From Bacteroidales bacterium (GTDB lineage Bacteria > Bacteroidota > Bacteroidia > Bacteroidales > Azobacteroidaceae), in NCBI GenBank assembly GCA_031551395.1, contig JAVBNR010000006.1, positions 25,554 through 89,553 of the forward strand: a stretch of 64,000 nt of DNA, given 5' to 3'. Positions 1 to 64,000 of the stretch are shown piece by piece (position 1 is the stretch's first letter; the number at the start of each line of letters is the position of its first letter). A program made the position numbers and the translations under genes. Under the pieces are notes generated by a model that saw only the letters and a program-made list of their open reading frames with translations, did no database searches and was not told the DNA's origin.

Positions 1-1
1 T

Positions 2-1123
2 GAACTATTGGGGAATGTGATTCCGTTTTGGGAAAAACATTCTGTTGACAAAGAATTCGGAGGGTATTTTACTTGCCTTGACCGGACAGGAAGTGTGTTC
101 GATACCGACAAATTCATGTGGTTACAGGGGCGTGAAGTTTATATGTTTTCACTTTTTTATAATCAGATCGAAAAAAAACAGGCTTGGTTAGATATCGCTT
201 TACATGGAGCCGAATTCATGAAAAAATACGGACGGGACAACGATGGGAATTGGTATTTTTCATTAACCCGCGAAGGAAAACCGATTGTGCAGCCGTACAA
301 TATTTTTTCCGATTGCTTTGCCGCGATGGGATTCGGGGAACTTTATAAGGCGACAAACAATCCGGAGCATAAGCAGATCGCAGTAGATGCTTATTATAAC
401 ATCATTCGCAAGCAAAATAATCCGAAAGGCATTTACAACAAGTTATATCCGGGAACACGTCCGATGAGGAACTTTGCTCTTCCTATGATCTTGAGTAATC
501 TTTCTCTTATTCTGGAAGATATTTTGGAAGAGGGGACTGTTGAGCGATTGTTGAAACCGTTGACCGATGAGATATTAGGGGTTTTCTATCAGGAAGATTC
601 CGGATTGATATTGGAAAATGTAGCTCCTGACGGTGGTTTCTGTGATTGCTTTGAAGGCCGGTCGGTCAATCCGGGACACACCATTGAGGCCATGTGGTTT
701 TTAATGGATATAGGTGTTCGTCTTAAAGATAATGCTTTGATACAGAAAGCTTCGGAAGTTATTCTGAATACAATAAGTTATGGCTGGGATCAAAAGTACG
801 GAGGTGTTTTTTATTTCATGGACATCAAAGGCTATCCGCAGCAACAATTGGAATGGGACCAGAAACTTTGGTGGGTACATATCGAGACCCTCATTGCAAT
901 GGCTAAAGCTTACCGGTTGACCGGAAAAGAAGAATTCAGAAAATGGTTTCTGACGGTTCACGACTATACCTGGAATCATTTTAAAGATAAGGAATATCCC
1001 GAGTGGTTCGGATATCTGAACCGGCAGGGAGAACCTTTCTTGACGCTTAAAGGCGGTAAATGGAAAGGCTGTTTTCACGTACCCAGAGGTTTGTATCAGG
1101 TGTGGAAAACATTGGAAGATTAA
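2..1123 (+). CDS. nanE: N-acylglucosamine 2-epimerase (AGE family, Bacteroides NanE-like); 5'-truncated by the window edge
   Basis: The frame is open from base 2 (ELLGNVIPFW...). Motifs KFMWLQGREV, NPGHTIEAMWF, KLWWVHIE and GKWKGCFHVPR match GlcNAc/ManNAc 2-epimerases. The true start lies upstream of the window. Confidence 0.9.
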   Translation, partial: ELLGNVIPFWEKHSVDKEFGGYFTCLDRTGSVFDTDKFMWLQGREVYMFSLFYNQIEKKQAWLDIALHGAEFMKKYGRDNDGNWYFSLTREGKPIVQPYNIFSDCFAAMGFGELYKATNNPEHKQIAVDAYYNIIRKQNNPKGIYNKLYPGTRPMRNFALPMILSNLSLILEDILEEGTVERLLKPLTDEILGVFYQEDSGLILENVAPDGGFCDCFEGRSVNPGHTIEAMWFLMDIGVRLKDNALIQKASEVILNTISYGWDQKYGGVFYFMDIKGYPQQQLEWDQKLWWVHIETLIAMAKAYRLTGKEEFRKWFLTVHDYTWNHFKDKEYPEWFGYLNRQGEPFLTLKGGKWKGCFHVPRGLYQVWKTLED

Positions 1124-1160
1124 ATTTTGAATAATAAATTTTTATTTAATAATCGTTTTT

Positions 1161-4100
1161 ATGAAGAAAACCCTTTTTTTGATCCTCATGTGTATCGCAT
1201 ATCTCCATGCAAATGCACAAAATCGTCAGGTAACAGGGACGGTAAAGGATGGTAAGACAGGAGAAATGATTGTTGGTGCCTCTATTATTATAAAAGGTAC
1301 AACTTCCGGTGCTACATCAGACTCTGATGGAATATTTTCTATTAATGTTTCTAATGAAAAAACAGTATTATTAATTTCTTATTTAGGGTATTCTACTCAA
1401 GAAATTAACGTAGGGAGCCGAAATCATGTTGATGTAAATCTTTTGGAAGATGCAGTCAATTTGAATGAAGTGATCGTCGTGGGATATTCAACACAAAAGA
1501 AAGTAAATCTGACAGGAGCGGTTGCTGTTGTAACCGGCGATGAGATTGGAAAACGCATGACAGTCAGTTTATCTAATGCTTTGCAAGGAACAATGCCCGG
1601 TGTAACCATTCAACAAACATCCGGAGAACCGGGAGTTGATGGAGGTACGATTAAGGTTCGAGGGACAGGTTCGCTTTATGCGGGTACATCTCCTCTTGTT
1701 CTGATTGATGGAATGGAAATGTCTATCGATCAGATCGATCCGAACACGATAGAGTCTGTTACTACATTGAAAGATGCAGCATCAGCCTCTATTTATGGTT
1801 CTCGTGCTGCTAACGGAGTTATTCTTATTACAACGAAACGAGGAAAAGAAGGTCCGGTTAAAGTTTCTTATAAAGGTACGCTCTCTGCTCAATTAGCGAC
1901 AAATTTGCCGGAGCCGGTTTCAACCGTACAATTTATGGAACAAACGAACTTAGCTTATAAAAATCTGGGAACAAACCAACCTTATGATCCGGCTTTGATT
2001 GAAGAATACCGCAATTATAGAGCAGATAACTGGAATCGTTTTGAGACAGATTGGAAAGGTGAAATTTTGAAAGATTACGCTTTTTTGACAGATCAAACGG
2101 TTAGTGTTAGCGGAGGGAGTAAAAATCTTTCTTTTATGGGTGTTGGAAATTACGTTTATCAAAATGGATTGATCGATAATAATAATTATTCCCGGTTTAG
2201 TCTTCGTATGAACATGGATGCTCAGATCAGAAGCTGGATCAAATTCTCTTTTGATGCGAATGCTGTAGAAGGAAAACGTACGACACCGTCTGTTAATTCA
2301 GCCAAATCCATTATAAACAAATCATTATATATGCCAGGAGTTCTTCCCGGAATTAACGCGGATGGAACTTGGGGAGCAGGCAAAAATGCGGATAATCCGA
2401 TTGCTTCGGCCAGAGTAGGAGGTACGAGTGACACAAAAACTCCGGATGTGACAATGAATGCAACGCTTACGATTACTCCAATCAATAATTTGAATTTGAT
2501 CGGACAATATAGCAGACGCACAGTTACGAATAAAGGTCGAAGTTTTATTCGTAAGTGGGATTACTATGATAGAGGAGTTTATCAAGGACAGGCTCCACTT
2601 ACAATGGAAGGTCTTACTGAAAGTTGGAATGAAAATCTTCGGAACTATTATCGGTTTCAAGCTAATTATAAATTGAAAGTGAAAGAACATGATATAAGCT
2701 TACTTGGAGGTTTTCAGGCAGAAGATAATACATATAAAAATATCAGTGTAGGTAAAGGTGGCTTTGATTTCCCCGGATATGAATATTTATCGAATGGAAC
2801 AGGTCAGGCTTCTGCTACAGGAGGTGCGACAGATTGGTCAATGGCCTCTTTTTATGCACGATTGAATTATATTTATGCGAATAAATATTTAATGGAAGTG
2901 AATGGACGCTGGGATGCTTCTTCCCGCTTTGCAAAAGATTTGAGATGGAGTCTGTTTCCATCCGTATCATTAGGATGGATCCTTACTGAAGAACAATTTA
3001 TGAAGGGGATTGATGTTCTTTCTCATGCGAAGATCAGAACATCTTACGGTTTATTGGGAAATCAAAACTTAAATTCAAATTACCCGGCTTGGTCAGTCGT
3101 TTCTCCCGGATATAGCTATTGGTTTGGAAAAACCTTGAATCAGGGAGTTGCAGTTACGACCATGTCAAATCCGAATATCACATGGGAAAAATCGACTCAA
3201 TTCGATGTGGGTTTGGATCTGGGATTCTGGAACAACAGGCTTTCGTTTACCGGAGACTTTTACATCAAAGATGTTAATGATATGCTGATGACTTTCCCGC
3301 CTCCTTATTTTGAAGGATTGAATGCTGCATACAGTAATGCCGCCAAAATGAGGAATACCGGTTGGGAAATTGCCGTCACTTACAAAGGAAAAACAGGTGC
3401 TGTCAATTATGGCGCCACTTTCCTGTTGGATGATGTTAAAAATGAGGTGCTTGACCTGAAAGGACGTACTTATCAGGACAAATCGATTGTGGTAGGTTAT
3501 CCATACAACGGACAATGGGGTTATGTAACCGACGGGTATTACCAGACGGTTCCGGAAACATTGGATGCTCCTTATTTTGCGACAAAAACGCCGAAAGTGG
3601 GTTATGTAAAATATGTCAATCAGAATCCGGATGTAGATAATATTATCGATCAGAACGATCAGATTTTTCTTGGAGACCCATTCCCTCATTACAATTTCGG
3701 ATTGAAACTGAATGCCGACTGGAAAGGGTTGGATGCGATGGTATTCTTCCAGGGAGTAGGAAAAAGAGCTGCTTTCATGTCGGGAATCGGGTTGGTTCCT
3801 TTTGCGAACGGATCTTCGATGTTCACACATCAGTTGGATAGCTGGACGACTGAAAATCCGAATGCGGCTTATCCGATCTTGTTGCCGGAAGCTAATGCCG
3901 GCGATAATTTCCAGAAATCGGATAAATGGGTCAAAAGTGGCGCTTACGGTCGTTTGAAAACAGTGGAAATCGGCTATACGTTGCCTTCAAGGTTGACTAA
4001 AAAATGGCAGATGGATAATGTTCGTTTCTTCTTAAATGGACAAAACTTACTTACTATCAGTGATTTTTACAAAGGATATGATCCTGAAGTCTCTTATGGA

Positions 4101-4169
4101 GGTAGTCTTGGCGGGGAGTTTTATCCGATTATGAGGACTTTTACTTTTGGTCTTGACATTAAATTTTAA
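1161..4169 (+). CDS. susC: SusC/RagA TonB-dependent transporter
   Basis: Signal peptide, carboxypeptidase-like N-domain, plug motifs (VVVGY, LKDAASASIYGSRAANGVILITTK), C-terminal Phe, followed by SusD. Confidence 0.97.
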   Translation: MKKTLFLILMCIAYLHANAQNRQVTGTVKDGKTGEMIVGASIIIKGTTSGATSDSDGIFSINVSNEKTVLLISYLGYSTQEINVGSRNHVDVNLLEDAVNLNEVIVVGYSTQKKVNLTGAVAVVTGDEIGKRMTVSLSNALQGTMPGVTIQQTSGEPGVDGGTIKVRGTGSLYAGTSPLVLIDGMEMSIDQIDPNTIESVTTLKDAASASIYGSRAANGVILITTKRGKEGPVKVSYKGTLSAQLATNLPEPVSTVQFMEQTNLAYKNLGTNQPYDPALIEEYRNYRADNWNRFETDWKGEILKDYAFLTDQTVSVSGGSKNLSFMGVGNYVYQNGLIDNNNYSRFSLRMNMDAQIRSWIKFSFDANAVEGKRTTPSVNSAKSIINKSLYMPGVLPGINADGTWGAGKNADNPIASARVGGTSDTKTPDVTMNATLTITPINNLNLIGQYSRRTVTNKGRSFIRKWDYYDRGVYQGQAPLTMEGLTESWNENLRNYYRFQANYKLKVKEHDISLLGGFQAEDNTYKNISVGKGGFDFPGYEYLSNGTGQASATGGATDWSMASFYARLNYIYANKYLMEVNGRWDASSRFAKDLRWSLFPSVSLGWILTEEQFMKGIDVLSHAKIRTSYGLLGNQNLNSNYPAWSVVSPGYSYWFGKTLNQGVAVTTMSNPNITWEKSTQFDVGLDLGFWNNRLSFTGDFYIKDVNDMLMTFPPPYFEGLNAAYSNAAKMRNTGWEIAVTYKGKTGAVNYGATFLLDDVKNEVLDLKGRTYQDKSIVVGYPYNGQWGYVTDGYYQTVPETLDAPYFATKTPKVGYVKYVNQNPDVDNIIDQNDQIFLGDPFPHYNFGLKLNADWKGLDAMVFFQGVGKRAAFMSGIGLVPFANGSSMFTHQLDSWTTENPNAAYPILLPEANAGDNFQKSDKWVKSGAYGRLKTVEIGYTLPSRLTKKWQMDNVRFFLNGQNLLTISDFYKGYDPEVSYGGSLGGEFYPIMRTFTFGLDIKF

Positions 4170-4180
4170 TTTTTATAAAG

Positions 4181-6040
4181 ATGAGAATTATGAAAAATAC
4201 ATATAAAATTATCGTTGTATTCGTTGCTCTTCTTTTTACGGCCTGTGATGATTATCTCGACAGAGAGCCGATGAGCGACTATCTTTCCGGTACGTTTTAT
4301 AACTCGGAGGCTGCGATTAAACAAGGGACAAACGGTGTATACCAAAAAGTGTATATGGACTTTAACGGAAGTATTCCTGCTATTGTATTATTTGATATGT
4401 ACACAGGTTTAGGAATAGAACGGAATGTGGATAATAGTGTGGGCGCCGGAGGTGCCATGGCAACTTCTTTTATCTGGGAGCAACTTTGGGCGGATCTGTA
4501 TCAGGGAGTTGCAAGATGCAATACTGTACTCGACGGCGCAGTTCCTTATATGGATCAATTGCAGAAATCCGAAAAGGCGCTGCAATATTTGGCAGAGATT
4601 AAGACGATGAGGGCTTATTTCTATTACTATTTGATCTATACTTATGGTAAAATTCCGTTTTTTACCAAATCGGTTACTGAAGCCGATTGGAAAACAGCGA
4701 CCCGCCAGCCGATTGAAGATATTCTTCCCGTTTTATTCGATGATTTGGATGATGCTGCGAAATACCTTCCGTGGAGACATGTTGCAAGTGCGGATTGGGG
4801 ACGTGTAGATCGTTCTTTTGCCATGGGATTGAAAGCCCGGATTGCATTGAATGCCGGAAGTTTGAATATCAATGGTAATGGGAAAACTTACTTCCAGATC
4901 GCCCGTGATGCGGCTAAAATAGTTATGGATCAAAGTGGCAGAGACTTGTCTCCTGATTACGCCGCTTTATTTACGAAAGCAGGCCAGGCTACCGAAAATT
5001 CAAAGAAAGAAAATATCTTTGAACTCATGTATGGAGGAGAACAGACGGATGCCAATAAGAAATATCATTATATTTCCTGGGGAGAATATTCCCGGAATAT
5101 CGGACAATCGGGTCGTTTCCCGACTCAAATGCTGATTGATACATACGAGATGACAAACGGCAAACGGATCGATGAATCCGGATCCGGATATGATCCTAAA
5201 AAACCATTTGAAAACCGGGATAAACGCTTGCGTCATACTATTTATACTCATGGAGATACTTGTATCGCACGGTTGAATATGGATGATAACTCCAGACAAA
5301 AATTCATTCTGGATATTTATTTTGATAAGATCAAGTACATCAAGACAGACGGTACGACAGAAACAAAAAATAACATGGACCGCAATAGTAATGTGTCTCA
5401 GTACGGGTTTGCTGAAAGCGGAGTTGGCTATCTGTGGAAAAAATACAACCATTATGATGATGAACCGGCAGCTTCTCCTACTTATAATTATGTAATCATG
5501 CGTTTTTCCGAAATCTTGTTGACTTATGCAGAAGCAAAAATCGAATTGAACGAGATCGATGAATCGGTTTATTCTGCTATTGACCGTGTTAGGAATCGGG
5601 TGGGACAACCGGATCTCAGAAGCGTAGATCCTACAAGAGCAGGAAATCAAAATAAAATGCGGCAAATTGTTCGCCGAGAACGGAAAGTAGAATTCATTGA
5701 CGAAGGACTCCATCTCTTTGACATGAGAAGATGGAAAATCGGAGATCTTGAAAATAAACAGCCGACTTATGGATATCCGGTTTTAGCGAATGTGGATAAA
5801 CTCTCGCTGAACATAGATAGTTATGCATTGGCTACATCCGATATGGTTCCTAAATATGGTGCCGCAGGTTCCAGAGAGGATTTGAATGATATCCCTGATT
5901 ATTCCGCTTTTGCATCCAAATTACGGGTTCGTGATAAAAATCGTTACTGGAACGATGCGTTTTATTTGTCTCCGATTTCTCAGGCTGAATTGAATAAAGC
6001 GCCTCAACTGAGACCTAATAATCCGGGTTATTCCGATTAA
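4181..6040 (+). CDS. susD: RagB/SusD nutrient-binding lipoprotein (start may be 4190)
   Basis: Lipobox FTAC-DD; motifs RFSEILLTYAEA and RRERKVEFIDEG..LFDMRRW; directly follows susC. Confidence 0.96.
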   Translation: MRIMKNTYKIIVVFVALLFTACDDYLDREPMSDYLSGTFYNSEAAIKQGTNGVYQKVYMDFNGSIPAIVLFDMYTGLGIERNVDNSVGAGGAMATSFIWEQLWADLYQGVARCNTVLDGAVPYMDQLQKSEKALQYLAEIKTMRAYFYYYLIYTYGKIPFFTKSVTEADWKTATRQPIEDILPVLFDDLDDAAKYLPWRHVASADWGRVDRSFAMGLKARIALNAGSLNINGNGKTYFQIARDAAKIVMDQSGRDLSPDYAALFTKAGQATENSKKENIFELMYGGEQTDANKKYHYISWGEYSRNIGQSGRFPTQMLIDTYEMTNGKRIDESGSGYDPKKPFENRDKRLRHTIYTHGDTCIARLNMDDNSRQKFILDIYFDKIKYIKTDGTTETKNNMDRNSNVSQYGFAESGVGYLWKKYNHYDDEPAASPTYNYVIMRFSEILLTYAEAKIELNEIDESVYSAIDRVRNRVGQPDLRSVDPTRAGNQNKMRQIVRRERKVEFIDEGLHLFDMRRWKIGDLENKQPTYGYPVLANVDKLSLNIDSYALATSDMVPKYGAAGSREDLNDIPDYSAFASKLRVRDKNRYWNDAFYLSPISQAELNKAPQLRPNNPGYSD

Positions 6041-6052
6041 AAAAAGAATAAG

Positions 6053-7384
6053 ATGAAACATTTACTTTATGGCATTATCGGATTGTTCACAGCTCTGTTG
6101 TTTCAGAGTTGTGGCTCCGATAGTCCGGATCCGGATCCAACTCCGGCATCAACCAATAACTATTTTTTATGGGTCGATGCGACAGCTAATTTTCCGCGTT
6201 TGTCCAACAGCCAGGATTCTATTACAAAATATGTAGTCATGGCGAAAGAATCCGGATTTACCGATTTGGTAGTGGATGTTCGTCCGATTAGCGGGGAAGT
6301 GTTGTATAACAGTACGATTGCCACTCAATTGAAAGAATGGAAAGGTTTTTCCCGGACAGCTACGTTTGATTATCTGAATGCTTTTATTCTTGCAGCCAAA
6401 GCGAATGGCTTGAATGTTTATGCTTCGATCAATACATTCACAGGCGGACATTTATATTCTCCGTTTTGGGAACAAGCCAACAATGGGGCAAGGCAGGTGC
6501 TGGCAACACAGCATCCGGATTGGATTTCGAAAAGCTATGTGTGGACAGGGTCTTCGGGTAAAATAGAATCCATGTGGACTTATTACGGTGGAAAAGGATC
6601 TAAAACAGCTGCTTTTCTGAACCCGTCGAATCAGGACGCAAGGGCTTATATGTTGTCTGTTATCAATGAGATTGTAACTAAATACGATGTCAAAGGTATT
6701 GTCCTTGACCGGGGGCGTTTCGATAGTCTGGAGTCGGAATTCAGTGATGTGACGCGTGCTGCTTTTGAAAGTTATATCGGACAAAAATTAACGAATTGGC
6801 CGGATGATGTTTTCAAATGGACAGGTAGCGGTACTAAAATCGAAGGTCCGCATTATAAAAAATGGTTGGAATTCAGGGCTTCTGTCATTTATAACTTTTT
6901 CAAAGAGGCTAAGTCCAAAGTGAAAGCGGTTAATAAAGAATTTGCAGCTTACGTGGGTGCCTGGTATTCCACATACTATAATGAAGGAGTTAATTGGGCC
7001 AGCCAAACGTATGATCCGAGTGCCAAATATTCATGGGCTACAACTGATTATAAAAAATATGGTTATGCCGAAGAACTGGATTTCATTATGACCGGATGTT
7101 ATTCAGGAACAGCTACCGGTGTGAATAATTATATATCCCAATCACAGGAAGCGATCAAGAATGTTATTCCTATTGCTTCCGGATTGTATGTGGATGATTA
7201 TAACACGATCGAAAAGAATAATGGAGCAGGAAAAGGGAAGACCGCTTTTTATGATTGTTTGGTTGCCGCACGTAAGGGTACGAAAAACATCATGGTATTC
7301 GATATGGTGCACATGAATGATGAATTATATCAGAATGGGAGTACCCCCAAATATTGGGATGTTGTAAAATCTATTCTAAAATAA
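6053..7384 (+). CDS. GHL10/DUF187-like putative glycoside hydrolase, lipoprotein
   Basis: Lipobox FQSC-GSD; TIM-barrel motifs LVVDVRP..G, FLNPS and GIVLDRGRFD. Confidence 0.75.
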   Translation: MKHLLYGIIGLFTALLFQSCGSDSPDPDPTPASTNNYFLWVDATANFPRLSNSQDSITKYVVMAKESGFTDLVVDVRPISGEVLYNSTIATQLKEWKGFSRTATFDYLNAFILAAKANGLNVYASINTFTGGHLYSPFWEQANNGARQVLATQHPDWISKSYVWTGSSGKIESMWTYYGGKGSKTAAFLNPSNQDARAYMLSVINEIVTKYDVKGIVLDRGRFDSLESEFSDVTRAAFESYIGQKLTNWPDDVFKWTGSGTKIEGPHYKKWLEFRASVIYNFFKEAKSKVKAVNKEFAAYVGAWYSTYYNEGVNWASQTYDPSAKYSWATTDYKKYGYAEELDFIMTGCYSGTATGVNNYISQSQEAIKNVIPIASGLYVDDYNTIEKNNGAGKGKTAFYDCLVAARKGTKNIMVFDMVHMNDELYQNGSTPKYWDVVKSILK

Positions 7385-7394
7385 AGTAGAATCA

Positions 7395-9377
7395 ATGAGA
7401 CAACTCAAACAAACAGGATGTTTATTCTTTTTCTTCTTATTGGGAAGTCTGTGTTTATCTTACGGACAGTCAGGTGTTTCCATAGAAGCTGCCAGCCGGG
7501 ATATCACGCTCACAGTCAGAGGACCGGAAAGAGTAATCAGTTCAGTCAACCCCTCTGAAGAAAAATCTTTGGATAACGGAATTGTTTTATTGTCATCGAA
7601 ATACGGACAATCCGTTTCTTCCAATAAGAATCGGATTTTAGTGCAGGTCGACGATAAAATGAAAGTGACTAAAGTCCTTTCCGGACAGCTTGCTGATATG
7701 GCAATTCCTCAACAGGGCTTTGTTTTGATGGCTTCCGGCGATAACGACAAGAAATTCCTTTCGGAAAATTTCAAGGAAGGAGATGTTCTGAAACTGCGTA
7801 TCAATGGAGAAATCAAGGCTTTAGCAGAAGTGATTGCTTCCGGAGGAAAAGAGAATTCGTTCGATATCCGGTTCGATAAAGAAACCATATACACTTCGTT
7901 GAAAAAAGAAGAACTGATTTCCGGAGAAGTTGTTCATTTCAATCGGAAAAACGGCTATAAAATGATCGTTGAGGCAAATGGAAAAGAAATACAATCTGTT
8001 CGCATTGCTCCAAACGGAACATTTTCTTTTCCGGTTCGACTGAATGAAGGAGTGAACTATTTTGATGTAAAAATGACGGATTCAAAGAAAACACTTTCGA
8101 CGGCATCTTTTATGATCTACCGTAAAAAAGTGAATACGGCGAAACCTGAAATAGTGATGTGGGTTGAGCAATTTCCGAATGCGCTTACTCTGACGAGTGA
8201 AAATGCCATAGAAGAAATGATGCTGAAATGCAAAGAGGCGGGCGTAACTGCTTTCGGACTGGATGTGAAAGGTCCTGAAGGTTATGTTTCTTACAAGAAA
8301 AACGATCTGTCTCAATCGCCTTATTTTACATCGACCATCAATCCGAAAAAGAAAGTAGAGCCTTCTGGCATGGATCTGCTGGAGTCTTTTGTGGAACTGG
8401 CACATAAGCATGACATGAAAGTATACGCAAGCTTCAACTTTTTTACCGAAGGGAATGTGACGACCAACGACTATGCGATTTTGAAAGGCCATCCCGGATG
8501 GGAAGAAATCGTGCAACGTCCTGAAGATAAGGGTAAACTGTTGAAAATATCTGAAAGTACGGCCGGACAGGAAGCCCGGGCTGGAAAAAGAATTGTCCTG
8601 GGATTTGTCAATCCGGCTAATAAGGACGTTCAGGATTTTCAATTGCTGCGAGTGGAAGAGGTACTTAAAAATTATGCCGTCGACGGAGTAGTCATGGACA
8701 GATGCCGTTATGACAACCTGTATGCCGATTTTAGTGATGTTTCCAAACAGAAATTTGCGGAATATCTCCGGCAAGAAGGAAAGGAGCTGGAACGATTTCC
8801 TGCAGATGCTTTTCTGATCGATGAAAATGGTAAAATGATCGAAGGGAAGTATTACATGGAATGGATTACTTTCCGTTCGGGAGTCATCAAACAATTTACG
8901 GATCGAGTCCGGATGCTGGTCGATAAATACAAAAAAGAAAAGAATCCGGATTTAAAACTGGCTGCTTATGTCGGTTCCTGGTTTGAAGTATACTGGCAAA
9001 ACGGAGTCAACTGGTCGAGTCGGAATTTTCGGTATAACGAGCGGCTTCATTTTCCTGAAAATCGTTTATATACTGATAAATATTATCAAACCAGTTATAC
9101 CGGAAACATTGATTTTCTGATGATCGGGACTTATTATAAAACAGCGAAGGAAGTCAGTAAATACATCACGCTTGGTAATATCCTGACCAATGGAGAACTC
9201 CCGTTGTACGGATCCATGAGCTTACCTGATCTGAAAACCGATGAGCAAGCTCAGGTTTTTGCTGCTTCGCTAACAAATTCGTCCGGTTTGATGTTGTTTG
9301 ATTTGTGTTATGTCGATTGGAAAACCTTTATAGGAAATCTCTTGCAAGCAATAGAAGAAAGTAATAAACAAAAATAA
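7395..9377 (+). CDS. GHL10/DUF187-like putative glycoside hydrolase with ~250 aa N-terminal accessory region
   Basis: Sec-type signal; LDVKGPEG, FVNPAN and DGVVMDRCRYD; the catalytic part is paralogous to 6053..7384 (shared W..FR and AAYVG.W). Confidence 0.72.
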   Translation: MRQLKQTGCLFFFFLLGSLCLSYGQSGVSIEAASRDITLTVRGPERVISSVNPSEEKSLDNGIVLLSSKYGQSVSSNKNRILVQVDDKMKVTKVLSGQLADMAIPQQGFVLMASGDNDKKFLSENFKEGDVLKLRINGEIKALAEVIASGGKENSFDIRFDKETIYTSLKKEELISGEVVHFNRKNGYKMIVEANGKEIQSVRIAPNGTFSFPVRLNEGVNYFDVKMTDSKKTLSTASFMIYRKKVNTAKPEIVMWVEQFPNALTLTSENAIEEMMLKCKEAGVTAFGLDVKGPEGYVSYKKNDLSQSPYFTSTINPKKKVEPSGMDLLESFVELAHKHDMKVYASFNFFTEGNVTTNDYAILKGHPGWEEIVQRPEDKGKLLKISESTAGQEARAGKRIVLGFVNPANKDVQDFQLLRVEEVLKNYAVDGVVMDRCRYDNLYADFSDVSKQKFAEYLRQEGKELERFPADAFLIDENGKMIEGKYYMEWITFRSGVIKQFTDRVRMLVDKYKKEKNPDLKLAAYVGSWFEVYWQNGVNWSSRNFRYNERLHFPENRLYTDKYYQTSYTGNIDFLMIGTYYKTAKEVSKYITLGNILTNGELPLYGSMSLPDLKTDEQAQVFAASLTNSSGLMLFDLCYVDWKTFIGNLLQAIEESNKQK

Positions 9378-9401
9378 TAAAATCTTAAATCAGAATAAAG
9401 T

Positions 9402-11222
9402 ATGGATACATTAAGAGTAAAATGGCTGAAATATTTAGCCTTGATGCTGGTGGCAGGATTGGCATTGCCGGCATGTAATGACGAAGAAGACTCACGGCCG
9501 TATGAAGATGCGATGATTGTTGCAGCTTATGTAAACGGTACGATGGTGTCGTCCAATAATTTGTCATCAAATCCGACCCAGACTACAATTACGTTGGCTC
9601 CTGGAACCGATTTGACCCATCTGAAGATAAAACTGACTACGATCAACGGAGACCTGGTCGATTTTCCGACAGATGTGGAGACAAACTATACAGAGCCGAT
9701 GGATGTTAAAATCAGAAGCTACAACGGAGGAGATGTAACAGTCAAATTCCATGTTGTTTCAAAACCTTTATTGGTTGATTTCTATATCGAAGGAGTGAAT
9801 GTACCGAAAGAAAATGTACATTTCGGAGAATCTACAATTATCGCTCAGGTACCTACAGGGACAAACCTGACGGCTTTGAAAGTAACAATGGGATTCAAAA
9901 ACGGGGAGCTCTCCGGTTTTACGAACGGCGTGGCTATGAATTATACAAATCCGGTGTCTTTCAATGTTATCGGAGTTGATGGAACTGTATACCCTTATAA
10001 GTTGATGATTACAGATCAGGTAGTCGGCCCGGCAAGTATTCAGAACGTGAAAGCTAATGATGCTGAATCCGTTAGTGTTACGGTCGATGCAAGTGGAAAT
10101 ACGCAAGTATATTATAAGACATTAACGAACTTTGCCAGCGCTGCGCTTACCATCCAAACCGGATTCGGAAATGAATTTGTGGGTTTCACTAATGGTAGTG
10201 TTGTGAATTTGTGGGCTTCTCCAAAAGTTAAGATTATGGGTACGGATGGCGTTGTAAAAGAATTTACATTCCTGCCTCCTAAATTACAACCGGTAGAAGC
10301 ATTCAGGAAGTCGCCTGCAGACATGGGTTTCGGAGCTGATGGAGGTGCATCTCTCTGTTTTAGTGGAAACTATATCGTTGCTTCGACTCATAACGGAACA
10401 CCGGGTATTCATTATTATGATGCAACCGGAACTAAAGTGGGGACAATGAAATTACCTGCCGGTGTGGATATGGGTAATGCGGTTACCGGATTGCGTAAAA
10501 TAGCATCGGATGATAAAGGCGCTGTTATCGGAGTGAACCTGGCGGCCGGAGGAAGCGTGTCTACTTCATATAATATTTATAAATGGAATAATGTAACGGA
10601 TCAGAATCCGACAATTCTTTGTAGCTTTACAGCTTCAGAACTGGGATTGACGGCAACACGGACTAATGGTGTCAACGTACAGGGAAGTCTGGATGGAAAT
10701 GCCGTGGTTACTGTTCCGATCACAGCCAGTAAAGTGGTTTTGAAATGGACGATTCAGAACGGGACATTGGTAAATGCAAAACCAGAAACTGTCAGTCTTG
10801 AAAATGAAAGTAACTTTGGTAACTATTCGGCCGTAGAACAATACCCGGGTAAAGCAACAACATTCGTTGGAGCGCTTGCTACAGCAAACTTCAGCGGACT
10901 TCGTTCTTATTTAGGTTCTGCTCCGGCGGTCAGTGTTGCCGGATCGACTACCGACCTTCGTATGAAGACAGTAGACGGACGGGTATATCTGGCTCACACA
11001 GTCTGGAATCAGGGAGCTGCCAAACATGTTTTCTGCTTCAGGGATGTGACGGATAATAATGATGCCGCATATAAATTCAATATGATGTGGGATGACGCTT
11101 TCATGGCGACTGCTTCAAACGGAAATGCAACCAATGATGCCGATTTCGGCTCTATCAATGGGAAGTTATATGTTGCATTCCTGGGTACTAATGGCGGTGT
11201 TGTGTGCTATATTTTACATTAA
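9402..11222 (+). CDS. Surface lipoprotein with about three Ig-like repeats (DUF5018-like) and a beta-rich C-terminal domain; probable surface glycan-binding protein
   Basis: Lipobox LPAC-NDEED; internal repeats APGTDLTHLKIK / PTGTNLTALKVT and NYTEPMDVKI / NYTNPVSFNV; position inside the PUL. Confidence 0.65.
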   Translation: MDTLRVKWLKYLALMLVAGLALPACNDEEDSRPYEDAMIVAAYVNGTMVSSNNLSSNPTQTTITLAPGTDLTHLKIKLTTINGDLVDFPTDVETNYTEPMDVKIRSYNGGDVTVKFHVVSKPLLVDFYIEGVNVPKENVHFGESTIIAQVPTGTNLTALKVTMGFKNGELSGFTNGVAMNYTNPVSFNVIGVDGTVYPYKLMITDQVVGPASIQNVKANDAESVSVTVDASGNTQVYYKTLTNFASAALTIQTGFGNEFVGFTNGSVVNLWASPKVKIMGTDGVVKEFTFLPPKLQPVEAFRKSPADMGFGADGGASLCFSGNYIVASTHNGTPGIHYYDATGTKVGTMKLPAGVDMGNAVTGLRKIASDDKGAVIGVNLAAGGSVSTSYNIYKWNNVTDQNPTILCSFTASELGLTATRTNGVNVQGSLDGNAVVTVPITASKVVLKWTIQNGTLVNAKPETVSLENESNFGNYSAVEQYPGKATTFVGALATANFSGLRSYLGSAPAVSVAGSTTDLRMKTVDGRVYLAHTVWNQGAAKHVFCFRDVTDNNDAAYKFNMMWDDAFMATASNGNATNDADFGSINGKLYVAFLGTNGGVVCYILH

Positions 11223-11234
11223 ATAAATGAACCG

Positions 11235-11270
11235 TAGGCGAGTAGATTGTCTGCTCGCCTATCTGTTTTT
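11235..11270 (+). terminator. Intra-PUL hairpin with T-rich tail
   Basis: 12-bp stem TAGGCGAGTAGA / TCTGCTCGCCTA (one G-U), 3-nt loop, then TCTGTTTTT. Confidence 0.65.
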
Positions 11271-11286
11271 AAGGAAAGAACTTCAT

Positions 11287-12483
11287 ATGAAGAAAATAAT
11301 ACTATTACTATTGTGTATTTCGAATTTCTTTTTAGCCTGCTCGGATGATAAACCGAATCAGGGAAAAGAAGTTCCGGGACCTGAAGAAACACCTGTCCGG
11401 GCGGTTTGGATTCCTGACCCTTCTCATACAACCTGTATGCATACTTATCAAAATGTGCTGAATACCGTCAATTTGTTGGATGAACTACATATCAACACCG
11501 TGTATTTATGTGCCTGGGCAAGAACCCGAACGATTTATAAAAGTCCGGTGCTGGTAGCCAATTCGACCTATAAAAGTGCGGATGAAGGATATTTGTTTAA
11601 AGATTATATGGCAGCATATCATTCTCCGGCAGCAAGTCCGACAGGAGATCCGGTCAAAGACCTGATTGCCGAAGCGCATAAAAAAAATATCAAAGTCATT
11701 TTCTGGTTTGAATACGGATTTATGGCATCTACCGGAGTAACTCCGTCTTCTAATCCCCTCCTGGCTAAAAATCCGGATTGGATGAGTAAAAACACGAACG
11801 GAACCCAAGCCAATTACAATGGTACAGATTATTATTTCAATGCTTATGATCCTAAAGTACAGAATTTTATGCTTTCGTTAATCGAAGAATCCATGACATT
11901 ATACCCGGAAATTGACGGGATTCAGGGCGATGATCGGATGCCGGCCATGCCACGTAATTCAGGATATGACGATTATACCGTGAATCGTTATAAAGCAGAG
12001 CATAATAATGTGGCTCCAACGACAGATTACAATAATACCGAATGGGTTCAATGGCGATTGAATATTCTCAATGAATTTGGCAAGACATTATACCAGAGAG
12101 TTAAAGCAAAAAAATCGACAGCATTGATGTGTTTCTCTCCGAATCCTTATCCGTGGTGCGAGCAAAATCTGATGCAAAATTGGCCTCAGTGGATTGCAAA
12201 CGGGATTGTCGACGTATTATCTGTTCAATGCTACAGAAACTCGATTGAAGCTTACAAATCTACACTTTATGAGGCGAGAAGCTATTGTAAAGCGAAAACT
12301 TCCAAACGTATTCTTAATCCGGGAATTATCTTGAAAAACGGAAGTGCGATCATGTCTCCGGAGCTCTTGAGACAACAATTGGAAGCCAATAAGGAAATCT
12401 ATACTAACGGAGAAGCTTTTTTCTTTATAGATGGCCTTTATGATAAAAATGTGCAGGAAGTATTGAAATCGTTTTACAAATAA
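11287..12483 (+). CDS. GHL10/DUF187-like putative glycoside hydrolase, lipoprotein
   Basis: Start moved from 11227 to ATG 11287 (MKKIILLLLCISNFFLAC-SDD lipobox); RAVWI, WFEYGF and DGIQGDDR motifs. Confidence 0.75.
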   Translation: MKKIILLLLCISNFFLACSDDKPNQGKEVPGPEETPVRAVWIPDPSHTTCMHTYQNVLNTVNLLDELHINTVYLCAWARTRTIYKSPVLVANSTYKSADEGYLFKDYMAAYHSPAASPTGDPVKDLIAEAHKKNIKVIFWFEYGFMASTGVTPSSNPLLAKNPDWMSKNTNGTQANYNGTDYYFNAYDPKVQNFMLSLIEESMTLYPEIDGIQGDDRMPAMPRNSGYDDYTVNRYKAEHNNVAPTTDYNNTEWVQWRLNILNEFGKTLYQRVKAKKSTALMCFSPNPYPWCEQNLMQNWPQWIANGIVDVLSVQCYRNSIEAYKSTLYEARSYCKAKTSKRILNPGIILKNGSAIMSPELLRQQLEANKEIYTNGEAFFFIDGLYDKNVQEVLKSFYK

Positions 12484-12520
12484 TATAGAAAGAAATATTG
12501 TTGTGTCCTATTAAAAAAGA

Positions 12521-13630
12521 ATGATCATGGAAAACAAAAACAGAAGAGATTTTCTCAGACAGGTATCAATTGCCGGAGCCGCTGTTGCTGCGACTTCTCT
12601 GATCCCTTCATGTGCAAATAAACCGGAAAATGAGAATAAAACAGCAGGCGCTTCGACTCTGGATGTTCAAAGTAAACTGATTGTCCCACCTGCCAAAGGA
12701 TTAAAAATATCCGGAACTTTTCTGGATGAAATTTCCCATGATATTCCCCATCAAAACTGGGGAGAAAAAGAATGGGATCAGGATTTTGCCTATATGAAAG
12801 CAATAGGCATCGATACTGTCATTATGATTCGCTCCGGGTACCGTAAGTTCATTACGTATCCTTCGGAGTATCTGATGAAAAAACACGGTTGTTACATGCC
12901 TTCCGTAGACCTGTTGGATATGTTCTTGCGTCTGGCTGAAAAACACGGGCTTCAATTTTATTTCGGACTGTATGACTCCGGGAAATACTGGGATACAGGC
13001 GATTTAACCTGGGAAATTGAAGATAATAAATACGTTATTGATGAAGTTTGGAAAAAATACGGACATCACAAAAGCTTTGGCGGATGGTATATCAGCGGAG
13101 AAATCAGTCGCAAAACGAAAGGTGCTATCCATGCTTTCCGTGCGATGGGACAACAATGTAAAGATGTTTCCAACGGTTTGCCGACTTTCATATCTCCCTG
13201 GATCGACGGGAAGAAAGCTGTCATGGCTTCGACCGGACAGCTCAGCAAAAGAGATGCGGTTTCCATTCAGGAGCATGAAAAAGAATGGGGGGAGATCTTT
13301 GACGGGATCAAAGGGGCTGTAGACGCCTGCGCTTTTCAGGACGGCCATATCGATTATGACGAATTGGATGCGTTTTTTGAAGTGAATAAGAAAATGGCCG
13401 ATCAATATGGGATGCAATGCTGGACAAATGCCGAATCGTTCGACCGGGATATGCCGATCAAATTTTTTCCGATCAAATTCGATAAATTACGAATGAAATT
13501 AGAAGCTGCCGCTCGTGCCGGGTATGACAAAGCAATAACATTCGAGTTCTCCCATTTCATGAGTCCTCAGTCGGCTTACATGCAGGCAGGACACTTGTAT
13601 GACCGTTACAGAGAATATTTCCGGATATAA
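12521..13630 (+). CDS. DUF4434-family TIM-barrel putative glycosidase with a twin-arginine signal
   Basis: RRDFLRQ Tat motif followed by LIPSC; TFLDEISHDIPHQNW, GWYISGE, FQDG and WTNAESF motifs. Confidence 0.75.
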   Translation: MIMENKNRRDFLRQVSIAGAAVAATSLIPSCANKPENENKTAGASTLDVQSKLIVPPAKGLKISGTFLDEISHDIPHQNWGEKEWDQDFAYMKAIGIDTVIMIRSGYRKFITYPSEYLMKKHGCYMPSVDLLDMFLRLAEKHGLQFYFGLYDSGKYWDTGDLTWEIEDNKYVIDEVWKKYGHHKSFGGWYISGEISRKTKGAIHAFRAMGQQCKDVSNGLPTFISPWIDGKKAVMASTGQLSKRDAVSIQEHEKEWGEIFDGIKGAVDACAFQDGHIDYDELDAFFEVNKKMADQYGMQCWTNAESFDRDMPIKFFPIKFDKLRMKLEAAARAGYDKAITFEFSHFMSPQSAYMQAGHLYDRYREYFRI

Positions 13631-13659
13631 TCAAATAATCAACGCTAGACGAACAGATA

Positions 13660-15075
13660 ATGAAAAATACAGAAAATATTCAATATGCTTTTTTCCTCAC
13701 AATCATAGCCGCTTTGGGAGGATTTTTATTCGGTTACGATGCTGCCGTTATCTCGGGTACGACCGAAGATGTTAAAGCGTTTTATCATTTAACCGATATC
13801 CAGCAAGGTTGGTACGTCGGATGTGCTATTTTAGGTTCTATTATCGGTGTTTTGCTTGCGGGAAAATTAAGTGACCTTTGGGGTCGCAGGCCTGTGATGA
13901 TGTTCGCGGCGATCCTGTTTTTCGCTTCAGGAATCGGTTGTGCTTTTTATTCCACATTCGACCAGTTGGTCCTTTATAGGATTGTCGGAGGAGTCGGAAT
14001 CGGAGTCGCTTCCATCACGGCACCATTGTACATTTCCGAAATATCGATTCCTCGTTATCGGGGACGGATGGTTTCTTGCTATCAGTTGGCTATAACGATA
14101 GGAATATTAGGATCATATCTGGCCAATTCTGCCATTTTGAAATGGTCTCAGTCTGTCGTTTATGATTCCGGATTTTTAAAATTAATCATTAATGATCAGG
14201 TTTGGAGGGGAATGTTGGGTATGGAGGCTCTTCCGGCTTTTTTGTTTATGATTGTTTTATTTTTCATCCCGGAAAGTCCTCGTTGGCTGGTTGTGAAAAA
14301 TAAAGATGATTCTGCTTTGAAAATATTGAAGAAAATTTTTCCGCCGGATAAAGCTCGTTCGGAAATTGCAGAGATACACGATATTATCAATAAAGAAGAA
14401 AAATCAGATTGGCGCTTATTGCTCAAACCGGGCTTTCGCACCGCTTTGATTATTGGCGTTTGCCTGGCTATTTTAGGGCAGTTCATGGGAGTAAACGCTG
14501 TTTTTTATTACGGCCCTAAATTTTTGGGAGAAGCGGGTCTGGGTAAGACGGCTTCGCTGGATCTACAGGTTTGGGTCGGTCTGGTCAATGTCCTTTCTAC
14601 AATTTTAGCGATGTTTGTGATTGACCGGATCGGAAGGAAAAAACTCATTTATATCGGTGTCTCCGGAATGGTAATACTCCTGTTTTGTATCGGGTTGTTT
14701 TTTTATGGAGTATCTGCCGGAATGGCCATCTCTACCTGGGTATTGTTTGGCTTGATACTGGGTTATGTCTTTAGTAGCGCCATTTCCATCAGTGCTGTTA
14801 TTTTTGTCCTTCTATCAGAAATGTATCCTGTTAAAGTCCGTGGATCGGCAATGTCCATAGCCGGATTTTCTTTGTGGGTGGGTACCTACCTGATCGGACA
14901 ACTGACTCCCTGGCTGACTACGCGCTTGGCCGCTTCTGGTGTCTTTTGGTTGTTTGGAGTCATGTGTATCCCTTATTTATTGATTACTTATTTTCTGGTT
15001 CCCGAAACAACCGGGAAATCTTTGGAAGAAATCGAACGGATGTGGGAAGCGAAAGGGGAGAGAGCTAAGAGTTAA
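13660..15075 (+). CDS. MFS sugar porter (XylE/AraE-like sugar:H+ symporter)
   Basis: GGFLFGYD, D.WGRR, PESPRWL, DRIGRK and PETTGKSLEEIE sugar-porter signatures; about 12 hydrophobic segments. Confidence 0.93.
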   Translation: MKNTENIQYAFFLTIIAALGGFLFGYDAAVISGTTEDVKAFYHLTDIQQGWYVGCAILGSIIGVLLAGKLSDLWGRRPVMMFAAILFFASGIGCAFYSTFDQLVLYRIVGGVGIGVASITAPLYISEISIPRYRGRMVSCYQLAITIGILGSYLANSAILKWSQSVVYDSGFLKLIINDQVWRGMLGMEALPAFLFMIVLFFIPESPRWLVVKNKDDSALKILKKIFPPDKARSEIAEIHDIINKEEKSDWRLLLKPGFRTALIIGVCLAILGQFMGVNAVFYYGPKFLGEAGLGKTASLDLQVWVGLVNVLSTILAMFVIDRIGRKKLIYIGVSGMVILLFCIGLFFYGVSAGMAISTWVLFGLILGYVFSSAISISAVIFVLLSEMYPVKVRGSAMSIAGFSLWVGTYLIGQLTPWLTTRLAASGVFWLFGVMCIPYLLITYFLVPETTGKSLEEIERMWEAKGERAKS

Positions 15076-15096
15076 GAACTAAGAGTTAAAAGCTAA
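15062..15096. repeat. Degenerate 7-bp tandem repeat, 5 copies of consensus GAGYTAA, spanning the MFS stop codon
   Basis: gagctaa gagttaa gaactaa gagttaa aagctaa. Confidence 0.75.
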
Positions 15097-15224
15097 ATTT
15101 ATAAGACCTATTTTAAGCAAGTTTCACTTCGCAAAATACCAACACGCCTGCGTCCAACCATCATTGTCATTTGTGCCAATACACTGACTTCACTGTCCCG
15201 AAAAGTGAAACAAGGAATTATTTT

Positions 15225-15267
15225 AAAAGAAATCAGGCAGCTACTTTTTACCGTAACTGCCTGATTT
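15225..15267 (-). terminator. Intrinsic terminator after tRNA-Met (may also serve the PUL)
   Basis: 11-bp perfect arms AAATCAGGCAG / CTGCCTGATTT, extended by 4 bp on the minus strand, followed by CTTTT. Confidence 0.8.
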
Positions 15268-15273
15268 TCTTTG

Positions 15274-15347
15274 TAGCGCGACCCAGGATTGAACTGGGGA
15301 CCTCATGATTATGAATCATGCGCTCTAACCAGCTGAGCTATCGCGCC
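15274..15347 (-). tRNA. tRNA-Met (CAT), elongator-type; CCA not encoded
   Basis: GGCGCGATAGCTCAGCTGGTTAGAGCG CATGA-TTCATAA-TCATG AGGTCCCCAGTTCAATCCTGGGTCGCGCTA folds as a cloverleaf; no initiator GGG/CCC anticodon stem. An Ile2 (lysidine) identity is not formally excluded. Confidence 0.92.
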
Positions 15348-15363
15348 TCCTTTTTTCGCGATG

Positions 15364-15371
15364 CAAAAGTA
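15364..15371 (-). promoter_or_regulatory. Bacteroidetes primary-sigma -7 box for the tRNA
   Basis: TACTTTTG (TAnnTTTG consensus), 17 bp upstream of the tRNA 5' end. Confidence 0.7.
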
Positions 15372-15546
15372 GAATAATATTTTGGATAATCCAATAGCTG
15401 GGTATAATTTCTGTAAAAAATATTTGTTTTTGATGATTAATTTGTATCTTGTGCAAAATTTGAGTCTTGATGTTGCAGAAATACAGACCTGAATTGGTTT
15501 ATAAGTTAAGTTGAGGTGCGATGTTATTAATTTTGATAGTAATGCT

Positions 15547-15933
15547 ATGATGAAAAAAGAAGAATTTATCATTGAGTATGTTTTCGACAAAGCATCCAAA
15601 AAAAACCTTTGGAACCATTTGGTAACCTCGTCTGGTTTATCCGAATGGTTTGCCGATGAAGTGATTGCCAGAGGCAATACCTATGAATTTATATGGAATA
15701 AGCAGATGCTTGAAGCAGAACGTCTTTCGATGGTCCCTGATACATCTGTCAGATTTCAATGGATTGGAGAAGATGACCCGCAGGTTTATTTTGGTTTCAG
15801 GCTGCACACGAATGAGTTGACCGGGGCGTTAATGCTTGAGATTACTGATTTTGCCGACCCGGAAGAGAAAGACGCTGCCGTTTCACTGTGGGATTCACAA
15901 GTGAAAGTTTTGAAAAGGAGGCTTGGGCTATAA
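15547..15933 (+). CDS. START-like/SRPBCC domain protein
   Basis: Start moved to ATG 15547; LW..L.T.SGLSEWFAD and LEITDFAD motifs. Confidence 0.8.
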   Translation: MMKKEEFIIEYVFDKASKKNLWNHLVTSSGLSEWFADEVIARGNTYEFIWNKQMLEAERLSMVPDTSVRFQWIGEDDPQVYFGFRLHTNELTGALMLEITDFADPEEKDAAVSLWDSQVKVLKRRLGL

Positions 15934-15965
15934 AAAAAAGACGGCGGGACTCACGTCCAACCGTC
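15932..15965 (-). terminator. Probable terminator between convergent genes
   Basis: Interrupted stem GACGG..GGAC / GTCC..CCGTC with an 8-T tract on the minus strand. Confidence 0.55.
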
Positions 15966-16009
15966 CACCGTTTAATCAAAAAAGTTAGTTTAAAAAAGAA
16001 ATAGTATTG

Positions 16010-16528
16010 TTAGTTTTTATTTACTGAATTTAGCACTTTCAATCCTGAAAGGTTTATTTTATCGGAATATTTCAATAATAATTTCAAATCAATTTTTCCA
16101 CTTAGAGAGATCATATTGAATTCCTGGTTGTTATCCCCTGAAAGCATAACAAGTTCTTTGACTATGCCTTTTTTGGATTCTTTGATCATAACGATCACGT
16201 TTTGATCATTTTCTTTCAATGTAAGCAGAGGCTCAAAGCCTTGTTTTTTCCGCGTCAATATTTCATAAGCCGAATCATAATATTCTTTGTTGAGTGCCGA
16301 ATCATTGGAGGAGATGATTAAAATATTCTCCAATCCTTTGATCGCTTCTGTCAACTCCGGTTCTTCGGATGTCAGTTTTTCCATTTGCTGAAACATTTTT
16401 TTTCCGATAGACACGATCTCCAGGTTGTCATCTTTCCCGTATTTTTCCAGGAATGAATTGGCAACATCTTGCGCTGAAGTTGAGAAGGCAATGAAACAAG
16501 CGAATAATATGAATATTATTTTTTTCAT
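16010..16528 (-). CDS. DUF4252 family exported protein
   Basis: Signal peptide; V.IGKKMF and ISLSGKID motifs; third gene of the ECF operon. Confidence 0.75.
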   Translation of the reverse strand: MKKIIFILFACFIAFSTSAQDVANSFLEKYGKDDNLEIVSIGKKMFQQMEKLTSEEPELTEAIKGLENILIISSNDSALNKEYYDSAYEILTRKKQGFEPLLTLKENDQNVIVMIKESKKGIVKELVMLSGDNNQEFNMISLSGKIDLKLLLKYSDKINLSGLKVLNSVNKN

Positions 16529-17028
16529 TTTTCTGCATTTATTGAGTCTTCTGAATGAGAGGAGATGGAATCTAATTCTAACTCATCAATTGCATCCTGA
16601 GCTTTGGAGAGTGAAGCTGATATTTTACCGAGGGCTGCACGTGTTTCTTTTAAAGCATCTTCAGGATTCGTATATGTTTCAGAAAACTGTTCTTCTAAAA
16701 ATTTTTCTTGTTGATAATGTGTATAAAATCCAATTCCGGCAGAGATGACGATTAAAACAGATGCCGCGACTCTTATGAAAGGATAAAAGCGCAAAATGGG
16801 TTTTTGTGTTTGTCTTATGTCTTCTTTGGCTGCGTTCAGAATCTTTTGAGATAATGCCGGATCTGCTTTCACTTCCCTTTCGTTGTTTTGTAGTAAAAAG
16901 ACAGAACGGTATTTCCTGAATTCAGCAGGAATATCTTCTTGCAGAAACCATTCACGTAGAATTTTCTCTTCTTCAAGAGAGGTTTCGCAATTCCAATATC
17001 GATCCAGTAATTCTTTTATTGATTCCAT
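16525..17028 (-). CDS. Putative membrane-anchored anti-sigma factor
   Basis: N-terminal LLDRYWNCETSLEEEKIL, one TM helix (VAASVLIVISAGIGFY), directly downstream of the ECF sigma. Confidence 0.65.
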   Translation of the reverse strand: MESIKELLDRYWNCETSLEEEKILREWFLQEDIPAEFRKYRSVFLLQNNEREVKADPALSQKILNAAKEDIRQTQKPILRFYPFIRVAASVLIVISAGIGFYTHYQQEKFLEEQFSETYTNPEDALKETRAALGKISASLSKAQDAIDELELDSISSHSEDSINAEK

Positions 17029-17029
17029 T

Positions 17030-17530
17030 TTATTTGTTATCTGCCGATTTAAAATATTCTTTTATTTTTTGTCTGCTTCGGAATAAATTCACTTTGACCT
17101 GTTCTTCGGAAATGTTCATTATTCCTTCAATTTCTTTATAACTGAGCCCTTCGATATCCCGGAGTTGAAAGATGGTGCGCTGTTTCTCATTCAATCGATC
17201 CATCGATTTCCGGAGCAGATTCATTTGTTCGTCCATCTCGAGCGCATCTGTCTGATTCGTGTCCTGAACTTCAAAATACTCTGGGATTCGTTCCAAAGTA
17301 TTGTCTTTCAGGGCAATTTTATCTAGAGCATTATTACGTGTCGCTCGTAGGCAATATCCTTCCAGATTGGTAATGCCTTCCCACTCATTTCTTTTCTGCC
17401 AGACATTAAGCATTGTATCCTGCACGACATCTTCGGCATCTTGCTTATTCCTTGTGATGCTTAAAGCCAGACGGAACAACTTATCTGTGAGCGGCAATAC
17501 TTGATTTTTAAACTGTTTGTCTTGCCTCAT
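17030..17530 (-). CDS. ECF sigma-70 factor
   Basis: 166 aa; region 2 DAEDVVQD and region 4 LRDIEGLSYKEI...VKVNLFRSR. Confidence 0.93.
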   Translation of the reverse strand: MRQDKQFKNQVLPLTDKLFRLALSITRNKQDAEDVVQDTMLNVWQKRNEWEGITNLEGYCLRATRNNALDKIALKDNTLERIPEYFEVQDTNQTDALEMDEQMNLLRKSMDRLNEKQRTIFQLRDIEGLSYKEIEGIMNISEEQVKVNLFRSRQKIKEYFKSADNK

Positions 17531-17543
17531 GATTTATTAGAAT

Positions 17544-17569
17544 GACGGTTTGCTTTTAATAATGTTACA
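17544..17569 (-). promoter_or_regulatory. ECF-type promoter upstream of the ECF sigma gene (probably autoregulatory)
   Basis: TGTAAC-N16-CGTC on the minus strand, ending 14 bp before the ATG. Confidence 0.6.
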
Positions 17570-17582
17570 TCCAAATTCTAAA

Positions 17583-19049
17583 TTAAACATCTTTTAACAT
17601 TGCGTCATCATCTGAAATCAGCAACAAAATGTCTTTCAGGTATAATTCGGTAGATCCTGTTGGAATAAGATATTGATTTTCTCTCTTAACCATAACAACC
17701 AATGTGTTGGCGGGAAGGGAAATGTTTTTGATCATGTTCCCGTTTACCAGTAGTGGAGCGTCTACAATGATTTCTTTCATAACAGAATTGATGTCATCCG
17801 AAAGTTCGATTTCAAATTCGGATAATTCCGGTTTCTCATCGGGCTTATCCGTTAAACCCAGGCATTTAGAAACAATAGGGATGCTTGTCCCTTGTAGCAG
17901 TAGCGATATCAAGGTCACAAAAAACACAATATTGAAAATCATGGAAGATTTTTCAATGTTGGCAGTCAGCACATAAGTGGCGAAAATAATAGGTACGGCG
18001 CCCCTCAGGCCTACCCAGGCAGTAAGTGTTTTCGCTTTCAATGACATTTTTTTGAAAGGGAGAAGGCACAGGTATACTGTTAACGGGCGTCCGATGAAAA
18101 TCAGGAAGAGGCTGATGGTTAATCCGACTCCGGCAACCGGAAGTAATTCATTGGGATTGACCAGTAGGCCCAGACAAAGGAACATAATGATCTGGAAAAG
18201 CCATGCCAACCCGTCGAAGAAACGTTTGGAAGAATATTTTTGGGAAAATTGAGCGTTTCCGATGACCAGGCCGGCAATATAAACGGCCAGGTATCCGTTC
18301 CCCTGCAAATCATTTGTCAGGGAAAAAACGAAAAAACAAATAGCGATCAATAATACGGGGTACAAGGAACGATTCTGAAGATTGATTTTGTTTAATATCC
18401 ATACGAAAAATTTACCTAAACCGAATCCGAATAAGGCTCCTAGAGCGAATTGAAATAAAAAAAGTCCTGCGATATACCAGAAATTATGAGATCCTGATTG
18501 GATGAGTTGAATGAAAATGATGGTCAAAAGATAAGCCATCGGGTCGTTACTCCCGCTTTCGTACTCTAATAATGGTTTTAGATTTTCTTTCAGAGAAACG
18601 CCTTTGGAGCGTAGAATTCCAAATACAGATGCCGAATCCGTAGACGACATGACGGAAGCCAGCAGCAATGCTTCAAGCAGAGTGAAAGTAACAGCATCAA
18701 AGAAATTATTTGTCAGCCAGTAGATAAAAAAGCCGGTAATAAAAGCCGTTAATAGTACCCCGACAGTTGATAAGATCGTCCCGGAAATGATGATCGGCCG
18801 TATATCCGAGTACCTGGTATCCATCCCGCCTGAAAAAAGAATGACATTCAAAGCCATCATCCCGACGAATTGGGCAATCTTTGAATCGTTGAATTGAATT
18901 CCCAATCCATCACTGCCAAATAACATCCCTATGAGAAGGAATAAAACTAAAATAGGCACGCCTATCCGAGATCCCGTTTTACTCGCCAAAATACTTATAA
19001 ATAAAAGAATGCTCCCGATAAGGACAATGTTGTCTGTAGATAGATCCAT
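17583..19049 (-). CDS. cvrA: Potassium/proton antiporter (CvrA/NhaP2-like, CPA1) with TrkA-C-type tail
   Basis: Multi-TM; SSTDSASVF, ESGSNDPMAY and GLRGAVPI motifs. Confidence 0.88.
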   Translation of the reverse strand: MDLSTDNIVLIGSILLFISILASKTGSRIGVPILVLFLLIGMLFGSDGLGIQFNDSKIAQFVGMMALNVILFSGGMDTRYSDIRPIIISGTILSTVGVLLTAFITGFFIYWLTNNFFDAVTFTLLEALLLASVMSSTDSASVFGILRSKGVSLKENLKPLLEYESGSNDPMAYLLTIIFIQLIQSGSHNFWYIAGLFLFQFALGALFGFGLGKFFVWILNKINLQNRSLYPVLLIAICFFVFSLTNDLQGNGYLAVYIAGLVIGNAQFSQKYSSKRFFDGLAWLFQIIMFLCLGLLVNPNELLPVAGVGLTISLFLIFIGRPLTVYLCLLPFKKMSLKAKTLTAWVGLRGAVPIIFATYVLTANIEKSSMIFNIVFFVTLISLLLQGTSIPIVSKCLGLTDKPDEKPELSEFEIELSDDINSVMKEIIVDAPLLVNGNMIKNISLPANTLVVMVKRENQYLIPTGSTELYLKDILLLISDDDAMLKDV

Positions 19050-19103
19050 AATGAGACCGTTTTTTACAAAAATAATATTTTTTTCTGATAATCAAAATAT
19101 TTA

Positions 19104-19111
19104 TACCTTTG
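19104..19111 (+). promoter_or_regulatory. -7 box for queD-queE-rnz
   Basis: TACCTTTG. Confidence 0.6.
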
Positions 19112-19215
19112 TATTCCAGTTAAACGTTGAAAGACATTAAAAGTTTAAAGTTGAATACGGATTGTTTTCAATGTGATTTCACTGTTCAACCTTAATTTTT
19201 AATTCAAAAGGTAAC

Positions 19216-19569
19216 ATGTATAAAATAAGTAAACAATTTTCTTTTTCGGCATCACACGTGTTGGATCGTTTAGGTGATGGGCATCCTTGCGCCCGGCTGC
19301 ACGGACATAATTATGTCGTTACGGTTCATCTTCGATGCCAGGAATTGGACGAATATGGCTTTGTCAAGGACTACAGAGCCTTGAAGCCAATCAAAGAATA
19401 CCTTGACCAGACATTGGATCATCGCCATTTGAACGATATTTTTCCCTTTCATCCTACTGCGGAAAATATAGCCCGTTTTTTATACGATAGATTTAAACCT
19501 GATTTCCCTGAGTTATATGCTGTGGAAATTAGTGAAACCCCCAAGACGAGTGCTATTTATGAAGCTTAG
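19216..19569 (+). CDS. queD: 6-carboxy-5,6,7,8-tetrahydropterin synthase
   Basis: FSASH, CARLHGHNY, LDHRHLN, PTAENIA and ETP motifs. Confidence 0.92.
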   Translation: MYKISKQFSFSASHVLDRLGDGHPCARLHGHNYVVTVHLRCQELDEYGFVKDYRALKPIKEYLDQTLDHRHLNDIFPFHPTAENIARFLYDRFKPDFPELYAVEISETPKTSAIYEA

Positions 19570-20143
19570 TGTCAACGAGTTGTTTTATTCTTTGCAAGGC
19601 GAAGGCGGTCGAATGGGAGAAGCTTCCATATTCATCCGGTTATCGGGGTGCAATTTGAATTGTCGTTTTTGCGATACGGATTTTGAATTTGGAGAAGCGT
19701 TGGAATTGGAAGAGATCTACCGTAGAATTTCCAATTATCCTTGTCGATGGATCATTTGGACAGGCGGAGAACCTACATTGCAATTGACGGATGAGGCTAT
19801 CCTCTTTTTCAAGGAAAGAGGATATAAGCAGGCGATTGAAAGCAATGGAACCCGTTTATTATCTCCGTTACTGGATTATACGGTATGCAGTCCCAAGGGA
19901 AATTACGGATATGCAAGAACTGAAAATCCGAGTGTTAATGAAGTCCGGATCCCAATTCAAAAAGGGGATACTGTTCCGGATATCAGGATTTTACCGGAAG
20001 CGGAATGTTATTTCTTGAGCCCGGTTTTTGATGCGGATAAGCAAATAACAGCAGAAAATATCGCTTTTTGTGTTGAAATCGTAAAAAATAATCCGGAATG
20101 GAGGCTTAGTTTACAAATGCATAAGCTGATTGGAATTGAATAA
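19559..20143 (+). CDS. queE: 7-carboxy-7-deazaguanine synthase (radical SAM)
   Basis: Start moved to ATG 19559 (overlaps the queD stop); ELFYSLQGEG, CNLNCRFCDT, TGGEP, SLQMHK. Confidence 0.92.
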   Translation: MKLSVNELFYSLQGEGGRMGEASIFIRLSGCNLNCRFCDTDFEFGEALELEEIYRRISNYPCRWIIWTGGEPTLQLTDEAILFFKERGYKQAIESNGTRLLSPLLDYTVCSPKGNYGYARTENPSVNEVRIPIQKGDTVPDIRILPEAECYFLSPVFDADKQITAENIAFCVEIVKNNPEWRLSLQMHKLIGIE

Positions 20144-20166
20144 TTGTGAATTGAAGAATAAATCAG

Positions 20167-21081
20167 GTGGAACGATTTGAATTAAACATATTGGGTTGCG
20201 GATCGGCTTTGCCGACGACAAGACATTTTCCCAGTTGTCAGGTACTTAATCTGCGTGATAAGTTGTACATGATCGATTGCGGGGAAGGCGCCCAGATGCA
20301 ATTACGTTCCATGCATTTGCGGTTTAACAGGCTGAATCATCTCTTTATCTCTCATTTACATGGCGATCATTGTTTTGGTTTACCCGGATTATTGTCCACA
20401 TTAGGATTGCTGGGACGCACCGGAGAGCTAGTCGTTCATGCTCACCCCGATGCGGAAAAAATTTTTCGTCCGGTATTGGATTATTTTTGCAGGGAATTGC
20501 CCTATTCCGTACGGTTTAATCCGGTTAATCCTCATCAATCGGAACTGATTCATGAAGATCGTACAGTGAAAGTCTATTCGATTCCTTTGCGACACCGGGT
20601 TCCTACTTGCGGTTTCCTGTTTCAGGAGTTGCCGAAGAGCGCTCATATCATTCGTGAAATGATTGATTTTTATCAGATTCCAGTGAGCAAGATTGCGTCT
20701 ATCAAAGCAGGAGCGGATTTTATTACTTCAGATGGAACGGTGGTTCCGAATCATCTGTTGACTCGTCCGGCAAATCCTCCCAAAAAGTATGCTTATTGTT
20801 CAGATACGGCTTATTCGGAAAAAATCATTCCTGTGATACAGGGAGTTGATTTACTTTTTCATGAAGCCACTTTTTGCGAATCCGATCTGAAGCGGGCCAA
20901 AGAAACATTCCATTCTTCGGCTCGTCAGGCTGCATTGATCGCTCAAAGTGCGCAAGTAGGACGTTTGATCTTGGGTCATTTTTCAGCTCGTTATCCGGAT
21001 GTCTCCATGCTATTAAAAGAAGCCCGGGCTGTTTTCCCCAATACGATTCTAGCTTCAGAAGGGCTGGTCGTTGAAATCTGA
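20167..21081 (+). CDS. rnz: Ribonuclease Z
   Basis: GTG start; GCGSALP, DCGEG, HLHGDH, SDT, HEAT and GHFS.RY metallo-beta-lactamase motifs. Confidence 0.95.
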   Translation: MERFELNILGCGSALPTTRHFPSCQVLNLRDKLYMIDCGEGAQMQLRSMHLRFNRLNHLFISHLHGDHCFGLPGLLSTLGLLGRTGELVVHAHPDAEKIFRPVLDYFCRELPYSVRFNPVNPHQSELIHEDRTVKVYSIPLRHRVPTCGFLFQELPKSAHIIREMIDFYQIPVSKIASIKAGADFITSDGTVVPNHLLTRPANPPKKYAYCSDTAYSEKIIPVIQGVDLLFHEATFCESDLKRAKETFHSSARQAALIAQSAQVGRLILGHFSARYPDVSMLLKEARAVFPNTILASEGLVVEI

Positions 21082-21123
21082 AAAACGGTTTAAAATCTTT
21101 TCTTGAAAAAATAGAAACAGTTT

Positions 21124-23478
21124 CTAGAACGAAAAACTTCCGGTAAACAATAAAGACCCTTTGAGGATTTTGTGTCCGTTACCTTCTTCATTGGAGCCGA
21201 GATAAGTCAATCTTCGGGCATATTCGATACGAAGTATTTTAAATATGTTGGCGAGTCCGACATTGACTTCGGCGTAAGGCGTATTTCCCAATGCGTTGAC
21301 TCCTTGATTGAATACAAACAATTCAGGATGTAGCGCCGGATTATTGTTGTCGGACAAAGGACCGTATATTGCTCGTGCTCCGATCGTTGTTTTAATTTTG
21401 TCCTTACTGTAAAATAATTTGAACGGAGACCAGTTAAACATGAAATTCAAATTTCCGGCCACATAATTATCGGTTGTAAATTCATAAAAATTCATACAAT
21501 TATATCCTTCCGGTTCAAATATATAGCTTTGATTTCCTTCGGGGATGAAGAGTAGAGGAAACGGTACCTGGTTCCATATTTTCCCGGCCGAAAGATGCAA
21601 ATTCAACGAGCCGCTTGTCCCTAACGTGAATTTTTTATAACCGGTGAATTCCGTAATCTGATAATTATAATCCGATCCGAAAATGCCTTTTATTCCAACT
21701 CTGTGATTAAGATTTAACTCCACATTTCCTCTTCGGATAAAAACACGTTTGTCCCTTGTCTGAATGAATTTTTCTCCCGGAGAAAAACGCAGGGAAAGTT
21801 GTATTTCAGAAGTAGAAATGTCTTGTATGATTGAAGTATCTCCGTTCTGAACCTGCATATATTGAACGACACCTTTGGGCTGATCGAATTTAAATTGTCC
21901 TCCGATTTTGAATGAGACATTATGTGAAAACTCATTTTCAAAAGTAAGCAATCCGATTTTCTGGAGCGACATGTTGTTGGTCGATGCATGGGAGAACGAA
22001 TAAATGAAATCATCCCGGTTGGTTGTCAGAAGGTTTTGTCCCGGAATATTCATGTCATTAACGTATGTGAATGAAAATAGTTTTTTCGGATATTCCCAGA
22101 TGTATTGATTCCGAGGAAGTAAAGAATAGATCAGGTCGCCTCTGTATTTCATCTGTTTGTCTTTGGTTCCGTAGGCTATGTATCCTCCGAATAACCAATG
22201 ATCCAGAAGCTTGACCGTACTGTTTCCGCCGAGTTTCAATCGAACGCCTTCCATACTGTTATAGCTGATTGTTTCGGTAATAGGACCCAGTTCAAAAGTC
22301 CCGTTGATCCCTTTGATGATTATATGATTATTTAACAGGATGAGGATGGCATTCTGAATGTTCCGGAAAGTATTGATTCCGGATGCTGTTTTGACTGTTT
22401 CCGTAATCTCTTTTTGTGCTGCAGTCAGCTGAAAAGGTCGGATGTTTTCCCAGTAAGTGCTGCTCCGGTTGTTGTAGTCTTTGTCATGAATATTATGCCA
22501 GACAATATTTTCCTGCTGTTTTGTGAAATTGAAACTATCATAAATAATAGTCCTGTCAACAACCAGGCTTCCCTTTACTTCATCTCCCAGTAAGAAAGAA
22601 TATTCTTTTTTTGAAGGGACCATCCAGTCTCCTTTGGAGGTATACGTATGTGTAATAAGGATGTTTTGAAGAAAATTCATATTGGTTGGATTATTCAGCG
22701 TAAAACGCGCCTGCATCAAGGAATACGAGCCGTCTGCCGTAATGTAGAAATAGCCGGCAAAAGCATTTTCTTTCATGTTTTCACAAAAGAAAGCGATTTC
22801 ATAGCAAGAAACGTCGTTGACTTGTTTCATTCCCAGCAGTCGGTAAGTATATATTTTCAATGCATTATCTCCAAACGGACTTTTGAATTGAAGCAGCATG
22901 ATTTCATTGATGTTTTGGTACAGATCGATATCTCCGAATATTTCATCAAGCAGATAAGACACGTTTTGTTGTCCGATCGTTTCAAAGAATCCTTCCTGAC
23001 GGGAGGCTTGCAATATACTCCCTGTGCGCTTTTTTTTATTATCTTCAAAAACAGTTTTATAATCTTCGAATATCAACGTATTTAAAGCCACATAGTTGGG
23101 ATGATTCTCGATCGGCCGGGCATGATTGAGCCATGGTTCAAACGGACGAACAAAATATTTGTAATTGAAATCGTTTTTTAACTGGGATGTTATGAGCTGT
23201 TCATCTACGGATTGCTTATCCGCTACTACGTCGACAGAAGTCTTTTCATAGAAATTATATTGGGCAAACGGTTCTTTGGTATAATTATTGAGCGGTTTAT
23301 TCCGGATGGCTTTTTCCATAATATCAGTGGCGTCGACAACATCGGGATAATAACGCAAGGCTCTCATGTTTATTACACCGTATTTGATTTCTACAGGTTG
23401 AGTCTGCGCTTGTCCCGTTATGACGCCAAAGAAAAAAATAAAAGGGAAAAATAAAAATTTATTGATTCTTTCAATCAT
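21124..23478 (-). CDS. DUF5686-family putative outer-membrane protein
   Basis: Signal peptide, SPFGDNALKIYTY, YNSMEGVRL, PFPLL, beta-strand-rich C-terminus ending in Phe. Confidence 0.7.
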   Translation of the reverse strand: MIERINKFLFFPFIFFFGVITGQAQTQPVEIKYGVINMRALRYYPDVVDATDIMEKAIRNKPLNNYTKEPFAQYNFYEKTSVDVVADKQSVDEQLITSQLKNDFNYKYFVRPFEPWLNHARPIENHPNYVALNTLIFEDYKTVFEDNKKKRTGSILQASRQEGFFETIGQQNVSYLLDEIFGDIDLYQNINEIMLLQFKSPFGDNALKIYTYRLLGMKQVNDVSCYEIAFFCENMKENAFAGYFYITADGSYSLMQARFTLNNPTNMNFLQNILITHTYTSKGDWMVPSKKEYSFLLGDEVKGSLVVDRTIIYDSFNFTKQQENIVWHNIHDKDYNNRSSTYWENIRPFQLTAAQKEITETVKTASGINTFRNIQNAILILLNNHIIIKGINGTFELGPITETISYNSMEGVRLKLGGNSTVKLLDHWLFGGYIAYGTKDKQMKYRGDLIYSLLPRNQYIWEYPKKLFSFTYVNDMNIPGQNLLTTNRDDFIYSFSHASTNNMSLQKIGLLTFENEFSHNVSFKIGGQFKFDQPKGVVQYMQVQNGDTSIIQDISTSEIQLSLRFSPGEKFIQTRDKRVFIRRGNVELNLNHRVGIKGIFGSDYNYQITEFTGYKKFTLGTSGSLNLHLSAGKIWNQVPFPLLFIPEGNQSYIFEPEGYNCMNFYEFTTDNYVAGNLNFMFNWSPFKLFYSKDKIKTTIGARAIYGPLSDNNNPALHPELFVFNQGVNALGNTPYAEVNVGLANIFKILRIEYARRLTYLGSNEEGNGHKILKGSLLFTGSFSF

Positions 23479-23500
23479 TTGTTTAAAATGTTTATTTTCG

Positions 23501-23508
23501 CAAAAGTA
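23501..23508 (-). promoter_or_regulatory. -7 box for the DUF5686 gene
   Basis: TACTTTTG on the minus strand, 23 bp before the ATG. Confidence 0.6.
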
Positions 23509-23540
23509 GTTATATTTTACAATTTAATTGACTATTGTAT

Positions 23541-24776
23541 ATGAAAACAAAAATTCTCATCGTATTGTTGCCTCTCCTGAGTTCGTTTTTATATGCGCAA
23601 GAGACATTGCACATGCAGGTTAAATCAGGAAACTATAATCGTGAATATTTATTGTATATTCCCCAGTCAGTTCAGTCGGAAAAACCGGTAGGATTGGTTG
23701 TTTGTTTGCATGGTTTTAATCGGACGATGGAAGATTTTTTTAATAAATATCCCATTGCTCCGGTTGCAGATTCGCTTCATTTAATTGTCTTGGCGCCACA
23801 AGCATTACCGGAACAAGATCCGGAAGTGATAGCTACCTCTAAAGTGTTGTCTGCTATGGGAATCGACATCCCTTTAGATGCCGCCTGGGGATGCGGTTTG
23901 CGGGTTAAAGCCGCACTTTTGGGAGTTCAATTGCTTAATGCAGAATTAAATAAGTCTGTAGATGATGTGACTTTTATCAATCAGATCATTCATTCAACGA
24001 TGGATGAATACGCGATCGAACCGAATAACCTGTTTATTTTCGGAACGTCGATGGGAGGTTTTATGTCCTATCAATATGCCATGTATCATGGAGATAAGTT
24101 GTCCGGATTGGTTTCTGTTTGCGGTTCGATGGGGACTTCCATCCGCAACCAGAATGGGGCAAAAAGTCTTCCTGTCTGTGATTTTCATAGTCAGGACGAT
24201 GAAGTTGTTCCTTATTCCGGAACGTACGTCGATCGGGGAGTGACTATTTCTCTTTGTCAACCGAAATCAGATGTCATTGGCTTCTGGACAGGTAAAAATC
24301 AGGCAAACCCTGTTCCTGTCTCGGAAATGGTTCATTACTATCCTTCGTCGAACGGAAAAACGGCAACGAAATATACCTATTCCCACAACGAAAACGAAGT
24401 GATTCATTATCAGATCAAAGGAGCTTCGCATAGCTACTATTTCAGTAAGGATAATGGCGACTGCATGGATTATAATGAAGAAATATATAAGTTTTTCAAA
24501 TCTCATATAACAAAACCGAATACAGGAGTTCATCCGGTCTATGCTGATAAACTGGTTGTTTATCCGAATCCGGTAAAAGATTGGTGTGTGTTGGATGGAA
24601 CGGAGCGCCCGGCATCCGGAATGCAGGGTATGATTGAATTATATAGTGTTGCCGGAAGTATAGTGAGAACGTATAAGATAGAAGAAAAACAAACCCCGAT
24701 CAATCTGTCGGGGCTTGCTAAAGGGATGTATATATTAAAATACAACAATCGAACAGTCAAAGTTCTCAAGAACTGA
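23541..24776 (+). CDS. PHB-depolymerase/LpqC-like alpha/beta esterase with T9SS type A sorting domain
   Basis: Signal peptide; LHG oxyanion region, GTSMGG nucleophile, FHSQDD, GASH; C-terminal VYPNPV...LSGLAKGMYIL..KVLKN. Confidence 0.8.
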   Translation: MKTKILIVLLPLLSSFLYAQETLHMQVKSGNYNREYLLYIPQSVQSEKPVGLVVCLHGFNRTMEDFFNKYPIAPVADSLHLIVLAPQALPEQDPEVIATSKVLSAMGIDIPLDAAWGCGLRVKAALLGVQLLNAELNKSVDDVTFINQIIHSTMDEYAIEPNNLFIFGTSMGGFMSYQYAMYHGDKLSGLVSVCGSMGTSIRNQNGAKSLPVCDFHSQDDEVVPYSGTYVDRGVTISLCQPKSDVIGFWTGKNQANPVPVSEMVHYYPSSNGKTATKYTYSHNENEVIHYQIKGASHSYYFSKDNGDCMDYNEEIYKFFKSHITKPNTGVHPVYADKLVVYPNPVKDWCVLDGTERPASGMQGMIELYSVAGSIVRTYKIEEKQTPINLSGLAKGMYILKYNNRTVKVLKN

Positions 24777-24781
24777 TCGGC

Positions 24782-26881
24782 TTATTTCAACCATTCGTCG
24801 AACCAGCGGAAGAACTCCCGATAGAATAGTACGCCGTTTTGAGGCTTCATAACCCAGTGGTTTTCATCAGGAAAGATCAACATCCGTGATGGGATTCCGC
24901 GCAATTGAGCTGCGTTGAACGCCATCATTCCCTGAGAAGCGAGGATGCGATAGTCCAGTTCTCCACATGTTACCATGATGGGAGTATCCCAGTTTTGGAT
25001 GAATTTATGCGGAGAGTTGGAATAGGTCTTTTGTGCGATTGCATTGGATTTATCCCAGAACGGTCCTCCTAAATCCCAGTTGGCAAACCACATTTCCTCT
25101 GTTTCGAGGTATTGTGCTTCTTCGTTCAGGATTCCGGCGTGAGAGAGGAATGCTTTGAAGCGTTTGTTGTGGTTTCCGGCAAGCCAATAGACGGAAAAAC
25201 CTCCATAACTGGCTCCTGTACATCCTAATTTGGTCTCATCCACAAAAGGTTCTTTGGCGACAGCATCGATTGCCGACAGATAATCCTTCATGTTTTGTCC
25301 GCCGTAATCGCCGCTGATCTGTTCGAGCCATTCTTGTCCGAATCCAGGCAGACCGCGTCGGTTCGGAGCGACAATGATATAGTCGTGTGCAGCCATCAAT
25401 TGCAGGTTCCAACGGATAGACCAGAATTGGCTGACTGTGTTTTGCGGACCTCCCTGGCAATAAAGTATTGCCGGATATTTCTTGTTCGGATCGAAATTTG
25501 GAGGATAAACGACCCAGGTCAACATTTCTTTGTTATCTGTTGTTTTGATCCAGCGAGGCTCTACTTTCCCCATGGTAATCTGGTCCAGGATATCCTTGTT
25601 TTCCAATGAAAGATTATTTTCTTTTTTGTCGGCCAAAGAAACGGTAAAGACTTCATTCGGTGCCGACATCGAGTGACGAAGGGCAACCAATCTGTCTCCG
25701 GCAAAAGCAACAGAAGCATAATCGTGCTGTCCTTCAGTCAATGGGCTGATATAATCTTCGGAACCGGATACCGGTTCGTTCGCTTTCACTTTGAATAATT
25801 GAGTAGTCCCCTTTACACAGGATACGATATAAATGTTGGCCGACGCATCATCCCAACAGAAATCGTCTGTGTTGTAGTCGAAATGTTGTGTCAGGTATGT
25901 CTTTTCTCCGGATTGAAGATTTAGGATGAATAAGCGGTCTTTATCCGACTCATATCCGTCGCGTTCCATGCTTTGCCAGGCAATGAACTGTCCATTGGGG
26001 GAGAACTGTGGGTTTTTGTCATAGCCCATCATCCCTTCCGTCAGGTTTTTTGTTTCTTTTGTTTCCAGGTTGTACAAATAAATATCAGAATTAGTCGACA
26101 AGGCATAGTCTTTTCCTGTTTTCTTCCGGCAGGTATAAGCGATCGATTGACCGTCGGGAGCCCAATCCAGTTGTTCGATGCCACCCATCGGTTTCATCGG
26201 GCATTCGAAAGGTTCTCCTTCCAATAGGTCGATCATGTTGGATAATGATTTTCCATCAAAATCGGCAATAAATGGATGAGGAATGGCTTCTACCCATTCG
26301 TCCCAGTGTTTATACATGAGGTTGTCGACAATCCGTCCGCTGGCTTTATCCAGATCCGGATATTTGTCGGCCGTTCTTTCTCCGTATTTTACCTCGCTGA
26401 TCAATAATATTTTTTTACCGTCGGGAGAATATTTGAATCCTTGAACCCCTTTTTCAACCTGGCTGATTTGTACACGACCGGTTCCGTCTGGATTCATTTC
26501 CCAAATTTGAGAATCATAAAGGAATGCAATTTTAGTTCCATTGTTTACCCAGTGAGCTTCCGGCTCGCTTTTAGGAGACGATGTAATCTGTTTCTTATCG
26601 CTGCCATCGATATTGACGACAAACAATTCTCTATTTCTCTTATTTTGAGAAATATCGGTATACGTAACGCCATACAACACCTTTTTTCCATCAGGAGAGA
26701 CTTCGGCTCCGGAAACTTGTCCCAGTGTCTGAAGTATTTCCACATTCAGTTTTCCGTTTTCAACTTGTACCGGCTTTTTGCCAATAACGACTTCGTCTGA
26801 TTTAGTTTCTTCTTTTTTTGCATCACATGCAGTCAATAGGGTAGCGGCTGCCATCATTGAAATGAATAAATTCTTCTTCAT
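24782..26881 (-). CDS. S9 family prolyl oligopeptidase/dipeptidyl peptidase, lipoprotein
   Basis: Lipobox LTAC-D; PD40-type repeats; GGPQ, GASYGG, ELDYR and PDENH catalytic motifs. Confidence 0.92.
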   Translation of the reverse strand: MKKNLFISMMAAATLLTACDAKKEETKSDEVVIGKKPVQVENGKLNVEILQTLGQVSGAEVSPDGKKVLYGVTYTDISQNKRNRELFVVNIDGSDKKQITSSPKSEPEAHWVNNGTKIAFLYDSQIWEMNPDGTGRVQISQVEKGVQGFKYSPDGKKILLISEVKYGERTADKYPDLDKASGRIVDNLMYKHWDEWVEAIPHPFIADFDGKSLSNMIDLLEGEPFECPMKPMGGIEQLDWAPDGQSIAYTCRKKTGKDYALSTNSDIYLYNLETKETKNLTEGMMGYDKNPQFSPNGQFIAWQSMERDGYESDKDRLFILNLQSGEKTYLTQHFDYNTDDFCWDDASANIYIVSCVKGTTQLFKVKANEPVSGSEDYISPLTEGQHDYASVAFAGDRLVALRHSMSAPNEVFTVSLADKKENNLSLENKDILDQITMGKVEPRWIKTTDNKEMLTWVVYPPNFDPNKKYPAILYCQGGPQNTVSQFWSIRWNLQLMAAHDYIIVAPNRRGLPGFGQEWLEQISGDYGGQNMKDYLSAIDAVAKEPFVDETKLGCTGASYGGFSVYWLAGNHNKRFKAFLSHAGILNEEAQYLETEEMWFANWDLGGPFWDKSNAIAQKTYSNSPHKFIQNWDTPIMVTCGELDYRILASQGMMAFNAAQLRGIPSRMLIFPDENHWVMKPQNGVLFYREFFRWFDEWLK

Positions 26882-26981
26882 ACATATATTATTTTACTCT
26901 TTAACATCCTAACGAATGGTTGCGAAAGTTGATTGATCGTCGTTGCAGGAGGATTCAAATTCATACGATCAATCTTTTGAT

Positions 26982-27572
26982 TTAACGATTCCAGTTTTTC
27001 AGATACATGTACAACATCCTGACAGGCAGTCCCATGACATTGTAAAATGAACCTTCCAACTGTTCGACACCGATATAACCGATCCATTCCTGAACACCGT
27101 ATGAACCGGCTTTATCGTAGGGTTTGTATTTTTCGATATAATATTGGATCTCCTCTTCGTCCAAAGTAGCAAATTTCACTTTAGACACCGCATAAAAAGC
27201 TTTTTGTTTTTCTTTAGTAGTCATACACACCCCGGTAATCACTTCATGTGTTTTTCCGGATAAAGCCCGAAGCATTTTTGTCGCATCTTCCTTTGTATCC
27301 GGTTTCCCATAGACTTTACCGTCCAGCCAGACAATCGTGTCTGCAGTAATCAGCATGGCCTCATCATCCAATGAAGATTTGTAAGCATTGGCCTTTAGTT
27401 TAGCCAGGTATACGGGAATTTCTTCTTTCCATAAAGTCGACGGATAGGTCTCTTCGACTTCCGGTATTATTTTGACTTCAAATGGGATATCCAATCCGGA
27501 CAATAATTCTTTTCGCCGTGGAGAGTTCGATCCCAATATGATTTTATATGTCGATATATTTGCAATATTCAT
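26982..27572 (-). CDS. maf: Maf-like nucleoside triphosphate pyrophosphatase
   Basis: LGSNSPRR, ADTIV, GKP, DKAGSYG, NVMGLP. Confidence 0.93.
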   Translation of the reverse strand: MNIANISTYKIILGSNSPRRKELLSGLDIPFEVKIIPEVEETYPSTLWKEEIPVYLAKLKANAYKSSLDDEAMLITADTIVWLDGKVYGKPDTKEDATKMLRALSGKTHEVITGVCMTTKEKQKAFYAVSKVKFATLDEEEIQYYIEKYKPYDKAGSYGVQEWIGYIGVEQLEGSFYNVMGLPVRMLYMYLKNWNR

Positions 27573-27597
27573 TCGTTCAATTAGTTATGTTGTTGCT

Positions 27598-28119
27598 TTA
27601 CCATCCGAAAGCATCGTCTTGCATCCATTTTTTTTGAATTTTGAGGACTTGTTCGATGATATCCCGTCCGACGCCTTTTCCCCCTTTTTTGGGAGATATG
27701 TATTGTGAAATCGCTTTAATTTCCGGCACAGCATCTGCCGGACAGACAGCTAATCCGGCCATTTCCATGACTTCGTAGTCGGGAATATCATCTCCGACAT
27801 AAATGACTTCTTCCGGTTTTAATCCTGTTTGAGTAAGGAATTTTTTGAAATCAATCATTTTGACTTTAGAGCTCATGTAAATATTCTGAAAACCCAAGCT
27901 TTCGAAACGGATCCGGATCGCTTCAGTATAACCTCCTGTGATAATTCCCAATTGCAACCCTTTTTTTACCGCCAATTGCATAGCGTAGCCGTCTTTCGTA
28001 TTGATTATACGCATAGGCTCTCCGGAAGGATGCAGGGGGATGGAATCCGGCGAAAGTACGCCATCGACGTCAAAAACAATTCCTTTTATTTTGTTTAAAT
28101 CGTAATTGATAGCACTCAT
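27598..28119 (-). CDS. kdsC: KDO 8-phosphate phosphatase (HAD family)
   Basis: FDVDGVL, KDG, GDDIPD, GG.G..R. Confidence 0.88.
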
Positions 28120-28130
28120 GATTCGTTGTT

Positions 28131-28919
28131 TTAATCTTCAAAGGTACATTTTTTATGAATACTATGGCTTATTAACCGGTATAATTCCTGTTTGTCAGCA
28201 TCTCCTGCTAATAATTTCAAGTGGTTATCAATGACATTCTGATCGTATCGGACAGCCGGACCGGTTTGGGCTTGATCGGGGTTCATCGTTTCTATTTTAG
28301 CTGCTGTTTCAAAGATAAGAGGTAAAAGGAATTTCCAGTCCAATTGTTGTTCTTTCAGGATATCAGAAGCCAGAGCGTACATGTGGTTACTAAAGTTACA
28401 GGCAAAGACAGCAGCCAGATGCAGGTATTTTCTCTTTTCCGAAGATAACACGGAGACCTGATCCGAAAGCGTTTCTGCCAATTGATACAATAGGTTCTCA
28501 TCCCCTTCATTATTCGCTTCTATAAAGATAGGAATATGATCGAAATCGACATTTTTATTTTTACTGAATGTTTGCAAAGGATACAATACTCCTCTACGTG
28601 GGGCGTAACCGGCCAAAACATCCATTGGAATACTTCCGGCCGTGTGCGCACACAATCCTCTCAGAGGAGGCATTTCTTTCAGTAATCCGGGTAATGCATC
28701 GTCTTTTATAGCGAAAATATAAACAGATGCATCCGGCCGGATTTCAGAAATCATGTGGGTATAAGCCGTGTTCAACTGGTGTCCTAATGCGGAAGCTGAT
28801 TCATGTGTCCGGCTATACACCTGAATCAGATTAAATCCTTTCTTTTGTAATGCAATTCCCAGCTGTGTAGCTAAGTTTCCTGCTCCGATTAAAACGATAT
28901 CAGGAAAGTTGGTTGTCAT
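28131..28919 (-). CDS. Rossmann-like plus DUF2520 protein (PanG-like reductase family)
   Basis: Start moved to 28919; [35 protein letters not shown]. Confidence 0.82.
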
Positions 28920-29448
28920 AACGATAAGCTTCAAGATGGATTTTTTCCCATTCCAGTTTGTCTTCATCAAAAGGTTTTCCCGGTTTTTCTTTGCGGCCGA
29001 TGGAAATGATACATCCCACGCTCATCTGCATGGGGATGTTCAGTAAATCGCGAATATAATCTTCCGAGTCCTGACCGGCTTCGGTTTCTCTTCCTTTAAC
29101 CTGAATCCAGCAGCTGCCGAGACCAAGGTCTTCTGCCTGTAGTTGGATGTAAGTTGCTGCAATCGAAGCATCTTCAATATAGGCTGTGGATCGAAGCGGG
29201 TCGGCCAATACGACAATGGCCAGGGAGCAATCGGCGACAAAGGAGCATCCGCTGCTTTTACAGTATGAGAGTTTTTTTAATGTTTCTTTGTTTTCGACCA
29301 GTACGAACTGCCAGGGATTGCTGTGCTTGGATGACGGAGCCATCAGGGCTGCTTTTATGATCTGCTCTACTTCGTGCGGAAATAGAGGATCTTCGGTATA
29401 TTTACGGATACTTCTCCGGTTACTGATTAATTCTGCAAAACTGTTCAT
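28900..29448 (-). CDS. Nitroreductase family protein
   Basis: RRSIRKY, APSS.H..PW, DASIAA, GLGSCW. Confidence 0.92.
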   Translation of the reverse strand: MNSFAELISNRRSIRKYTEDPLFPHEVEQIIKAALMAPSSKHSNPWQFVLVENKETLKKLSYCKSSGCSFVADCSLAIVVLADPLRSTAYIEDASIAATYIQLQAEDLGLGSCWIQVKGRETEAGQDSEDYIRDLLNIPMQMSVGCIISIGRKEKPGKPFDEDKLEWEKIHLEAYRYDNQLS

Positions 29449-29455
29449 TTGTTTA

Positions 29456-30562
29456 CTATTTTTTTACTTCGACTCTTTTTGTTGCTTCCAGATGTTGGTT
29501 GCGATATTCTATCTGGTTAATTACATTTTCGGCTAATTGCATAAATGCTTTACCGGTAAGGCTTTCTTGATTCAGAGCGACGGGCTCTCCATTGTCTCCT
29601 CCTTCGCAAATACTCTGGACGATAGGTATTTGTCCCAGTAAAGGAACATTCATTTCCTCTGCCAGTTTTTTATAGCCATCTTTTCCGAAAATATAATATT
29701 TGTTTTCGGGCAATTCGGCGGGAGTAAACCAAGCCATGTTTTCTATTAAGCCCAGGACAGGAACATTTATTTTTTCTCCTGTAAACATGCTGATACCTTT
29801 ACGGGCATCTGCCAGAGCGACTTCCTGAGGAGTACTAACTACAATGGCCCCTGTGACGGCTAATGTTTGTACCAATGTCAGATGAATATCGCTTGTCCCG
29901 GGAGGCAAATCCAGAAGAAAATAATCCAACTCTCCCCAATGGGCGTCGGCAATCAATTGTTTCAGAGCATTACTGGCCATTGAACCCCTCCAGACCAATG
30001 CATCTTTTTTATCTACGAAAAAACCGATAGATAACAGGGATACTCCATATTTTTCAACAGGAATGATCAAATCTCTTCCTCCGATATTTTCCAGGTAAGG
30101 GCGAACTTCTTCTATGTCAAACATTTTAGGTATGGAAGGCCCGTATATGTCGGCATCTAATAATCCGACCTTATAGCCCAATTGAGCTAAAGCCACTGCT
30201 AAGTTTGAAGATATCGTACTTTTTCCTACGCCCCCTTTTCCGGAAGAAATAGCAATGATATTTTTTACCTGAGGCAATAATTTCTCCGGTTCCGGGCGTG
30301 CCAGTTGTCTGGCTTTTGCTTCGATATTTCCTTTGATGTCGACGTCTTCTCCGATGTATGTCAATATAGCTGTTTCTGCCGCTTTGATCACGGATTTGAT
30401 GAATGGGTCATTGGGTTTTTCAAATAAAATGGAAAAACTGACATGATTCCCGTTGATATGGATATCGTCTTCCACCATCCCCATTTCCACAATACTTTTG
30501 CCGGTACCCGGATAACGGACTTTTTCCAGCGCTTCGATAATTAATTTAGGATATAGTGTCAT
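29456..30562 (-). CDS. mrp: Mrp/NBP35 (ApbC) Fe-S carrier ATPase
   Basis: Start moved to 30562 (MTLYPKLI); [27 protein letters not shown]. Confidence 0.93.
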
Positions 30563-31337
30563 AATTTTTGTTGTTAGTCCCAATTGCTTTATTGCTGTTA
30601 CTGCGTTTACTCCGGTTGAAGCTCCGGTAACTGTCCGGCTCAATTTCGACGTCCGGTTCCGTATAAGTTTCCCGCTGTTCGCAGATGAATTGGATGTATT
30701 TAATATTCAAACCCCTGCCGAGCCATTGTTGTTCATAGAATGTTTGTATGGATAAAATCTCATCGGCACAATGACTGTGATATAAATCATCTGTTTGTCT
30801 CAAAACCGGAAAATGGTTTGCCTTAACCATTTCACAAGTATAAGCGTACATAAAATGACTATCGGTTTTCAGATGGATGATTCCGCTATCCTTTAGGATT
30901 TGACGATAAAGCTTCATAAAACGGGTGGAAGTCATACGCTTATTTACTTTTTTCATTTGAGGATCAGGAAACGTAATCCAGATTTCGGAAATTTCATTGG
31001 GTCCGAAGAAAAAATGGATCAGCTCGATGTGGGTGCGCAAAAAAGCGACGTTATTCATCCCTGTTTGTATGGATTGCTTAGCTCCTGACCACATCCGGGC
31101 GCCTTTAATATCGATCCCGATAAAATTTTTATCAGGAAATAGTTTGCCCAGGCCAACCGTGTATTCTCCTTTGCCACAGCCTAATTCAAGTACAATAGGA
31201 TGGTCGTTTTTAAAAAAAAGTTCATTCCATCTTCCTTTCATTTCAAAACCTTTTTCCTGAAGTGCAGCAAAAGGATATTGAAATACATTCGGAAATCGCT
31301 CCATCTCTGTGAATTTCTGAATTTTATTTTTTCCCAC
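30546..31337 (-). CDS. trmB: tRNA (guanine-N7)-methyltransferase
   Basis: GTG start; [25 protein letters not shown]. Confidence 0.93.
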
Positions 31338-31361
31338 TTTTATTATCTTTTTTTTAGATTA

Positions 31362-31398
31362 CAAAGATATATAATGTCTCTGTTAATACATACTTTTG
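31362..31398. promoter_or_regulatory. Divergent -7 boxes (trmB on minus, hypothetical pair on plus)
   Basis: TATCTTTG (minus, 31362-31369) and TACTTTTG (plus, 31391-31398). Confidence 0.6.
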
Positions 31399-31425
31399 TG
31401 CACGAACATTTTTATAACTTAATAT

Positions 31426-31956
31426 ATGGATTCGGTAACTCAAAAGAGAATATACTTTGTTGTTAATGCTGTTTTGTTCTCTACATTTTTTGCAAGCGCT
31501 CAGGATTATGATTTCCAGAAAGCGATTATAAAAGAATCAATGAGTCCGAAAATGTTGTTGAAACCGGAAAATACTTTGCCATATAAACCTTTTATGGAGG
31601 AATCATCGAAGGAAAAAAAAGATCCGAAAAAGTACATTAATTTAAGAGCGACTTATAATTACAGGCTCGATTCTTTAATTCAGGCATCTCTTCTGGAAGA
31701 TTCTTTTCCTAAAAGTAAAATATCTCCTTATTTAACAGCTCCTTATACTAATTTTGAATTGGATAAAAAAGAAGCCTATAAATTTTCATATGAAGATTGG
31801 GAGGCTACTTCCATTGTTTCGGAATTGCATAAAAACAGTGCTGCAAGGAGTTCCGGCTCTGGTGTCGATTTCTTCTCAAAAGAAAACTGGCGGAGTACGA
31901 AGCGCAAAAAAGAAGCATTGAAAAGAATCAAAAAGGCATATAATATGAAAGAATAG
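31426..31956 (+). CDS. Hypothetical exported protein (paralog 1)
   Basis: 176 aa, signal-peptide-like N-terminus ending ASA-QD; shares motifs with the next ORF. Confidence 0.8.
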   Translation: MDSVTQKRIYFVVNAVLFSTFFASAQDYDFQKAIIKESMSPKMLLKPENTLPYKPFMEESSKEKKDPKKYINLRATYNYRLDSLIQASLLEDSFPKSKISPYLTAPYTNFELDKKEAYKFSYEDWEATSIVSELHKNSAARSSGSGVDFFSKENWRSTKRKKEALKRIKKAYNMKE

Positions 31957-31966
31957 AACATCGCTT

Positions 31967-32458
31967 ATGGAATCAAATGTTCGGAAAAGCATACTCTTTA
32001 TAATTAATCTGTTTCTGTCGACTTTTTTTGTGGTTGCCCAGGATCGCGATTTTCATAAAGATATTATTAAGGAATCGATGAATCCTAAAATAATGTTGAG
32101 AGCGAATGATTCGTTATTATTTATGAAACCACGATTAGATCCTTTGAAGATAAAAACGGATGTAAATAAAAGTATCATTTTGAAAGCGGGGTATAATTAT
32201 CGCTTGGATTCTTTGTATCGTCAGCTTGTATCTGAAGAGGAACCGGCTCCTGTGTTATCTCCTTATTTGACAGCTCCCTATACGAATATGGAAAAACGCT
32301 TTCTTGAAAATATCAGGCCGGAAGAATTGGGATTTAATATGTTTGGAGTTATTTATTATTTACAAAAAATATTACCGTCTGATGATCCCGTAAAGCCCAG
32401 ACTGTCAAAGAAACAAAAAGCTTTGAAAAGAATTAAGAATGTATACAATATGGATTAA
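31967..32458 (+). CDS. Hypothetical exported protein (paralog 2)
   Basis: 163 aa, signal ending VVA-QD; shares IIKESM.PK, YNYRLDSL, SPYLTAPYTN and ALKRIK..YNM with paralog 1. Confidence 0.8.
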   Translation: MESNVRKSILFIINLFLSTFFVVAQDRDFHKDIIKESMNPKIMLRANDSLLFMKPRLDPLKIKTDVNKSIILKAGYNYRLDSLYRQLVSEEEPAPVLSPYLTAPYTNMEKRFLENIRPEELGFNMFGVIYYLQKILPSDDPVKPRLSKKQKALKRIKNVYNMD

Positions 32459-32513
32459 CTTGTTAATATATGTTAAACGATGTACTATGTAATACAAGGT
32501 ACTGAAATATTTT

Positions 32514-32546
32514 TACCTTTGTAACCAAATATAATAAATGTACGTC
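32514..32546 (+). promoter_or_regulatory. Overlapping -7 box and ECF-like promoter upstream of the efflux operon
   Basis: TACCTTTG at 32514-32521 and TGTAAC-N17-CGTC at 32520-32546. Confidence 0.5.
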
Positions 32547-32601
32547 TAATAAGTTATATAATTGATAGAAATTCGTTATAAGATTAAATAAACTAAGATA
32601 C

Positions 32602-33303
32602 ATGATTACACTAAAGAATATTCATAAGACATATAATAATGGGGCTCCGCTTCATGTGTTGAAAGGTATTGATCTTGAAATTGAGAAAGGCGAGATGGTT
32701 TCTATCATGGGAGCCTCCGGTTCGGGAAAATCGACCCTTTTGAATATATTAGGAGTATTGGATACTTATGATGAAGGACAATATTATTTGAATAATCTGC
32801 TTATCAGTGATTTAAAAGAGTCGAAAGCTGCTGAAATCCGGAATAAGATGATTGGATTTATTTTTCAATCATTCAACTTGATAACCTTTAAAAATGCAAT
32901 GGAAAATGTGGCATTGCCTTTATACTACCAGGGGATAAGCAGGAAGAAAAGGAATAATATGGCTTTGGAGTATCTGGATCGTTTAGGGTTGAAAGATTGG
33001 TGGGATCACATGCCGAATGAACTTTCCGGAGGGCAAAAACAAAGAGTTGCCATTGCCCGGGCTTTAATTTCCCAACCTCAGGTTATTTTGGCTGATGAGC
33101 CTACCGGAGCTTTGGATAGTGTCACTTCTGAAGAGGTCATGCAAATTTTAAGGGAAGTCAATAAGACAGGAATGACAATGATTATTGTAACTCATGAACG
33201 CTTTGTTGCTGAATCTACAAATAAAATCATCCATATAAAAGACGGGATCATTGAGTCGACTGAAATCGTAGGCGTTGTCGTCCCTGAATTGGAAATGGAA
33301 TAA
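32602..33303 (+). CDS. ABC transporter ATP-binding protein (MacB/LolD-type)
   Basis: GASGSGKST, LSGGQKQRVAIARAL, LADEPTGALD, VTHE. Confidence 0.95.
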   Translation: MITLKNIHKTYNNGAPLHVLKGIDLEIEKGEMVSIMGASGSGKSTLLNILGVLDTYDEGQYYLNNLLISDLKESKAAEIRNKMIGFIFQSFNLITFKNAMENVALPLYYQGISRKKRNNMALEYLDRLGLKDWWDHMPNELSGGQKQRVAIARALISQPQVILADEPTGALDSVTSEEVMQILREVNKTGMTMIIVTHERFVAESTNKIIHIKDGIIESTEIVGVVVPELEME

Positions 33304-33320
33304 ATTTTAATTTAAAAAAG

Positions 33321-34571
33321 ATGTTTGACCTCGATAATTGGATGGAGATTTTCAGTACCATCAAAAAGAATAAGCTACGTACATTTTTAACCGGCTTCTC
33401 GGTGGCTTGGGGGATCTTCATGCTGATCATTCTTCTTGCTTCAGGAAATGGACTGAAGAATGGGGTTACCAGTAACTTTGGAGATCGTGCCAAAAACAGT
33501 ATGGAAATATGGACTCGCCGGACTTCCATGCCTTATAAGGGAAATCCCAAAGATCGCCGCATTACTCTTGACGAAAAAGATTTTGATTTGATTTCAAAAC
33601 TCGATGAAGTCGATCATATTTCGGCATCTGTTAATTTTAGTGCAATTGCCAGTTATAATTTCGAGTCGAATGACTGTAGTTTTACTGGGGTATATCCGTC
33701 ACAGGCTCAAATAGATGGAATAAAAATCGTTGACAATAAAGGCCGCTTTCTTAATGATATAGATATGAAAGAGCGGCGCAAAGTGGCCGTAATCAATAAA
33801 CGTTTGCGTGATGTCTTGTTCAAAAAAGAAGATCCGGTTGGGAAATCGATTGTCGCTAATCAATTGAATTTTACAGTTATTGGTGTTTATGAGTCAGAAG
33901 ACTGGGGCAATCAATGCCAGGCGTATGTCCCGTTTTCGACAGCCCAATTACTTTTCAATCAAGGCTGGGGAATAGGGAGTATCTCTTTGACAGTCGAAGG
34001 ATTGAATTCCGTCGAAGCGAATAAAGCTTTTGAACAGGAACTACGTACGAAATTAGCGAGACTGCATCAGTTTGATCCGGAAGATACAAGAGCGGTTGGA
34101 ATTTGGAATATGTTGGAAAATTACCTGCAAACAATGGGTATTTTCAACGGAATCAATCTTTTCGTTTTAGTCATTGGTATCGGGACTTTAATCGCCGGAA
34201 TAGTAGGCGTGAGTAATATCATGTTGATAACAGTCAGGGAGCGCACACGGGAATTTGGAATTCGTAAGGCGCTAGGGGCCAGTCCGTACTCAATTCTTCG
34301 CTCGATTTTAATGGAGTCTGTTTTTATTACTTCTATATTTGGCTATGTCGGGATGGTTTTGGGTATTGGTCTGAGTGAAGCTATCAATCTGGCCATGGAA
34401 GCTGCCAGTGAGGTCAGTTCCGGACCGTCGGTATTTAAGAACCCGACAGTGAGTATCTCCATTGCTTTAGGAGCTACAGCGCTTATGGTTATTGCCGGTG
34501 TTATCGCCGGATATTTTCCTGCCCGTAAGGCCGTGAAAATTACAGCAGTAGAAGCAATGAGAGCTGAATAA
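33321..34571 (+). CDS. ABC permease, MacB/FtsX type (1)
   Basis: N-terminal TM, large periplasmic domain, GVSNIML.TVRERTREFGIRKALGA. Confidence 0.93.
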   Translation: MFDLDNWMEIFSTIKKNKLRTFLTGFSVAWGIFMLIILLASGNGLKNGVTSNFGDRAKNSMEIWTRRTSMPYKGNPKDRRITLDEKDFDLISKLDEVDHISASVNFSAIASYNFESNDCSFTGVYPSQAQIDGIKIVDNKGRFLNDIDMKERRKVAVINKRLRDVLFKKEDPVGKSIVANQLNFTVIGVYESEDWGNQCQAYVPFSTAQLLFNQGWGIGSISLTVEGLNSVEANKAFEQELRTKLARLHQFDPEDTRAVGIWNMLENYLQTMGIFNGINLFVLVIGIGTLIAGIVGVSNIMLITVRERTREFGIRKALGASPYSILRSILMESVFITSIFGYVGMVLGIGLSEAINLAMEAASEVSSGPSVFKNPTVSISIALGATALMVIAGVIAGYFPARKAVKITAVEAMRAE

Positions 34572-34603
34572 AATGAAAACAATCATTTTTAATTGATTAT
34601 AAA

Positions 34604-35866
34604 ATGTTTGATTTAGATCGATTTCAGGAAATATGGGTAACGATTACCCGCAATAAAGTCAGAAGTCTTCTTACTGGTTTCGGCGTTTTTTGGGGCATAT
34701 TTATGTTGGTAATTATGCTGGGAGCCGGACAAGGGTTGGAGCGTGGAATCATGAAGCAAATCGATGGATTTTCCACAAACTCCTGTTTTATTTGGAGCGC
34801 TCAAACCAGTGAACCTTATAAGGGATTTAAAAAAGGCCGGAGCTGGGATATCCGCAACCGGGATATTCTCGCTGCAAAGAAAAATATTCCTGAGATTGAA
34901 GTTATAACTCCGATGATTTGGGGAAACAGAGCACCTAATAATGTGGTAAGGAACGATCGGGCAGGTAGCTACACTGTCAGGGGATTATATCCTGATTATT
35001 CCAAGGTGGAAATGCAACGCCTGAAGTACGGTCGCTTCATCAATGACTTGGACGTTATTAACAAGCGAAAAGTTTGTGTCATAGGAACAAATGTTTATGA
35101 CGAGTTGTTCAAAAGAGATGAAAATCCGTTGGGTCATTACATCCGGGTCAATGGAATCTACTATCAGGTTATTGGTGTGGCGACAGGAGTCTCCAATTTG
35201 AATATGTTCGGACGTCCGTCGGAGCAGGTTATTTTGCCTTTTACAACATTGCAACAGATTATTAATCAGGGAGATGTTGTGCATTTTGTGACTGCAGTCG
35301 CTAAAAAAGGATATGAAGCCGGTTTCATCGAAGAAAGAATTAAAGAAGTCTTCAGAGCTCAAAATAGTATTTCTCCAACGGATTTGCAAGCAGTAGGGTC
35401 CTTTAACCTGGCGAAGCAATTCAATATGTTTTCGGCTCTATTCCTGGGTATAAGGGCTTTAATCTGGATTGTGGGCCTGGGGACATTGTTTGCCGGAGTC
35501 GTTGGCGTCAGTAATATTATGCTTGTTACAGTCAGGGAGCGCACTCGTGAAATTGGAGTAAGACGTGCTTTGGGAGCTAAACCCCGGATTATTCTGAATC
35601 AGATCATGATGGAAAGTCTGGTATTGACTACCATTGCCGGAGTGCTGGGCTTATGTTTGGGAGTTGGCATTATGGCTGCTATAAACGCTGCCATCTTATC
35701 AAATGCCCCGGATCCGGGAGATGCCTTTTTCTCAGATGCTATTGTCCCGTTCAGCGCTGCCGTATCATCCATGATTGTGTTATTATTTTGCGGTTTGGTT
35801 GCCGGAGCAATTCCTGCATGGAGAGCTTTACAAATCAAGGCTATTGATGCTATCAGGGAAGAATGA
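34604..35866 (+). CDS. ABC permease, MacB/FtsX type (2)
   Basis: Paralog of the preceding gene; GVSNIML.TVRERTREIGVRRALGA. Confidence 0.93.
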   Translation: MFDLDRFQEIWVTITRNKVRSLLTGFGVFWGIFMLVIMLGAGQGLERGIMKQIDGFSTNSCFIWSAQTSEPYKGFKKGRSWDIRNRDILAAKKNIPEIEVITPMIWGNRAPNNVVRNDRAGSYTVRGLYPDYSKVEMQRLKYGRFINDLDVINKRKVCVIGTNVYDELFKRDENPLGHYIRVNGIYYQVIGVATGVSNLNMFGRPSEQVILPFTTLQQIINQGDVVHFVTAVAKKGYEAGFIEERIKEVFRAQNSISPTDLQAVGSFNLAKQFNMFSALFLGIRALIWIVGLGTLFAGVVGVSNIMLVTVRERTREIGVRRALGAKPRIILNQIMMESLVLTTIAGVLGLCLGVGIMAAINAAILSNAPDPGDAFFSDAIVPFSAAVSSMIVLLFCGLVAGAIPAWRALQIKAIDAIREE

Positions 35867-35955
35867 TCGGGTTTGAATTGGTTGATTGTCAATGCGATAA
35901 TTGCGATTTAAAACTGTGATATGATTGAAAAACATAACTAAAAAACATAAATATT

Positions 35956-37086
35956 ATGAAGAAAATAGGTAGAATTATTCTTTTCGTTATCATCGGATTG
36001 ATGGTACTCGGAACTTTCGTATTCCTATGGAAAAAATCCCGACCGGTCATAACGGAATATGAAATTGTTAAACCGGAAAAAGGAACAATTGAAAATAAGA
36101 CAGTTGCTACCGGAAAGGTAGAACCACGGGATGAAATCCTTATTAAACCTCAAATTTCAGGAATCGTATCTGAAGTCTTGAAAGAGGCAGGCCAGACGGT
36201 TAAAGCCGGAGAGGTAATTGCCAAAGTGAAGGTTATTCCTGAGATGGGACAATTGAATTCTGCCGAATCACGATTGAGAGTTGCTGATATTAACCTCGAA
36301 CAAGCCCAATTGGAGTACGACCGCCAAACAAAACTTTATAAGAGCGGTGTTATTTCCAAGGGAGAATATGAAACCGCAGAAAGTAATTATAAAAAAGCCC
36401 AGGAAGAACGGGAAAATGCTCAGGATGCCTTGGATATTATCAAAGATGGTATCTCAAAGAAGTTTGCTCAAATCAGTAATACCCAGATCCGGTCTACAAT
36501 TACCGGAATGATACTGGATGTCCCGATCAAAGCAGGAAACTCTGTTATTCAGGCGAATACATTCAATGACGGAACGACTATCGCTTCCGTTGCAGATATG
36601 GGCGATATGATTTTCCGTGGAAAAATCGATGAAACGGAAATCGGACGGGTAAAAGAAGGAATGCCGATTACGCTCACAGTCGGAGCGCTTAACAGCGAAA
36701 AATTTCCGGCCGTGTTGGAATATATTTCCCCGAAAGGAGTGGAAGAAAATGGAGCTGTTCTTTTTGAACTCAAGGCGGCTGCAAAAATTCCTGAAGGTTC
36801 GAATATTCGCGCCGGATACAGTGCAAATGCAGAGATTGTTCTTGCTAAAGCGGATAGCGTTATTACAATTCCGGAAAGTTCAGTTGAATTTTCAAATGAT
36901 TCGGCATTTGTTTATATCGTGAAAATAGAAAAACCGAAACAGGAATTTGAAAAGAAACATGTGGAGACCGGCCTCTCCGATGGTATAAAAATTGAAGTTA
37001 AAAAAGGTCTTACTTATAAAGATAAAATCAGAGGTGGGGTAATCGATCCGAAAGCGAAAAAGAAAGAAGAAGTAGCGAAAAAATAA
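35956..37086 (+). CDS. Efflux RND-type periplasmic adaptor (MacA-like)
   Basis: N-terminal anchor, biotinyl-lipoyl-like halves (IKPQISG, IRSTITG), coiled-coil hairpin, GYSANAEI. Confidence 0.92.
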   Translation: MKKIGRIILFVIIGLMVLGTFVFLWKKSRPVITEYEIVKPEKGTIENKTVATGKVEPRDEILIKPQISGIVSEVLKEAGQTVKAGEVIAKVKVIPEMGQLNSAESRLRVADINLEQAQLEYDRQTKLYKSGVISKGEYETAESNYKKAQEERENAQDALDIIKDGISKKFAQISNTQIRSTITGMILDVPIKAGNSVIQANTFNDGTTIASVADMGDMIFRGKIDETEIGRVKEGMPITLTVGALNSEKFPAVLEYISPKGVEENGAVLFELKAAAKIPEGSNIRAGYSANAEIVLAKADSVITIPESSVEFSNDSAFVYIVKIEKPKQEFEKKHVETGLSDGIKIEVKKGLTYKDKIRGGVIDPKAKKKEEVAKK

Positions 37087-37118
37087 TTTTACGGTCTTAC
37101 GGTTTAATTTATACACTT

Positions 37119-38513
37119 ATGAAGAAAATAATTTTATCTCTTAGTTTTTACTTTGTGTTTTGTGGTATTTATGCCCAAAACAACACACAGCAGATGAGAC
37201 CCTGGAACCTGGAACAATGTATCCAATACGCGATTGACAACAATATATCAATCAAACAGTTGCAGCTGCAACAAGAAGATGCGAAAGTCAGGGTAAACAC
37301 AGCGCAGATGAGCCGGTTACCAAATCTGAATGCCAATGTCGGACAAAGCTGGAGCTTTGGCCGTGGACAAATTTCCAGCGGACTTTACGGCAACCAGACC
37401 CTGTCTAACACCAACCTGGGGATATCCACCTCCACACCTCTGTTTACCGGGTTTGAGATTCCGAACCAGATAGCCAAAAGCAAGCTCGACCTGCAAGCGG
37501 CCACCCAACAACTGGCGAAAGCCAAAGAAGACCTGGCATTGAATATTGCATCTTTGTATTTGCAGGTCTTGTTTAACAAAGAAATCCTGAAAGTCAACGA
37601 AGAACAATTGATCTTGTCCAAATTTCAGGTAGAGCGTACCAAGACATTGGTCGACGTAGGTAAAGTTCCTAATTCCCAGCTGTTTGATATTGAAGCTCAG
37701 GTTGCTAAAGATGAAGTATCTGTGATTCAGGCTAAAAACACACTTGAACTTTCGCTGCTGGACCTGGCACAAAGCTTGGAACTGGAACATGCCCGTGTTT
37801 TCGAGATCGAAACGCCGGTCATCGAGAATGTCGTGGAAGAGTACATGAGCAGCGTTTTACCTCCGGATGTTATTTATAGCAATGCCTTGAATATTAAGCC
37901 GATGATCAAAGAACAGGAGTACCGTTTGGAGAGTTCGAAAAAATCATTGAAAATCGCCCAATCGGGTTATTATCCGACTTTGGGATTAAGCATGTCTTAT
38001 GGCAACAGTTATTTTTACAACCATACGCTGGAAGGTAAAGTAATTGAAAGTCAGGCTGATCCTTCTCAAAGCTACACGTTTCACAACGAATCGCTCTCAA
38101 GCCAGCTTAAGGATAATTCCGGAGAAAGTATCGGACTGACCCTGAGTATTCCTATTTTCAACCGGTTTCAGGTACGTAACCAGGTTCGTTCCGCCCGGAT
38201 AGGGATTCAGAACCAGCAGTTGGTCTTAGACAACACGAAGAAAACACTATACAAAGAGATTCAGACGGCTTTCCTGAATGCGACGGCGGCTCAGGAAAAA
38301 TACCGTTCCTCAGCCCGTGCAGTTCTGGCCTCGGCCGAATCATTCAAATATGTTCAGGAACGTTATGAAATCGGTAAATCGACAGTGTTTGAGTTCAATG
38401 AAGCAAAAACCAAACTGGTTCAAAGCCAATCGGAACAGATCCAGGCCAAATACGACTATATTTTCAGAACGAAAATCCTTGATTTTTACAACGGAATACC
38501 GATCAAATTATAA
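37119..38513 (+). CDS. TolC family outer-membrane efflux protein
   Basis: Signal peptide, W.LEQCI.YA, YYPTL, LSIPIFNRF, ERYEIG; last gene of the efflux operon. Confidence 0.93.
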   Translation: MKKIILSLSFYFVFCGIYAQNNTQQMRPWNLEQCIQYAIDNNISIKQLQLQQEDAKVRVNTAQMSRLPNLNANVGQSWSFGRGQISSGLYGNQTLSNTNLGISTSTPLFTGFEIPNQIAKSKLDLQAATQQLAKAKEDLALNIASLYLQVLFNKEILKVNEEQLILSKFQVERTKTLVDVGKVPNSQLFDIEAQVAKDEVSVIQAKNTLELSLLDLAQSLELEHARVFEIETPVIENVVEEYMSSVLPPDVIYSNALNIKPMIKEQEYRLESSKKSLKIAQSGYYPTLGLSMSYGNSYFYNHTLEGKVIESQADPSQSYTFHNESLSSQLKDNSGESIGLTLSIPIFNRFQVRNQVRSARIGIQNQQLVLDNTKKTLYKEIQTAFLNATAAQEKYRSSARAVLASAESFKYVQERYEIGKSTVFEFNEAKTKLVQSQSEQIQAKYDYIFRTKILDFYNGIPIKL

Positions 38514-38523
38514 ATCAATGATT

Positions 38524-38579
38524 TATAAAAAAACGAACGGCGAATAAATTCATTTTTATTCGCCGTTCGTTTTTTTATA
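38524..38579. terminator. Bidirectional terminator between TolC and prs
   Basis: 25-bp perfect inverted repeat (TATAAAAAAACGAACGGCGAATAAA / complement) with a 6-nt loop and T-tracts in both directions. Confidence 0.9.
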
Positions 38580-38588
38580 TCATTTTAT

Positions 38589-39527
38589 TTATATGAGATA
38601 CAAAGAACTGATAGATTCATTATTACATACCCTCAGGATCGCATCGGCAAACATATCTGCGACTGAGATAACCTTTACTTTTTCACACTTTTTGGAGTAA
38701 GGGATACTGTCTGTAAAGAAAATTTCAGTCAAAGAAGATTGATCGATTCGGGTAGATGCCGGGTCTGACATGACAGCATGGGAGGTAATGGCGCGGACTG
38801 AATTAGCTCCTTCCGAGAGCATTAAATCTGCTGCTTTGGTAATCGTGCCTGCCGTATCGACAATATCGTCTACCAATAAAATGTCCATTCCGGTCACATC
38901 TCCAATCACTTTCATTTCTGCGATTTCATTGGCTTTTTTCCGTAATTTATAACAAATAACCATCGGAACATTCAGGTGTTTGGCGTAAGCATTCGCCCTT
39001 TTAGTTCCCCCCACGTCGGGAGTCGCCATGACCAGGTTCGGTAAGTTCAGGTTTTTGATTTCGTCTATGAAAACAGAAGAGGCATACAAGTGATCGACAG
39101 GAACATCGAAAAACCCTTGGATTTGATCTGCGTGTAAATCCATTGTAATAAGTCTGTTGATTCCTGCTGTGCTCAGCAGGTTTGCGACTAGCTTAGCTCC
39201 AATGGAGACCCGCGGCTTGTCTTTTCTATCCTGACGCGCCCATCCGAAATAAGGAATTACGGCAATAATTGATTTGGCTGAAGCCCGTTTAGCTGCGTCA
39301 ATCATCAGTAAAAGCTCCATTAAGTTGTCGGAGTTAGGAAAAGTAGATTGTACCAGAAAGACATGACTACCCCGGATCGACTCTTCATAAGAAACCGAAA
39401 ATTCGCCATCAGCAAAACGTTCGATATTCATGTGACCTAACTCGCAGTGGAGACTATTGCATATTTTCTCAGCTAAATAACGGGTGCTGGTACCCGCAAA
39501 AATTTTGAATGGAACGCCTGTTTGCAT
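38589..39527 (-). CDS. prs: Ribose-phosphate pyrophosphokinase
   Basis: FADGE, PYFGWARQDRK, DLHADQ, PDVGG, VDDIVDTAGT. Confidence 0.97.
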   Translation of the reverse strand: MQTGVPFKIFAGTSTRYLAEKICNSLHCELGHMNIERFADGEFSVSYEESIRGSHVFLVQSTFPNSDNLMELLLMIDAAKRASAKSIIAVIPYFGWARQDRKDKPRVSIGAKLVANLLSTAGINRLITMDLHADQIQGFFDVPVDHLYASSVFIDEIKNLNLPNLVMATPDVGGTKRANAYAKHLNVPMVICYKLRKKANEIAEMKVIGDVTGMDILLVDDIVDTAGTITKAADLMLSEGANSVRAITSHAVMSDPASTRIDQSSLTEIFFTDSIPYSKKCEKVKVISVADMFADAILRVCNNESISSLYLI

Positions 39528-39546
39528 GATTTTTTTAATTTTGACA

Positions 39547-39554
39547 CAAAAGTA
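39547..39554 (-). promoter_or_regulatory. -7 box for prs
   Basis: TACTTTTG on the minus strand. Confidence 0.6.
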
Positions 39555-39563
39555 ATATAAAGT

Positions 39564-41258
39564 TTATAATATTGCAAACTTCAATATCCTTCCATTTTGC
39601 GGCATTATTTTCATTTTGTAATGGGAGTTGCGTTGAAGTCCGGAAGTTAATTTTTCTCCGGAAAATAAATCGATACCCGAAGCAGTTGTTTCGGATTTTA
39701 TTCCCATATAGTCAAAGGCATGAGAGGGAATAAATACGGAAAGATCCGTTTCTTTGTCGTCGAAATTAACCGCAATCAGCAGAATCTCTTTTCCTGACTG
39801 GCGCATGAATGCATATTGCTTATCTGTATTGAAATACGGATTGTTGTGATTCACATACATGAGATCGTATGAAACACCTTCGTAAATAGCTTTTTCCGAA
39901 GAGCAAATCTGTAGCAGACGCACATAAAAATTTCTTATTTCTTTTTGTTCCGGGGAGAGCTTTTTCAGATTGTATTGCCCGCCGTTCCTCCAGTTCCGGA
40001 CAGATTCGATGCTCCAATAGTCGAAGATGGTAGTCCTGCCGTCTTTTCCGCTGAATCCTTCCGCTTCCATTCCGGCTTCGCCCAGTTCCTGTCCGAAATA
40101 GATCATGAATGGATTGGTATACATTGTTGCGGCTACGATCATGGCTGGGAATGCTTTTAGGGGGTCTTTTGCAAAGAAATCAGATGCAATGCGCTGTTCG
40201 TCGTGATTCTCCAGGAAATACAACATGTGTTTCCGGATATCGTCGACCGATTGCCAGCAGGAAGTGATAGCTTCTGCACTTTTATATCCTCTGATTATAT
40301 CTTTCAGCGTATCGTATAACCCGACTTTATCATACAGGAAATCGAATTTTCCTTCAAAAATATAGTTCCGGTAGGCATTGGGATTATAAATTTCAGCAAT
40401 AAAATTTACAGCGGGGTATTGTTTTTTTACCTGGGGAATAGCCCAATTCCAAAATTCGACAGGAACCATTTCGGCCATATCGCAACGAAATCCGTCTATG
40501 TTTTTGGAAGCCCAGAATTGTAGAATTTGCAGCATTTTATGCCATGTGTCCGGAGCCGGATTGAAATGGGATACGTGACCTCCGAGGTAATCGATACCAT
40601 AATTCAGCTTTGCTGTTTCATACCAATCGTTGCTTGTCGGTGTCGCATCAAATCGGTCGTTTCCGGTTGCTTTAGCCGGAAATTCTTCATAGCAAATGCC
40701 GTTGCACATTAAATTAAAATGAGGTTCAAATGCTTGTCCGGGGATGTAATAAAAATTATTATTGACATCATAAGAAGTATGTACATTGTCATTGGCTCCG
40801 AGGTCGGTTATTCCGGTCGGCTTTGCATCCGATTGATATTGACGGGCGACATGGTTGGGCACAAAGTCAATGATTATTTTCAGTCCCGCCTGGTGTGTCC
40901 TTTCGACAAGCGCTTCGAATTCCTGCATGCGATTATTGACCTGATCAGCCAGGTCGGGATCGACATCATAGTAGTCCTTGATAGCATAAGGAGATCCTGC
41001 AATCCCCTTGACAACAGCCGGATGATCTTTGGAAATATTGAATTCCGAATAATCCGTTTGAGTTGCATGTTCAATGATTCCGGTATACCAGATATGAGTG
41101 AACCCCATTTTTTTGATTTCATTCAGCGCTTTTTCCGAAAAAGCAGAAAGTTTTCCTGCGCCGTTTTCTTCAATAGTTCCGTTCGGTCGATTGGAGGAAT
41201 TGTCATTCCCAAATAATCGGGGAAGTACCTGATAAATGATCATTTTATTTGTTTTCAT
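39564..41258 (-). CDS. GH13 alpha-amylase family hydrolase, no signal peptide
   Basis: Start moved to 41258 (MKTNKMIIYQ); DFVPNH, GFRCDMAE, AEIY and ENHD conserved regions. Confidence 0.9.
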   Translation of the reverse strand: MKTNKMIIYQVLPRLFGNDNSSNRPNGTIEENGAGKLSAFSEKALNEIKKMGFTHIWYTGIIEHATQTDYSEFNISKDHPAVVKGIAGSPYAIKDYYDVDPDLADQVNNRMQEFEALVERTHQAGLKIIIDFVPNHVARQYQSDAKPTGITDLGANDNVHTSYDVNNNFYYIPGQAFEPHFNLMCNGICYEEFPAKATGNDRFDATPTSNDWYETAKLNYGIDYLGGHVSHFNPAPDTWHKMLQILQFWASKNIDGFRCDMAEMVPVEFWNWAIPQVKKQYPAVNFIAEIYNPNAYRNYIFEGKFDFLYDKVGLYDTLKDIIRGYKSAEAITSCWQSVDDIRKHMLYFLENHDEQRIASDFFAKDPLKAFPAMIVAATMYTNPFMIYFGQELGEAGMEAEGFSGKDGRTTIFDYWSIESVRNWRNGGQYNLKKLSPEQKEIRNFYVRLLQICSSEKAIYEGVSYDLMYVNHNNPYFNTDKQYAFMRQSGKEILLIAVNFDDKETDLSVFIPSHAFDYMGIKSETTASGIDLFSGEKLTSGLQRNSHYKMKIMPQNGRILKFAIL

Positions 41259-41456
41259 CCATTCATTCGTTTTATAAACAGGCGTCTGTTGTTTTATTTT
41301 AATACCGCTGTCAAATTTAAGATCAGCGTCATTGTACAAATGTAATAATAATTATGAAAACGAGCATTTACATGTATGTAAGTCCTAGCTAATGAAAATG
41401 CGAGTTTCCATACGACAATAATATAAAAATAAATATTTACGTATGAAAGTATACCT

Positions 41457-41490
41457 AAAAAAAAGAGGCGAACTTCGCAGAACGCCTCTT
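41457..41490 (-). terminator. Terminator after the RRM gene
   Basis: AAGAGGCG / CGCCTCTT stem followed by a T-tract on the minus strand. Confidence 0.75.
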
Positions 41491-41509
41491 CTCTATAGAC
41501 AATATATAA

Positions 41510-41818
41510 TTAATATCTGCCTCTGTTGTAACCACCACCGCCGCGATTGTTGCTGAATTCGCGTCTTGGTCTTTCTTCTCTTGGTTTTGCTTCGGAAACA
41601 GAGATTGTTCTGCCGTCGTATTCAGCCCCGTTCAATTCAGCTATAGCTTTTGCTGCTGCTGTTTCGTCATCCATTTCTACAAATCCATAACCTTTGGATC
41701 TTCCTGTTTGACGATCTACGATTACTTTAGCAGAAGTAATCTGTCCATACTCTTCGAAAAGATTTGATAAATCGGCATCGTTTACTTTGAAACTCAAACC
41801 TGCAATAAAAATGTTCAT
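41510..41818 (-). CDS. RRM-domain RNA-binding protein with Gly/Arg-rich tail
   Basis: RNP2 IFIAGL, RNP1 KGYGFVEM, tail NNRGGGGYNRGRY. Confidence 0.95.
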   Translation of the reverse strand: MNIFIAGLSFKVNDADLSNLFEEYGQITSAKVIVDRQTGRSKGYGFVEMDDETAAAKAIAELNGAEYDGRTISVSEAKPREERPRREFSNNRGGGGYNRGRY

Positions 41819-41946
41819 TTTGTAAAAAAAATAAATTTGTAAATAAATAAAAAATCACATGAGGATCATCGCAGTGAAATACACAATACCGAATATCAAC
41901 TCGAAAAATGGAAATAACTCTGTTTAAAATACTCAAATGTTTGGGA

Positions 41947-41954
41947 CAAAGGTA
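41947..41954 (-). promoter_or_regulatory. -7 box for the RRM gene (implies a ~120-nt leader)
   Basis: TACCTTTG on the minus strand. Confidence 0.55.
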
Positions 41955-42005
41955 AGTGATTAAAATGAATAAACAAAAAAAACGAAGGAATTAATGAAAA
42001 TAATA

Positions 42006-42056
42006 AAAAAATAAAGGAAATATAAACAATTATTGCTATTATTTCCTTTATTTTTT
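42006..42056 (-). terminator. AT-rich inverted repeat, probable terminator of the mce-mmd operon
   Basis: 17-bp perfect arms AAAAAATAAAGGAAATA / TATTTCCTTTATTTTTT, 40 bp past the BCCP stop. Confidence 0.6.
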
Positions 42057-42095
42057 AGTTTTTATCTCAAAAATCGGAGTAAGATTTCTTTGATT

Positions 42096-42515
42096 TTATT
42101 CGATCACGATGAGATCAGCTCCTTCCAAAACAGAATCTCCTTTGCTAACCTTGACTTCTTTAACAACTCCATCGCGATCGGAGTTGATGGCGTTTTCCAT
42201 TTTCATGGCTTCAAGAACAACGACTTTTTGTCCACGGGTTACCGTATCTCCTGCTTTGCAAAGTACATCTAGAATGGTACCTGGCAGTGGAGATTGGATC
42301 GATCCGATACCTCCTCCGCTGGTTTTCGGACGAGCAATTGGCGGAACTGTACCTGCAGCAGGTGCATCGATTACAACCACTTCTTTTTTGGCCGGTCTTT
42401 GCATTTCGATCTGGAAAGAAGCCCCGTTTACTGTTACATCAGCAACGTAATCTTCAATACTGTTTACTTCTACATTGTAAACCTTACCGTTAATTTTATA
42501 TTCGAATTTTTTCAT
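42096..42515 (-). CDS. mmdC: Biotin carboxyl carrier protein (methylmalonyl-CoA decarboxylase gamma-like)
   Basis: SPLPG and EAMKM biotinylation motif; Pro/Ala linker. Confidence 0.9.
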   Translation of the reverse strand: MKKFEYKINGKVYNVEVNSIEDYVADVTVNGASFQIEMQRPAKKEVVVIDAPAAGTVPPIARPKTSGGGIGSIQSPLPGTILDVLCKAGDTVTRGQKVVVLEAMKMENAINSDRDGVVKEVKVSKGDSVLEGADLIVIE

Positions 42516-42536
42516 TTGTAATTTTTTTATTGAGTA

Positions 42537-42734
42537 TTACCAAGTTTTTTTTCCTGGAATTTCTCTTAATGTATAAATTTTAGAGCTCCATGGAGAATAA
42601 TTACTACTTACTTTTTTAATTGTAAGTATCGTATGTTCTTCATCATGTTCTATCCCGGAAGCTTCGTAAAGAGCCATGGCGATGGCCGCATACAGGGCAT
42701 CCGGTTCTCCGTTTGAACGTTTATTTTCTTCCAT
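42537..42734 (-). CDS. Small soluble OadG/MmdD(delta)-like subunit
   Basis: 65 aa; AAIAMALYE...H D.E..LTI...SPWSSKIY.LR resembles the C-terminus of Bacteroidales OadG-family proteins; no TM helix. Confidence 0.7.
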   Translation of the reverse strand: MEENKRSNGEPDALYAAIAMALYEASGIEHDEEHTILTIKKVSSNYSPWSSKIYTLREIPGKKTW

Positions 42735-42751
42735 TTGAATACAATATTAAA

Positions 42752-44305
42752 TTATAATGGCAAATTGTCGTGTTTCTTAGCCGGATTGAACTGCTTCTTG
42801 GTAGCTAATTGTTGCAGTGCCCGAATCACACGGAAGCGAGTGTTACGTGGTTCGATCACATCATCAATATAACCATATTTAGCCGCATTGTACGGATTAG
42901 CGAACGCGCGGTTGTATTCTGCTTCTTTTTCAGTCAGATAAGCAGCCGGATTTTCAGCATCTTTCGCTTCTCTTGCATAGAGAACTTCGACAGCGCCGGC
43001 GCCTCCCATTACTGCAATTTCAGCTGTAGGCCATGCATAGTTCATGTCTCCGCGCAGTTGTTTACAACTCATAACGATGTGAGCTCCACCGTAAGACTTA
43101 CGCAGTGTAACCGTTACTTTAGGCACAGTAGCTTCTCCGTATGCATAGAGCAATTTGGCTCCGTGTACGATAACGCCGCCGTATTCCTGACCTGTTCCCG
43201 GAAGGAATCCCGGTACATCCACCAATGTAACCAAAGGAATGTTGAATGCATCGCAGAAACGAACAAAACGGGCTGCTTTACGGGAAGCATTGATATCCAA
43301 TACGCCTGCAAGGCATTTCGGTTGATTGGCTACGATACCGATAGAGCGTCCGTTCATTCGGGCGAATCCTACGATAATATTCCGAGCATAATCAGCGTGA
43401 ACTTCCAGAAACTCGCCATTGTCGACGATTGCTCCGATCACTTCATACATGTCGTAAGGTTTGTTCGGACTATCGGGGATGATATCATTCAGAGAATCTT
43501 CCAGACGATCGATCGGATCGTTGATTTCATAAACAGGCGGTTCTTCCAGGTTGTTTTGAGGCAAATAGCTCAATAACTTGCGAATTAGATCGATTCCTTC
43601 TTTTCCGGTATCGACGGCAAAATGCGTAACCCCTGACTTGGAAGCGTGTACGGCAGCTCCTCCTAATTGTTCTTGGGTCACATCTTCCCCGGTAACTGTT
43701 TTGACGACTTTCGGACCGGTAAGGAACATATAGCTCATTCCTTTAGCCATGATTGTGAAGTCTGTCAATGCCGGAGAATATACAGCTCCACCGGCGCAAG
43801 GACCAAAAATACCTGAAATTTGAGGAACGACTCCGGATGCCAGAATGTTCCGTTGGAAAATTTCGGCATATCCTGCTAATGCGTTGATTCCTTCCTGAAT
43901 ACGAGCGCCTCCCGAGTCATTGATTCCAACGATAGGAGCCCCCATTTTCATAGCCATATCCATTACTTTACAGATTTTCATGGCCATTGTTTCTGACAAG
44001 GATCCTCCAATTACTGTAAAGTCTTGGGCGAAAATATAAACCAGACGTCCGTCGATAGTTCCGTAACCGGTAACGACCCCGTCTCCCAAATACTGTTTCT
44101 TTTCCATGCCGAAGTTTGTACAACGGTGTTGAACAAACATATCCAACTCTTCAAAACTGCCTTCATCCAATAGCATCGTGATACGCTCACGTGCAGTGTA
44201 TTTTCCTTGGGCATGTTGTTTTTCGATAGCAGCTTCTCCACCGCCTAAACGAGCTTTACTCCGTAATTCAATAAGCTCTTTTACTTTTTCAAGTTGATTA
44301 CTCAT
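42752..44305 (-). CDS. mmdA: Acyl-CoA carboxyltransferase (methylmalonyl-CoA decarboxylase alpha / PccB-like)
   Basis: [48 protein letters not shown]. Confidence 0.92.
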
Positions 44306-44328
44306 AGATATGTATAATTAGGATTTAA

Positions 44329-44733
44329 TTATTTGTGATCGCAGAATTCAGTGAGCACTCCGGCTGTCGATTTCGGGTGCAGGAATGCGATATTCAGACC
44401 CTCTGCTCCTGATCTGGGAGCTTTGTCAATCAGTTGTACGCCTTTTGACTCCACTTCATTCAAGGCCGCAGCAACATCTGGTACGGCAAACGCAATGTGA
44501 TGGACGCCTTCTCCTTTCTTCTCTATGAATTTTGCAATAGTAGAATCTTCGGAAGTAGGCTCCAATAGTTCAATTTTTGTTTGTCCTACCTGGAAAAATG
44601 CGGTTTTTACTTTTTGGTCTGCAACAACTTCGATATTGTAGCACTTTAATCCCAAAACTTGTTCATAATAGGGGAGGGAAGCCTCAATGCTTTTCACAGC
44701 AATTCCCAAATGTTCAATATGAGAAATTTCCAT
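44329..44733 (-). CDS. mce: Methylmalonyl-CoA epimerase
   Basis: HIEHLGIAV, IELLEP, GEGVHHIAF, FLHPK..GVLTE. Confidence 0.95.
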   Translation of the reverse strand: MEISHIEHLGIAVKSIEASLPYYEQVLGLKCYNIEVVADQKVKTAFFQVGQTKIELLEPTSEDSTIAKFIEKKGEGVHHIAFAVPDVAAALNEVESKGVQLIDKAPRSGAEGLNIAFLHPKSTAGVLTEFCDHK

Positions 44734-44777
44734 GTAACTAAGAGTTTAGAATTATAACTAATTTTTAAATAAGGATA

Positions 44778-44785
44778 CAAAGGTA
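44778..44785 (-). promoter_or_regulatory. -7 box for the mce-mmd operon
   Basis: TACCTTTG on the minus strand. Confidence 0.6.
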
Positions 44786-44831
44786 GTGCTCTTCTTATTA
44801 ATAAAGAAATTTTTCTATGATTATTTTACCT

Positions 44832-47240
44832 TTAGAATTCCGCGACCAGTTTAATATTAATTTGACGCCCGGTTAAATAGTTGGGGACAGCATATTGGGT
44901 CCCGTAGATATCGGAAAACCATGTATATGAATTTACGTTATTGATATCCAGTAGATTAAAAACATCGACTCCCACCCAAATGTTTTTGAAATAGCTCCAG
45001 ATTTTTTTGTCTCTTGCAATATCATCCTCTCCGAGAAGCAGATAGGCTGCTCCGATATCGATCCGGCGGTATCCTTTGGAACGGAACCGAGGTTCGTAAA
45101 CATAGTTGGGGGTCGGGTATGGCAATCCATCCGACCATATTCCTTTGAGATTGAATTTGATCCGGTTGTTGTTGGGGAAATAATCTGTGAAAAATAATGA
45201 AACAGCAAAACGCTGGTCTGTAGGCAAAGGCGATTTTTGTCCATTCCAGTCCTGTTCTGTTTTCATTAGCGAAAAACTGAGCCAGGAATCTGTTCCGGGA
45301 ACAAATTCTCCAAAAAGTTTCAGATCTATCCCGGTGGCATATCCCTTGGCTACATTACGTCCGTAGTACCGGACTTTAACATCGTTGACCGTATAAGGAA
45401 CCAGATGATCTAATTTCTTATAGTATATCTCTGTTGTAAATTTAAACAAACGGTCACTGAAACGGAATCCGTAATCGCCTCCGAGCACGAAATGAATGGA
45501 GCGTTGCGATTGGATACTGTCATTCAATGTAATGTAAGAATTACCGCTTTCATCTTTATTGGTAACTCTAAATTCTTTATAAAAAGGAGATTGGTAATAC
45601 AGCCCGGTTGCAAAGCGAAAGGTGAAGTTTTGATTGGCCGAAGGGATGAAACCGATAGAACCACGAGGACTGATGATGAGTTCTTTATTGTAATCCCAAT
45701 AACTTCCTCGCAGACCCAAGGTTGTTGAAAATATCCCCTGTTCGGTGCGGAATTTATACGTATCCTGAACGTATCCTGAGAAACGATTGGATTTCAGGTC
45801 ATTTTTAGAATACAAATTGGAATATACTTTCAATAAATTTTCATCGTAAGGAATAGAGTATCCCATTGAATCGCGCATTTCCCATTCTTTGATCCGGTCT
45901 TTGATCGCTTCGCGTTGGTAACCGATCGACCACAACAGCGTGTTGTTTGTGAATTTATGGGATCCGATTTGGGAAATATTGACTACTGTCGAGTGCAGGC
46001 GATCGCGTGCATGTTCATGAAATACGCCTGTGCCTATCAGGGTGTTTTCGGTGTCGTCTGATCCGTCGATCTGTTGTATGTCGCTCAACCAGTATTCGCC
46101 GCCAATATCATATGTTTCTTTTTCTTGCGATTGAAACGCCGAAACTTGTAACCCGATACTCGTGTTTGAAGTCGGATTATATTTCAGGGTTGCAGCTCCG
46201 AATAAAGTGTTGAATTCATCTTCTTCGGTGCCATCATAATAAACGGTAAAGTTTTTGGCATTTTCAATCGTGCCGAAAGAGGTACTTCGACTGTTTGGAG
46301 TGAAGTTATACGTGTTTTTTGCAAAATTTCCGAGAAAACTCAGTTCCCATTGAGGTGTAAAGGAGTAAGTCATGTAGGTTTGTAAATCCATGAATGTCGG
46401 GTTGTATTCTCCTTTTGTATCTAATGTGCCGAGCAATGAAGTTCCTCTTTTATAGCGGAACCCGGTTACCTGGGAGAATTTTTCTGAAGAGTTCCCTACA
46501 TAGACACTTCCTCCTAACATACTTGCGGAGACGGCTCCTTCAAAGGCTTTCGGCTTTTTATAGGTCACATCCAGTACGGACGACATTTTATCTCCGTACT
46601 TCGCTTCAAATCCCCCGGTAGAGAAACTGACCGATTGGGTCAGATCGGGATTGATAAAACTCATTCCTTCTTGTTTTCCGCTACTGACCAATAGGGGACG
46701 GTGTACTTCTATTCCGTTGACATAAACGATGTTTTCGTCGAAGTTCCCACCTCTGACCGAATATTGAGTGCTCAGTTCGTTTGTTTGATGCGCTCCTGTT
46801 GCTGCCGTGACTACCAACGATTCGATGCTTCCTCCGGTCGGGTCTGTTGCCAAGCGTGCTTTGGTCGGATCCAGCCGGTCCATTGTGTTGGTTTGTTTTC
46901 GGATTTCGGTGACGGTTACTTCTCCGATTTCGAATGACATTGTTCGCATGCGTATGCTCACTTGCATATCTCCGTCGACCACAGGGATAACTCGTTGTGT
47001 TTTGTTGTATCCTAAACAGGAAAAGACAAGCGTGCAGGAATCTCCTGTGTTTACAGACAGCGAATATTGGCCTTTTTCGTTGGTAATAGCTGCAATGAGT
47101 AATCCTTTTACCTGCACGGTAGCCAACTCAAGAGGGAGTCCGTCCGAGTCGGTAACAATTCCTGATATTTTTGCTTTTTGGGCAAAAGCAGAGAAAGGAA
47201 GTAGTGTGGCAAGTAGCAGGATAATCAGTCGGTTACTCAT
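44832..47240 (-). CDS. TonB-dependent receptor with carboxypeptidase-like N-domain, no SusD partner
   Basis: Start moved to 47240 (MSNRLIILLL); SVRGGNFDEN, STGGFEAKYGDKMSS, VFNLLD..N, C-terminal Phe. Confidence 0.88.
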   Translation of the reverse strand: MSNRLIILLLATLLPFSAFAQKAKISGIVTDSDGLPLELATVQVKGLLIAAITNEKGQYSLSVNTGDSCTLVFSCLGYNKTQRVIPVVDGDMQVSIRMRTMSFEIGEVTVTEIRKQTNTMDRLDPTKARLATDPTGGSIESLVVTAATGAHQTNELSTQYSVRGGNFDENIVYVNGIEVHRPLLVSSGKQEGMSFINPDLTQSVSFSTGGFEAKYGDKMSSVLDVTYKKPKAFEGAVSASMLGGSVYVGNSSEKFSQVTGFRYKRGTSLLGTLDTKGEYNPTFMDLQTYMTYSFTPQWELSFLGNFAKNTYNFTPNSRSTSFGTIENAKNFTVYYDGTEEDEFNTLFGAATLKYNPTSNTSIGLQVSAFQSQEKETYDIGGEYWLSDIQQIDGSDDTENTLIGTGVFHEHARDRLHSTVVNISQIGSHKFTNNTLLWSIGYQREAIKDRIKEWEMRDSMGYSIPYDENLLKVYSNLYSKNDLKSNRFSGYVQDTYKFRTEQGIFSTTLGLRGSYWDYNKELIISPRGSIGFIPSANQNFTFRFATGLYYQSPFYKEFRVTNKDESGNSYITLNDSIQSQRSIHFVLGGDYGFRFSDRLFKFTTEIYYKKLDHLVPYTVNDVKVRYYGRNVAKGYATGIDLKLFGEFVPGTDSWLSFSLMKTEQDWNGQKSPLPTDQRFAVSLFFTDYFPNNNRIKFNLKGIWSDGLPYPTPNYVYEPRFRSKGYRRIDIGAAYLLLGEDDIARDKKIWSYFKNIWVGVDVFNLLDINNVNSYTWFSDIYGTQYAVPNYLTGRQINIKLVAEF

Positions 47241-47333
47241 CAAATATATAAAATTAAGACTTTCATTTTCCTCAGTTCTCTTTATTCTTTCATTACTAAT
47301 AACGTAGAAAATGATGTTTCCGTATAAAATGTC

Positions 47334-47341
47334 TATATTTG
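47334..47341 (+). promoter_or_regulatory. -7 box for the DUF3127-nuclease operon
   Basis: TATATTTG 33 bp before ATG 47374. Confidence 0.6.
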
Positions 47342-47373
47342 CATTCAAAATAATTTTAAAACATAAAAAAAGA

Positions 47374-47742
47374 ATGCAACTAACAGCCAAATTGACTCAG
47401 CTACTTCCTTTGCAATCCGGGACAGGAAAAAACGGAGAATGGAGAAAACAAGACATTGTTGTAGAAACAGAAGGACAATATCCGAAAAAAATATGTATTT
47501 CCATTTGGGGAGATAAAATCAATAATACACAACTTCAGCCGGGTAATAACCTCACGATTGATTTTGATATCGAAAGCCGTGAATACAACGGTCGTTGGTA
47601 TACGGATGTTAAAGCGTGGAAAATCGAGTTAGCCGGAGCAAACGGTAACATGTCTCCGGAGTATCCGTCAGACGCAGGATTCCCTGCACCGTCGTCGATG
47701 CCTCCGTTACCGGAAAATCCGTCTGACGATCTGCCATTCTGA
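47374..47742 (+). CDS. DUF3127 family protein (SSB-like, acidic DDLPF tail)
   Basis: Start moved to 47374; G.WRKQD, QYPKKI, SREYNGRWYTDVKAWK; Pro-rich linker then DDLPF. Confidence 0.82.
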   Translation: MQLTAKLTQLLPLQSGTGKNGEWRKQDIVVETEGQYPKKICISIWGDKINNTQLQPGNNLTIDFDIESREYNGRWYTDVKAWKIELAGANGNMSPEYPSDAGFPAPSSMPPLPENPSDDLPF

Positions 47743-47746
47743 TGTA

Positions 47747-50650
47747 ATGGCTGTAACACCTTCCTCCGAATCGTTTCTAAGTCTTGTTGCCCGGGATCTG
47801 ATATCCCGGTTCGGACAAGACCTGGCGGGTGTTGCTGTTATTTTCCCGAGTCGTCGGGCTCGCTTGTTTTTCAATAACATATTATATCAACAAGCTCAAA
47901 AGCCGGTCTGGGCACCTTCATACTATTCTGTCGAGGAGCTTTTTCAACAAATGACAACGCTGCATCCTGCCGATCCGATCAAGTTGGTTTGTGAATTGTA
48001 TAAGGCTTATCTTGAGGTCTATAACTCCAAATCCGATCAGCCGTCTTCGGAGACATTAGACGAGTTCTACTCTTTTGGAGAGACTTTGTTGAATGATTTT
48101 GACGATATTGACAAGCACCTTGTCAATGCTCGCTCGTTATTCAGTAATTTACAGGATCTGGATTTGTTAAAAGATGATTTTCTGCATTTGAGTTCGACTC
48201 AACAAGAGGCCTTGTCTCATTATTTCCGGCAGACTTTTCAGGGAGATTCGTCTCTCCAGGCTGCATTTTGGTCTATTTGGTCTATGCTGGGAGAGGTTTA
48301 TCAGTTGTACAGATCCAATCTGGAAAAAGAGCAAATCGCGTATCCGGGTATGTTGATGCGCCGAGCTCTTGAAGAGAACGACCATCAGTTTCGTGAGGAT
48401 CATTATGTTTTTGTGGGTTTCAATGTGCTGAATAAGTGTGAGGAACAACTGTTCCGAAGGATGAAAGACAAAGCGTTGTTCTATTGGGATACAGATTCTT
48501 ATTATCTTGATAAAGAGAATAATGAGATGAATGAAGCCGGGACATTTCTAGCTGAAAATATCCGGAAATTGGGGTCTGCGATCGATTGGAAGGGTTCTGA
48601 ATATTTCCTTTCATCAGAAAAAGAAATTACCATTATAGCATCGCCTTCTGAAAACGGACAATCGGCGGCAATTCCAGGCTGGATCGATTCGTTGAATTGC
48701 TCCAGGACTTTTTCGGATCCTGATTCTGCTATTGTCCTTTGCAATGAGCAAATCCTGCCGACAGTGATGCACAGTATTTCTCCCGACAAGGTGGCCAATG
48801 TGAATATCACAATGGGATTCCCGATTACTCAAACTCCTGTTTCGAGTTTTATTCAGGTGTTGGGAGACTTACAGTTGAAGGGTTCTTCCGGTTCGGGGAG
48901 TACATTCATGTATAAATATGTTCTTCCGGTCTTGAGGCATCCCTATACACAAATGGTTTTCCCGGAAGCCAAAGCGGTTGAAATTAAACTGGTACAAGGA
49001 AATATCTTCTTCCCTTCGCAGGACGAATTAATAGATCGGGAGCTCTTTGGAAAAACAAAAACGGCTTCGGAATTAGCGAATTACCTGCTTTCTGCAGTCC
49101 AGCGTGTGGGGCATGCATTAGGCCGGAATACAGCAGAAAGCGATATCTATGGAGGCCTTTACCAGGAGTCTGTTTTTCGTTCATATCAGATTATCAATCG
49201 TTTATACGGCCTATTGTTGTCGGGAGAACTGCAAATAGAAAAAACGACTTTTCTTCGTTTATTAAAGAAGTTACTTGCTACGACTCCAATACCTTTTCAT
49301 GGAGAGCCTGTGAAAGGATTACAGGTAATGGGAGTCCTGGAAACCCGTGTGCTGGATTTCAAAAATCTGATTTTGTTAAGTGTCAATGAGGGTTTTATGC
49401 CGGGAAGCTCGAACGATAATACGTTCATTCCCCAGTTCCTCCGGAAACACTTTGGTTTAAGCACATTGGAACATCAGGATTCTGTTTATGCCTATTATTT
49501 TTATCGCCTGCTCCAACGAACAGAAAAAGTCACATTAGTTTATAACACGGATAAAACACAGACCGGTAAAGCCGAAATGAGCCGTTTTATTTTGCAATTG
49601 TTGATGGATCCCCGATTGAATATCAGGCGTTTTTCCATACAATCTTCGATCAAACCGATTCAGACGGAACCGATCGAGATAATCAAAGACAAGTTGCTGA
49701 TGGAGAAGATCCGGCAGAAATATGATGGGTCTGTGAATCCGGAAGCCCGCGCTTTGTCTCCTTCCGCATTGAACGTATTGATTGATTGCTCGCTTTGTTT
49801 TTATTATCAGTATATTGAAGAACTGAAATCAAAGGAAGAGTTGAGCGATGAGTTGGATAGTGCGGTTTTTGGAACTATTTTTCATAAGGCGGCGGAATTA
49901 TTGTACCGCCGGATAGGGAATATCGATGAGCAATCGAAAAATTTCAGCCCGTTCCTTGTGCAAAAAGAGCAATTGGAATTTTTTACAGAAAATCTTTATT
50001 TACTTGACAAATTGATCAATCAGGCATTTTCTGAAATTTATTTCAAAGGCCGGCGGATGGAATTAAAACAATACAATGGAGAGCAGCTGATTAATTTCAG
50101 GGTTGTTCGTCATTTACTTCTCCGTTTGATCGAGCTGGATAAAAAACGGGCACCTTTTTATATCCATGGTTTGGAACATAAGGTTTATGGAGTTTTCAAT
50201 TTGAAAAGACATGGAGTTTCTCTCAAGGTCGGAGGTATTATCGACCGTTTGGAAGAAAAAGACGGTTCTTTGTTGATCGTCGATTATAAGACAAGTGGTA
50301 CGGCTAAACCGTATAAATCCATGGAAGACCTTGTTATTCCCAAAGAATTACGGGCTTCTCATGTTTTTCAGACATTCACGTATGCTTCTGTTTTAGCTCA
50401 AAATGAAAAATACCGGCAGCCGATTGTGCCTGCGTTGCTTTATCTGCAGGAAGCAGGTAAAGACCATTATTCTCCGGTCATTCCTTATGAAAAAGAGCCT
50501 ATTATGGATTTTCGGAACTTAAAAGAATCCTTTGAAGAGGTGTTTGTGCAAAAAATAGCTGAATTGTTTGATTCTGAAATTCCATTCTGTCAAACCACTG
50601 TTGTATCCAAATGCAGCTATTGTGATTTTAAAAATCTGTGCAACAGGTAA
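47747..50650 (+). CDS. AddB/RexB-like PD-(D/E)XK nuclease family protein
   Basis: Degenerate helicase-like N-part (VIFPSRRA, GLQVMGVLETR); C-terminal LSPSAL..C, GTIFH, GIIDRLE..DYKT and Fe-S-type C.YC. Confidence 0.85.
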   Translation: MAVTPSSESFLSLVARDLISRFGQDLAGVAVIFPSRRARLFFNNILYQQAQKPVWAPSYYSVEELFQQMTTLHPADPIKLVCELYKAYLEVYNSKSDQPSSETLDEFYSFGETLLNDFDDIDKHLVNARSLFSNLQDLDLLKDDFLHLSSTQQEALSHYFRQTFQGDSSLQAAFWSIWSMLGEVYQLYRSNLEKEQIAYPGMLMRRALEENDHQFREDHYVFVGFNVLNKCEEQLFRRMKDKALFYWDTDSYYLDKENNEMNEAGTFLAENIRKLGSAIDWKGSEYFLSSEKEITIIASPSENGQSAAIPGWIDSLNCSRTFSDPDSAIVLCNEQILPTVMHSISPDKVANVNITMGFPITQTPVSSFIQVLGDLQLKGSSGSGSTFMYKYVLPVLRHPYTQMVFPEAKAVEIKLVQGNIFFPSQDELIDRELFGKTKTASELANYLLSAVQRVGHALGRNTAESDIYGGLYQESVFRSYQIINRLYGLLLSGELQIEKTTFLRLLKKLLATTPIPFHGEPVKGLQVMGVLETRVLDFKNLILLSVNEGFMPGSSNDNTFIPQFLRKHFGLSTLEHQDSVYAYYFYRLLQRTEKVTLVYNTDKTQTGKAEMSRFILQLLMDPRLNIRRFSIQSSIKPIQTEPIEIIKDKLLMEKIRQKYDGSVNPEARALSPSALNVLIDCSLCFYYQYIEELKSKEELSDELDSAVFGTIFHKAAELLYRRIGNIDEQSKNFSPFLVQKEQLEFFTENLYLLDKLINQAFSEIYFKGRRMELKQYNGEQLINFRVVRHLLLRLIELDKKRAPFYIHGLEHKVYGVFNLKRHGVSLKVGGIIDRLEEKDGSLLIVDYKTSGTAKPYKSMEDLVIPKELRASHVFQTFTYASVLAQNEKYRQPIVPALLYLQEAGKDHYSPVIPYEKEPIMDFRNLKESFEEVFVQKIAELFDSEIPFCQTTVVSKCSYCDFKNLCNR

Positions 50651-50709
50651 ATTCTGAATTTTTTATAGTATTTTAGTGATTTTAAATTTATTCTAATACA
50701 AATAATATC

Positions 50710-51969
50710 ATGGGAACTAACAGAAGAGATTTTCTCAAAGCGCTAGGAGGAATCGCTGCTTTTTCGATTGTGCCGAGAAGTGTTTTGGGTGGAAATGGAT
50801 TTATTGCACCAAGTGATCAACTGACAAAGGGGATTATCGGAACCGGAAACATGGGACGAGGGCATCTGAATTATGCCGGAACGCGATTAGTCGCTGTCTG
50901 TGATGTAGACAAAAAGCATCTGGAGTTGGGACAAAACCTGGTCAAAGAAAAAATTGCCGCCTATCATGATTTCCGTGATTTGATCCTGGATCCGAATGTG
51001 GATATTGTACACATTGCAACTCCGCCGCATTGGCATGGAATCATGTCGGTAGAAGCTGCCAAAGCAGGAAAAGATATCTGGTGCGAAAAACCGATGACCC
51101 GGACCATTGGAGAAGGAAAGAGGGTTATGGAAGCGATGCAGCAATACGGGCAAATGTTCCGGTTGAATACCTGGTTTCGCTTCAAAGATCCGTTTTATGG
51201 TTTGGGAACTCCGGTAAAACCGCTGAAAAAGCTGATCCAAAGCGGGATGCTCGGATGGCCGTTGAAAGTAACGATTAGTAAGCATACCGGTTTTGATTGG
51301 AAATTTTATTGGGTTGGAAAGGAATACCTCGAGCCGGAATCAGTACCGGCTGAATTGGATTATGATATGTGGTTAGGGCCAGCTCCATATCGTCCGTATA
51401 ACAAACATCGGACGCATGGAACATTCCGTGGTTATTGGGATTATGATGGCGGCGGTTTGGGAGACATGGGACAACATTACATTGATCCGGTACAATATAT
51501 GCTTGGGAAAGACCATACCAGTCCGGTAAAAGTCGAAGTCGATGCGCCTCAGCAGCATCCGGATGCCGTGGGTACCTGGCGCTCGATTACCTATACCTAT
51601 GAAGATGGTTGTCAGATTGTTCTCTGGGGTGGAGACTACGGAAATCCGGATACACCTTACATCGCAGGTCCGAATGGTAATGTATATAAAAACTTTGTTT
51701 GTGATATTCCTGATTGGGAAAAGAAATTAGCTGATTATCCGGAACCGGAACCTCAGATAACTGATTTTCTTGAAAGTATTCGTACGCGTCAACCGTTTGC
51801 ATTGAACGAACGCAATGGTTTCCGTTCTGCTACGATCGTGAATATGGGAGCTGTCGCTCTGCGGCTGAACCGTACGCTGCATTTTGATCCGGTAAAGCTT
51901 GAATTTATTAACGATGAGGCGGCTAACCGATTAATTAATCAGCCGATGCGTGCTCCATGGAATATATGA
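50710..51969 (+). CDS. Tat-exported Gfo/Idh/MocA NAD-dependent oxidoreductase
   Basis: RRDFLK, GIIGTGNMG, ATPPHWH, WCEKP, DMGQH. Confidence 0.9.
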   Translation: MGTNRRDFLKALGGIAAFSIVPRSVLGGNGFIAPSDQLTKGIIGTGNMGRGHLNYAGTRLVAVCDVDKKHLELGQNLVKEKIAAYHDFRDLILDPNVDIVHIATPPHWHGIMSVEAAKAGKDIWCEKPMTRTIGEGKRVMEAMQQYGQMFRLNTWFRFKDPFYGLGTPVKPLKKLIQSGMLGWPLKVTISKHTGFDWKFYWVGKEYLEPESVPAELDYDMWLGPAPYRPYNKHRTHGTFRGYWDYDGGGLGDMGQHYIDPVQYMLGKDHTSPVKVEVDAPQQHPDAVGTWRSITYTYEDGCQIVLWGGDYGNPDTPYIAGPNGNVYKNFVCDIPDWEKKLADYPEPEPQITDFLESIRTRQPFALNERNGFRSATIVNMGAVALRLNRTLHFDPVKLEFINDEAANRLINQPMRAPWNI

Positions 51970-52003
51970 TAATTGATAATTGAAATTAAATAAACAAAGA
52001 AAT

Positions 52004-55000
52004 ATGATGAGAAAAGGATATATACTGCTGGTTGGAATTTTGTTTTTGGGGCATATGCTGATGGCTCAATCCCCCGAAAACAGGACGGCTAAAACAATAG
52101 CTGCCGATGTGCTGGCACAGATGCCGGCAAACAAACAGGCAACATATAATAAACTGATTGCAGAATTGGCTTCTACCGGGGAAGAGGGCGTTATTTATTT
52201 GGTCAATACGATGAATGCCCCCGGAAAAGGAACAAATGCTCCTACTGATTATGCCTTGAGCGGATTGGCTAATTATGTGTCGGCCCAAGGACAGGAAAAT
52301 GCCCGCATACTCGTTGCCGGCGCTTATGCAAAAGCATTGGACATGGTAACAGAAAGAGAGATTAAGGCTTTTATTATCAGGGAACTTCAAATTTGTGGTC
52401 GGGATGAATGCGTCGAGGCTTTAAGTCGTTATTTGACACAAGAAGGACTTAGCGGCCCTGCCGCTCGTGCGTTGGCCAATATCAATACGGAAAAAGCAAA
52501 ACAAGCTTTACAAACAGCTCTGTTAAGTCGTAAAGGAACAGATGAAACGCAACAAGATCTATTGTTGGCTGTTGGAGAGGCTAAAATGAACCTGAATGAA
52601 GGCCTGATTTTAGGAATGCTCGGAAATGAAAATGAAAACATGCAAAAGGTTGTTCTTTATGCAATTAGTCGTATCGGAACAGAGAAATCGCTGGATGCGG
52701 TTGAAAAAGCCGCTGCTACTGTTGGATATCAGATGGATAAAACCGGGGTTAATGAAGCTTATATCGCTTTGATTAAAAAGGTCGCTTCAGACGGGAATGA
52801 CCATCTGGCAAGGAAATATGCCGATAATTTATTGAACGCAGCGACACAGGCAGGGCAGACGTATACACGTGTTGCAGCATTGGAAATCTTGTTTTCACTC
52901 AATGCGAATCAGGTACAGTTGTTACTGACTTCACTCCAAGATCAGAATAAAGAATTCCGGAATGCAGCATTGAATTTTGCTTCCGGTTACTCCAATCAAG
53001 AGATGTATGCAGAGGTTTTGAAATTACTCCCTAAAGCAGCACCAGGTACGAAAGTAGATATTCTTCATTGGATGGGAAGAGAGAGTAAGCGTCCGGATAA
53101 AAGCGGGATAATAAAAGGCTTGATGGCTCCATCTGATTTTTCATGTAAGAAAATCATCCTTGCTCAGTTGAAAGATCCTGATAGGGAAGTAAAACAGGCT
53201 GCGGCATTGGCCCTTGTGAAAATTGGAGATGTAAGTACAATCCCGGCATTGACCGGATTATTGGAAAATAAAGATTCTCTGGTCGTGAAAATAGGGCAAA
53301 ATGCACTTGAAGCTTTCCATGGCGATATCATTCCATCCCTTGTGAAAACAATATCCAAATCCAAAGATGCCGGAAAAATAGCCGTACTACAACTTCTCGC
53401 ACTGAGAAAAGCCGATGCGACACTGAATATAGTGTTAAATCAAATCAAATCAGGCTCTCCTGCAGTAAAAACAGCAGCTTATAAAGCGCTGAAAGAGGTT
53501 GTTGCCGAAAAAGATTTCTCATTGCTTTGCGGTATGCTTGAAAGTGCGGAGGGAGAGGCCATAGCTCCTCTTCAACAGGCGGTTATTGCATCTATTTCTT
53601 CTCAGTCTGCTGAAAATCAAGTCGTTAATATTAGTAAAAGAATGACTCAGTCGGCTGAAAATAAAAAACACCTTTATTATATTGTGTTGTCTGCTACGGG
53701 AGACCAATCCGTATTACCTGTGATTGTCTCCGGATTTAAGAATGGAACAGGGGCGGCAAAAGATGCTGCTTTTGATGCCATTTATAACTGGGATGGAAAT
53801 GAAGCTGCCGATGAGTTATATACCATATGCACGGATCCTTTGAGTGCTGCCTATTTTGATAAGGCTTTAACAGCCTATGTTCGTTTGGTTTCTCTTCCTT
53901 CACTCACTCCGGAGAACCGTTTTATATTCCTGAGAAAAGCGATGGAAATTGCCAAAAACGATAATCAAAAAAATAATATCCTTCGTCGGATCGGACAGAC
54001 TAAAACATTCCAGGCGATGATTTATGCCGGTCGTTTTTTGGATGATAAACCTGTTCAGCAGACGACGGCGAATGCGGTTATGAATATTTCTGCCAGCCAT
54101 CCGGAGTATACCGGAAAAATCGTTCGTGATTTACTGGAAAAAGTGATTCTGGTATTGGATAATCCGGATGCCGGCTACCAAAGAGAAGCCATTCGTAAGC
54201 AATTGAATGAGATGCCTAAAGATGAAGGTTTTGTTTCTATGTTTAATGGTAAAGACCTCGATGGATGGAAAGGTTTAGTGGAGAATCCGATGAAGCGAGC
54301 TAAAATGACTCCGGAAGAGTTGGCTAAAGCTCAGGAAAAAGCAGATAAACAGATGCGTCAGGATTGGAAAGTTGAAAAAGGATGCCTGGTGTTCGATGGA
54401 ACCGGATATAACAATCTTTGTACCACCAAACAATATGGCGACTTTGAAATGTATGTCGATTGGTTGCTTGATCCTTCCGGAAAAGAAGCCGATGCCGGTG
54501 TTTATCTCCGGGGAACTCCTCAGGTTCAGATCTGGGACACGGCTCGTGTGAAAGTAGGCGCTCAGGTAGGATCCGGCGGTTTGTATAACAATAAGGTACA
54601 CCCGAGCAAACCTTCTAAAGTGGCAGACAATAAGTTAGGCGAGTGGAATTCCATGTATATCAAGATGATCGGAGACCGGGTTACAGTTATTCTTAACGGA
54701 GACACCGTGGTCAAAGAGGTAATCCTTGAAAATTACTGGGATCGTAATCAACCCATTTTCCCGGTCGAACAAATTGAATTACAGGCTCATGGAAGTAAGG
54801 TGTATTATAGGGACTTATATATTAAAGAATTATCCGGAAAAGAACCTTTCAAGCTTTCTGCTGAAGAAGAAAAAGAAGGATTTAAAGTGTTATTCGATGG
54901 AACGAATATGCATGAATGGACAGGTAATCTGGTCGATTATACTTTGCAAGACGGAACGATTTCATTGATTCCCAGTCGTAGTTTCGGAGGTAATTTATAC

Positions 55001-55453
55001 ACCAAAAAAGAATACAGCAACTTTGTCTTTCGTTTTGAATTTCAATTGACCCCTGCCGCCAATAATGGTTTGGGCATTCGTACCCCTATGGAAGGAGATG
55101 CAGCATACGTTGGGATGGAATTGCAGATTCTGGATAATGAACATCCTGTGTATAAAAATTTGCAAAAATACCAGTATCACGGATCTGTTTACGGTGTGAT
55201 TCCTGCCAAACGAGGGTTTCTGAAGCCGACAGGAGAATGGAATTATGAAGAAGTTATTGCCGATGGGGATCATATCCAGGTTATTCTGAACGGCGAAGTG
55301 ATTCTCGACGGAAATATCAGGGATGCCGCAAAAAATGGGACAACAGATGGAAAGGAGCATCCGGGATTGTTTAATAAAACAGGGCATATCGGCTTTTTGG
55401 GACATGGTTCTCCTGTCAAATTCCGGAATATCCGTATCAAAGAACTGAAATGA
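52004..55453 (+). CDS. HEAT-repeat protein with two C-terminal DUF1080 (3-keto-disaccharide hydrolase/lyase) domains
   Basis: Start moved to ATG 52004; signal peptide; ~740 aa helical repeats (AARALANI, AALALVKIG); two domains starting MFNGKDLDGW and LFDGTNMHEW, ending IELQAHG and GFLGHG..V.FRNI. Confidence 0.85.
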   Translation: MMRKGYILLVGILFLGHMLMAQSPENRTAKTIAADVLAQMPANKQATYNKLIAELASTGEEGVIYLVNTMNAPGKGTNAPTDYALSGLANYVSAQGQENARILVAGAYAKALDMVTEREIKAFIIRELQICGRDECVEALSRYLTQEGLSGPAARALANINTEKAKQALQTALLSRKGTDETQQDLLLAVGEAKMNLNEGLILGMLGNENENMQKVVLYAISRIGTEKSLDAVEKAAATVGYQMDKTGVNEAYIALIKKVASDGNDHLARKYADNLLNAATQAGQTYTRVAALEILFSLNANQVQLLLTSLQDQNKEFRNAALNFASGYSNQEMYAEVLKLLPKAAPGTKVDILHWMGRESKRPDKSGIIKGLMAPSDFSCKKIILAQLKDPDREVKQAAALALVKIGDVSTIPALTGLLENKDSLVVKIGQNALEAFHGDIIPSLVKTISKSKDAGKIAVLQLLALRKADATLNIVLNQIKSGSPAVKTAAYKALKEVVAEKDFSLLCGMLESAEGEAIAPLQQAVIASISSQSAENQVVNISKRMTQSAENKKHLYYIVLSATGDQSVLPVIVSGFKNGTGAAKDAAFDAIYNWDGNEAADELYTICTDPLSAAYFDKALTAYVRLVSLPSLTPENRFIFLRKAMEIAKNDNQKNNILRRIGQTKTFQAMIYAGRFLDDKPVQQTTANAVMNISASHPEYTGKIVRDLLEKVILVLDNPDAGYQREAIRKQLNEMPKDEGFVSMFNGKDLDGWKGLVENPMKRAKMTPEELAKAQEKADKQMRQDWKVEKGCLVFDGTGYNNLCTTKQYGDFEMYVDWLLDPSGKEADAGVYLRGTPQVQIWDTARVKVGAQVGSGGLYNNKVHPSKPSKVADNKLGEWNSMYIKMIGDRVTVILNGDTVVKEVILENYWDRNQPIFPVEQIELQAHGSKVYYRDLYIKELSGKEPFKLSAEEEKEGFKVLFDGTNMHEWTGNLVDYTLQDGTISLIPSRSFGGNLYTKKEYSNFVFRFEFQLTPAANNGLGIRTPMEGDAAYVGMELQILDNEHPVYKNLQKYQYHGSVYGVIPAKRGFLKPTGEWNYEEVIADGDHIQVILNGEVILDGNIRDAAKNGTTDGKEHPGLFNKTGHIGFLGHGSPVKFRNIRIKELK

Positions 55454-55468
55454 GAATTGATTTTTTAT

Positions 55469-55499
55469 TTTACCCTCATTGGTGAACAATGAGGGTAAA
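55469..55499. terminator. Hairpin between convergent genes
   Basis: 13-bp arms TTTACCCTCATTG / CAATGAGGGTAAA, 5-nt loop; T-tract weak in both directions. Confidence 0.5.
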
Positions 55500-55508
55500 T
55501 GTCTGAAA

Positions 55509-56642
55509 TTAACCGGTAACCGCTTCTAAAATTTTAATTCTCTTCATGAGCCAGATAATAATTGCAGAAACAATAAAGGAAAAAATGGCAATGATCGGGA
55601 TTTGAAGATAAGCCGGCAGATGGATGTTGGGATACACCAGATCGTATCCGGCTTGAACGATCACGAAATGACAGAGATAGATGCCGAAAGTAAGGGCGGC
55701 TGTTTTGTTTAATAATGGAGAGGGGGTTATCTTGATTTTCTGCACGATTATAAAAATAGCGAAAGTCATTAGAAACACATTTATCCCTGAAAAATACCAA
55801 ACAATTTCGAGGGCGGCATAGTTCGCCGGATCATGTTTTTGTGTCAGGATAAAACCCAATAGAGTTATGGCATATCCGACAAAGAATAATATGCAGGCAA
55901 TTCCGAGTGTCTTTTTGAAACTCCACTGAAGCGGAAACCGGATGAAGTAGTGTGCTAGCACGAGATATCCCAGAAATCCGGAAAAATAATAAAATGTACC
56001 GTAAGGATTCCATGTGCATATTCCTAAAATGCCCATGTCTCCATAATTGCCTGTGTATCCTAATAATGGAGCAGTCATTTGGATATACGGTAAACAAAGC
56101 GAAACACCCCAAATCCAAAGAAATCGTTTGATGTCCTGTTTGGATGCTTGTACTAACCATACCCCTATGATCGGAATGAAAAGGTATATTCCGATCAACA
56201 TATAAAGATACCAGAAAGGGGTCGTATCATAATTGAAATTAAAGATAAATGTCAGTATTTTATTCAAAGAAGCATTGAATGTGTGATTTTCAGGCGCATA
56301 ATTCGGACTGGTTGTTTGTGCGACGGAAAAGTACAGGTAAAAGAGTACGGGTAAGACAATCGACCAGAATATAAGAGGGATTATGATTCTTTTCATCCGG
56401 CGGGAGTAAAAACTTTTCATATCCGTTCTTATTGGAAGCAATAAAACTCCGGAGATCATGACAAATAGAGGAACACATGGGCGCACAAGACTTCCCCAGC
56501 AAGCGCCGGAAAGAAATTCACTGCGGTTGTTATCAAATTGGGCTACGAAAAAGTCACAACTATGGGAAATCAGGACTAAGAAACAGGCGATAATTCGGAG
56601 CAGATCTACCCAGGCAATATGCGTTTTCTGGTATCTATCCAT
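55509..56642 (-). CDS. Acyltransferase family 3 (membrane O-acyltransferase)
   Basis: DLLRIIA..V..H, VPLFVMISG, WYLY, FGIYLCH; about 10 TM. Confidence 0.88.
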   Translation of the reverse strand: MDRYQKTHIAWVDLLRIIACFLVLISHSCDFFVAQFDNNRSEFLSGACWGSLVRPCVPLFVMISGVLLLPIRTDMKSFYSRRMKRIIIPLIFWSIVLPVLFYLYFSVAQTTSPNYAPENHTFNASLNKILTFIFNFNYDTTPFWYLYMLIGIYLFIPIIGVWLVQASKQDIKRFLWIWGVSLCLPYIQMTAPLLGYTGNYGDMGILGICTWNPYGTFYYFSGFLGYLVLAHYFIRFPLQWSFKKTLGIACILFFVGYAITLLGFILTQKHDPANYAALEIVWYFSGINVFLMTFAIFIIVQKIKITPSPLLNKTAALTFGIYLCHFVIVQAGYDLVYPNIHLPAYLQIPIIAIFSFIVSAIIIWLMKRIKILEAVTG

Positions 56643-56668
56643 AAATATTAAGAAATTAAAACAAGTTG

Positions 56669-56697
56669 CAAAGGTATCAAAAAAAGTTCTAACTTTG
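56669..56697. promoter_or_regulatory. Divergent -7 boxes (acyltransferase on minus, engB operon on plus)
   Basis: TACCTTTG (minus, 56669-56676) and TAACTTTG (plus, 56690-56697). Confidence 0.6.
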
Positions 56698-56723
56698 TCT
56701 CCCGTTTTCTAATTAAAACAAAG

Positions 56724-57320
56724 ATGAACATTAAGACAGCAGAATTTGTGATGAGTAATACCGATGTCCTTCAATGTCCTCAGGATAGACGACTTGAATA
56801 CGCCTTCATCGGGAGATCAAACGTTGGCAAATCTTCATTGATCAATATGCTGACGAATAAGAAAGGGCTGGCAATGACATCTTCTACTCCCGGAAAAACA
56901 CAATTGATCAATCATTTTATAATCAATGACGAATGGTATTTGGTCGATTTGCCGGGTTACGGGTATGCTAAACGCGGGAAAAAAGGGCGTGAAAAAATTG
57001 AAGATATTATTCGTTCCTATATTGAAGACAGGGAACAGCTGACAAGTCTTTTCGTCTTGATTGATTGCCGGCATGAGGCTCAGAAAATTGATTTGGAATT
57101 TATGGAATACCTGGGCGAGAATGGAGTCCCGTTTTCAATTGTCTTCACGAAGACCGATAAAATTTCCAAATCTCGTTTGATGGAAAATACGGCAAAGTAT
57201 AAAACGAAGCTACAAGAGACATGGGAGGAGCTTCCTCCATTCTTTTTTACTTCTGCAGAAGATAAAAAAGGAAAAGAAGAACTTCTTGATTACATTGAAC
57301 AAATCAACAAATCATTATAA
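56724..57320 (+). CDS. engB: Ribosome biogenesis GTPase YihA/YsxC
   Basis: [23 protein letters not shown]. Confidence 0.96.
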
Positions 57321-57324
57321 ACTG

Positions 57325-57798
57325 ATGGATAAACATGCTGAAAAGTTTATGCGTAAGGCGATCCGTTTGTCGGTAGAGAGTGTTGCCAAAGGGGGTGGCC
57401 CTTTTGGGGCTGTGATTGTAAAAGAGGGTAAAGAAATAGCTTCAGGAAGTAATCGGGTAACCATCGATAACGACCCGACGGCACATGCCGAAGTGACAGT
57501 GATACGTAAAGCGGCTAAAAAATTAAATGATTTTAACTTGTCGGGTTGTGAGATCTATGCTTCGTGCGAGCCTTGTCCGATGTGTCTTGCTGCTATTTAT
57601 TGGGCGCGGATAGACAAATTGTATTATGCCAATACCCCAAAAGATGCCCGAAACATAGGGTTTGATGATTCTTTTATCTATAAACAACTGGATTTGCCTG
57701 AAGAAAAACGGAAGATTCCGGTTGTTAGAATGTTGCGAAATGAAGCTCTGCTGGCGTTTGAAGCTTGGGAGAAAAATGAAAATAAAACAAAGTATTAA
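57325..57798 (+). CDS. Zn-dependent nucleoside/guanine deaminase
   Basis: Start moved to 57325; GPFGA, PTAHAE, SCEPCPMC. Confidence 0.9.
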   Translation: MDKHAEKFMRKAIRLSVESVAKGGGPFGAVIVKEGKEIASGSNRVTIDNDPTAHAEVTVIRKAAKKLNDFNLSGCEIYASCEPCPMCLAAIYWARIDKLYYANTPKDARNIGFDDSFIYKQLDLPEEKRKIPVVRMLRNEALLAFEAWEKNENKTKY

Positions 57799-57800
57799 AT

Positions 57801-58238
57801 ATGAACTGGTTTGAATGTAAAATATCTTACGAGAAACTAATGGAGAATGGGGTTCAGAAAAAAGTGACGGAACCTTATTTGGTCGATGCGTTATCTTTTA
57901 CCGAGGCAGAGGCGCGTATCCTGGAAGAAATGAAGCCTTATGTCAGTGGAGAACTGACGATTTCGGATATTAAACGGGCTCGTCTGTCCGAATTGTTTTT
58001 CAATGAAACCGGAGACCGTTATTATAAAGCCAAAGTTCAGTTTATTACTTTGGATGAAAAAAGCGGTGCGGAGAAAAAGACTTCGGTACAAATGTTGGCT
58101 CAAGCTTCGGACCTCAAAGAAGCGATTGCTGTGATTGAAGCGGGAATGAAAGGAACGATGGCCGATTATGTCATTGCATCTGTTTCGGAGACAATGATTA
58201 TGGATGTGTTTCCGTTTGCTGCTGAAAAAGAAAACTAA
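57801..58238 (+). CDS. DUF4494 family protein
   Basis: WFECKI.YEK, YLVDALSFTEAE, YYKAK, ET.IMDVF. Confidence 0.85.
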   Translation: MNWFECKISYEKLMENGVQKKVTEPYLVDALSFTEAEARILEEMKPYVSGELTISDIKRARLSELFFNETGDRYYKAKVQFITLDEKSGAEKKTSVQMLAQASDLKEAIAVIEAGMKGTMADYVIASVSETMIMDVFPFAAEKEN

Positions 58239-58270
58239 TCGTCTTACTGTTCGTCGTTTTCATAAATAAA

Positions 58271-58936
58271 ATGGATATAGCTCGGAATCTGGAAGAAATA
58301 CGAAAACATTTGCCTGACCATACACGTTTGGTTGCGGTTTCTAAGTTTCATTCGGTATCGACAATACAAGAAGCGTATGAAGCGGGGCAACGGATTTTCG
58401 GGGAAAGTCGGGTACAGGAGATCACCGCTAAATACGATGTTTTACCCCAAGATATTATCTGGCATTTTATCGGTCATCTGCAGACAAATAAGATTAAATA
58501 TATCGTTCCGTTTGTCAGGATGATTGAAAGTGTCGATAGTTTACACTTGTTGCAGGAAATCGATCAATATGCCGGTCGACTCGATCGGGTTATAGATGTG
58601 TTGCTTCAGGTGCATATCGCATCGGAAGAAACAAAATTCGGGTTTACTTTTGATGAATGCCGGGATGCACTACTCTCCGACGAAGTCAAAAACATGACGA
58701 ATGTCCGGATTCGCGGGTTGATGGGCATGGCGACTTTGACGGAAGACCAGTCGCAAATCCGGTCGGAATTTGCAGGGTTATCCCGTTTTTTTAATGAGAT
58801 GAAGATGGCTTGTCTTGATCGACATCTCGACTTGACAGAATTATCGATGGGGATGAGTGATGACTACCTTATTGCGATTGAAGAAGGGAGTACGCTTGTA
58901 AGAATTGGAAGTAAAATATTCGGAAAACGTGAATAA
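58271..58936 (+). CDS. yggS: PLP homeostasis protein YggS/PipY
   Basis: VAVSK, FGESRVQE, HFIGHLQTNK, SMGMSDD, RIGS.IFG. Confidence 0.95.
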   Translation: MDIARNLEEIRKHLPDHTRLVAVSKFHSVSTIQEAYEAGQRIFGESRVQEITAKYDVLPQDIIWHFIGHLQTNKIKYIVPFVRMIESVDSLHLLQEIDQYAGRLDRVIDVLLQVHIASEETKFGFTFDECRDALLSDEVKNMTNVRIRGLMGMATLTEDQSQIRSEFAGLSRFFNEMKMACLDRHLDLTELSMGMSDDYLIAIEEGSTLVRIGSKIFGKRE

Positions 58937-59002
58937 ATGTAGTGTTTTACTCGTTTTTAGTTTTTTTTACCCTTAAAAAGAGAAGGTTTAAGAATTATTT
59001 AA

Positions 59003-59010
59003 TAGTTTTG
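59003..59010 (+). promoter_or_regulatory. -7 box for the DHOD-like gene
   Basis: TAGTTTTG; supports ATG 59034 as the start rather than GTG 59010. Confidence 0.55.
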
Positions 59011-59033
59011 TGCAATTATCTATACAAATCGCT

Positions 59034-60014
59034 ATGGGAAATATCTTTGAAACAAGATTTGCCGGGTTGAACCTGAAAAGTCCAATTATTGTAGGAAGTT
59101 CAGGATTGACGAATAGTGCTGAAAAAAATAAAGAATTGGAACGGGCTGGCGCTGGAGCTGTAGTCCTGAAATCTTTGTTTGAAGAACAAATTGCTATGCA
59201 ATCGGATTGGATGTTGGAAAATACGGATTATCCGGAAGCAACAGAACATATAAAGAACTACGTAAAAAACAACGAAATAGCTGATTATATCAACCTGATT
59301 CAGGAGTCGAAACGGGTTTGTGAGATTCCGGTTGTGGCCAGTATCAATTGTTATAAAGCTGATTCTTGGATTGATTTTGCACGTCAGATTGAAATAGCTG
59401 GTGCAGATGCGCTTGAGCTCAATATTTTTGCTCTACAGGCAGAATTAAATACAGATTCGGATCTATTGGAAAAAACTTATGTCCAAATACTGAATAAGAT
59501 AAAGGAAACAATTAATATTCCGGTAATCATTAAAATGGGAAAAACATTTAATAATGTAGCGAATTTGGTTCATCAATTACATGCCAACGGAGCATCCGGA
59601 GTTGTTTTGTTCAATCGATTTTACCAACCTGATATTGATATTAATAAACTTCAGATGGTTTCCGGACAAGTGTTCAGTAGCCACACAGACATGTCGGATA
59701 CTTTACGTTGGACCGGTATTGTTTCGGGCAGGGTTCCTCAAATTCCCATCGCATCATCCACCGGAATCCAAGACTGGGAAGATGTGGTTAAGTGTATCTT
59801 GGCGGGCGCTTCTGCCGTGGAGATTTGCAGTACGGTTTACCAACACGGTCATGAAATAATTTCTCAGATGAAACGGAGTATGGAAGAATGGATGAATTCC
59901 ATGAAATTCACTCGAATAGAAGATTTCAGAGGGAGATTAAACTACGCTCAGATTGAGGATCCGTCGTTGTATGAGCGGATCCAGTTTATGAAATATTTTT
60001 CCAACCGGGACTGA
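59034..60014 (+). CDS. Dihydroorotate dehydrogenase-like FMN protein
   Basis: PIIVGSS, VLKS, ELNI, LFNRF, ASSTGI, LAGA..V; lacks the ELN.SCP cysteine. Confidence 0.82.
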   Translation: MGNIFETRFAGLNLKSPIIVGSSGLTNSAEKNKELERAGAGAVVLKSLFEEQIAMQSDWMLENTDYPEATEHIKNYVKNNEIADYINLIQESKRVCEIPVVASINCYKADSWIDFARQIEIAGADALELNIFALQAELNTDSDLLEKTYVQILNKIKETINIPVIIKMGKTFNNVANLVHQLHANGASGVVLFNRFYQPDIDINKLQMVSGQVFSSHTDMSDTLRWTGIVSGRVPQIPIASSTGIQDWEDVVKCILAGASAVEICSTVYQHGHEIISQMKRSMEEWMNSMKFTRIEDFRGRLNYAQIEDPSLYERIQFMKYFSNRD

Positions 60015-60029
60015 AGCTAAGGATTCTGT

Positions 60030-61445
60030 TTACATCAGTGGTGCGAATAGCTGCATGAAAGACTCGATCAATTTTTTCCAACGTGAGCGCTTGACCCATT
60101 CTTCAAGAAGAATCTCCTTACATTCTTTCATATCTTCCAGGAATATTTCTTTATTCCTTAAAGCTATTTTTTCGTCGTACATATAACAGTTGATTTCAAA
60201 GTTCGATTCAAAACTTCTGAAATCCATATTGGCAGATCCGATGACCGATAACATATCGTCGGAAACGATGGTTTTGGCATGTAGAAATTTTCCCTGAATT
60301 TCATAAATCCGCATACCGCTCCTCAATAAATCTTCGTAATAGGAGTGAGCGGCCGGATCAACGTAAGGAGAATCGGACTTGGCCGATACCATCAGACGGA
60401 TGTCGATCTTCCCTAAAGCTGCGGTTTGTAGGGATTGCAACAGAGAATCTGTTGGTAAAAAATAAGGCGTTTGGATGTAAATGTATTTTTTGGCAGTCAT
60501 TGTGATCAGGTTTGTTGCCTGAAGCAGGTTGTACCAGGGTCCGGTTGGTCCGCCGGTAACGATTTGCATTAAATTATCCGTCTTCGCTTCAAGAGGAGGA
60601 AAATAAGGCTCCGGCTCAAAATAGGAATTGGTCGCAAAATACCAGTCCGTTAAAAATTTTGCTTGTAGTCCGTGGACACCTCTCCCTGTAATACGCAGAT
60701 GGGTATCGCGCCAGTTCGGATCGGATTTGTAATTATCTCCGACATTCATCCCTCCGATGTATCCGATTGCTCCGTCGATGACGACTACTTTCCTGTGATT
60801 CCGATAATTGACCTTGCTGTGGAATGCCGGTAATTTGACATTCATGAAAGAGGAGACTTCCACTCCGGTCGTTTTCATTGCATCGTAAAATTTTTGAGGA
60901 ACAGCCCAATTGGCCACATTATCGTATAAAAAACGAACTTGAACGCCTTCCGATGCCTTTTTCATGAGCACTTCCTTGATTTTTTTTCCTATGTTATCCT
61001 GGTCGAAAATAAAGTATTCCATGTGGATATGATGTCTGGCATTTTCCATGTCTTCCAGGAGCGCTTCAAATTTTCGTTCTCCTTTCGTGATTACTTCCAC
61101 TTCGCTTCCGCTGATCGGAAAGGAATAATTATTATTTTCCAGTAATGCAACCAATGTCGAATACTGAGGAGGAGCTTCTATATTACAGTCTTTAGCTAAA
61201 AGATTGAATGATTTGTCTTTGATCCGCTTGTAATATTTTGCGGATATATTTTTCATTTTTTGAGTGTCTTGTCCGAAAAAATAGAAGAAGAGGAGTCCCA
61301 CTCCAGGCAAAAGGATGAGTATGAGTATCCAGGATAATGTCCGGATTGGATTTCTATTCTCAGAAATGACAACGAGTATCGTTCCGATAATCAGTATGAT
61401 AAAAATGATAAGTAAAATCGAATGAAAAATTGTTGATAGATTCAT
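60030..61445 (-). CDS. cls: Cardiolipin synthase
   Basis: Two N-terminal TM helices; two HKD motifs NHRKVVVID and LHAKTIVSD. Confidence 0.95.
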   Translation of the reverse strand: MNLSTIFHSILLIIFIILIIGTILVVISENRNPIRTLSWILILILLPGVGLLFFYFFGQDTQKMKNISAKYYKRIKDKSFNLLAKDCNIEAPPQYSTLVALLENNNYSFPISGSEVEVITKGERKFEALLEDMENARHHIHMEYFIFDQDNIGKKIKEVLMKKASEGVQVRFLYDNVANWAVPQKFYDAMKTTGVEVSSFMNVKLPAFHSKVNYRNHRKVVVIDGAIGYIGGMNVGDNYKSDPNWRDTHLRITGRGVHGLQAKFLTDWYFATNSYFEPEPYFPPLEAKTDNLMQIVTGGPTGPWYNLLQATNLITMTAKKYIYIQTPYFLPTDSLLQSLQTAALGKIDIRLMVSAKSDSPYVDPAAHSYYEDLLRSGMRIYEIQGKFLHAKTIVSDDMLSVIGSANMDFRSFESNFEINCYMYDEKIALRNKEIFLEDMKECKEILLEEWVKRSRWKKLIESFMQLFAPLM

Positions 61446-61584
61446 GTTTTTATAAAATTAATTCAATACCAATAATGAAGTAATTACATGTCTAAGATAA
61501 TAACTTCTATTCTAATAAACGAATTTTTTACTTTTTTTATAAAAAAATAAATTGTTATCCGTCAATCATTTATAGAATTTTCAA

Positions 61585-61662
61585 AAATTTTTTATCGTTT
61601 TTCGATAAAAAATTTGTTTTATTCGGAAAATAGTATTTATCTTTGCGTATCGAAAAACGATA
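61585..61662 (+). promoter_or_regulatory. Promoter (-33 TTTG at 61613, -7 TATCTTTG at 61638) flanked by two TATCG-N5-CGATA palindromes
   Basis: Site 1 is 61593-61607 (arms extend to 13 bp); site 2 is 61648-61662, the exact reverse complement of site 1. Confidence 0.7.
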
Positions 61663-61717
61663 AATAAAAAATGAAATACAATATTTATTTTCTGAATACC
61701 ATTGATTTTATAATATT

Positions 61718-62407
61718 ATGAATACGAAACTGAAAATTATATGCGTTTTATTTGCAGTGACTTATCTTTATGTTATTGGTAATGCGATTATTTCTGACAT
61801 TATTCCAAGTGCAAAAACCGGTTTTATGGAAGGTCTTGAAGAGGGGCGCCGGCTGGCAAAGAATGAAGACTATCAAGTAAAAACTTCCGAATCGTTGTAC
61901 TTTTTCGCCCAACCGGAGAATGGATATTATAGTTATCCTCTTCATATCCACAATCTGAAATCCGGAAAGTTGATGAACGCAGAGGTTCGTCAGTTTTATG
62001 TTAAGTTACCTTCTTCTGATTATAAAGCATTGCCTTTATGGATCCGGATTTTTAGAACCTTAATTATTCCGTTGAGTTTTGTGATCTTGTTTATAGTGAT
62101 TTATATTCCGATCCAATCGTTTAAAGTAATCCGCTCGATTGTCAAGAATGAAATTTTTGATGAGAAAAATATCAAGCGAATTCGTCGTGTCGGATATTCT
62201 CTTTTGATCTGCTTTGGACTTGTTTTTCTATTCGCTTACACGCTAACTGCTACCTCTCAGGCTTTGATCGGCATGGAGAATTACAAAATCGTATTAAATC
62301 TTGGAGATGATTTAATGGTATTATTATTTGGGTTTGTTGTATTGCTGTTTGCCGAGATATTGAAAATCGCGTTGAAGATGAAAGAAGAGAATGATTTAAC
62401 AGTATAA
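61718..62407 (+). CDS. DUF2975 family membrane protein
   Basis: Several TM helices; IFDEKNIKRIRRVG and FAEILKIALKMKEENDLTV; precedes the HTH gene. Confidence 0.85.
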   Translation: MNTKLKIICVLFAVTYLYVIGNAIISDIIPSAKTGFMEGLEEGRRLAKNEDYQVKTSESLYFFAQPENGYYSYPLHIHNLKSGKLMNAEVRQFYVKLPSSDYKALPLWIRIFRTLIIPLSFVILFIVIYIPIQSFKVIRSIVKNEIFDEKNIKRIRRVGYSLLICFGLVFLFAYTLTATSQALIGMENYKIVLNLGDDLMVLLFGFVVLLFAEILKIALKMKEENDLTV

Positions 62408-62419
62408 AATTTTAATAAA

Positions 62420-62641
62420 ATGTCCATTATAGTAAATTTAGATGTGATGATGGCCAAGCGTAAGATTTCTTTGAACGAGCTTTCGGAAAAGGTAGATATT
62501 ACACCGGCTAATCTGTCGATATTAAAAACCGGAAAAGCAAAAGCAATCCGCTTCAGTACGCTGGAAGCTTTATGTGATGTATTGGGATGTCAACCGGGAG
62601 ATATCTTGGAATATCAAAAAGATGACGCAAATAAAGAATAA
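62420..62641 (+). CDS. Cro/C1-type HTH transcriptional regulator (YozG-like)
   Basis: IIVNLDVMMAKRK, ANLSILKTGKAKAIRFSTL, CQPGDIL. Confidence 0.93.
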   Translation: MSIIVNLDVMMAKRKISLNELSEKVDITPANLSILKTGKAKAIRFSTLEALCDVLGCQPGDILEYQKDDANKE

Positions 62642-62694
62642 AAAGAATAGAGATAAATAAAAAAAATGAGTATAAACTTTTAATCAAGAAAGAC

Positions 62695-64000
62695 ATGAAA
62701 GATTTTTTTAAGATGCTGTTTGCATCGACGCTTGGCGTATTTTTAGCAGGTATTATCCTGTCGATTTTGTCCTTTGTTATTTTTGTGGGAGTTATAGCTT
62801 CTTTCTCAAGCAAGCCTGCTTATAGTTTGCAGAAAGAAACAATCTTGAAATTGGATCTGAGTGGTTCTATCAGTGAGCGGGAAATGAAAAATCCGTTGGA
62901 TGTGTTCATGGGTGGCGATAGTAAATCGTTGGGATTGAATGATATATTGGATGCGATTAAGAAAGCGAAGGAAAATAATAACATTAAAGGGATTTACATT
63001 AAAGCCGGTAGCCTTAATGCCGGAATGGCTTCTCTGGAACCCATACGTAAAGCATTATCGGATTTCAAAGATAGTGGTAAGTTTTTGATTTCTTATGGAG
63101 ATAATTATACGCAGGGAGCTTATTATGTATCGTCAGTCTCCGATGAGGTAATTATGAACCCGCAAGGATCGCTGGCTTTTCATGGATTGGCCGGAGGAAC
63201 TTTGTTTCTTAAAGGGACATTGGATAAAATAGGAGTCAAGATGCAGGTATTTAAGGTGGGTACCTATAAATCTGCCGTTGAACCTTATATTCAGGAGAAA
63301 ATGAGTGATGCTAACAGAGAACAGATTACAGCTTACATGGGCGATATCTGGAATCATTGGTTGGCTGGTATCTCTCAGAGTCGTCATATTTCCGTGGAAA
63401 ATTTGAATCGGTATGCTGACGAGTTTATGATGATTGCCAAACCCGAAACTTGTGTTGAATATGGATTCATCGATTCATTGATGTATGTCGATCAGGTTGA
63501 AGAATTCCTGAAAGAAAAGGTGGGGATTGAAAAAGATGCTGATTTGAAGATTGCCAGCGTAGGTGATTTGAAAACAGTTCCATTCGCTCAAAAAGAAATC
63601 AATAAAGATAAAATTGCGATTTTATATGCGGAAGGTTCGATCGTAGGAGATGAGTACTCATCCAATCCTTATTCATCGTCGGCGTTTATCACGGCGAAAG
63701 AATTTGTTAAGGAATTGAACAAGCTGAAAAAAGATGAAAATGTAAAAGCCGTTGTTTTTCGTGTAAACTCTCCGGGAGGAAGCGCTTATGCCTCTGAACA
63801 AATCTGGCATGCAGTTAAAGAGTTGAAAGAAGTGAAACCGATAATTGTTTCCATGGGAGATTATGCTGCATCCGGAGGTTATTATATCTCTTGCGGAGCA
63901 ACTCAGATCGTTGCCGAACCGACTACTTTAACCGGTTCCATCGGTATTTTCGGATTGATTCCCGACGGGGAAGAACTGGCTAAAAAAGTAGGGGTTACTG
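62695..64000 (+). CDS. sppA: Signal peptide peptidase SppA (67K type); 3'-truncated, absent from the ORF track
   Basis: My translation from ATG 62695: MKDFFKMLFAS, TM helix, FKVGTYKSAVEP, VVFRVNSPGGSA, SMGDYAASGGYY. Confidence 0.93.
   Translation, partial: MKDFFKMLFASTLGVFLAGIILSILSFVIFVGVIASFSSKPAYSLQKETILKLDLSGSISEREMKNPLDVFMGGDSKSLGLNDILDAIKKAKENNNIKGIYIKAGSLNAGMASLEPIRKALSDFKDSGKFLISYGDNYTQGAYYVSSVSDEVIMNPQGSLAFHGLAGGTLFLKGTLDKIGVKMQVFKVGTYKSAVEPYIQEKMSDANREQITAYMGDIWNHWLAGISQSRHISVENLNRYADEFMMIAKPETCVEYGFIDSLMYVDQVEEFLKEKVGIEKDADLKIASVGDLKTVPFAQKEINKDKIAILYAEGSIVGDEYSSNPYSSSAFITAKEFVKELNKLKKDENVKAVVFRVNSPGGSAYASEQIWHAVKELKEVKPIIVSMGDYAASGGYYISCGATQIVAEPTTLTGSIGIFGLIPDGEELAKKVGVT

Follow-up and report, generated by a model that had tools for sequence, protein, structure and literature searches.

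Among the described systems closest to the locus reported here is the canonical sialic-acid (nan) locus of the Bacteroidota (nanLET/NanOU), which is made up of the SusCD-like NanO/NanU, a GH33 sialidase, GH20, the lyase NanL/NanA, NanM, an AGE-type epimerase called 'NanE', the MFS transporter NanT and a sialate esterase. Another is the BT0435-BT0454 region of Bacteroides thetaiotaomicron VPI-5482. This region adjoins a GH33 sialidase/complex N-glycan cluster that starts at BT0455 and takes in BT0456-0461. An excerpt of the literature describes B. thetaiotaomicron as unable to catabolise Neu5Ac, and two AGE genes are found within its version of the system. BT0438, the GH89 enzyme of the region, showed activity towards pNP-alpha-GlcNAc and oligosaccharides of heparosan and none towards the glycans of gastric mucin; its induction was seen on O-glycans of colonic mucin and on keratan sulfate. 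BT0439 is present in the secretomes obtained with GOS and milk oligosaccharides, and the operons BT0453-0449 and BT0439-0443 are reported to be induced in vivo (PMC6989115).

The enzymes closest to those of the present locus come from other settings. Cwp19 of C. difficile, a member of the GHL10 family, is a peptidoglycan hydrolase (PMC5765458), and DigH of E. coli, another member, cleaves the glycan strands of peptidoglycan (PMC12288456). The GH153 enzyme PgaB cleaves partly deacetylated poly-GlcNAc. DUF5009 proteins, encoded in related loci, resemble N-acetyltransferases and cluster with the lysosomal HGSNAT (PMC12423673).

Results

A nine-gene operon of the Sus-like type

We analysed a stretch of 64,000 nucleotides (the window) from a Bacteroidales bacterium of an invertebrate gut, the first part of which holds a nine-gene sugar-harvesting operon. 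Its features are as follows.

2..1123, + strand: AGE-family N-acylglucosamine 2-epimerase (predicted to interconvert ManNAc and GlcNAc), cytoplasmic; PF07221, 248 bits
1161..4169, + strand: SusC-type TonB-dependent outer-membrane transporter; TIGR04056, 888.6 bits; Plug and CarboxypepD_reg domains
4181..6040, + strand: SusD-family surface glycan-binding lipoprotein; PF07980, 153.7 bits; PF14322; lipobox LLFTAC
6053..7384, + strand: GHL10a, lipoprotein; GHL10 (beta/alpha)8 barrel, 49.4 bits; C-terminal DUF4985, 52.6 bits; lipobox LLFQSC
7395..9377, + strand: GHL10b, with signal peptide; GHL10, 48.4 bits; DUF4985, 32 bits (below cut-off)
9402..11222, + strand: DUF5018-like surface lipoprotein; repeated Ig-like modules and a C-terminal domain; lipobox LALPAC
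11234..11262, + strand: hairpin with a strong 13-bp stem followed by a T-run; terminator-like match, -21.5 kcal/mol
11287..12483, + strand: GHL10c, canonical lipoprotein without DUF4985; GHL10, 145.3 bits; lipobox FFLAC after an internal Met
12521..13630, + strand: Tat-exported DUF4434 TIM-barrel protein; PF14488, 297.5 bits
13660..15075, + strand: sugar-porter MFS (XylE/GlcP-like), inner-membrane monosaccharide:H+ symporter; PF00083, 365.6 bits
15231..15272, + strand: terminator-like hairpin with a T-run, closing the operon; fold of -17.3 kcal/mol
15273-15347, - strand: tRNA-Met gene (ARAGORN), directly after the closing hairpin

The original prediction had described a co-oriented, tightly spaced cluster, and this description proved correct: all nine genes (bases 2-15075) were found on the + strand, a family was assigned to each, and the gaps between them measure, in order, 37, 11, 12, 10, 24, 4, 37 and 29 bp. 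Spacing this tight (4-37 bp) favours a single transcript. Every minus-strand ORF of at least 100 aa in this region is nested within one of the nine genes. The susC-like and susD-like genes are adjacent, co-oriented and 11 bp apart, and the enzymes (three GHL10 and DUF4434), the DUF5018-like lipoprotein and the MFS transporter belong to the same predicted transcription unit, which is the arrangement of a Sus-like polysaccharide utilization locus (PUL). RNA contigs span the locus and document transcription in situ, at a low level. The hairpin at 11234..11262 follows the DUF5018-like gene and precedes the probable start of GHL10c; it may act as an attenuator within the operon or stabilise the mRNA. 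The SusC protein has no STN domain and is thus not coupled to an ECF-sigma/anti-sigma pair. The DUF5018-like protein gave no match in the Pfam scan; a BLASTP comparison aligned it to a DUF5018 protein (E=4e-15, with internally repeated HSPs), and its syntenic ortholog in the related locus L084 (76% identical) carries PF16410. It is probably a surface glycan-binding protein.

The epimerase belongs to the AGE family

The start of the window truncates the epimerase by 13 codons; the complete protein has 386 aa, and an identical protein (P0001) is available at this full length. The score against the NCBIfam equivalog model for AGE (NF052547) is 653.7 bits, for a cut-off of 600, compared to 55.8 bits for the cellobiose epimerase model and 40.4 bits for that of mannose isomerase. 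The match to the solved N-acetylglucosamine 2-epimerase chains 2GZ6 and 6F04 has E=1e-160/1e-161; the AGEs in the PDB span 1e-161 to 1e-80, as opposed to 1e-17 for cellobiose epimerases. These scores make a strong case, at the level of sequence, for membership in the AGE family, with a predicted activity on ManNAc/GlcNAc. The earlier designation "NanE-like" is apt in so far as the protein is of the AGE type, which goes by 'NanE' in Bacteroides; it does not extend to the ManNAc-6-P enzyme NanE of E. coli.

The locus type is separate from sialic-acid loci

Family scans of the nine proteins, and of 16 other ORFs of the window, found no GH33/BNR sialidase, DHDPS-type lyase, GH20, GH18 or sulfatase, as the original prediction had stated. 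It had also proposed a search for nanA/nanH upstream of the epimerase, the finding of which would speak against it, and this search was made in relatives. Syntenic loci in three other lineages (L083-L086) retain the same gene order, with 71-88% protein identity. In L083 and L084 (AGE 83% identical), no nanA or nanH was found in the 8-10 kb upstream of AGE, so the prediction was not overturned. Instead, both have genes for DUF5009 and for a FAD oxidoreductase of PF12831; the gene ahead of these is for a ROK regulator in L084 and for an MFS protein in L083. Judging by the relatives, this portion of the system (FAD oxidoreductase, DUF5009 and ROK) would lie just outside the window, and the earlier description did not include it.

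We then surveyed 80 AGE loci of Bacteroidota, among which 18 were canonical nan loci and about 55 were of the GHL10/DUF4434 type. Not one of the latter held a DHDPS lyase or a BNR sialidase, and across the 80 loci the two types did not co-occur within 20 kb in a single case. In a tree, the epimerases from nan loci and those from loci of the present type are intermingled (61-83% identity), and they therefore probably catalyse one and the same reaction. The absence of nan genes, the disjoint locus types and the two AGEs of B. thetaiotaomicron, an organism described in the excerpt as not using Neu5Ac, make a role of the epimerase apart from sialic acid, as originally proposed, a sound inference. 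AGE, DUF4434 and GHL10 co-occur in many families of the phylum, and many loci of the type belong to lineages of soil and sediment (Chitinophagaceae, Sphingobacteriaceae, Prolixibacteraceae). The same gene order in three other lineages and this co-occurrence in about 55 of the 80 loci show that the cluster is no chance arrangement. Accessory genes of the sister loci encode GDSL esterases, DUF5009, NAGPA phosphodiester glycosidases, calcineurin-like phosphoesterases, a NagB+PIG-L fusion, CstA and a divergent protein resembling D-lactate dehydrogenase. Sister loci also hold GH92 (in six, usually beside the GHL10c type), NAGLU/GH89, GH20 and, in one instance, GH18.

The GHL10 proteins

All three GHL10 proteins exceed the Pfam gathering score for GHL10 (PF02638) of 27.9. 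Their homologs are annotated YddW/UPF0748, and E. coli YddW is DigH. GHL10a and GHL10b are paralogs (about 27-30% identity); in GHL10b the GHL10 and DUF4985 portions come after some 260 additional N-terminal residues, which include a beta-sandwich-like region, and the protein also has a weak match to Glucodextran_B. The mechanical ORF of GHL10c opens at 11227. Its orthologs have 398 aa, and the ATG at 11287, which gives this length, is judging by sequence probably the true start.

A characterised relative is Cwp19. GHL10c matches it at E=3e-5, and the family profile at 1.3e-18. The AF2 model of GHL10a (pLDDT 91) has Cwp19 as its best Foldseek match (E=5e-19, TM 0.61/0.74), and PgaB (GH153) is its next structural neighbour (E=4e-12, TM 0.57/0.71); with GH153 the family profile has a marginal similarity, over a short stretch only (E=0.011). 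GH156 structures appear at rank 11 (E=4e-10, TM 0.46-0.49). A phmmer search for similarity to the GH156 sialidase EnvSia156 returned nothing at E<=1. The family profile touches the GH156 structure 6RZD (E=0.04) over 30 residues around Arg202, where the aligned arginine (R222) is invariant. From the GH156 set (Asp14/His134 and the triad Arg129/Arg202/Asn346), only the Arg202 region is aligned, by this marginal match. GHL10a is a candidate depolymerase.

DUF4434 and the sugar porter

The Tat signal of the DUF4434 protein scores 20.7 bits with TIGR01409 (cut-off 16.7) and contains the motif RRDFL, in which R8, R9 and F11 are invariant across 31 homologs; some homologs carry the source name 'tat pathway signal sequence'. 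The protein matches 4H41, the crystal structure of B. thetaiotaomicron BT_0435 (E=2e-192; Foldseek TM 0.78/0.89), of which it is the ortholog, with 84% identity over the aligned Foldseek columns. The nearest folds besides 4H41 are GH5, Cwp19 and GH2. Glu194 and Glu305 are invariant and are located just past the predicted strands 4 (186-191) and 7 (299-303), a placement of catalytic residues that is provisional, since the model is moderately confident (pLDDT 71.5). The protein is a predicted periplasmic exo-glycosidase with a clan-GH-A-like barrel. The original statement that the locus has only uncharacterised glycosidase families was too broad: GHL10 has Cwp19 and DigH, and DUF4434 has the 4H41 structure.

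In many loci DUF4434 adjoins AGE, and it is Tat-exported where a sugar porter comes next. The DUF4434 proteins of Chitinophagaceae, Sphingobacteriales and Cytophagales lack a signal peptide, and seven of the 14 loci from these groups have an SSF transporter, which argues that the substrate of DUF4434 is a small, transportable sugar. The MFS transporter of the present locus scores 358.5 bits with the sugar-porter model TIGR00879 (cut-off 237.8), and 41-47 bits with the models for sialate:H+ symporters of the NanT type, well short of their cut-offs of 553-604.

Discussion

We interpret the region as the distal nine genes of a conserved Bacteroidota PUL for a HexNAc-rich, non-sialic target, and tentatively identify this target, with a probability of about 0.4, as a glycopolymer of the bacterial cell envelope. 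At the cell surface, SusD and the DUF5018-like lipoprotein would bind the glycan and at least one GHL10 lipoprotein would cut it to oligosaccharides, which, as is known for the family, SusC would import into the periplasm. There, DUF4434, exported by the Tat system, and the GHL10 enzymes not used at the surface may complete the degradation to monosaccharides, including ManNAc and/or GlcNAc; in relatives, the genes just upstream of the epimerase would add the secreted PF12831 FAD oxidoreductase and the HGSNAT-like DUF5009 acetyltransferase. A neutral monosaccharide would reach the cytoplasm by way of the sugar porter, and AGE would turn ManNAc into GlcNAc, feeding the general GlcNAc pathway. 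Control of the operon probably lies with a ROK-type regulator, which is encoded upstream in L084, as in many of the related loci. That ManNAc is released directly from a polymer, and that this polymer is of bacterial origin, as the original prediction put forward, is what we infer. Putative substrates would be the glycan strands of peptidoglycan together with their ManNAc-GlcNAc-phosphate linkage units, or else secondary wall polymers and capsules that contain ManNAc. Peptidoglycan glycan is what the characterised GHL10 members cleave, and the accessories of the sister loci fit modified wall polymers. Against this, ManNAc seems too minor a constituent of wall material for an epimerase that is a core and always present, and the best explanation leaves the FAD oxidoreductase without a role. 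To our knowledge, there is no ManNAc-releasing glycosidase family with which to compare. The in vivo induction of the B. thetaiotaomicron operons was reportedly seen in mono-associated mice; if so, no foreign bacteria were on hand, which speaks against a wall polymer as the target, although the induction might also stem from self-turnover or from control by carbon limitation through BT4338.

The main rival to bacterial wall polymers, which we favour, is a glycoconjugate of the host or another eukaryote bearing alpha-linked GlcNAc/GlcN, mannose and phosphodiesters; we consider it possible but less likely. The GHL10 proteins would then be endo-N-acetylglucosaminidase-like depolymerases, and AGE would serve a minor ManNAc stream or salvage. 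Candidates are alpha-GlcNAc-capped mucin O-glycans, heparosan/heparan-like chains, GPI anchors, GlcNAc-P-Man-bearing or unusual N-glycans, and the wall glycoproteins of fungi and protists. The GH92 alpha-mannosidase, the NAGPA 'uncovering-enzyme', NAGLU/GH89 and the HGSNAT-clustering DUF5009 of sister loci fit such glycoconjugates about as well as they fit wall polymers, and the GH20 and GH18 of sister loci also speak for this rival. DUF5018 proteins are typical of N-glycan PULs. The activity of BT0438 and its induction on mucin O-glycans and keratan sulfate, the in vivo induction of the operons, the presence of BT0439 in the GOS and milk-oligosaccharide secretomes, and the neighbouring sialidase/complex N-glycan cluster all point in the same direction. 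Yet BT0438 is inactive on gastric mucin glycans, GH92, NAGPA and GH89 are missing from the window's own locus, and soil and sediment lineages are rich in the locus type. Moreover, outside sialic acid ManNAc is not known from common eukaryotic glycans, so that this reading gives no account of AGE and DUF4434 as a universally conserved pair.

A non-canonical system for sialic or other nonulosonic acids is improbable in our judgment. It would take the GHL10+DUF4985 proteins as GH156-like inverting sialidases, with ManNAc supplied by a distant lyase or by DUF4434 in place of NanA/NanL. EnvSia156, a barrel with a C-terminal beta-sandwich, has the GHL10 protein Cwp19 as its closest structural homolog (PMC6811678), and the match of the GHL10a model to GH156 and the invariant R222 are in keeping with this. 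However, by sequence and by structure GHL10a is far nearer to Cwp19 and PgaB. DUF4434 often stands directly upstream of AGE, exactly where nan loci have the DHDPS lyase, and sister loci hold GDSL esterases and SSF transporters; but a Glu pair in a barrel of glycosidase type, on a protein exported to the periplasm, is hard to square with a lyase that feeds the cytoplasm, and the transporter is a porter of neutral sugars and not of sialate. The lack of lyases across the approximately 55 loci, and a B. thetaiotaomicron that has the system and, by the excerpt cited, does not use Neu5Ac, also count against it. Still further down in likelihood, and very improbable, is the degradation of a neutral glycan, for instance an alpha-glucan, by the GHL10 proteins, with AGE co-located and functionally separate. 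Some homologs are named 'alpha amylase family protein' by their sources, profile matches to amylases are weak (E=1e-4 to 0.03), beta-amylases appear in Foldseek, and one paper (PMC9967864) reportedly attributes the conversion of starch to maltose to a GHL10 protein from Deinococcus. These amylase likenesses are generic TIM-barrel matches, and they are opposed by the phylum-wide co-occurrence of AGE, DUF4434 and GHL10, by the short gaps with their indication of a single transcript, and by the GlcNAc-pathway genes (ROK regulator, NagB+PIG-L, DUF5009) that belong to the locus type.

Within the envelope-glycopolymer reading, a more far-reaching proposal, which we regard as unlikely though worth stating, is an unrecognised catabolic route in which DUF4434, the secreted PF12831 flavoprotein and AGE free ManNAc/GlcNAc from a modified amino sugar or disaccharide, and the GHL10 lipoproteins are the first nutritional wall-glycan depolymerases in a Sus-like system. 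One candidate reaction is the cleavage of ManNAc-beta1,4-GlcNAc by what would be the first beta-N-acetylmannosaminidase; another is a route for MurNAc that does without phosphorylation. If this were true, the Bacteroidota-wide family (gut, soil and sediment) would be a dedicated system for eating the cell envelopes of other bacteria.

Comparison with known systems

With the nan locus the present locus shares AGE (61-67% identity), the SusC/SusD pair and an operon-terminal MFS, as well as the GDSL esterases of its sister loci. It differs in lacking a lyase, a BNR sialidase, NanM and a transporter of the NanT type; in their place, the locus type has GHL10, DUF4434, the FAD oxidoreductase and DUF5009. 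To Cwp19 and DigH the GHL10 proteins are related by Pfam family, by the best structural match of GHL10a and by their lipoprotein or secreted location, at an identity of only 15-16%. DUF4985 is an addition, and the D-D-Y motif of Cwp19 is replaced by an invariant D-R-x-R. Cwp19 and DigH serve in autolysis or cell division, whereas the GHL10 proteins here belong to a nutrient-acquisition operon. The likeness to EnvSia156 (GH156) and PgaB/BpsB (GH153) lies in the barrel architecture, and for GH156 also in the C-terminal beta-sandwich.

The original claim of a new system is overstated, as homologous loci are already catalogued as PUL8/PUL9 of B. thetaiotaomicron. The likeness to BT0435-BT0454 rests on families, orthology having been compared for BT_0435, and covers DUF4434 (BT_0435), AGE (BT0437, BT0453), the sugar-porter MFS (BT0454), SusC/SusD (BT0439/40, BT0452/51), DUF5009 (BT0446) and two GHL10 genes named 'family 10 glycosylhydrolase' (BT0447, BT0449). 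In contrast to the present locus, the VPI-5482 region has two SusCD units, a gene order that is invertible between its two AGE copies, and the additional GH89 (BT0438), DUF4855 and calcineurin-like phosphoesterase.

Organization of the locus

Bases 2-15075 hold nine genes, all on the plus strand and spaced by 4-37 bp. Every minus-strand open reading frame of at least 100 aa in this stretch is nested within one of the nine.

Genes of the locus at 2-15075 and the elements beyond its end
Plus strand: AGE-type N-acylglucosamine 2-epimerase (NCBIfam NF052547, 653.7 bits against a cut-off of 600)
Plus strand: SusC (TIGR04056, 888.6 bits)
Plus strand: SusD (Pfam/NCBIfam; lipobox or signal peptide)
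Plus strand: two proteins, GHL10a and GHL10b, each with a GHL10 barrel and DUF4985 (Pfam; lipobox or signal peptide on both)
Plus strand: 606-aa DUF5018-like lipoprotein (no Pfam hit; lipobox or signal peptide)
Plus strand: third, more canonical GHL10 protein, GHL10c (145 bits; lipobox or signal peptide)
Plus strand: DUF4434 protein with a Tat signal (297.5 bits)
Plus strand: sugar-porter MFS (Pfam/NCBIfam)
15231-15272: hairpin with T-run that closes the operon, followed by a tRNA-Met gene
15273-15347, minus strand: tRNA-Met (CAT), immediately past the terminator-like hairpin

The 606-aa lipoprotein is described as DUF5018-like because it matched a DUF5018 protein by BLASTP (E=4e-15) and because an ortholog, 76% identical, has PF16410. 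A hairpin at 11234-11262 (13-bp stem, -21.5 kcal/mol), with a T-run, lies in the actual intergenic space before the GHL10c gene. Given this hairpin and the 398-aa length of the orthologs, GHL10c probably starts at 11287, and the mechanical open reading frame (11227) is 60 nt too early. The hairpin may act on the distal portion of the transcript, as an attenuator or as a stabilising element. A promoter scan gave 40 sites, compared to 40.1 in shuffled sequence, and hence no excess.

Neither the locus nor the 16 other scanned open reading frames of the window yielded a sialidase, lyase, GH20, GH18 or sulfatase family. The original prediction had started from a nine-gene cluster devoid of sialic-acid enzymes, and open-reading-frame calls, Pfam and NCBIfam all bear this out. 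The bin of the tRNA-Met gene reached a word depth of ~1241 in the DNA metagenome run X1, compared to ~56 elsewhere, probably as this sequence is common to many community members. Past the tRNA gene lies a small minus-strand operon (16010-17530) of an ECF sigma factor, an unannotated 167-aa protein and a DUF4252 protein. This operon (16.0-17.5 kb) was considered as a regulator of the PUL and rejected, as it is on the opposite strand, past the tRNA gene, and as an STN domain is missing from the SusC; it is unlinked to the PUL.

Syntenic relatives and upstream genes

The nearest relatives of the epimerase (81-83% identity) are from Dysgonamonadaceae and unclassified Bacteroidia. The genes likely to precede base 1 were taken from syntenic relatives with readable upstream DNA (L083 and L084), and the proteins common to the window and the relatives are all 71-88% identical.

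Gene order in the syntenic relatives
L084 (Dysgonamonadaceae MAG): ROK regulator, DUF5009, FAD_oxidored (PF12831), AGE, SusC, SusD, GHL10, GHL10, NAGPA, DUF5018, GHL10, GH92, DUF4434
L083: MFS, DUF5009, FAD_oxidored, AGE, SusC, SusD, GHL10, GHL10 and onward
L085 and L086: as in the window through DUF4434 and MFS, with AGE truncated and a FAD_oxidored fragment inverted

The original prediction had named nanA or nanH directly upstream as evidence against itself. Neither was seen in these two relatives, where the positions are taken by ROK/DUF5009/FAD_oxidored or MFS/DUF5009/FAD_oxidored. For the PF12831 flavoprotein, the search for an informative solved relative returned generic Rossmann matches only. 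The two loci closest by GHL10a (82% identity) are rearranged at the epimerase gene (L085 12-1779, L086 191-1958): the epimerase is short of ~100 residues at its N-terminus, and alongside it a FAD_oxidored fragment of 295 aa is inverted. The arrangement resembles the published inversions between the Bacteroides thetaiotaomicron AGE genes BT0437 and BT0453.

Two types of epimerase locus

We scanned genomes with the window epimerase, which gave 80 loci across Bacteroidota, clustered all of their open reading frames and annotated the recurrent clusters. The loci fell into two non-overlapping types. The canonical sialic-acid type (18 of the 80) carries SusCD, BNR sialidase, GH20, DHDPS lyase, NanM, AGE, MFS and a GDSL esterase. 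The type seen in the window accounts for ~55 of the 80. Genes that recur in it encode a secreted PF12831 FAD oxidoreductase (in 43 loci), a ROK+HTH regulator (in 34) and DUF4434 (in at least 22), together with GHL10+DUF4985, GHL10, DUF5018, DUF5009 (14), paired GDSL esterases and a transporter of the SSF or sugar-porter kind. GH92, NAGPA phosphodiester glycosidase, calcineurin-like phosphoesterases, a NagB+PIG-L fusion, CstA, DUF4127, GH89 and GH18 are rarer. Within 20 kb, a lyase or BNR sialidase occurred in none of the ~55 window-type loci, and the comparison supports the proposal that the epimerase is uncoupled from sialic acid.

The epimerases of both types are 61-83% identical to that of the window and interleave in a distance tree, and among solved structures the AGE chains 2GZ6/6F04 match the window epimerase at E=1e-160. 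For both types, sequence thus makes the ManNAc/GlcNAc reaction a safe assumption.

Several window-type loci hold further genes near the epimerase. In Prolixibacteraceae, a divergent gene for a ~940-aa D-lactate/glycolate-oxidase-like FAD/Fe-S protein lies on the minus strand (L007 3365-6199, L009 1665-4484, L010 3394-6222), one to three genes upstream of minimal ROK-FADox-AGE-DUF4434-MFS modules (FADox was not found in L007). CstA, of a pyruvate/peptide transporter family, is found directly or two genes downstream of AGE in four other loci. Both genes may point to a substituent derived from a three-carbon acid, for instance lactyl or pyruvyl.

The DUF4434 protein

DUF4434 is unusually conserved, more so than the epimerase: its identity is 68-87% at every locus but one, in families throughout the phylum, compared to 61-83% for the epimerase. 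The window protein is 88% identical to PDB 4H41 in the HMMER alignment (84% over the Foldseek aligned columns); 4H41 is BT_0435 of B. thetaiotaomicron, deposited as a "putative alpha-L-fucosidase". Its model is a TIM barrel (pLDDT 71.5) whose fold neighbours after 4H41 are GH5 mannanases, Cwp19 and GH2 glucuronidases. Two invariant residues, Glu194 and Glu305, are located just past predicted strands 4 and 7, the clan GH-A positions. On the basis of the barrel, these neighbours and the two glutamates, we infer that DUF4434 is a predicted exo-glycosidase. It was also considered as a GH156 enzyme or a replacement of NanA, and both were rejected: the sequence matched 4H41 only, the fold neighbours are GH5, GHL10 and GH2, and the protein is exported here.

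The protein comes in two forms, and the division tracks taxonomy (for example, 9006-9947 in L015 versus 11999-13093 in L010, among the survey loci L002-L081). The form of Bacteroidales and Prolixibacteraceae carries a twin-arginine signal; in six of the eight loci with it, a sugar-porter MFS follows directly. The form of Chitinophagaceae, Sphingobacteriales and Cytophagales lacks a signal peptide and begins at MKITGTFLDEISH. The signal-less form is located directly upstream of AGE, the position of the lyase in nan loci, and half of its 14 loci have an SSF transporter. Since the protein is found outside the inner membrane in some lineages and inside it in others, and the kind of transporter changes along with this, its substrate is likely a small transportable sugar. 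Most simply, DUF4434 would yield the monosaccharide used by the epimerase.

The GHL10 proteins

GHL10a was modelled with confidence (pLDDT 91), and its residues Asp219 and Arg222 are invariant. Its top structural match was Cwp19 (E=5e-19, TM 0.61/0.74), followed by the GH153 domain of PgaB/BpsB; the GH156 enzyme EnvSia156 ranked 11 (TM 0.46-0.49). The family profile gave the same order, with Cwp19 at 1.3e-18, PgaB at 0.011 and, for a stretch of 30 residues, EnvSia156 at 0.04. Membership of the GHL10 proteins in GH156, prompted by the published Cwp19-GH156 fold link, was rejected on sequence and fold ranking; a GH156-like function was retained as a rival of low probability. To our knowledge, none of GHL10, DUF4434, the PF12831 flavoprotein and DUF5009 is in a characterised CAZy family. 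A full-text literature search found no functional study of the PUL enzymes (GHL10/DUF4985, DUF4434, PF12831). GHL10a homologs carry the annotation YddW/UPF0748, and YddW is DigH. Cwp19 has peptidoglycan hydrolase activity (PMC5765458), and E. coli DigH hydrolyses denuded peptidoglycan glycan (PMC12288456). With these two characterised GHL10 members, the earlier description of the enzyme families as wholly uncharacterised was too broad.

Origin and expression

One run of an invertebrate-gut metagenome holds 100% of the sampled words of the sequence, and the metatranscriptome of the same study 51%. RNA contigs extend over most genes of the locus, with depth near zero across part of the DUF4434 gene. 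The RNA depth of the locus is low (1-10, compared to ~166 for the neighbouring ECF-sigma operon, the best-represented stretch in the metatranscriptome). The DNA run and the RNA run each contain one contig that connects 8150 directly with 19082 and leaves out the 10.9 kb between them; its shorter arm has only 21 letters. The join is probably an artefact of assembly at a short word that both places share; it may instead be a deletion variant without the distal PUL genes.

Proposed pathway and substrate

Operon structure, predicted export signals, family memberships and the conserved gene partnership can be read from the sequence. In the pathway that we propose, SusD and the DUF5018-like protein would bind the glycan at the surface, where the GHL10 lipoproteins would depolymerise it, and SusC would import the products. 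GHL10 and Tat-exported DUF4434 would trim these in the periplasm, aided in the full system by the flavoprotein, an HGSNAT-like N-acetyltransferase and esterases. The sugar porter would take up a neutral monosaccharide, and AGE would turn ManNAc into GlcNAc. The accessory enzymes of this locus type suggest that the target glycan is O-acetylated, partly de-N-acetylated, at times phosphodiester-linked and at times mannosylated.

The locus is best explained by an N-acetylhexosamine-rich, non-sialic glycan. The original prediction held that it comes from other bacteria. This is not established; our preferred reading, at a probability of about 0.4, is a polymer of the bacterial envelope (peptidoglycan glycan with ManNAc-GlcNAc-P linkage units, secondary wall polymers, capsules), because the experimentally characterised GHL10 members act on peptidoglycan, ManNAc is common in bacterial polymers only, and the habitats are diverse. 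The main rival, rather less probable, is a glycoconjugate of host or eukaryotic origin with abundant alpha-GlcNAc/GlcN, mannose and phosphodiesters, to which GH92, NAGPA, GH89 and DUF5009 point, as do in-vivo and mucin-linked induction data from B. thetaiotaomicron.

EnvSia156 has Cwp19 as its closest structural homolog (PMC6811678), and a sialidase-like function of the GHL10 proteins is for that reason formally possible; still, we regard a non-canonical sialic or nonulosonic acid system as improbable. With Cwp19 and DigH acting on peptidoglycan and EnvSia156 on sialosides, the targets of the known GHL10 relatives are bacterial HexNAc polymers or sialosides, and plant glycans for none. A neutral glycan is the least probable reading, and we give it very little weight. 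The role of the flavoprotein is explained neither by the envelope-polymer reading nor by any of its rivals.

Significance and comparison with known systems

The locus family is large and phylogenetically wide, with thousands of DUF4434 and AGE homologs beside the sampled loci, and the model organism B. thetaiotaomicron has a member of it. New glycoside hydrolase families would probably emerge once the system is solved, along with the reason why Bacteroides that cannot use sialic acid retain AGE epimerases. Possibly it would also reveal by what route Bacteroidota reuse the amino-sugar polymers of dead microbes or of host surfaces, a question that bears on the ecology of the gut and on carbon turnover in soil. 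Our comparative map (core genes, the switch between Tat-exported and cytoplasmic DUF4434, accessory enzymes) offers experiments a concrete way in through B. thetaiotaomicron BT0435-BT0454. This orphan PUL family is a good target for enzyme discovery.

Elsewhere in the window, 50710-55453 (plus strand) encodes a Gfo/Idh/MocA oxidoreductase and then a 1157-aa protein that combines HEAT repeats with two stretches of the 3-keto-disaccharide hydrolase kind (DUF1080-type). This pair resembles the 3-keto-glycoside route of B. thetaiotaomicron BT2156-2160.

The B. thetaiotaomicron counterpart of the locus has AGE genes at BT0437 and BT0453, with inversions between them. Its other genes include a GH89 alpha-N-acetylglucosaminidase (BT0438), SusC/SusD (BT0439/40), DUF4855 (BT0442), DUF5009 (BT0446), two proteins named "family 10 glycosylhydrolase" (BT0447, BT0449), a calcineurin-like phosphoesterase (BT0448), SusD/SusC (BT0451/52) and a sugar-porter MFS (BT0454). 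B. thetaiotaomicron is reported not to metabolise Neu5Ac, and its epimerases thus sit in a genome without sialic-acid catabolism. A B. thetaiotaomicron fitness paper has nothing on this locus. As the B. thetaiotaomicron genes are assigned to PUL8 and PUL9, the earlier claim of a new system is not established: the window carries a familiar kind of system, a PUL, from a family that is catalogued but functionally orphan.
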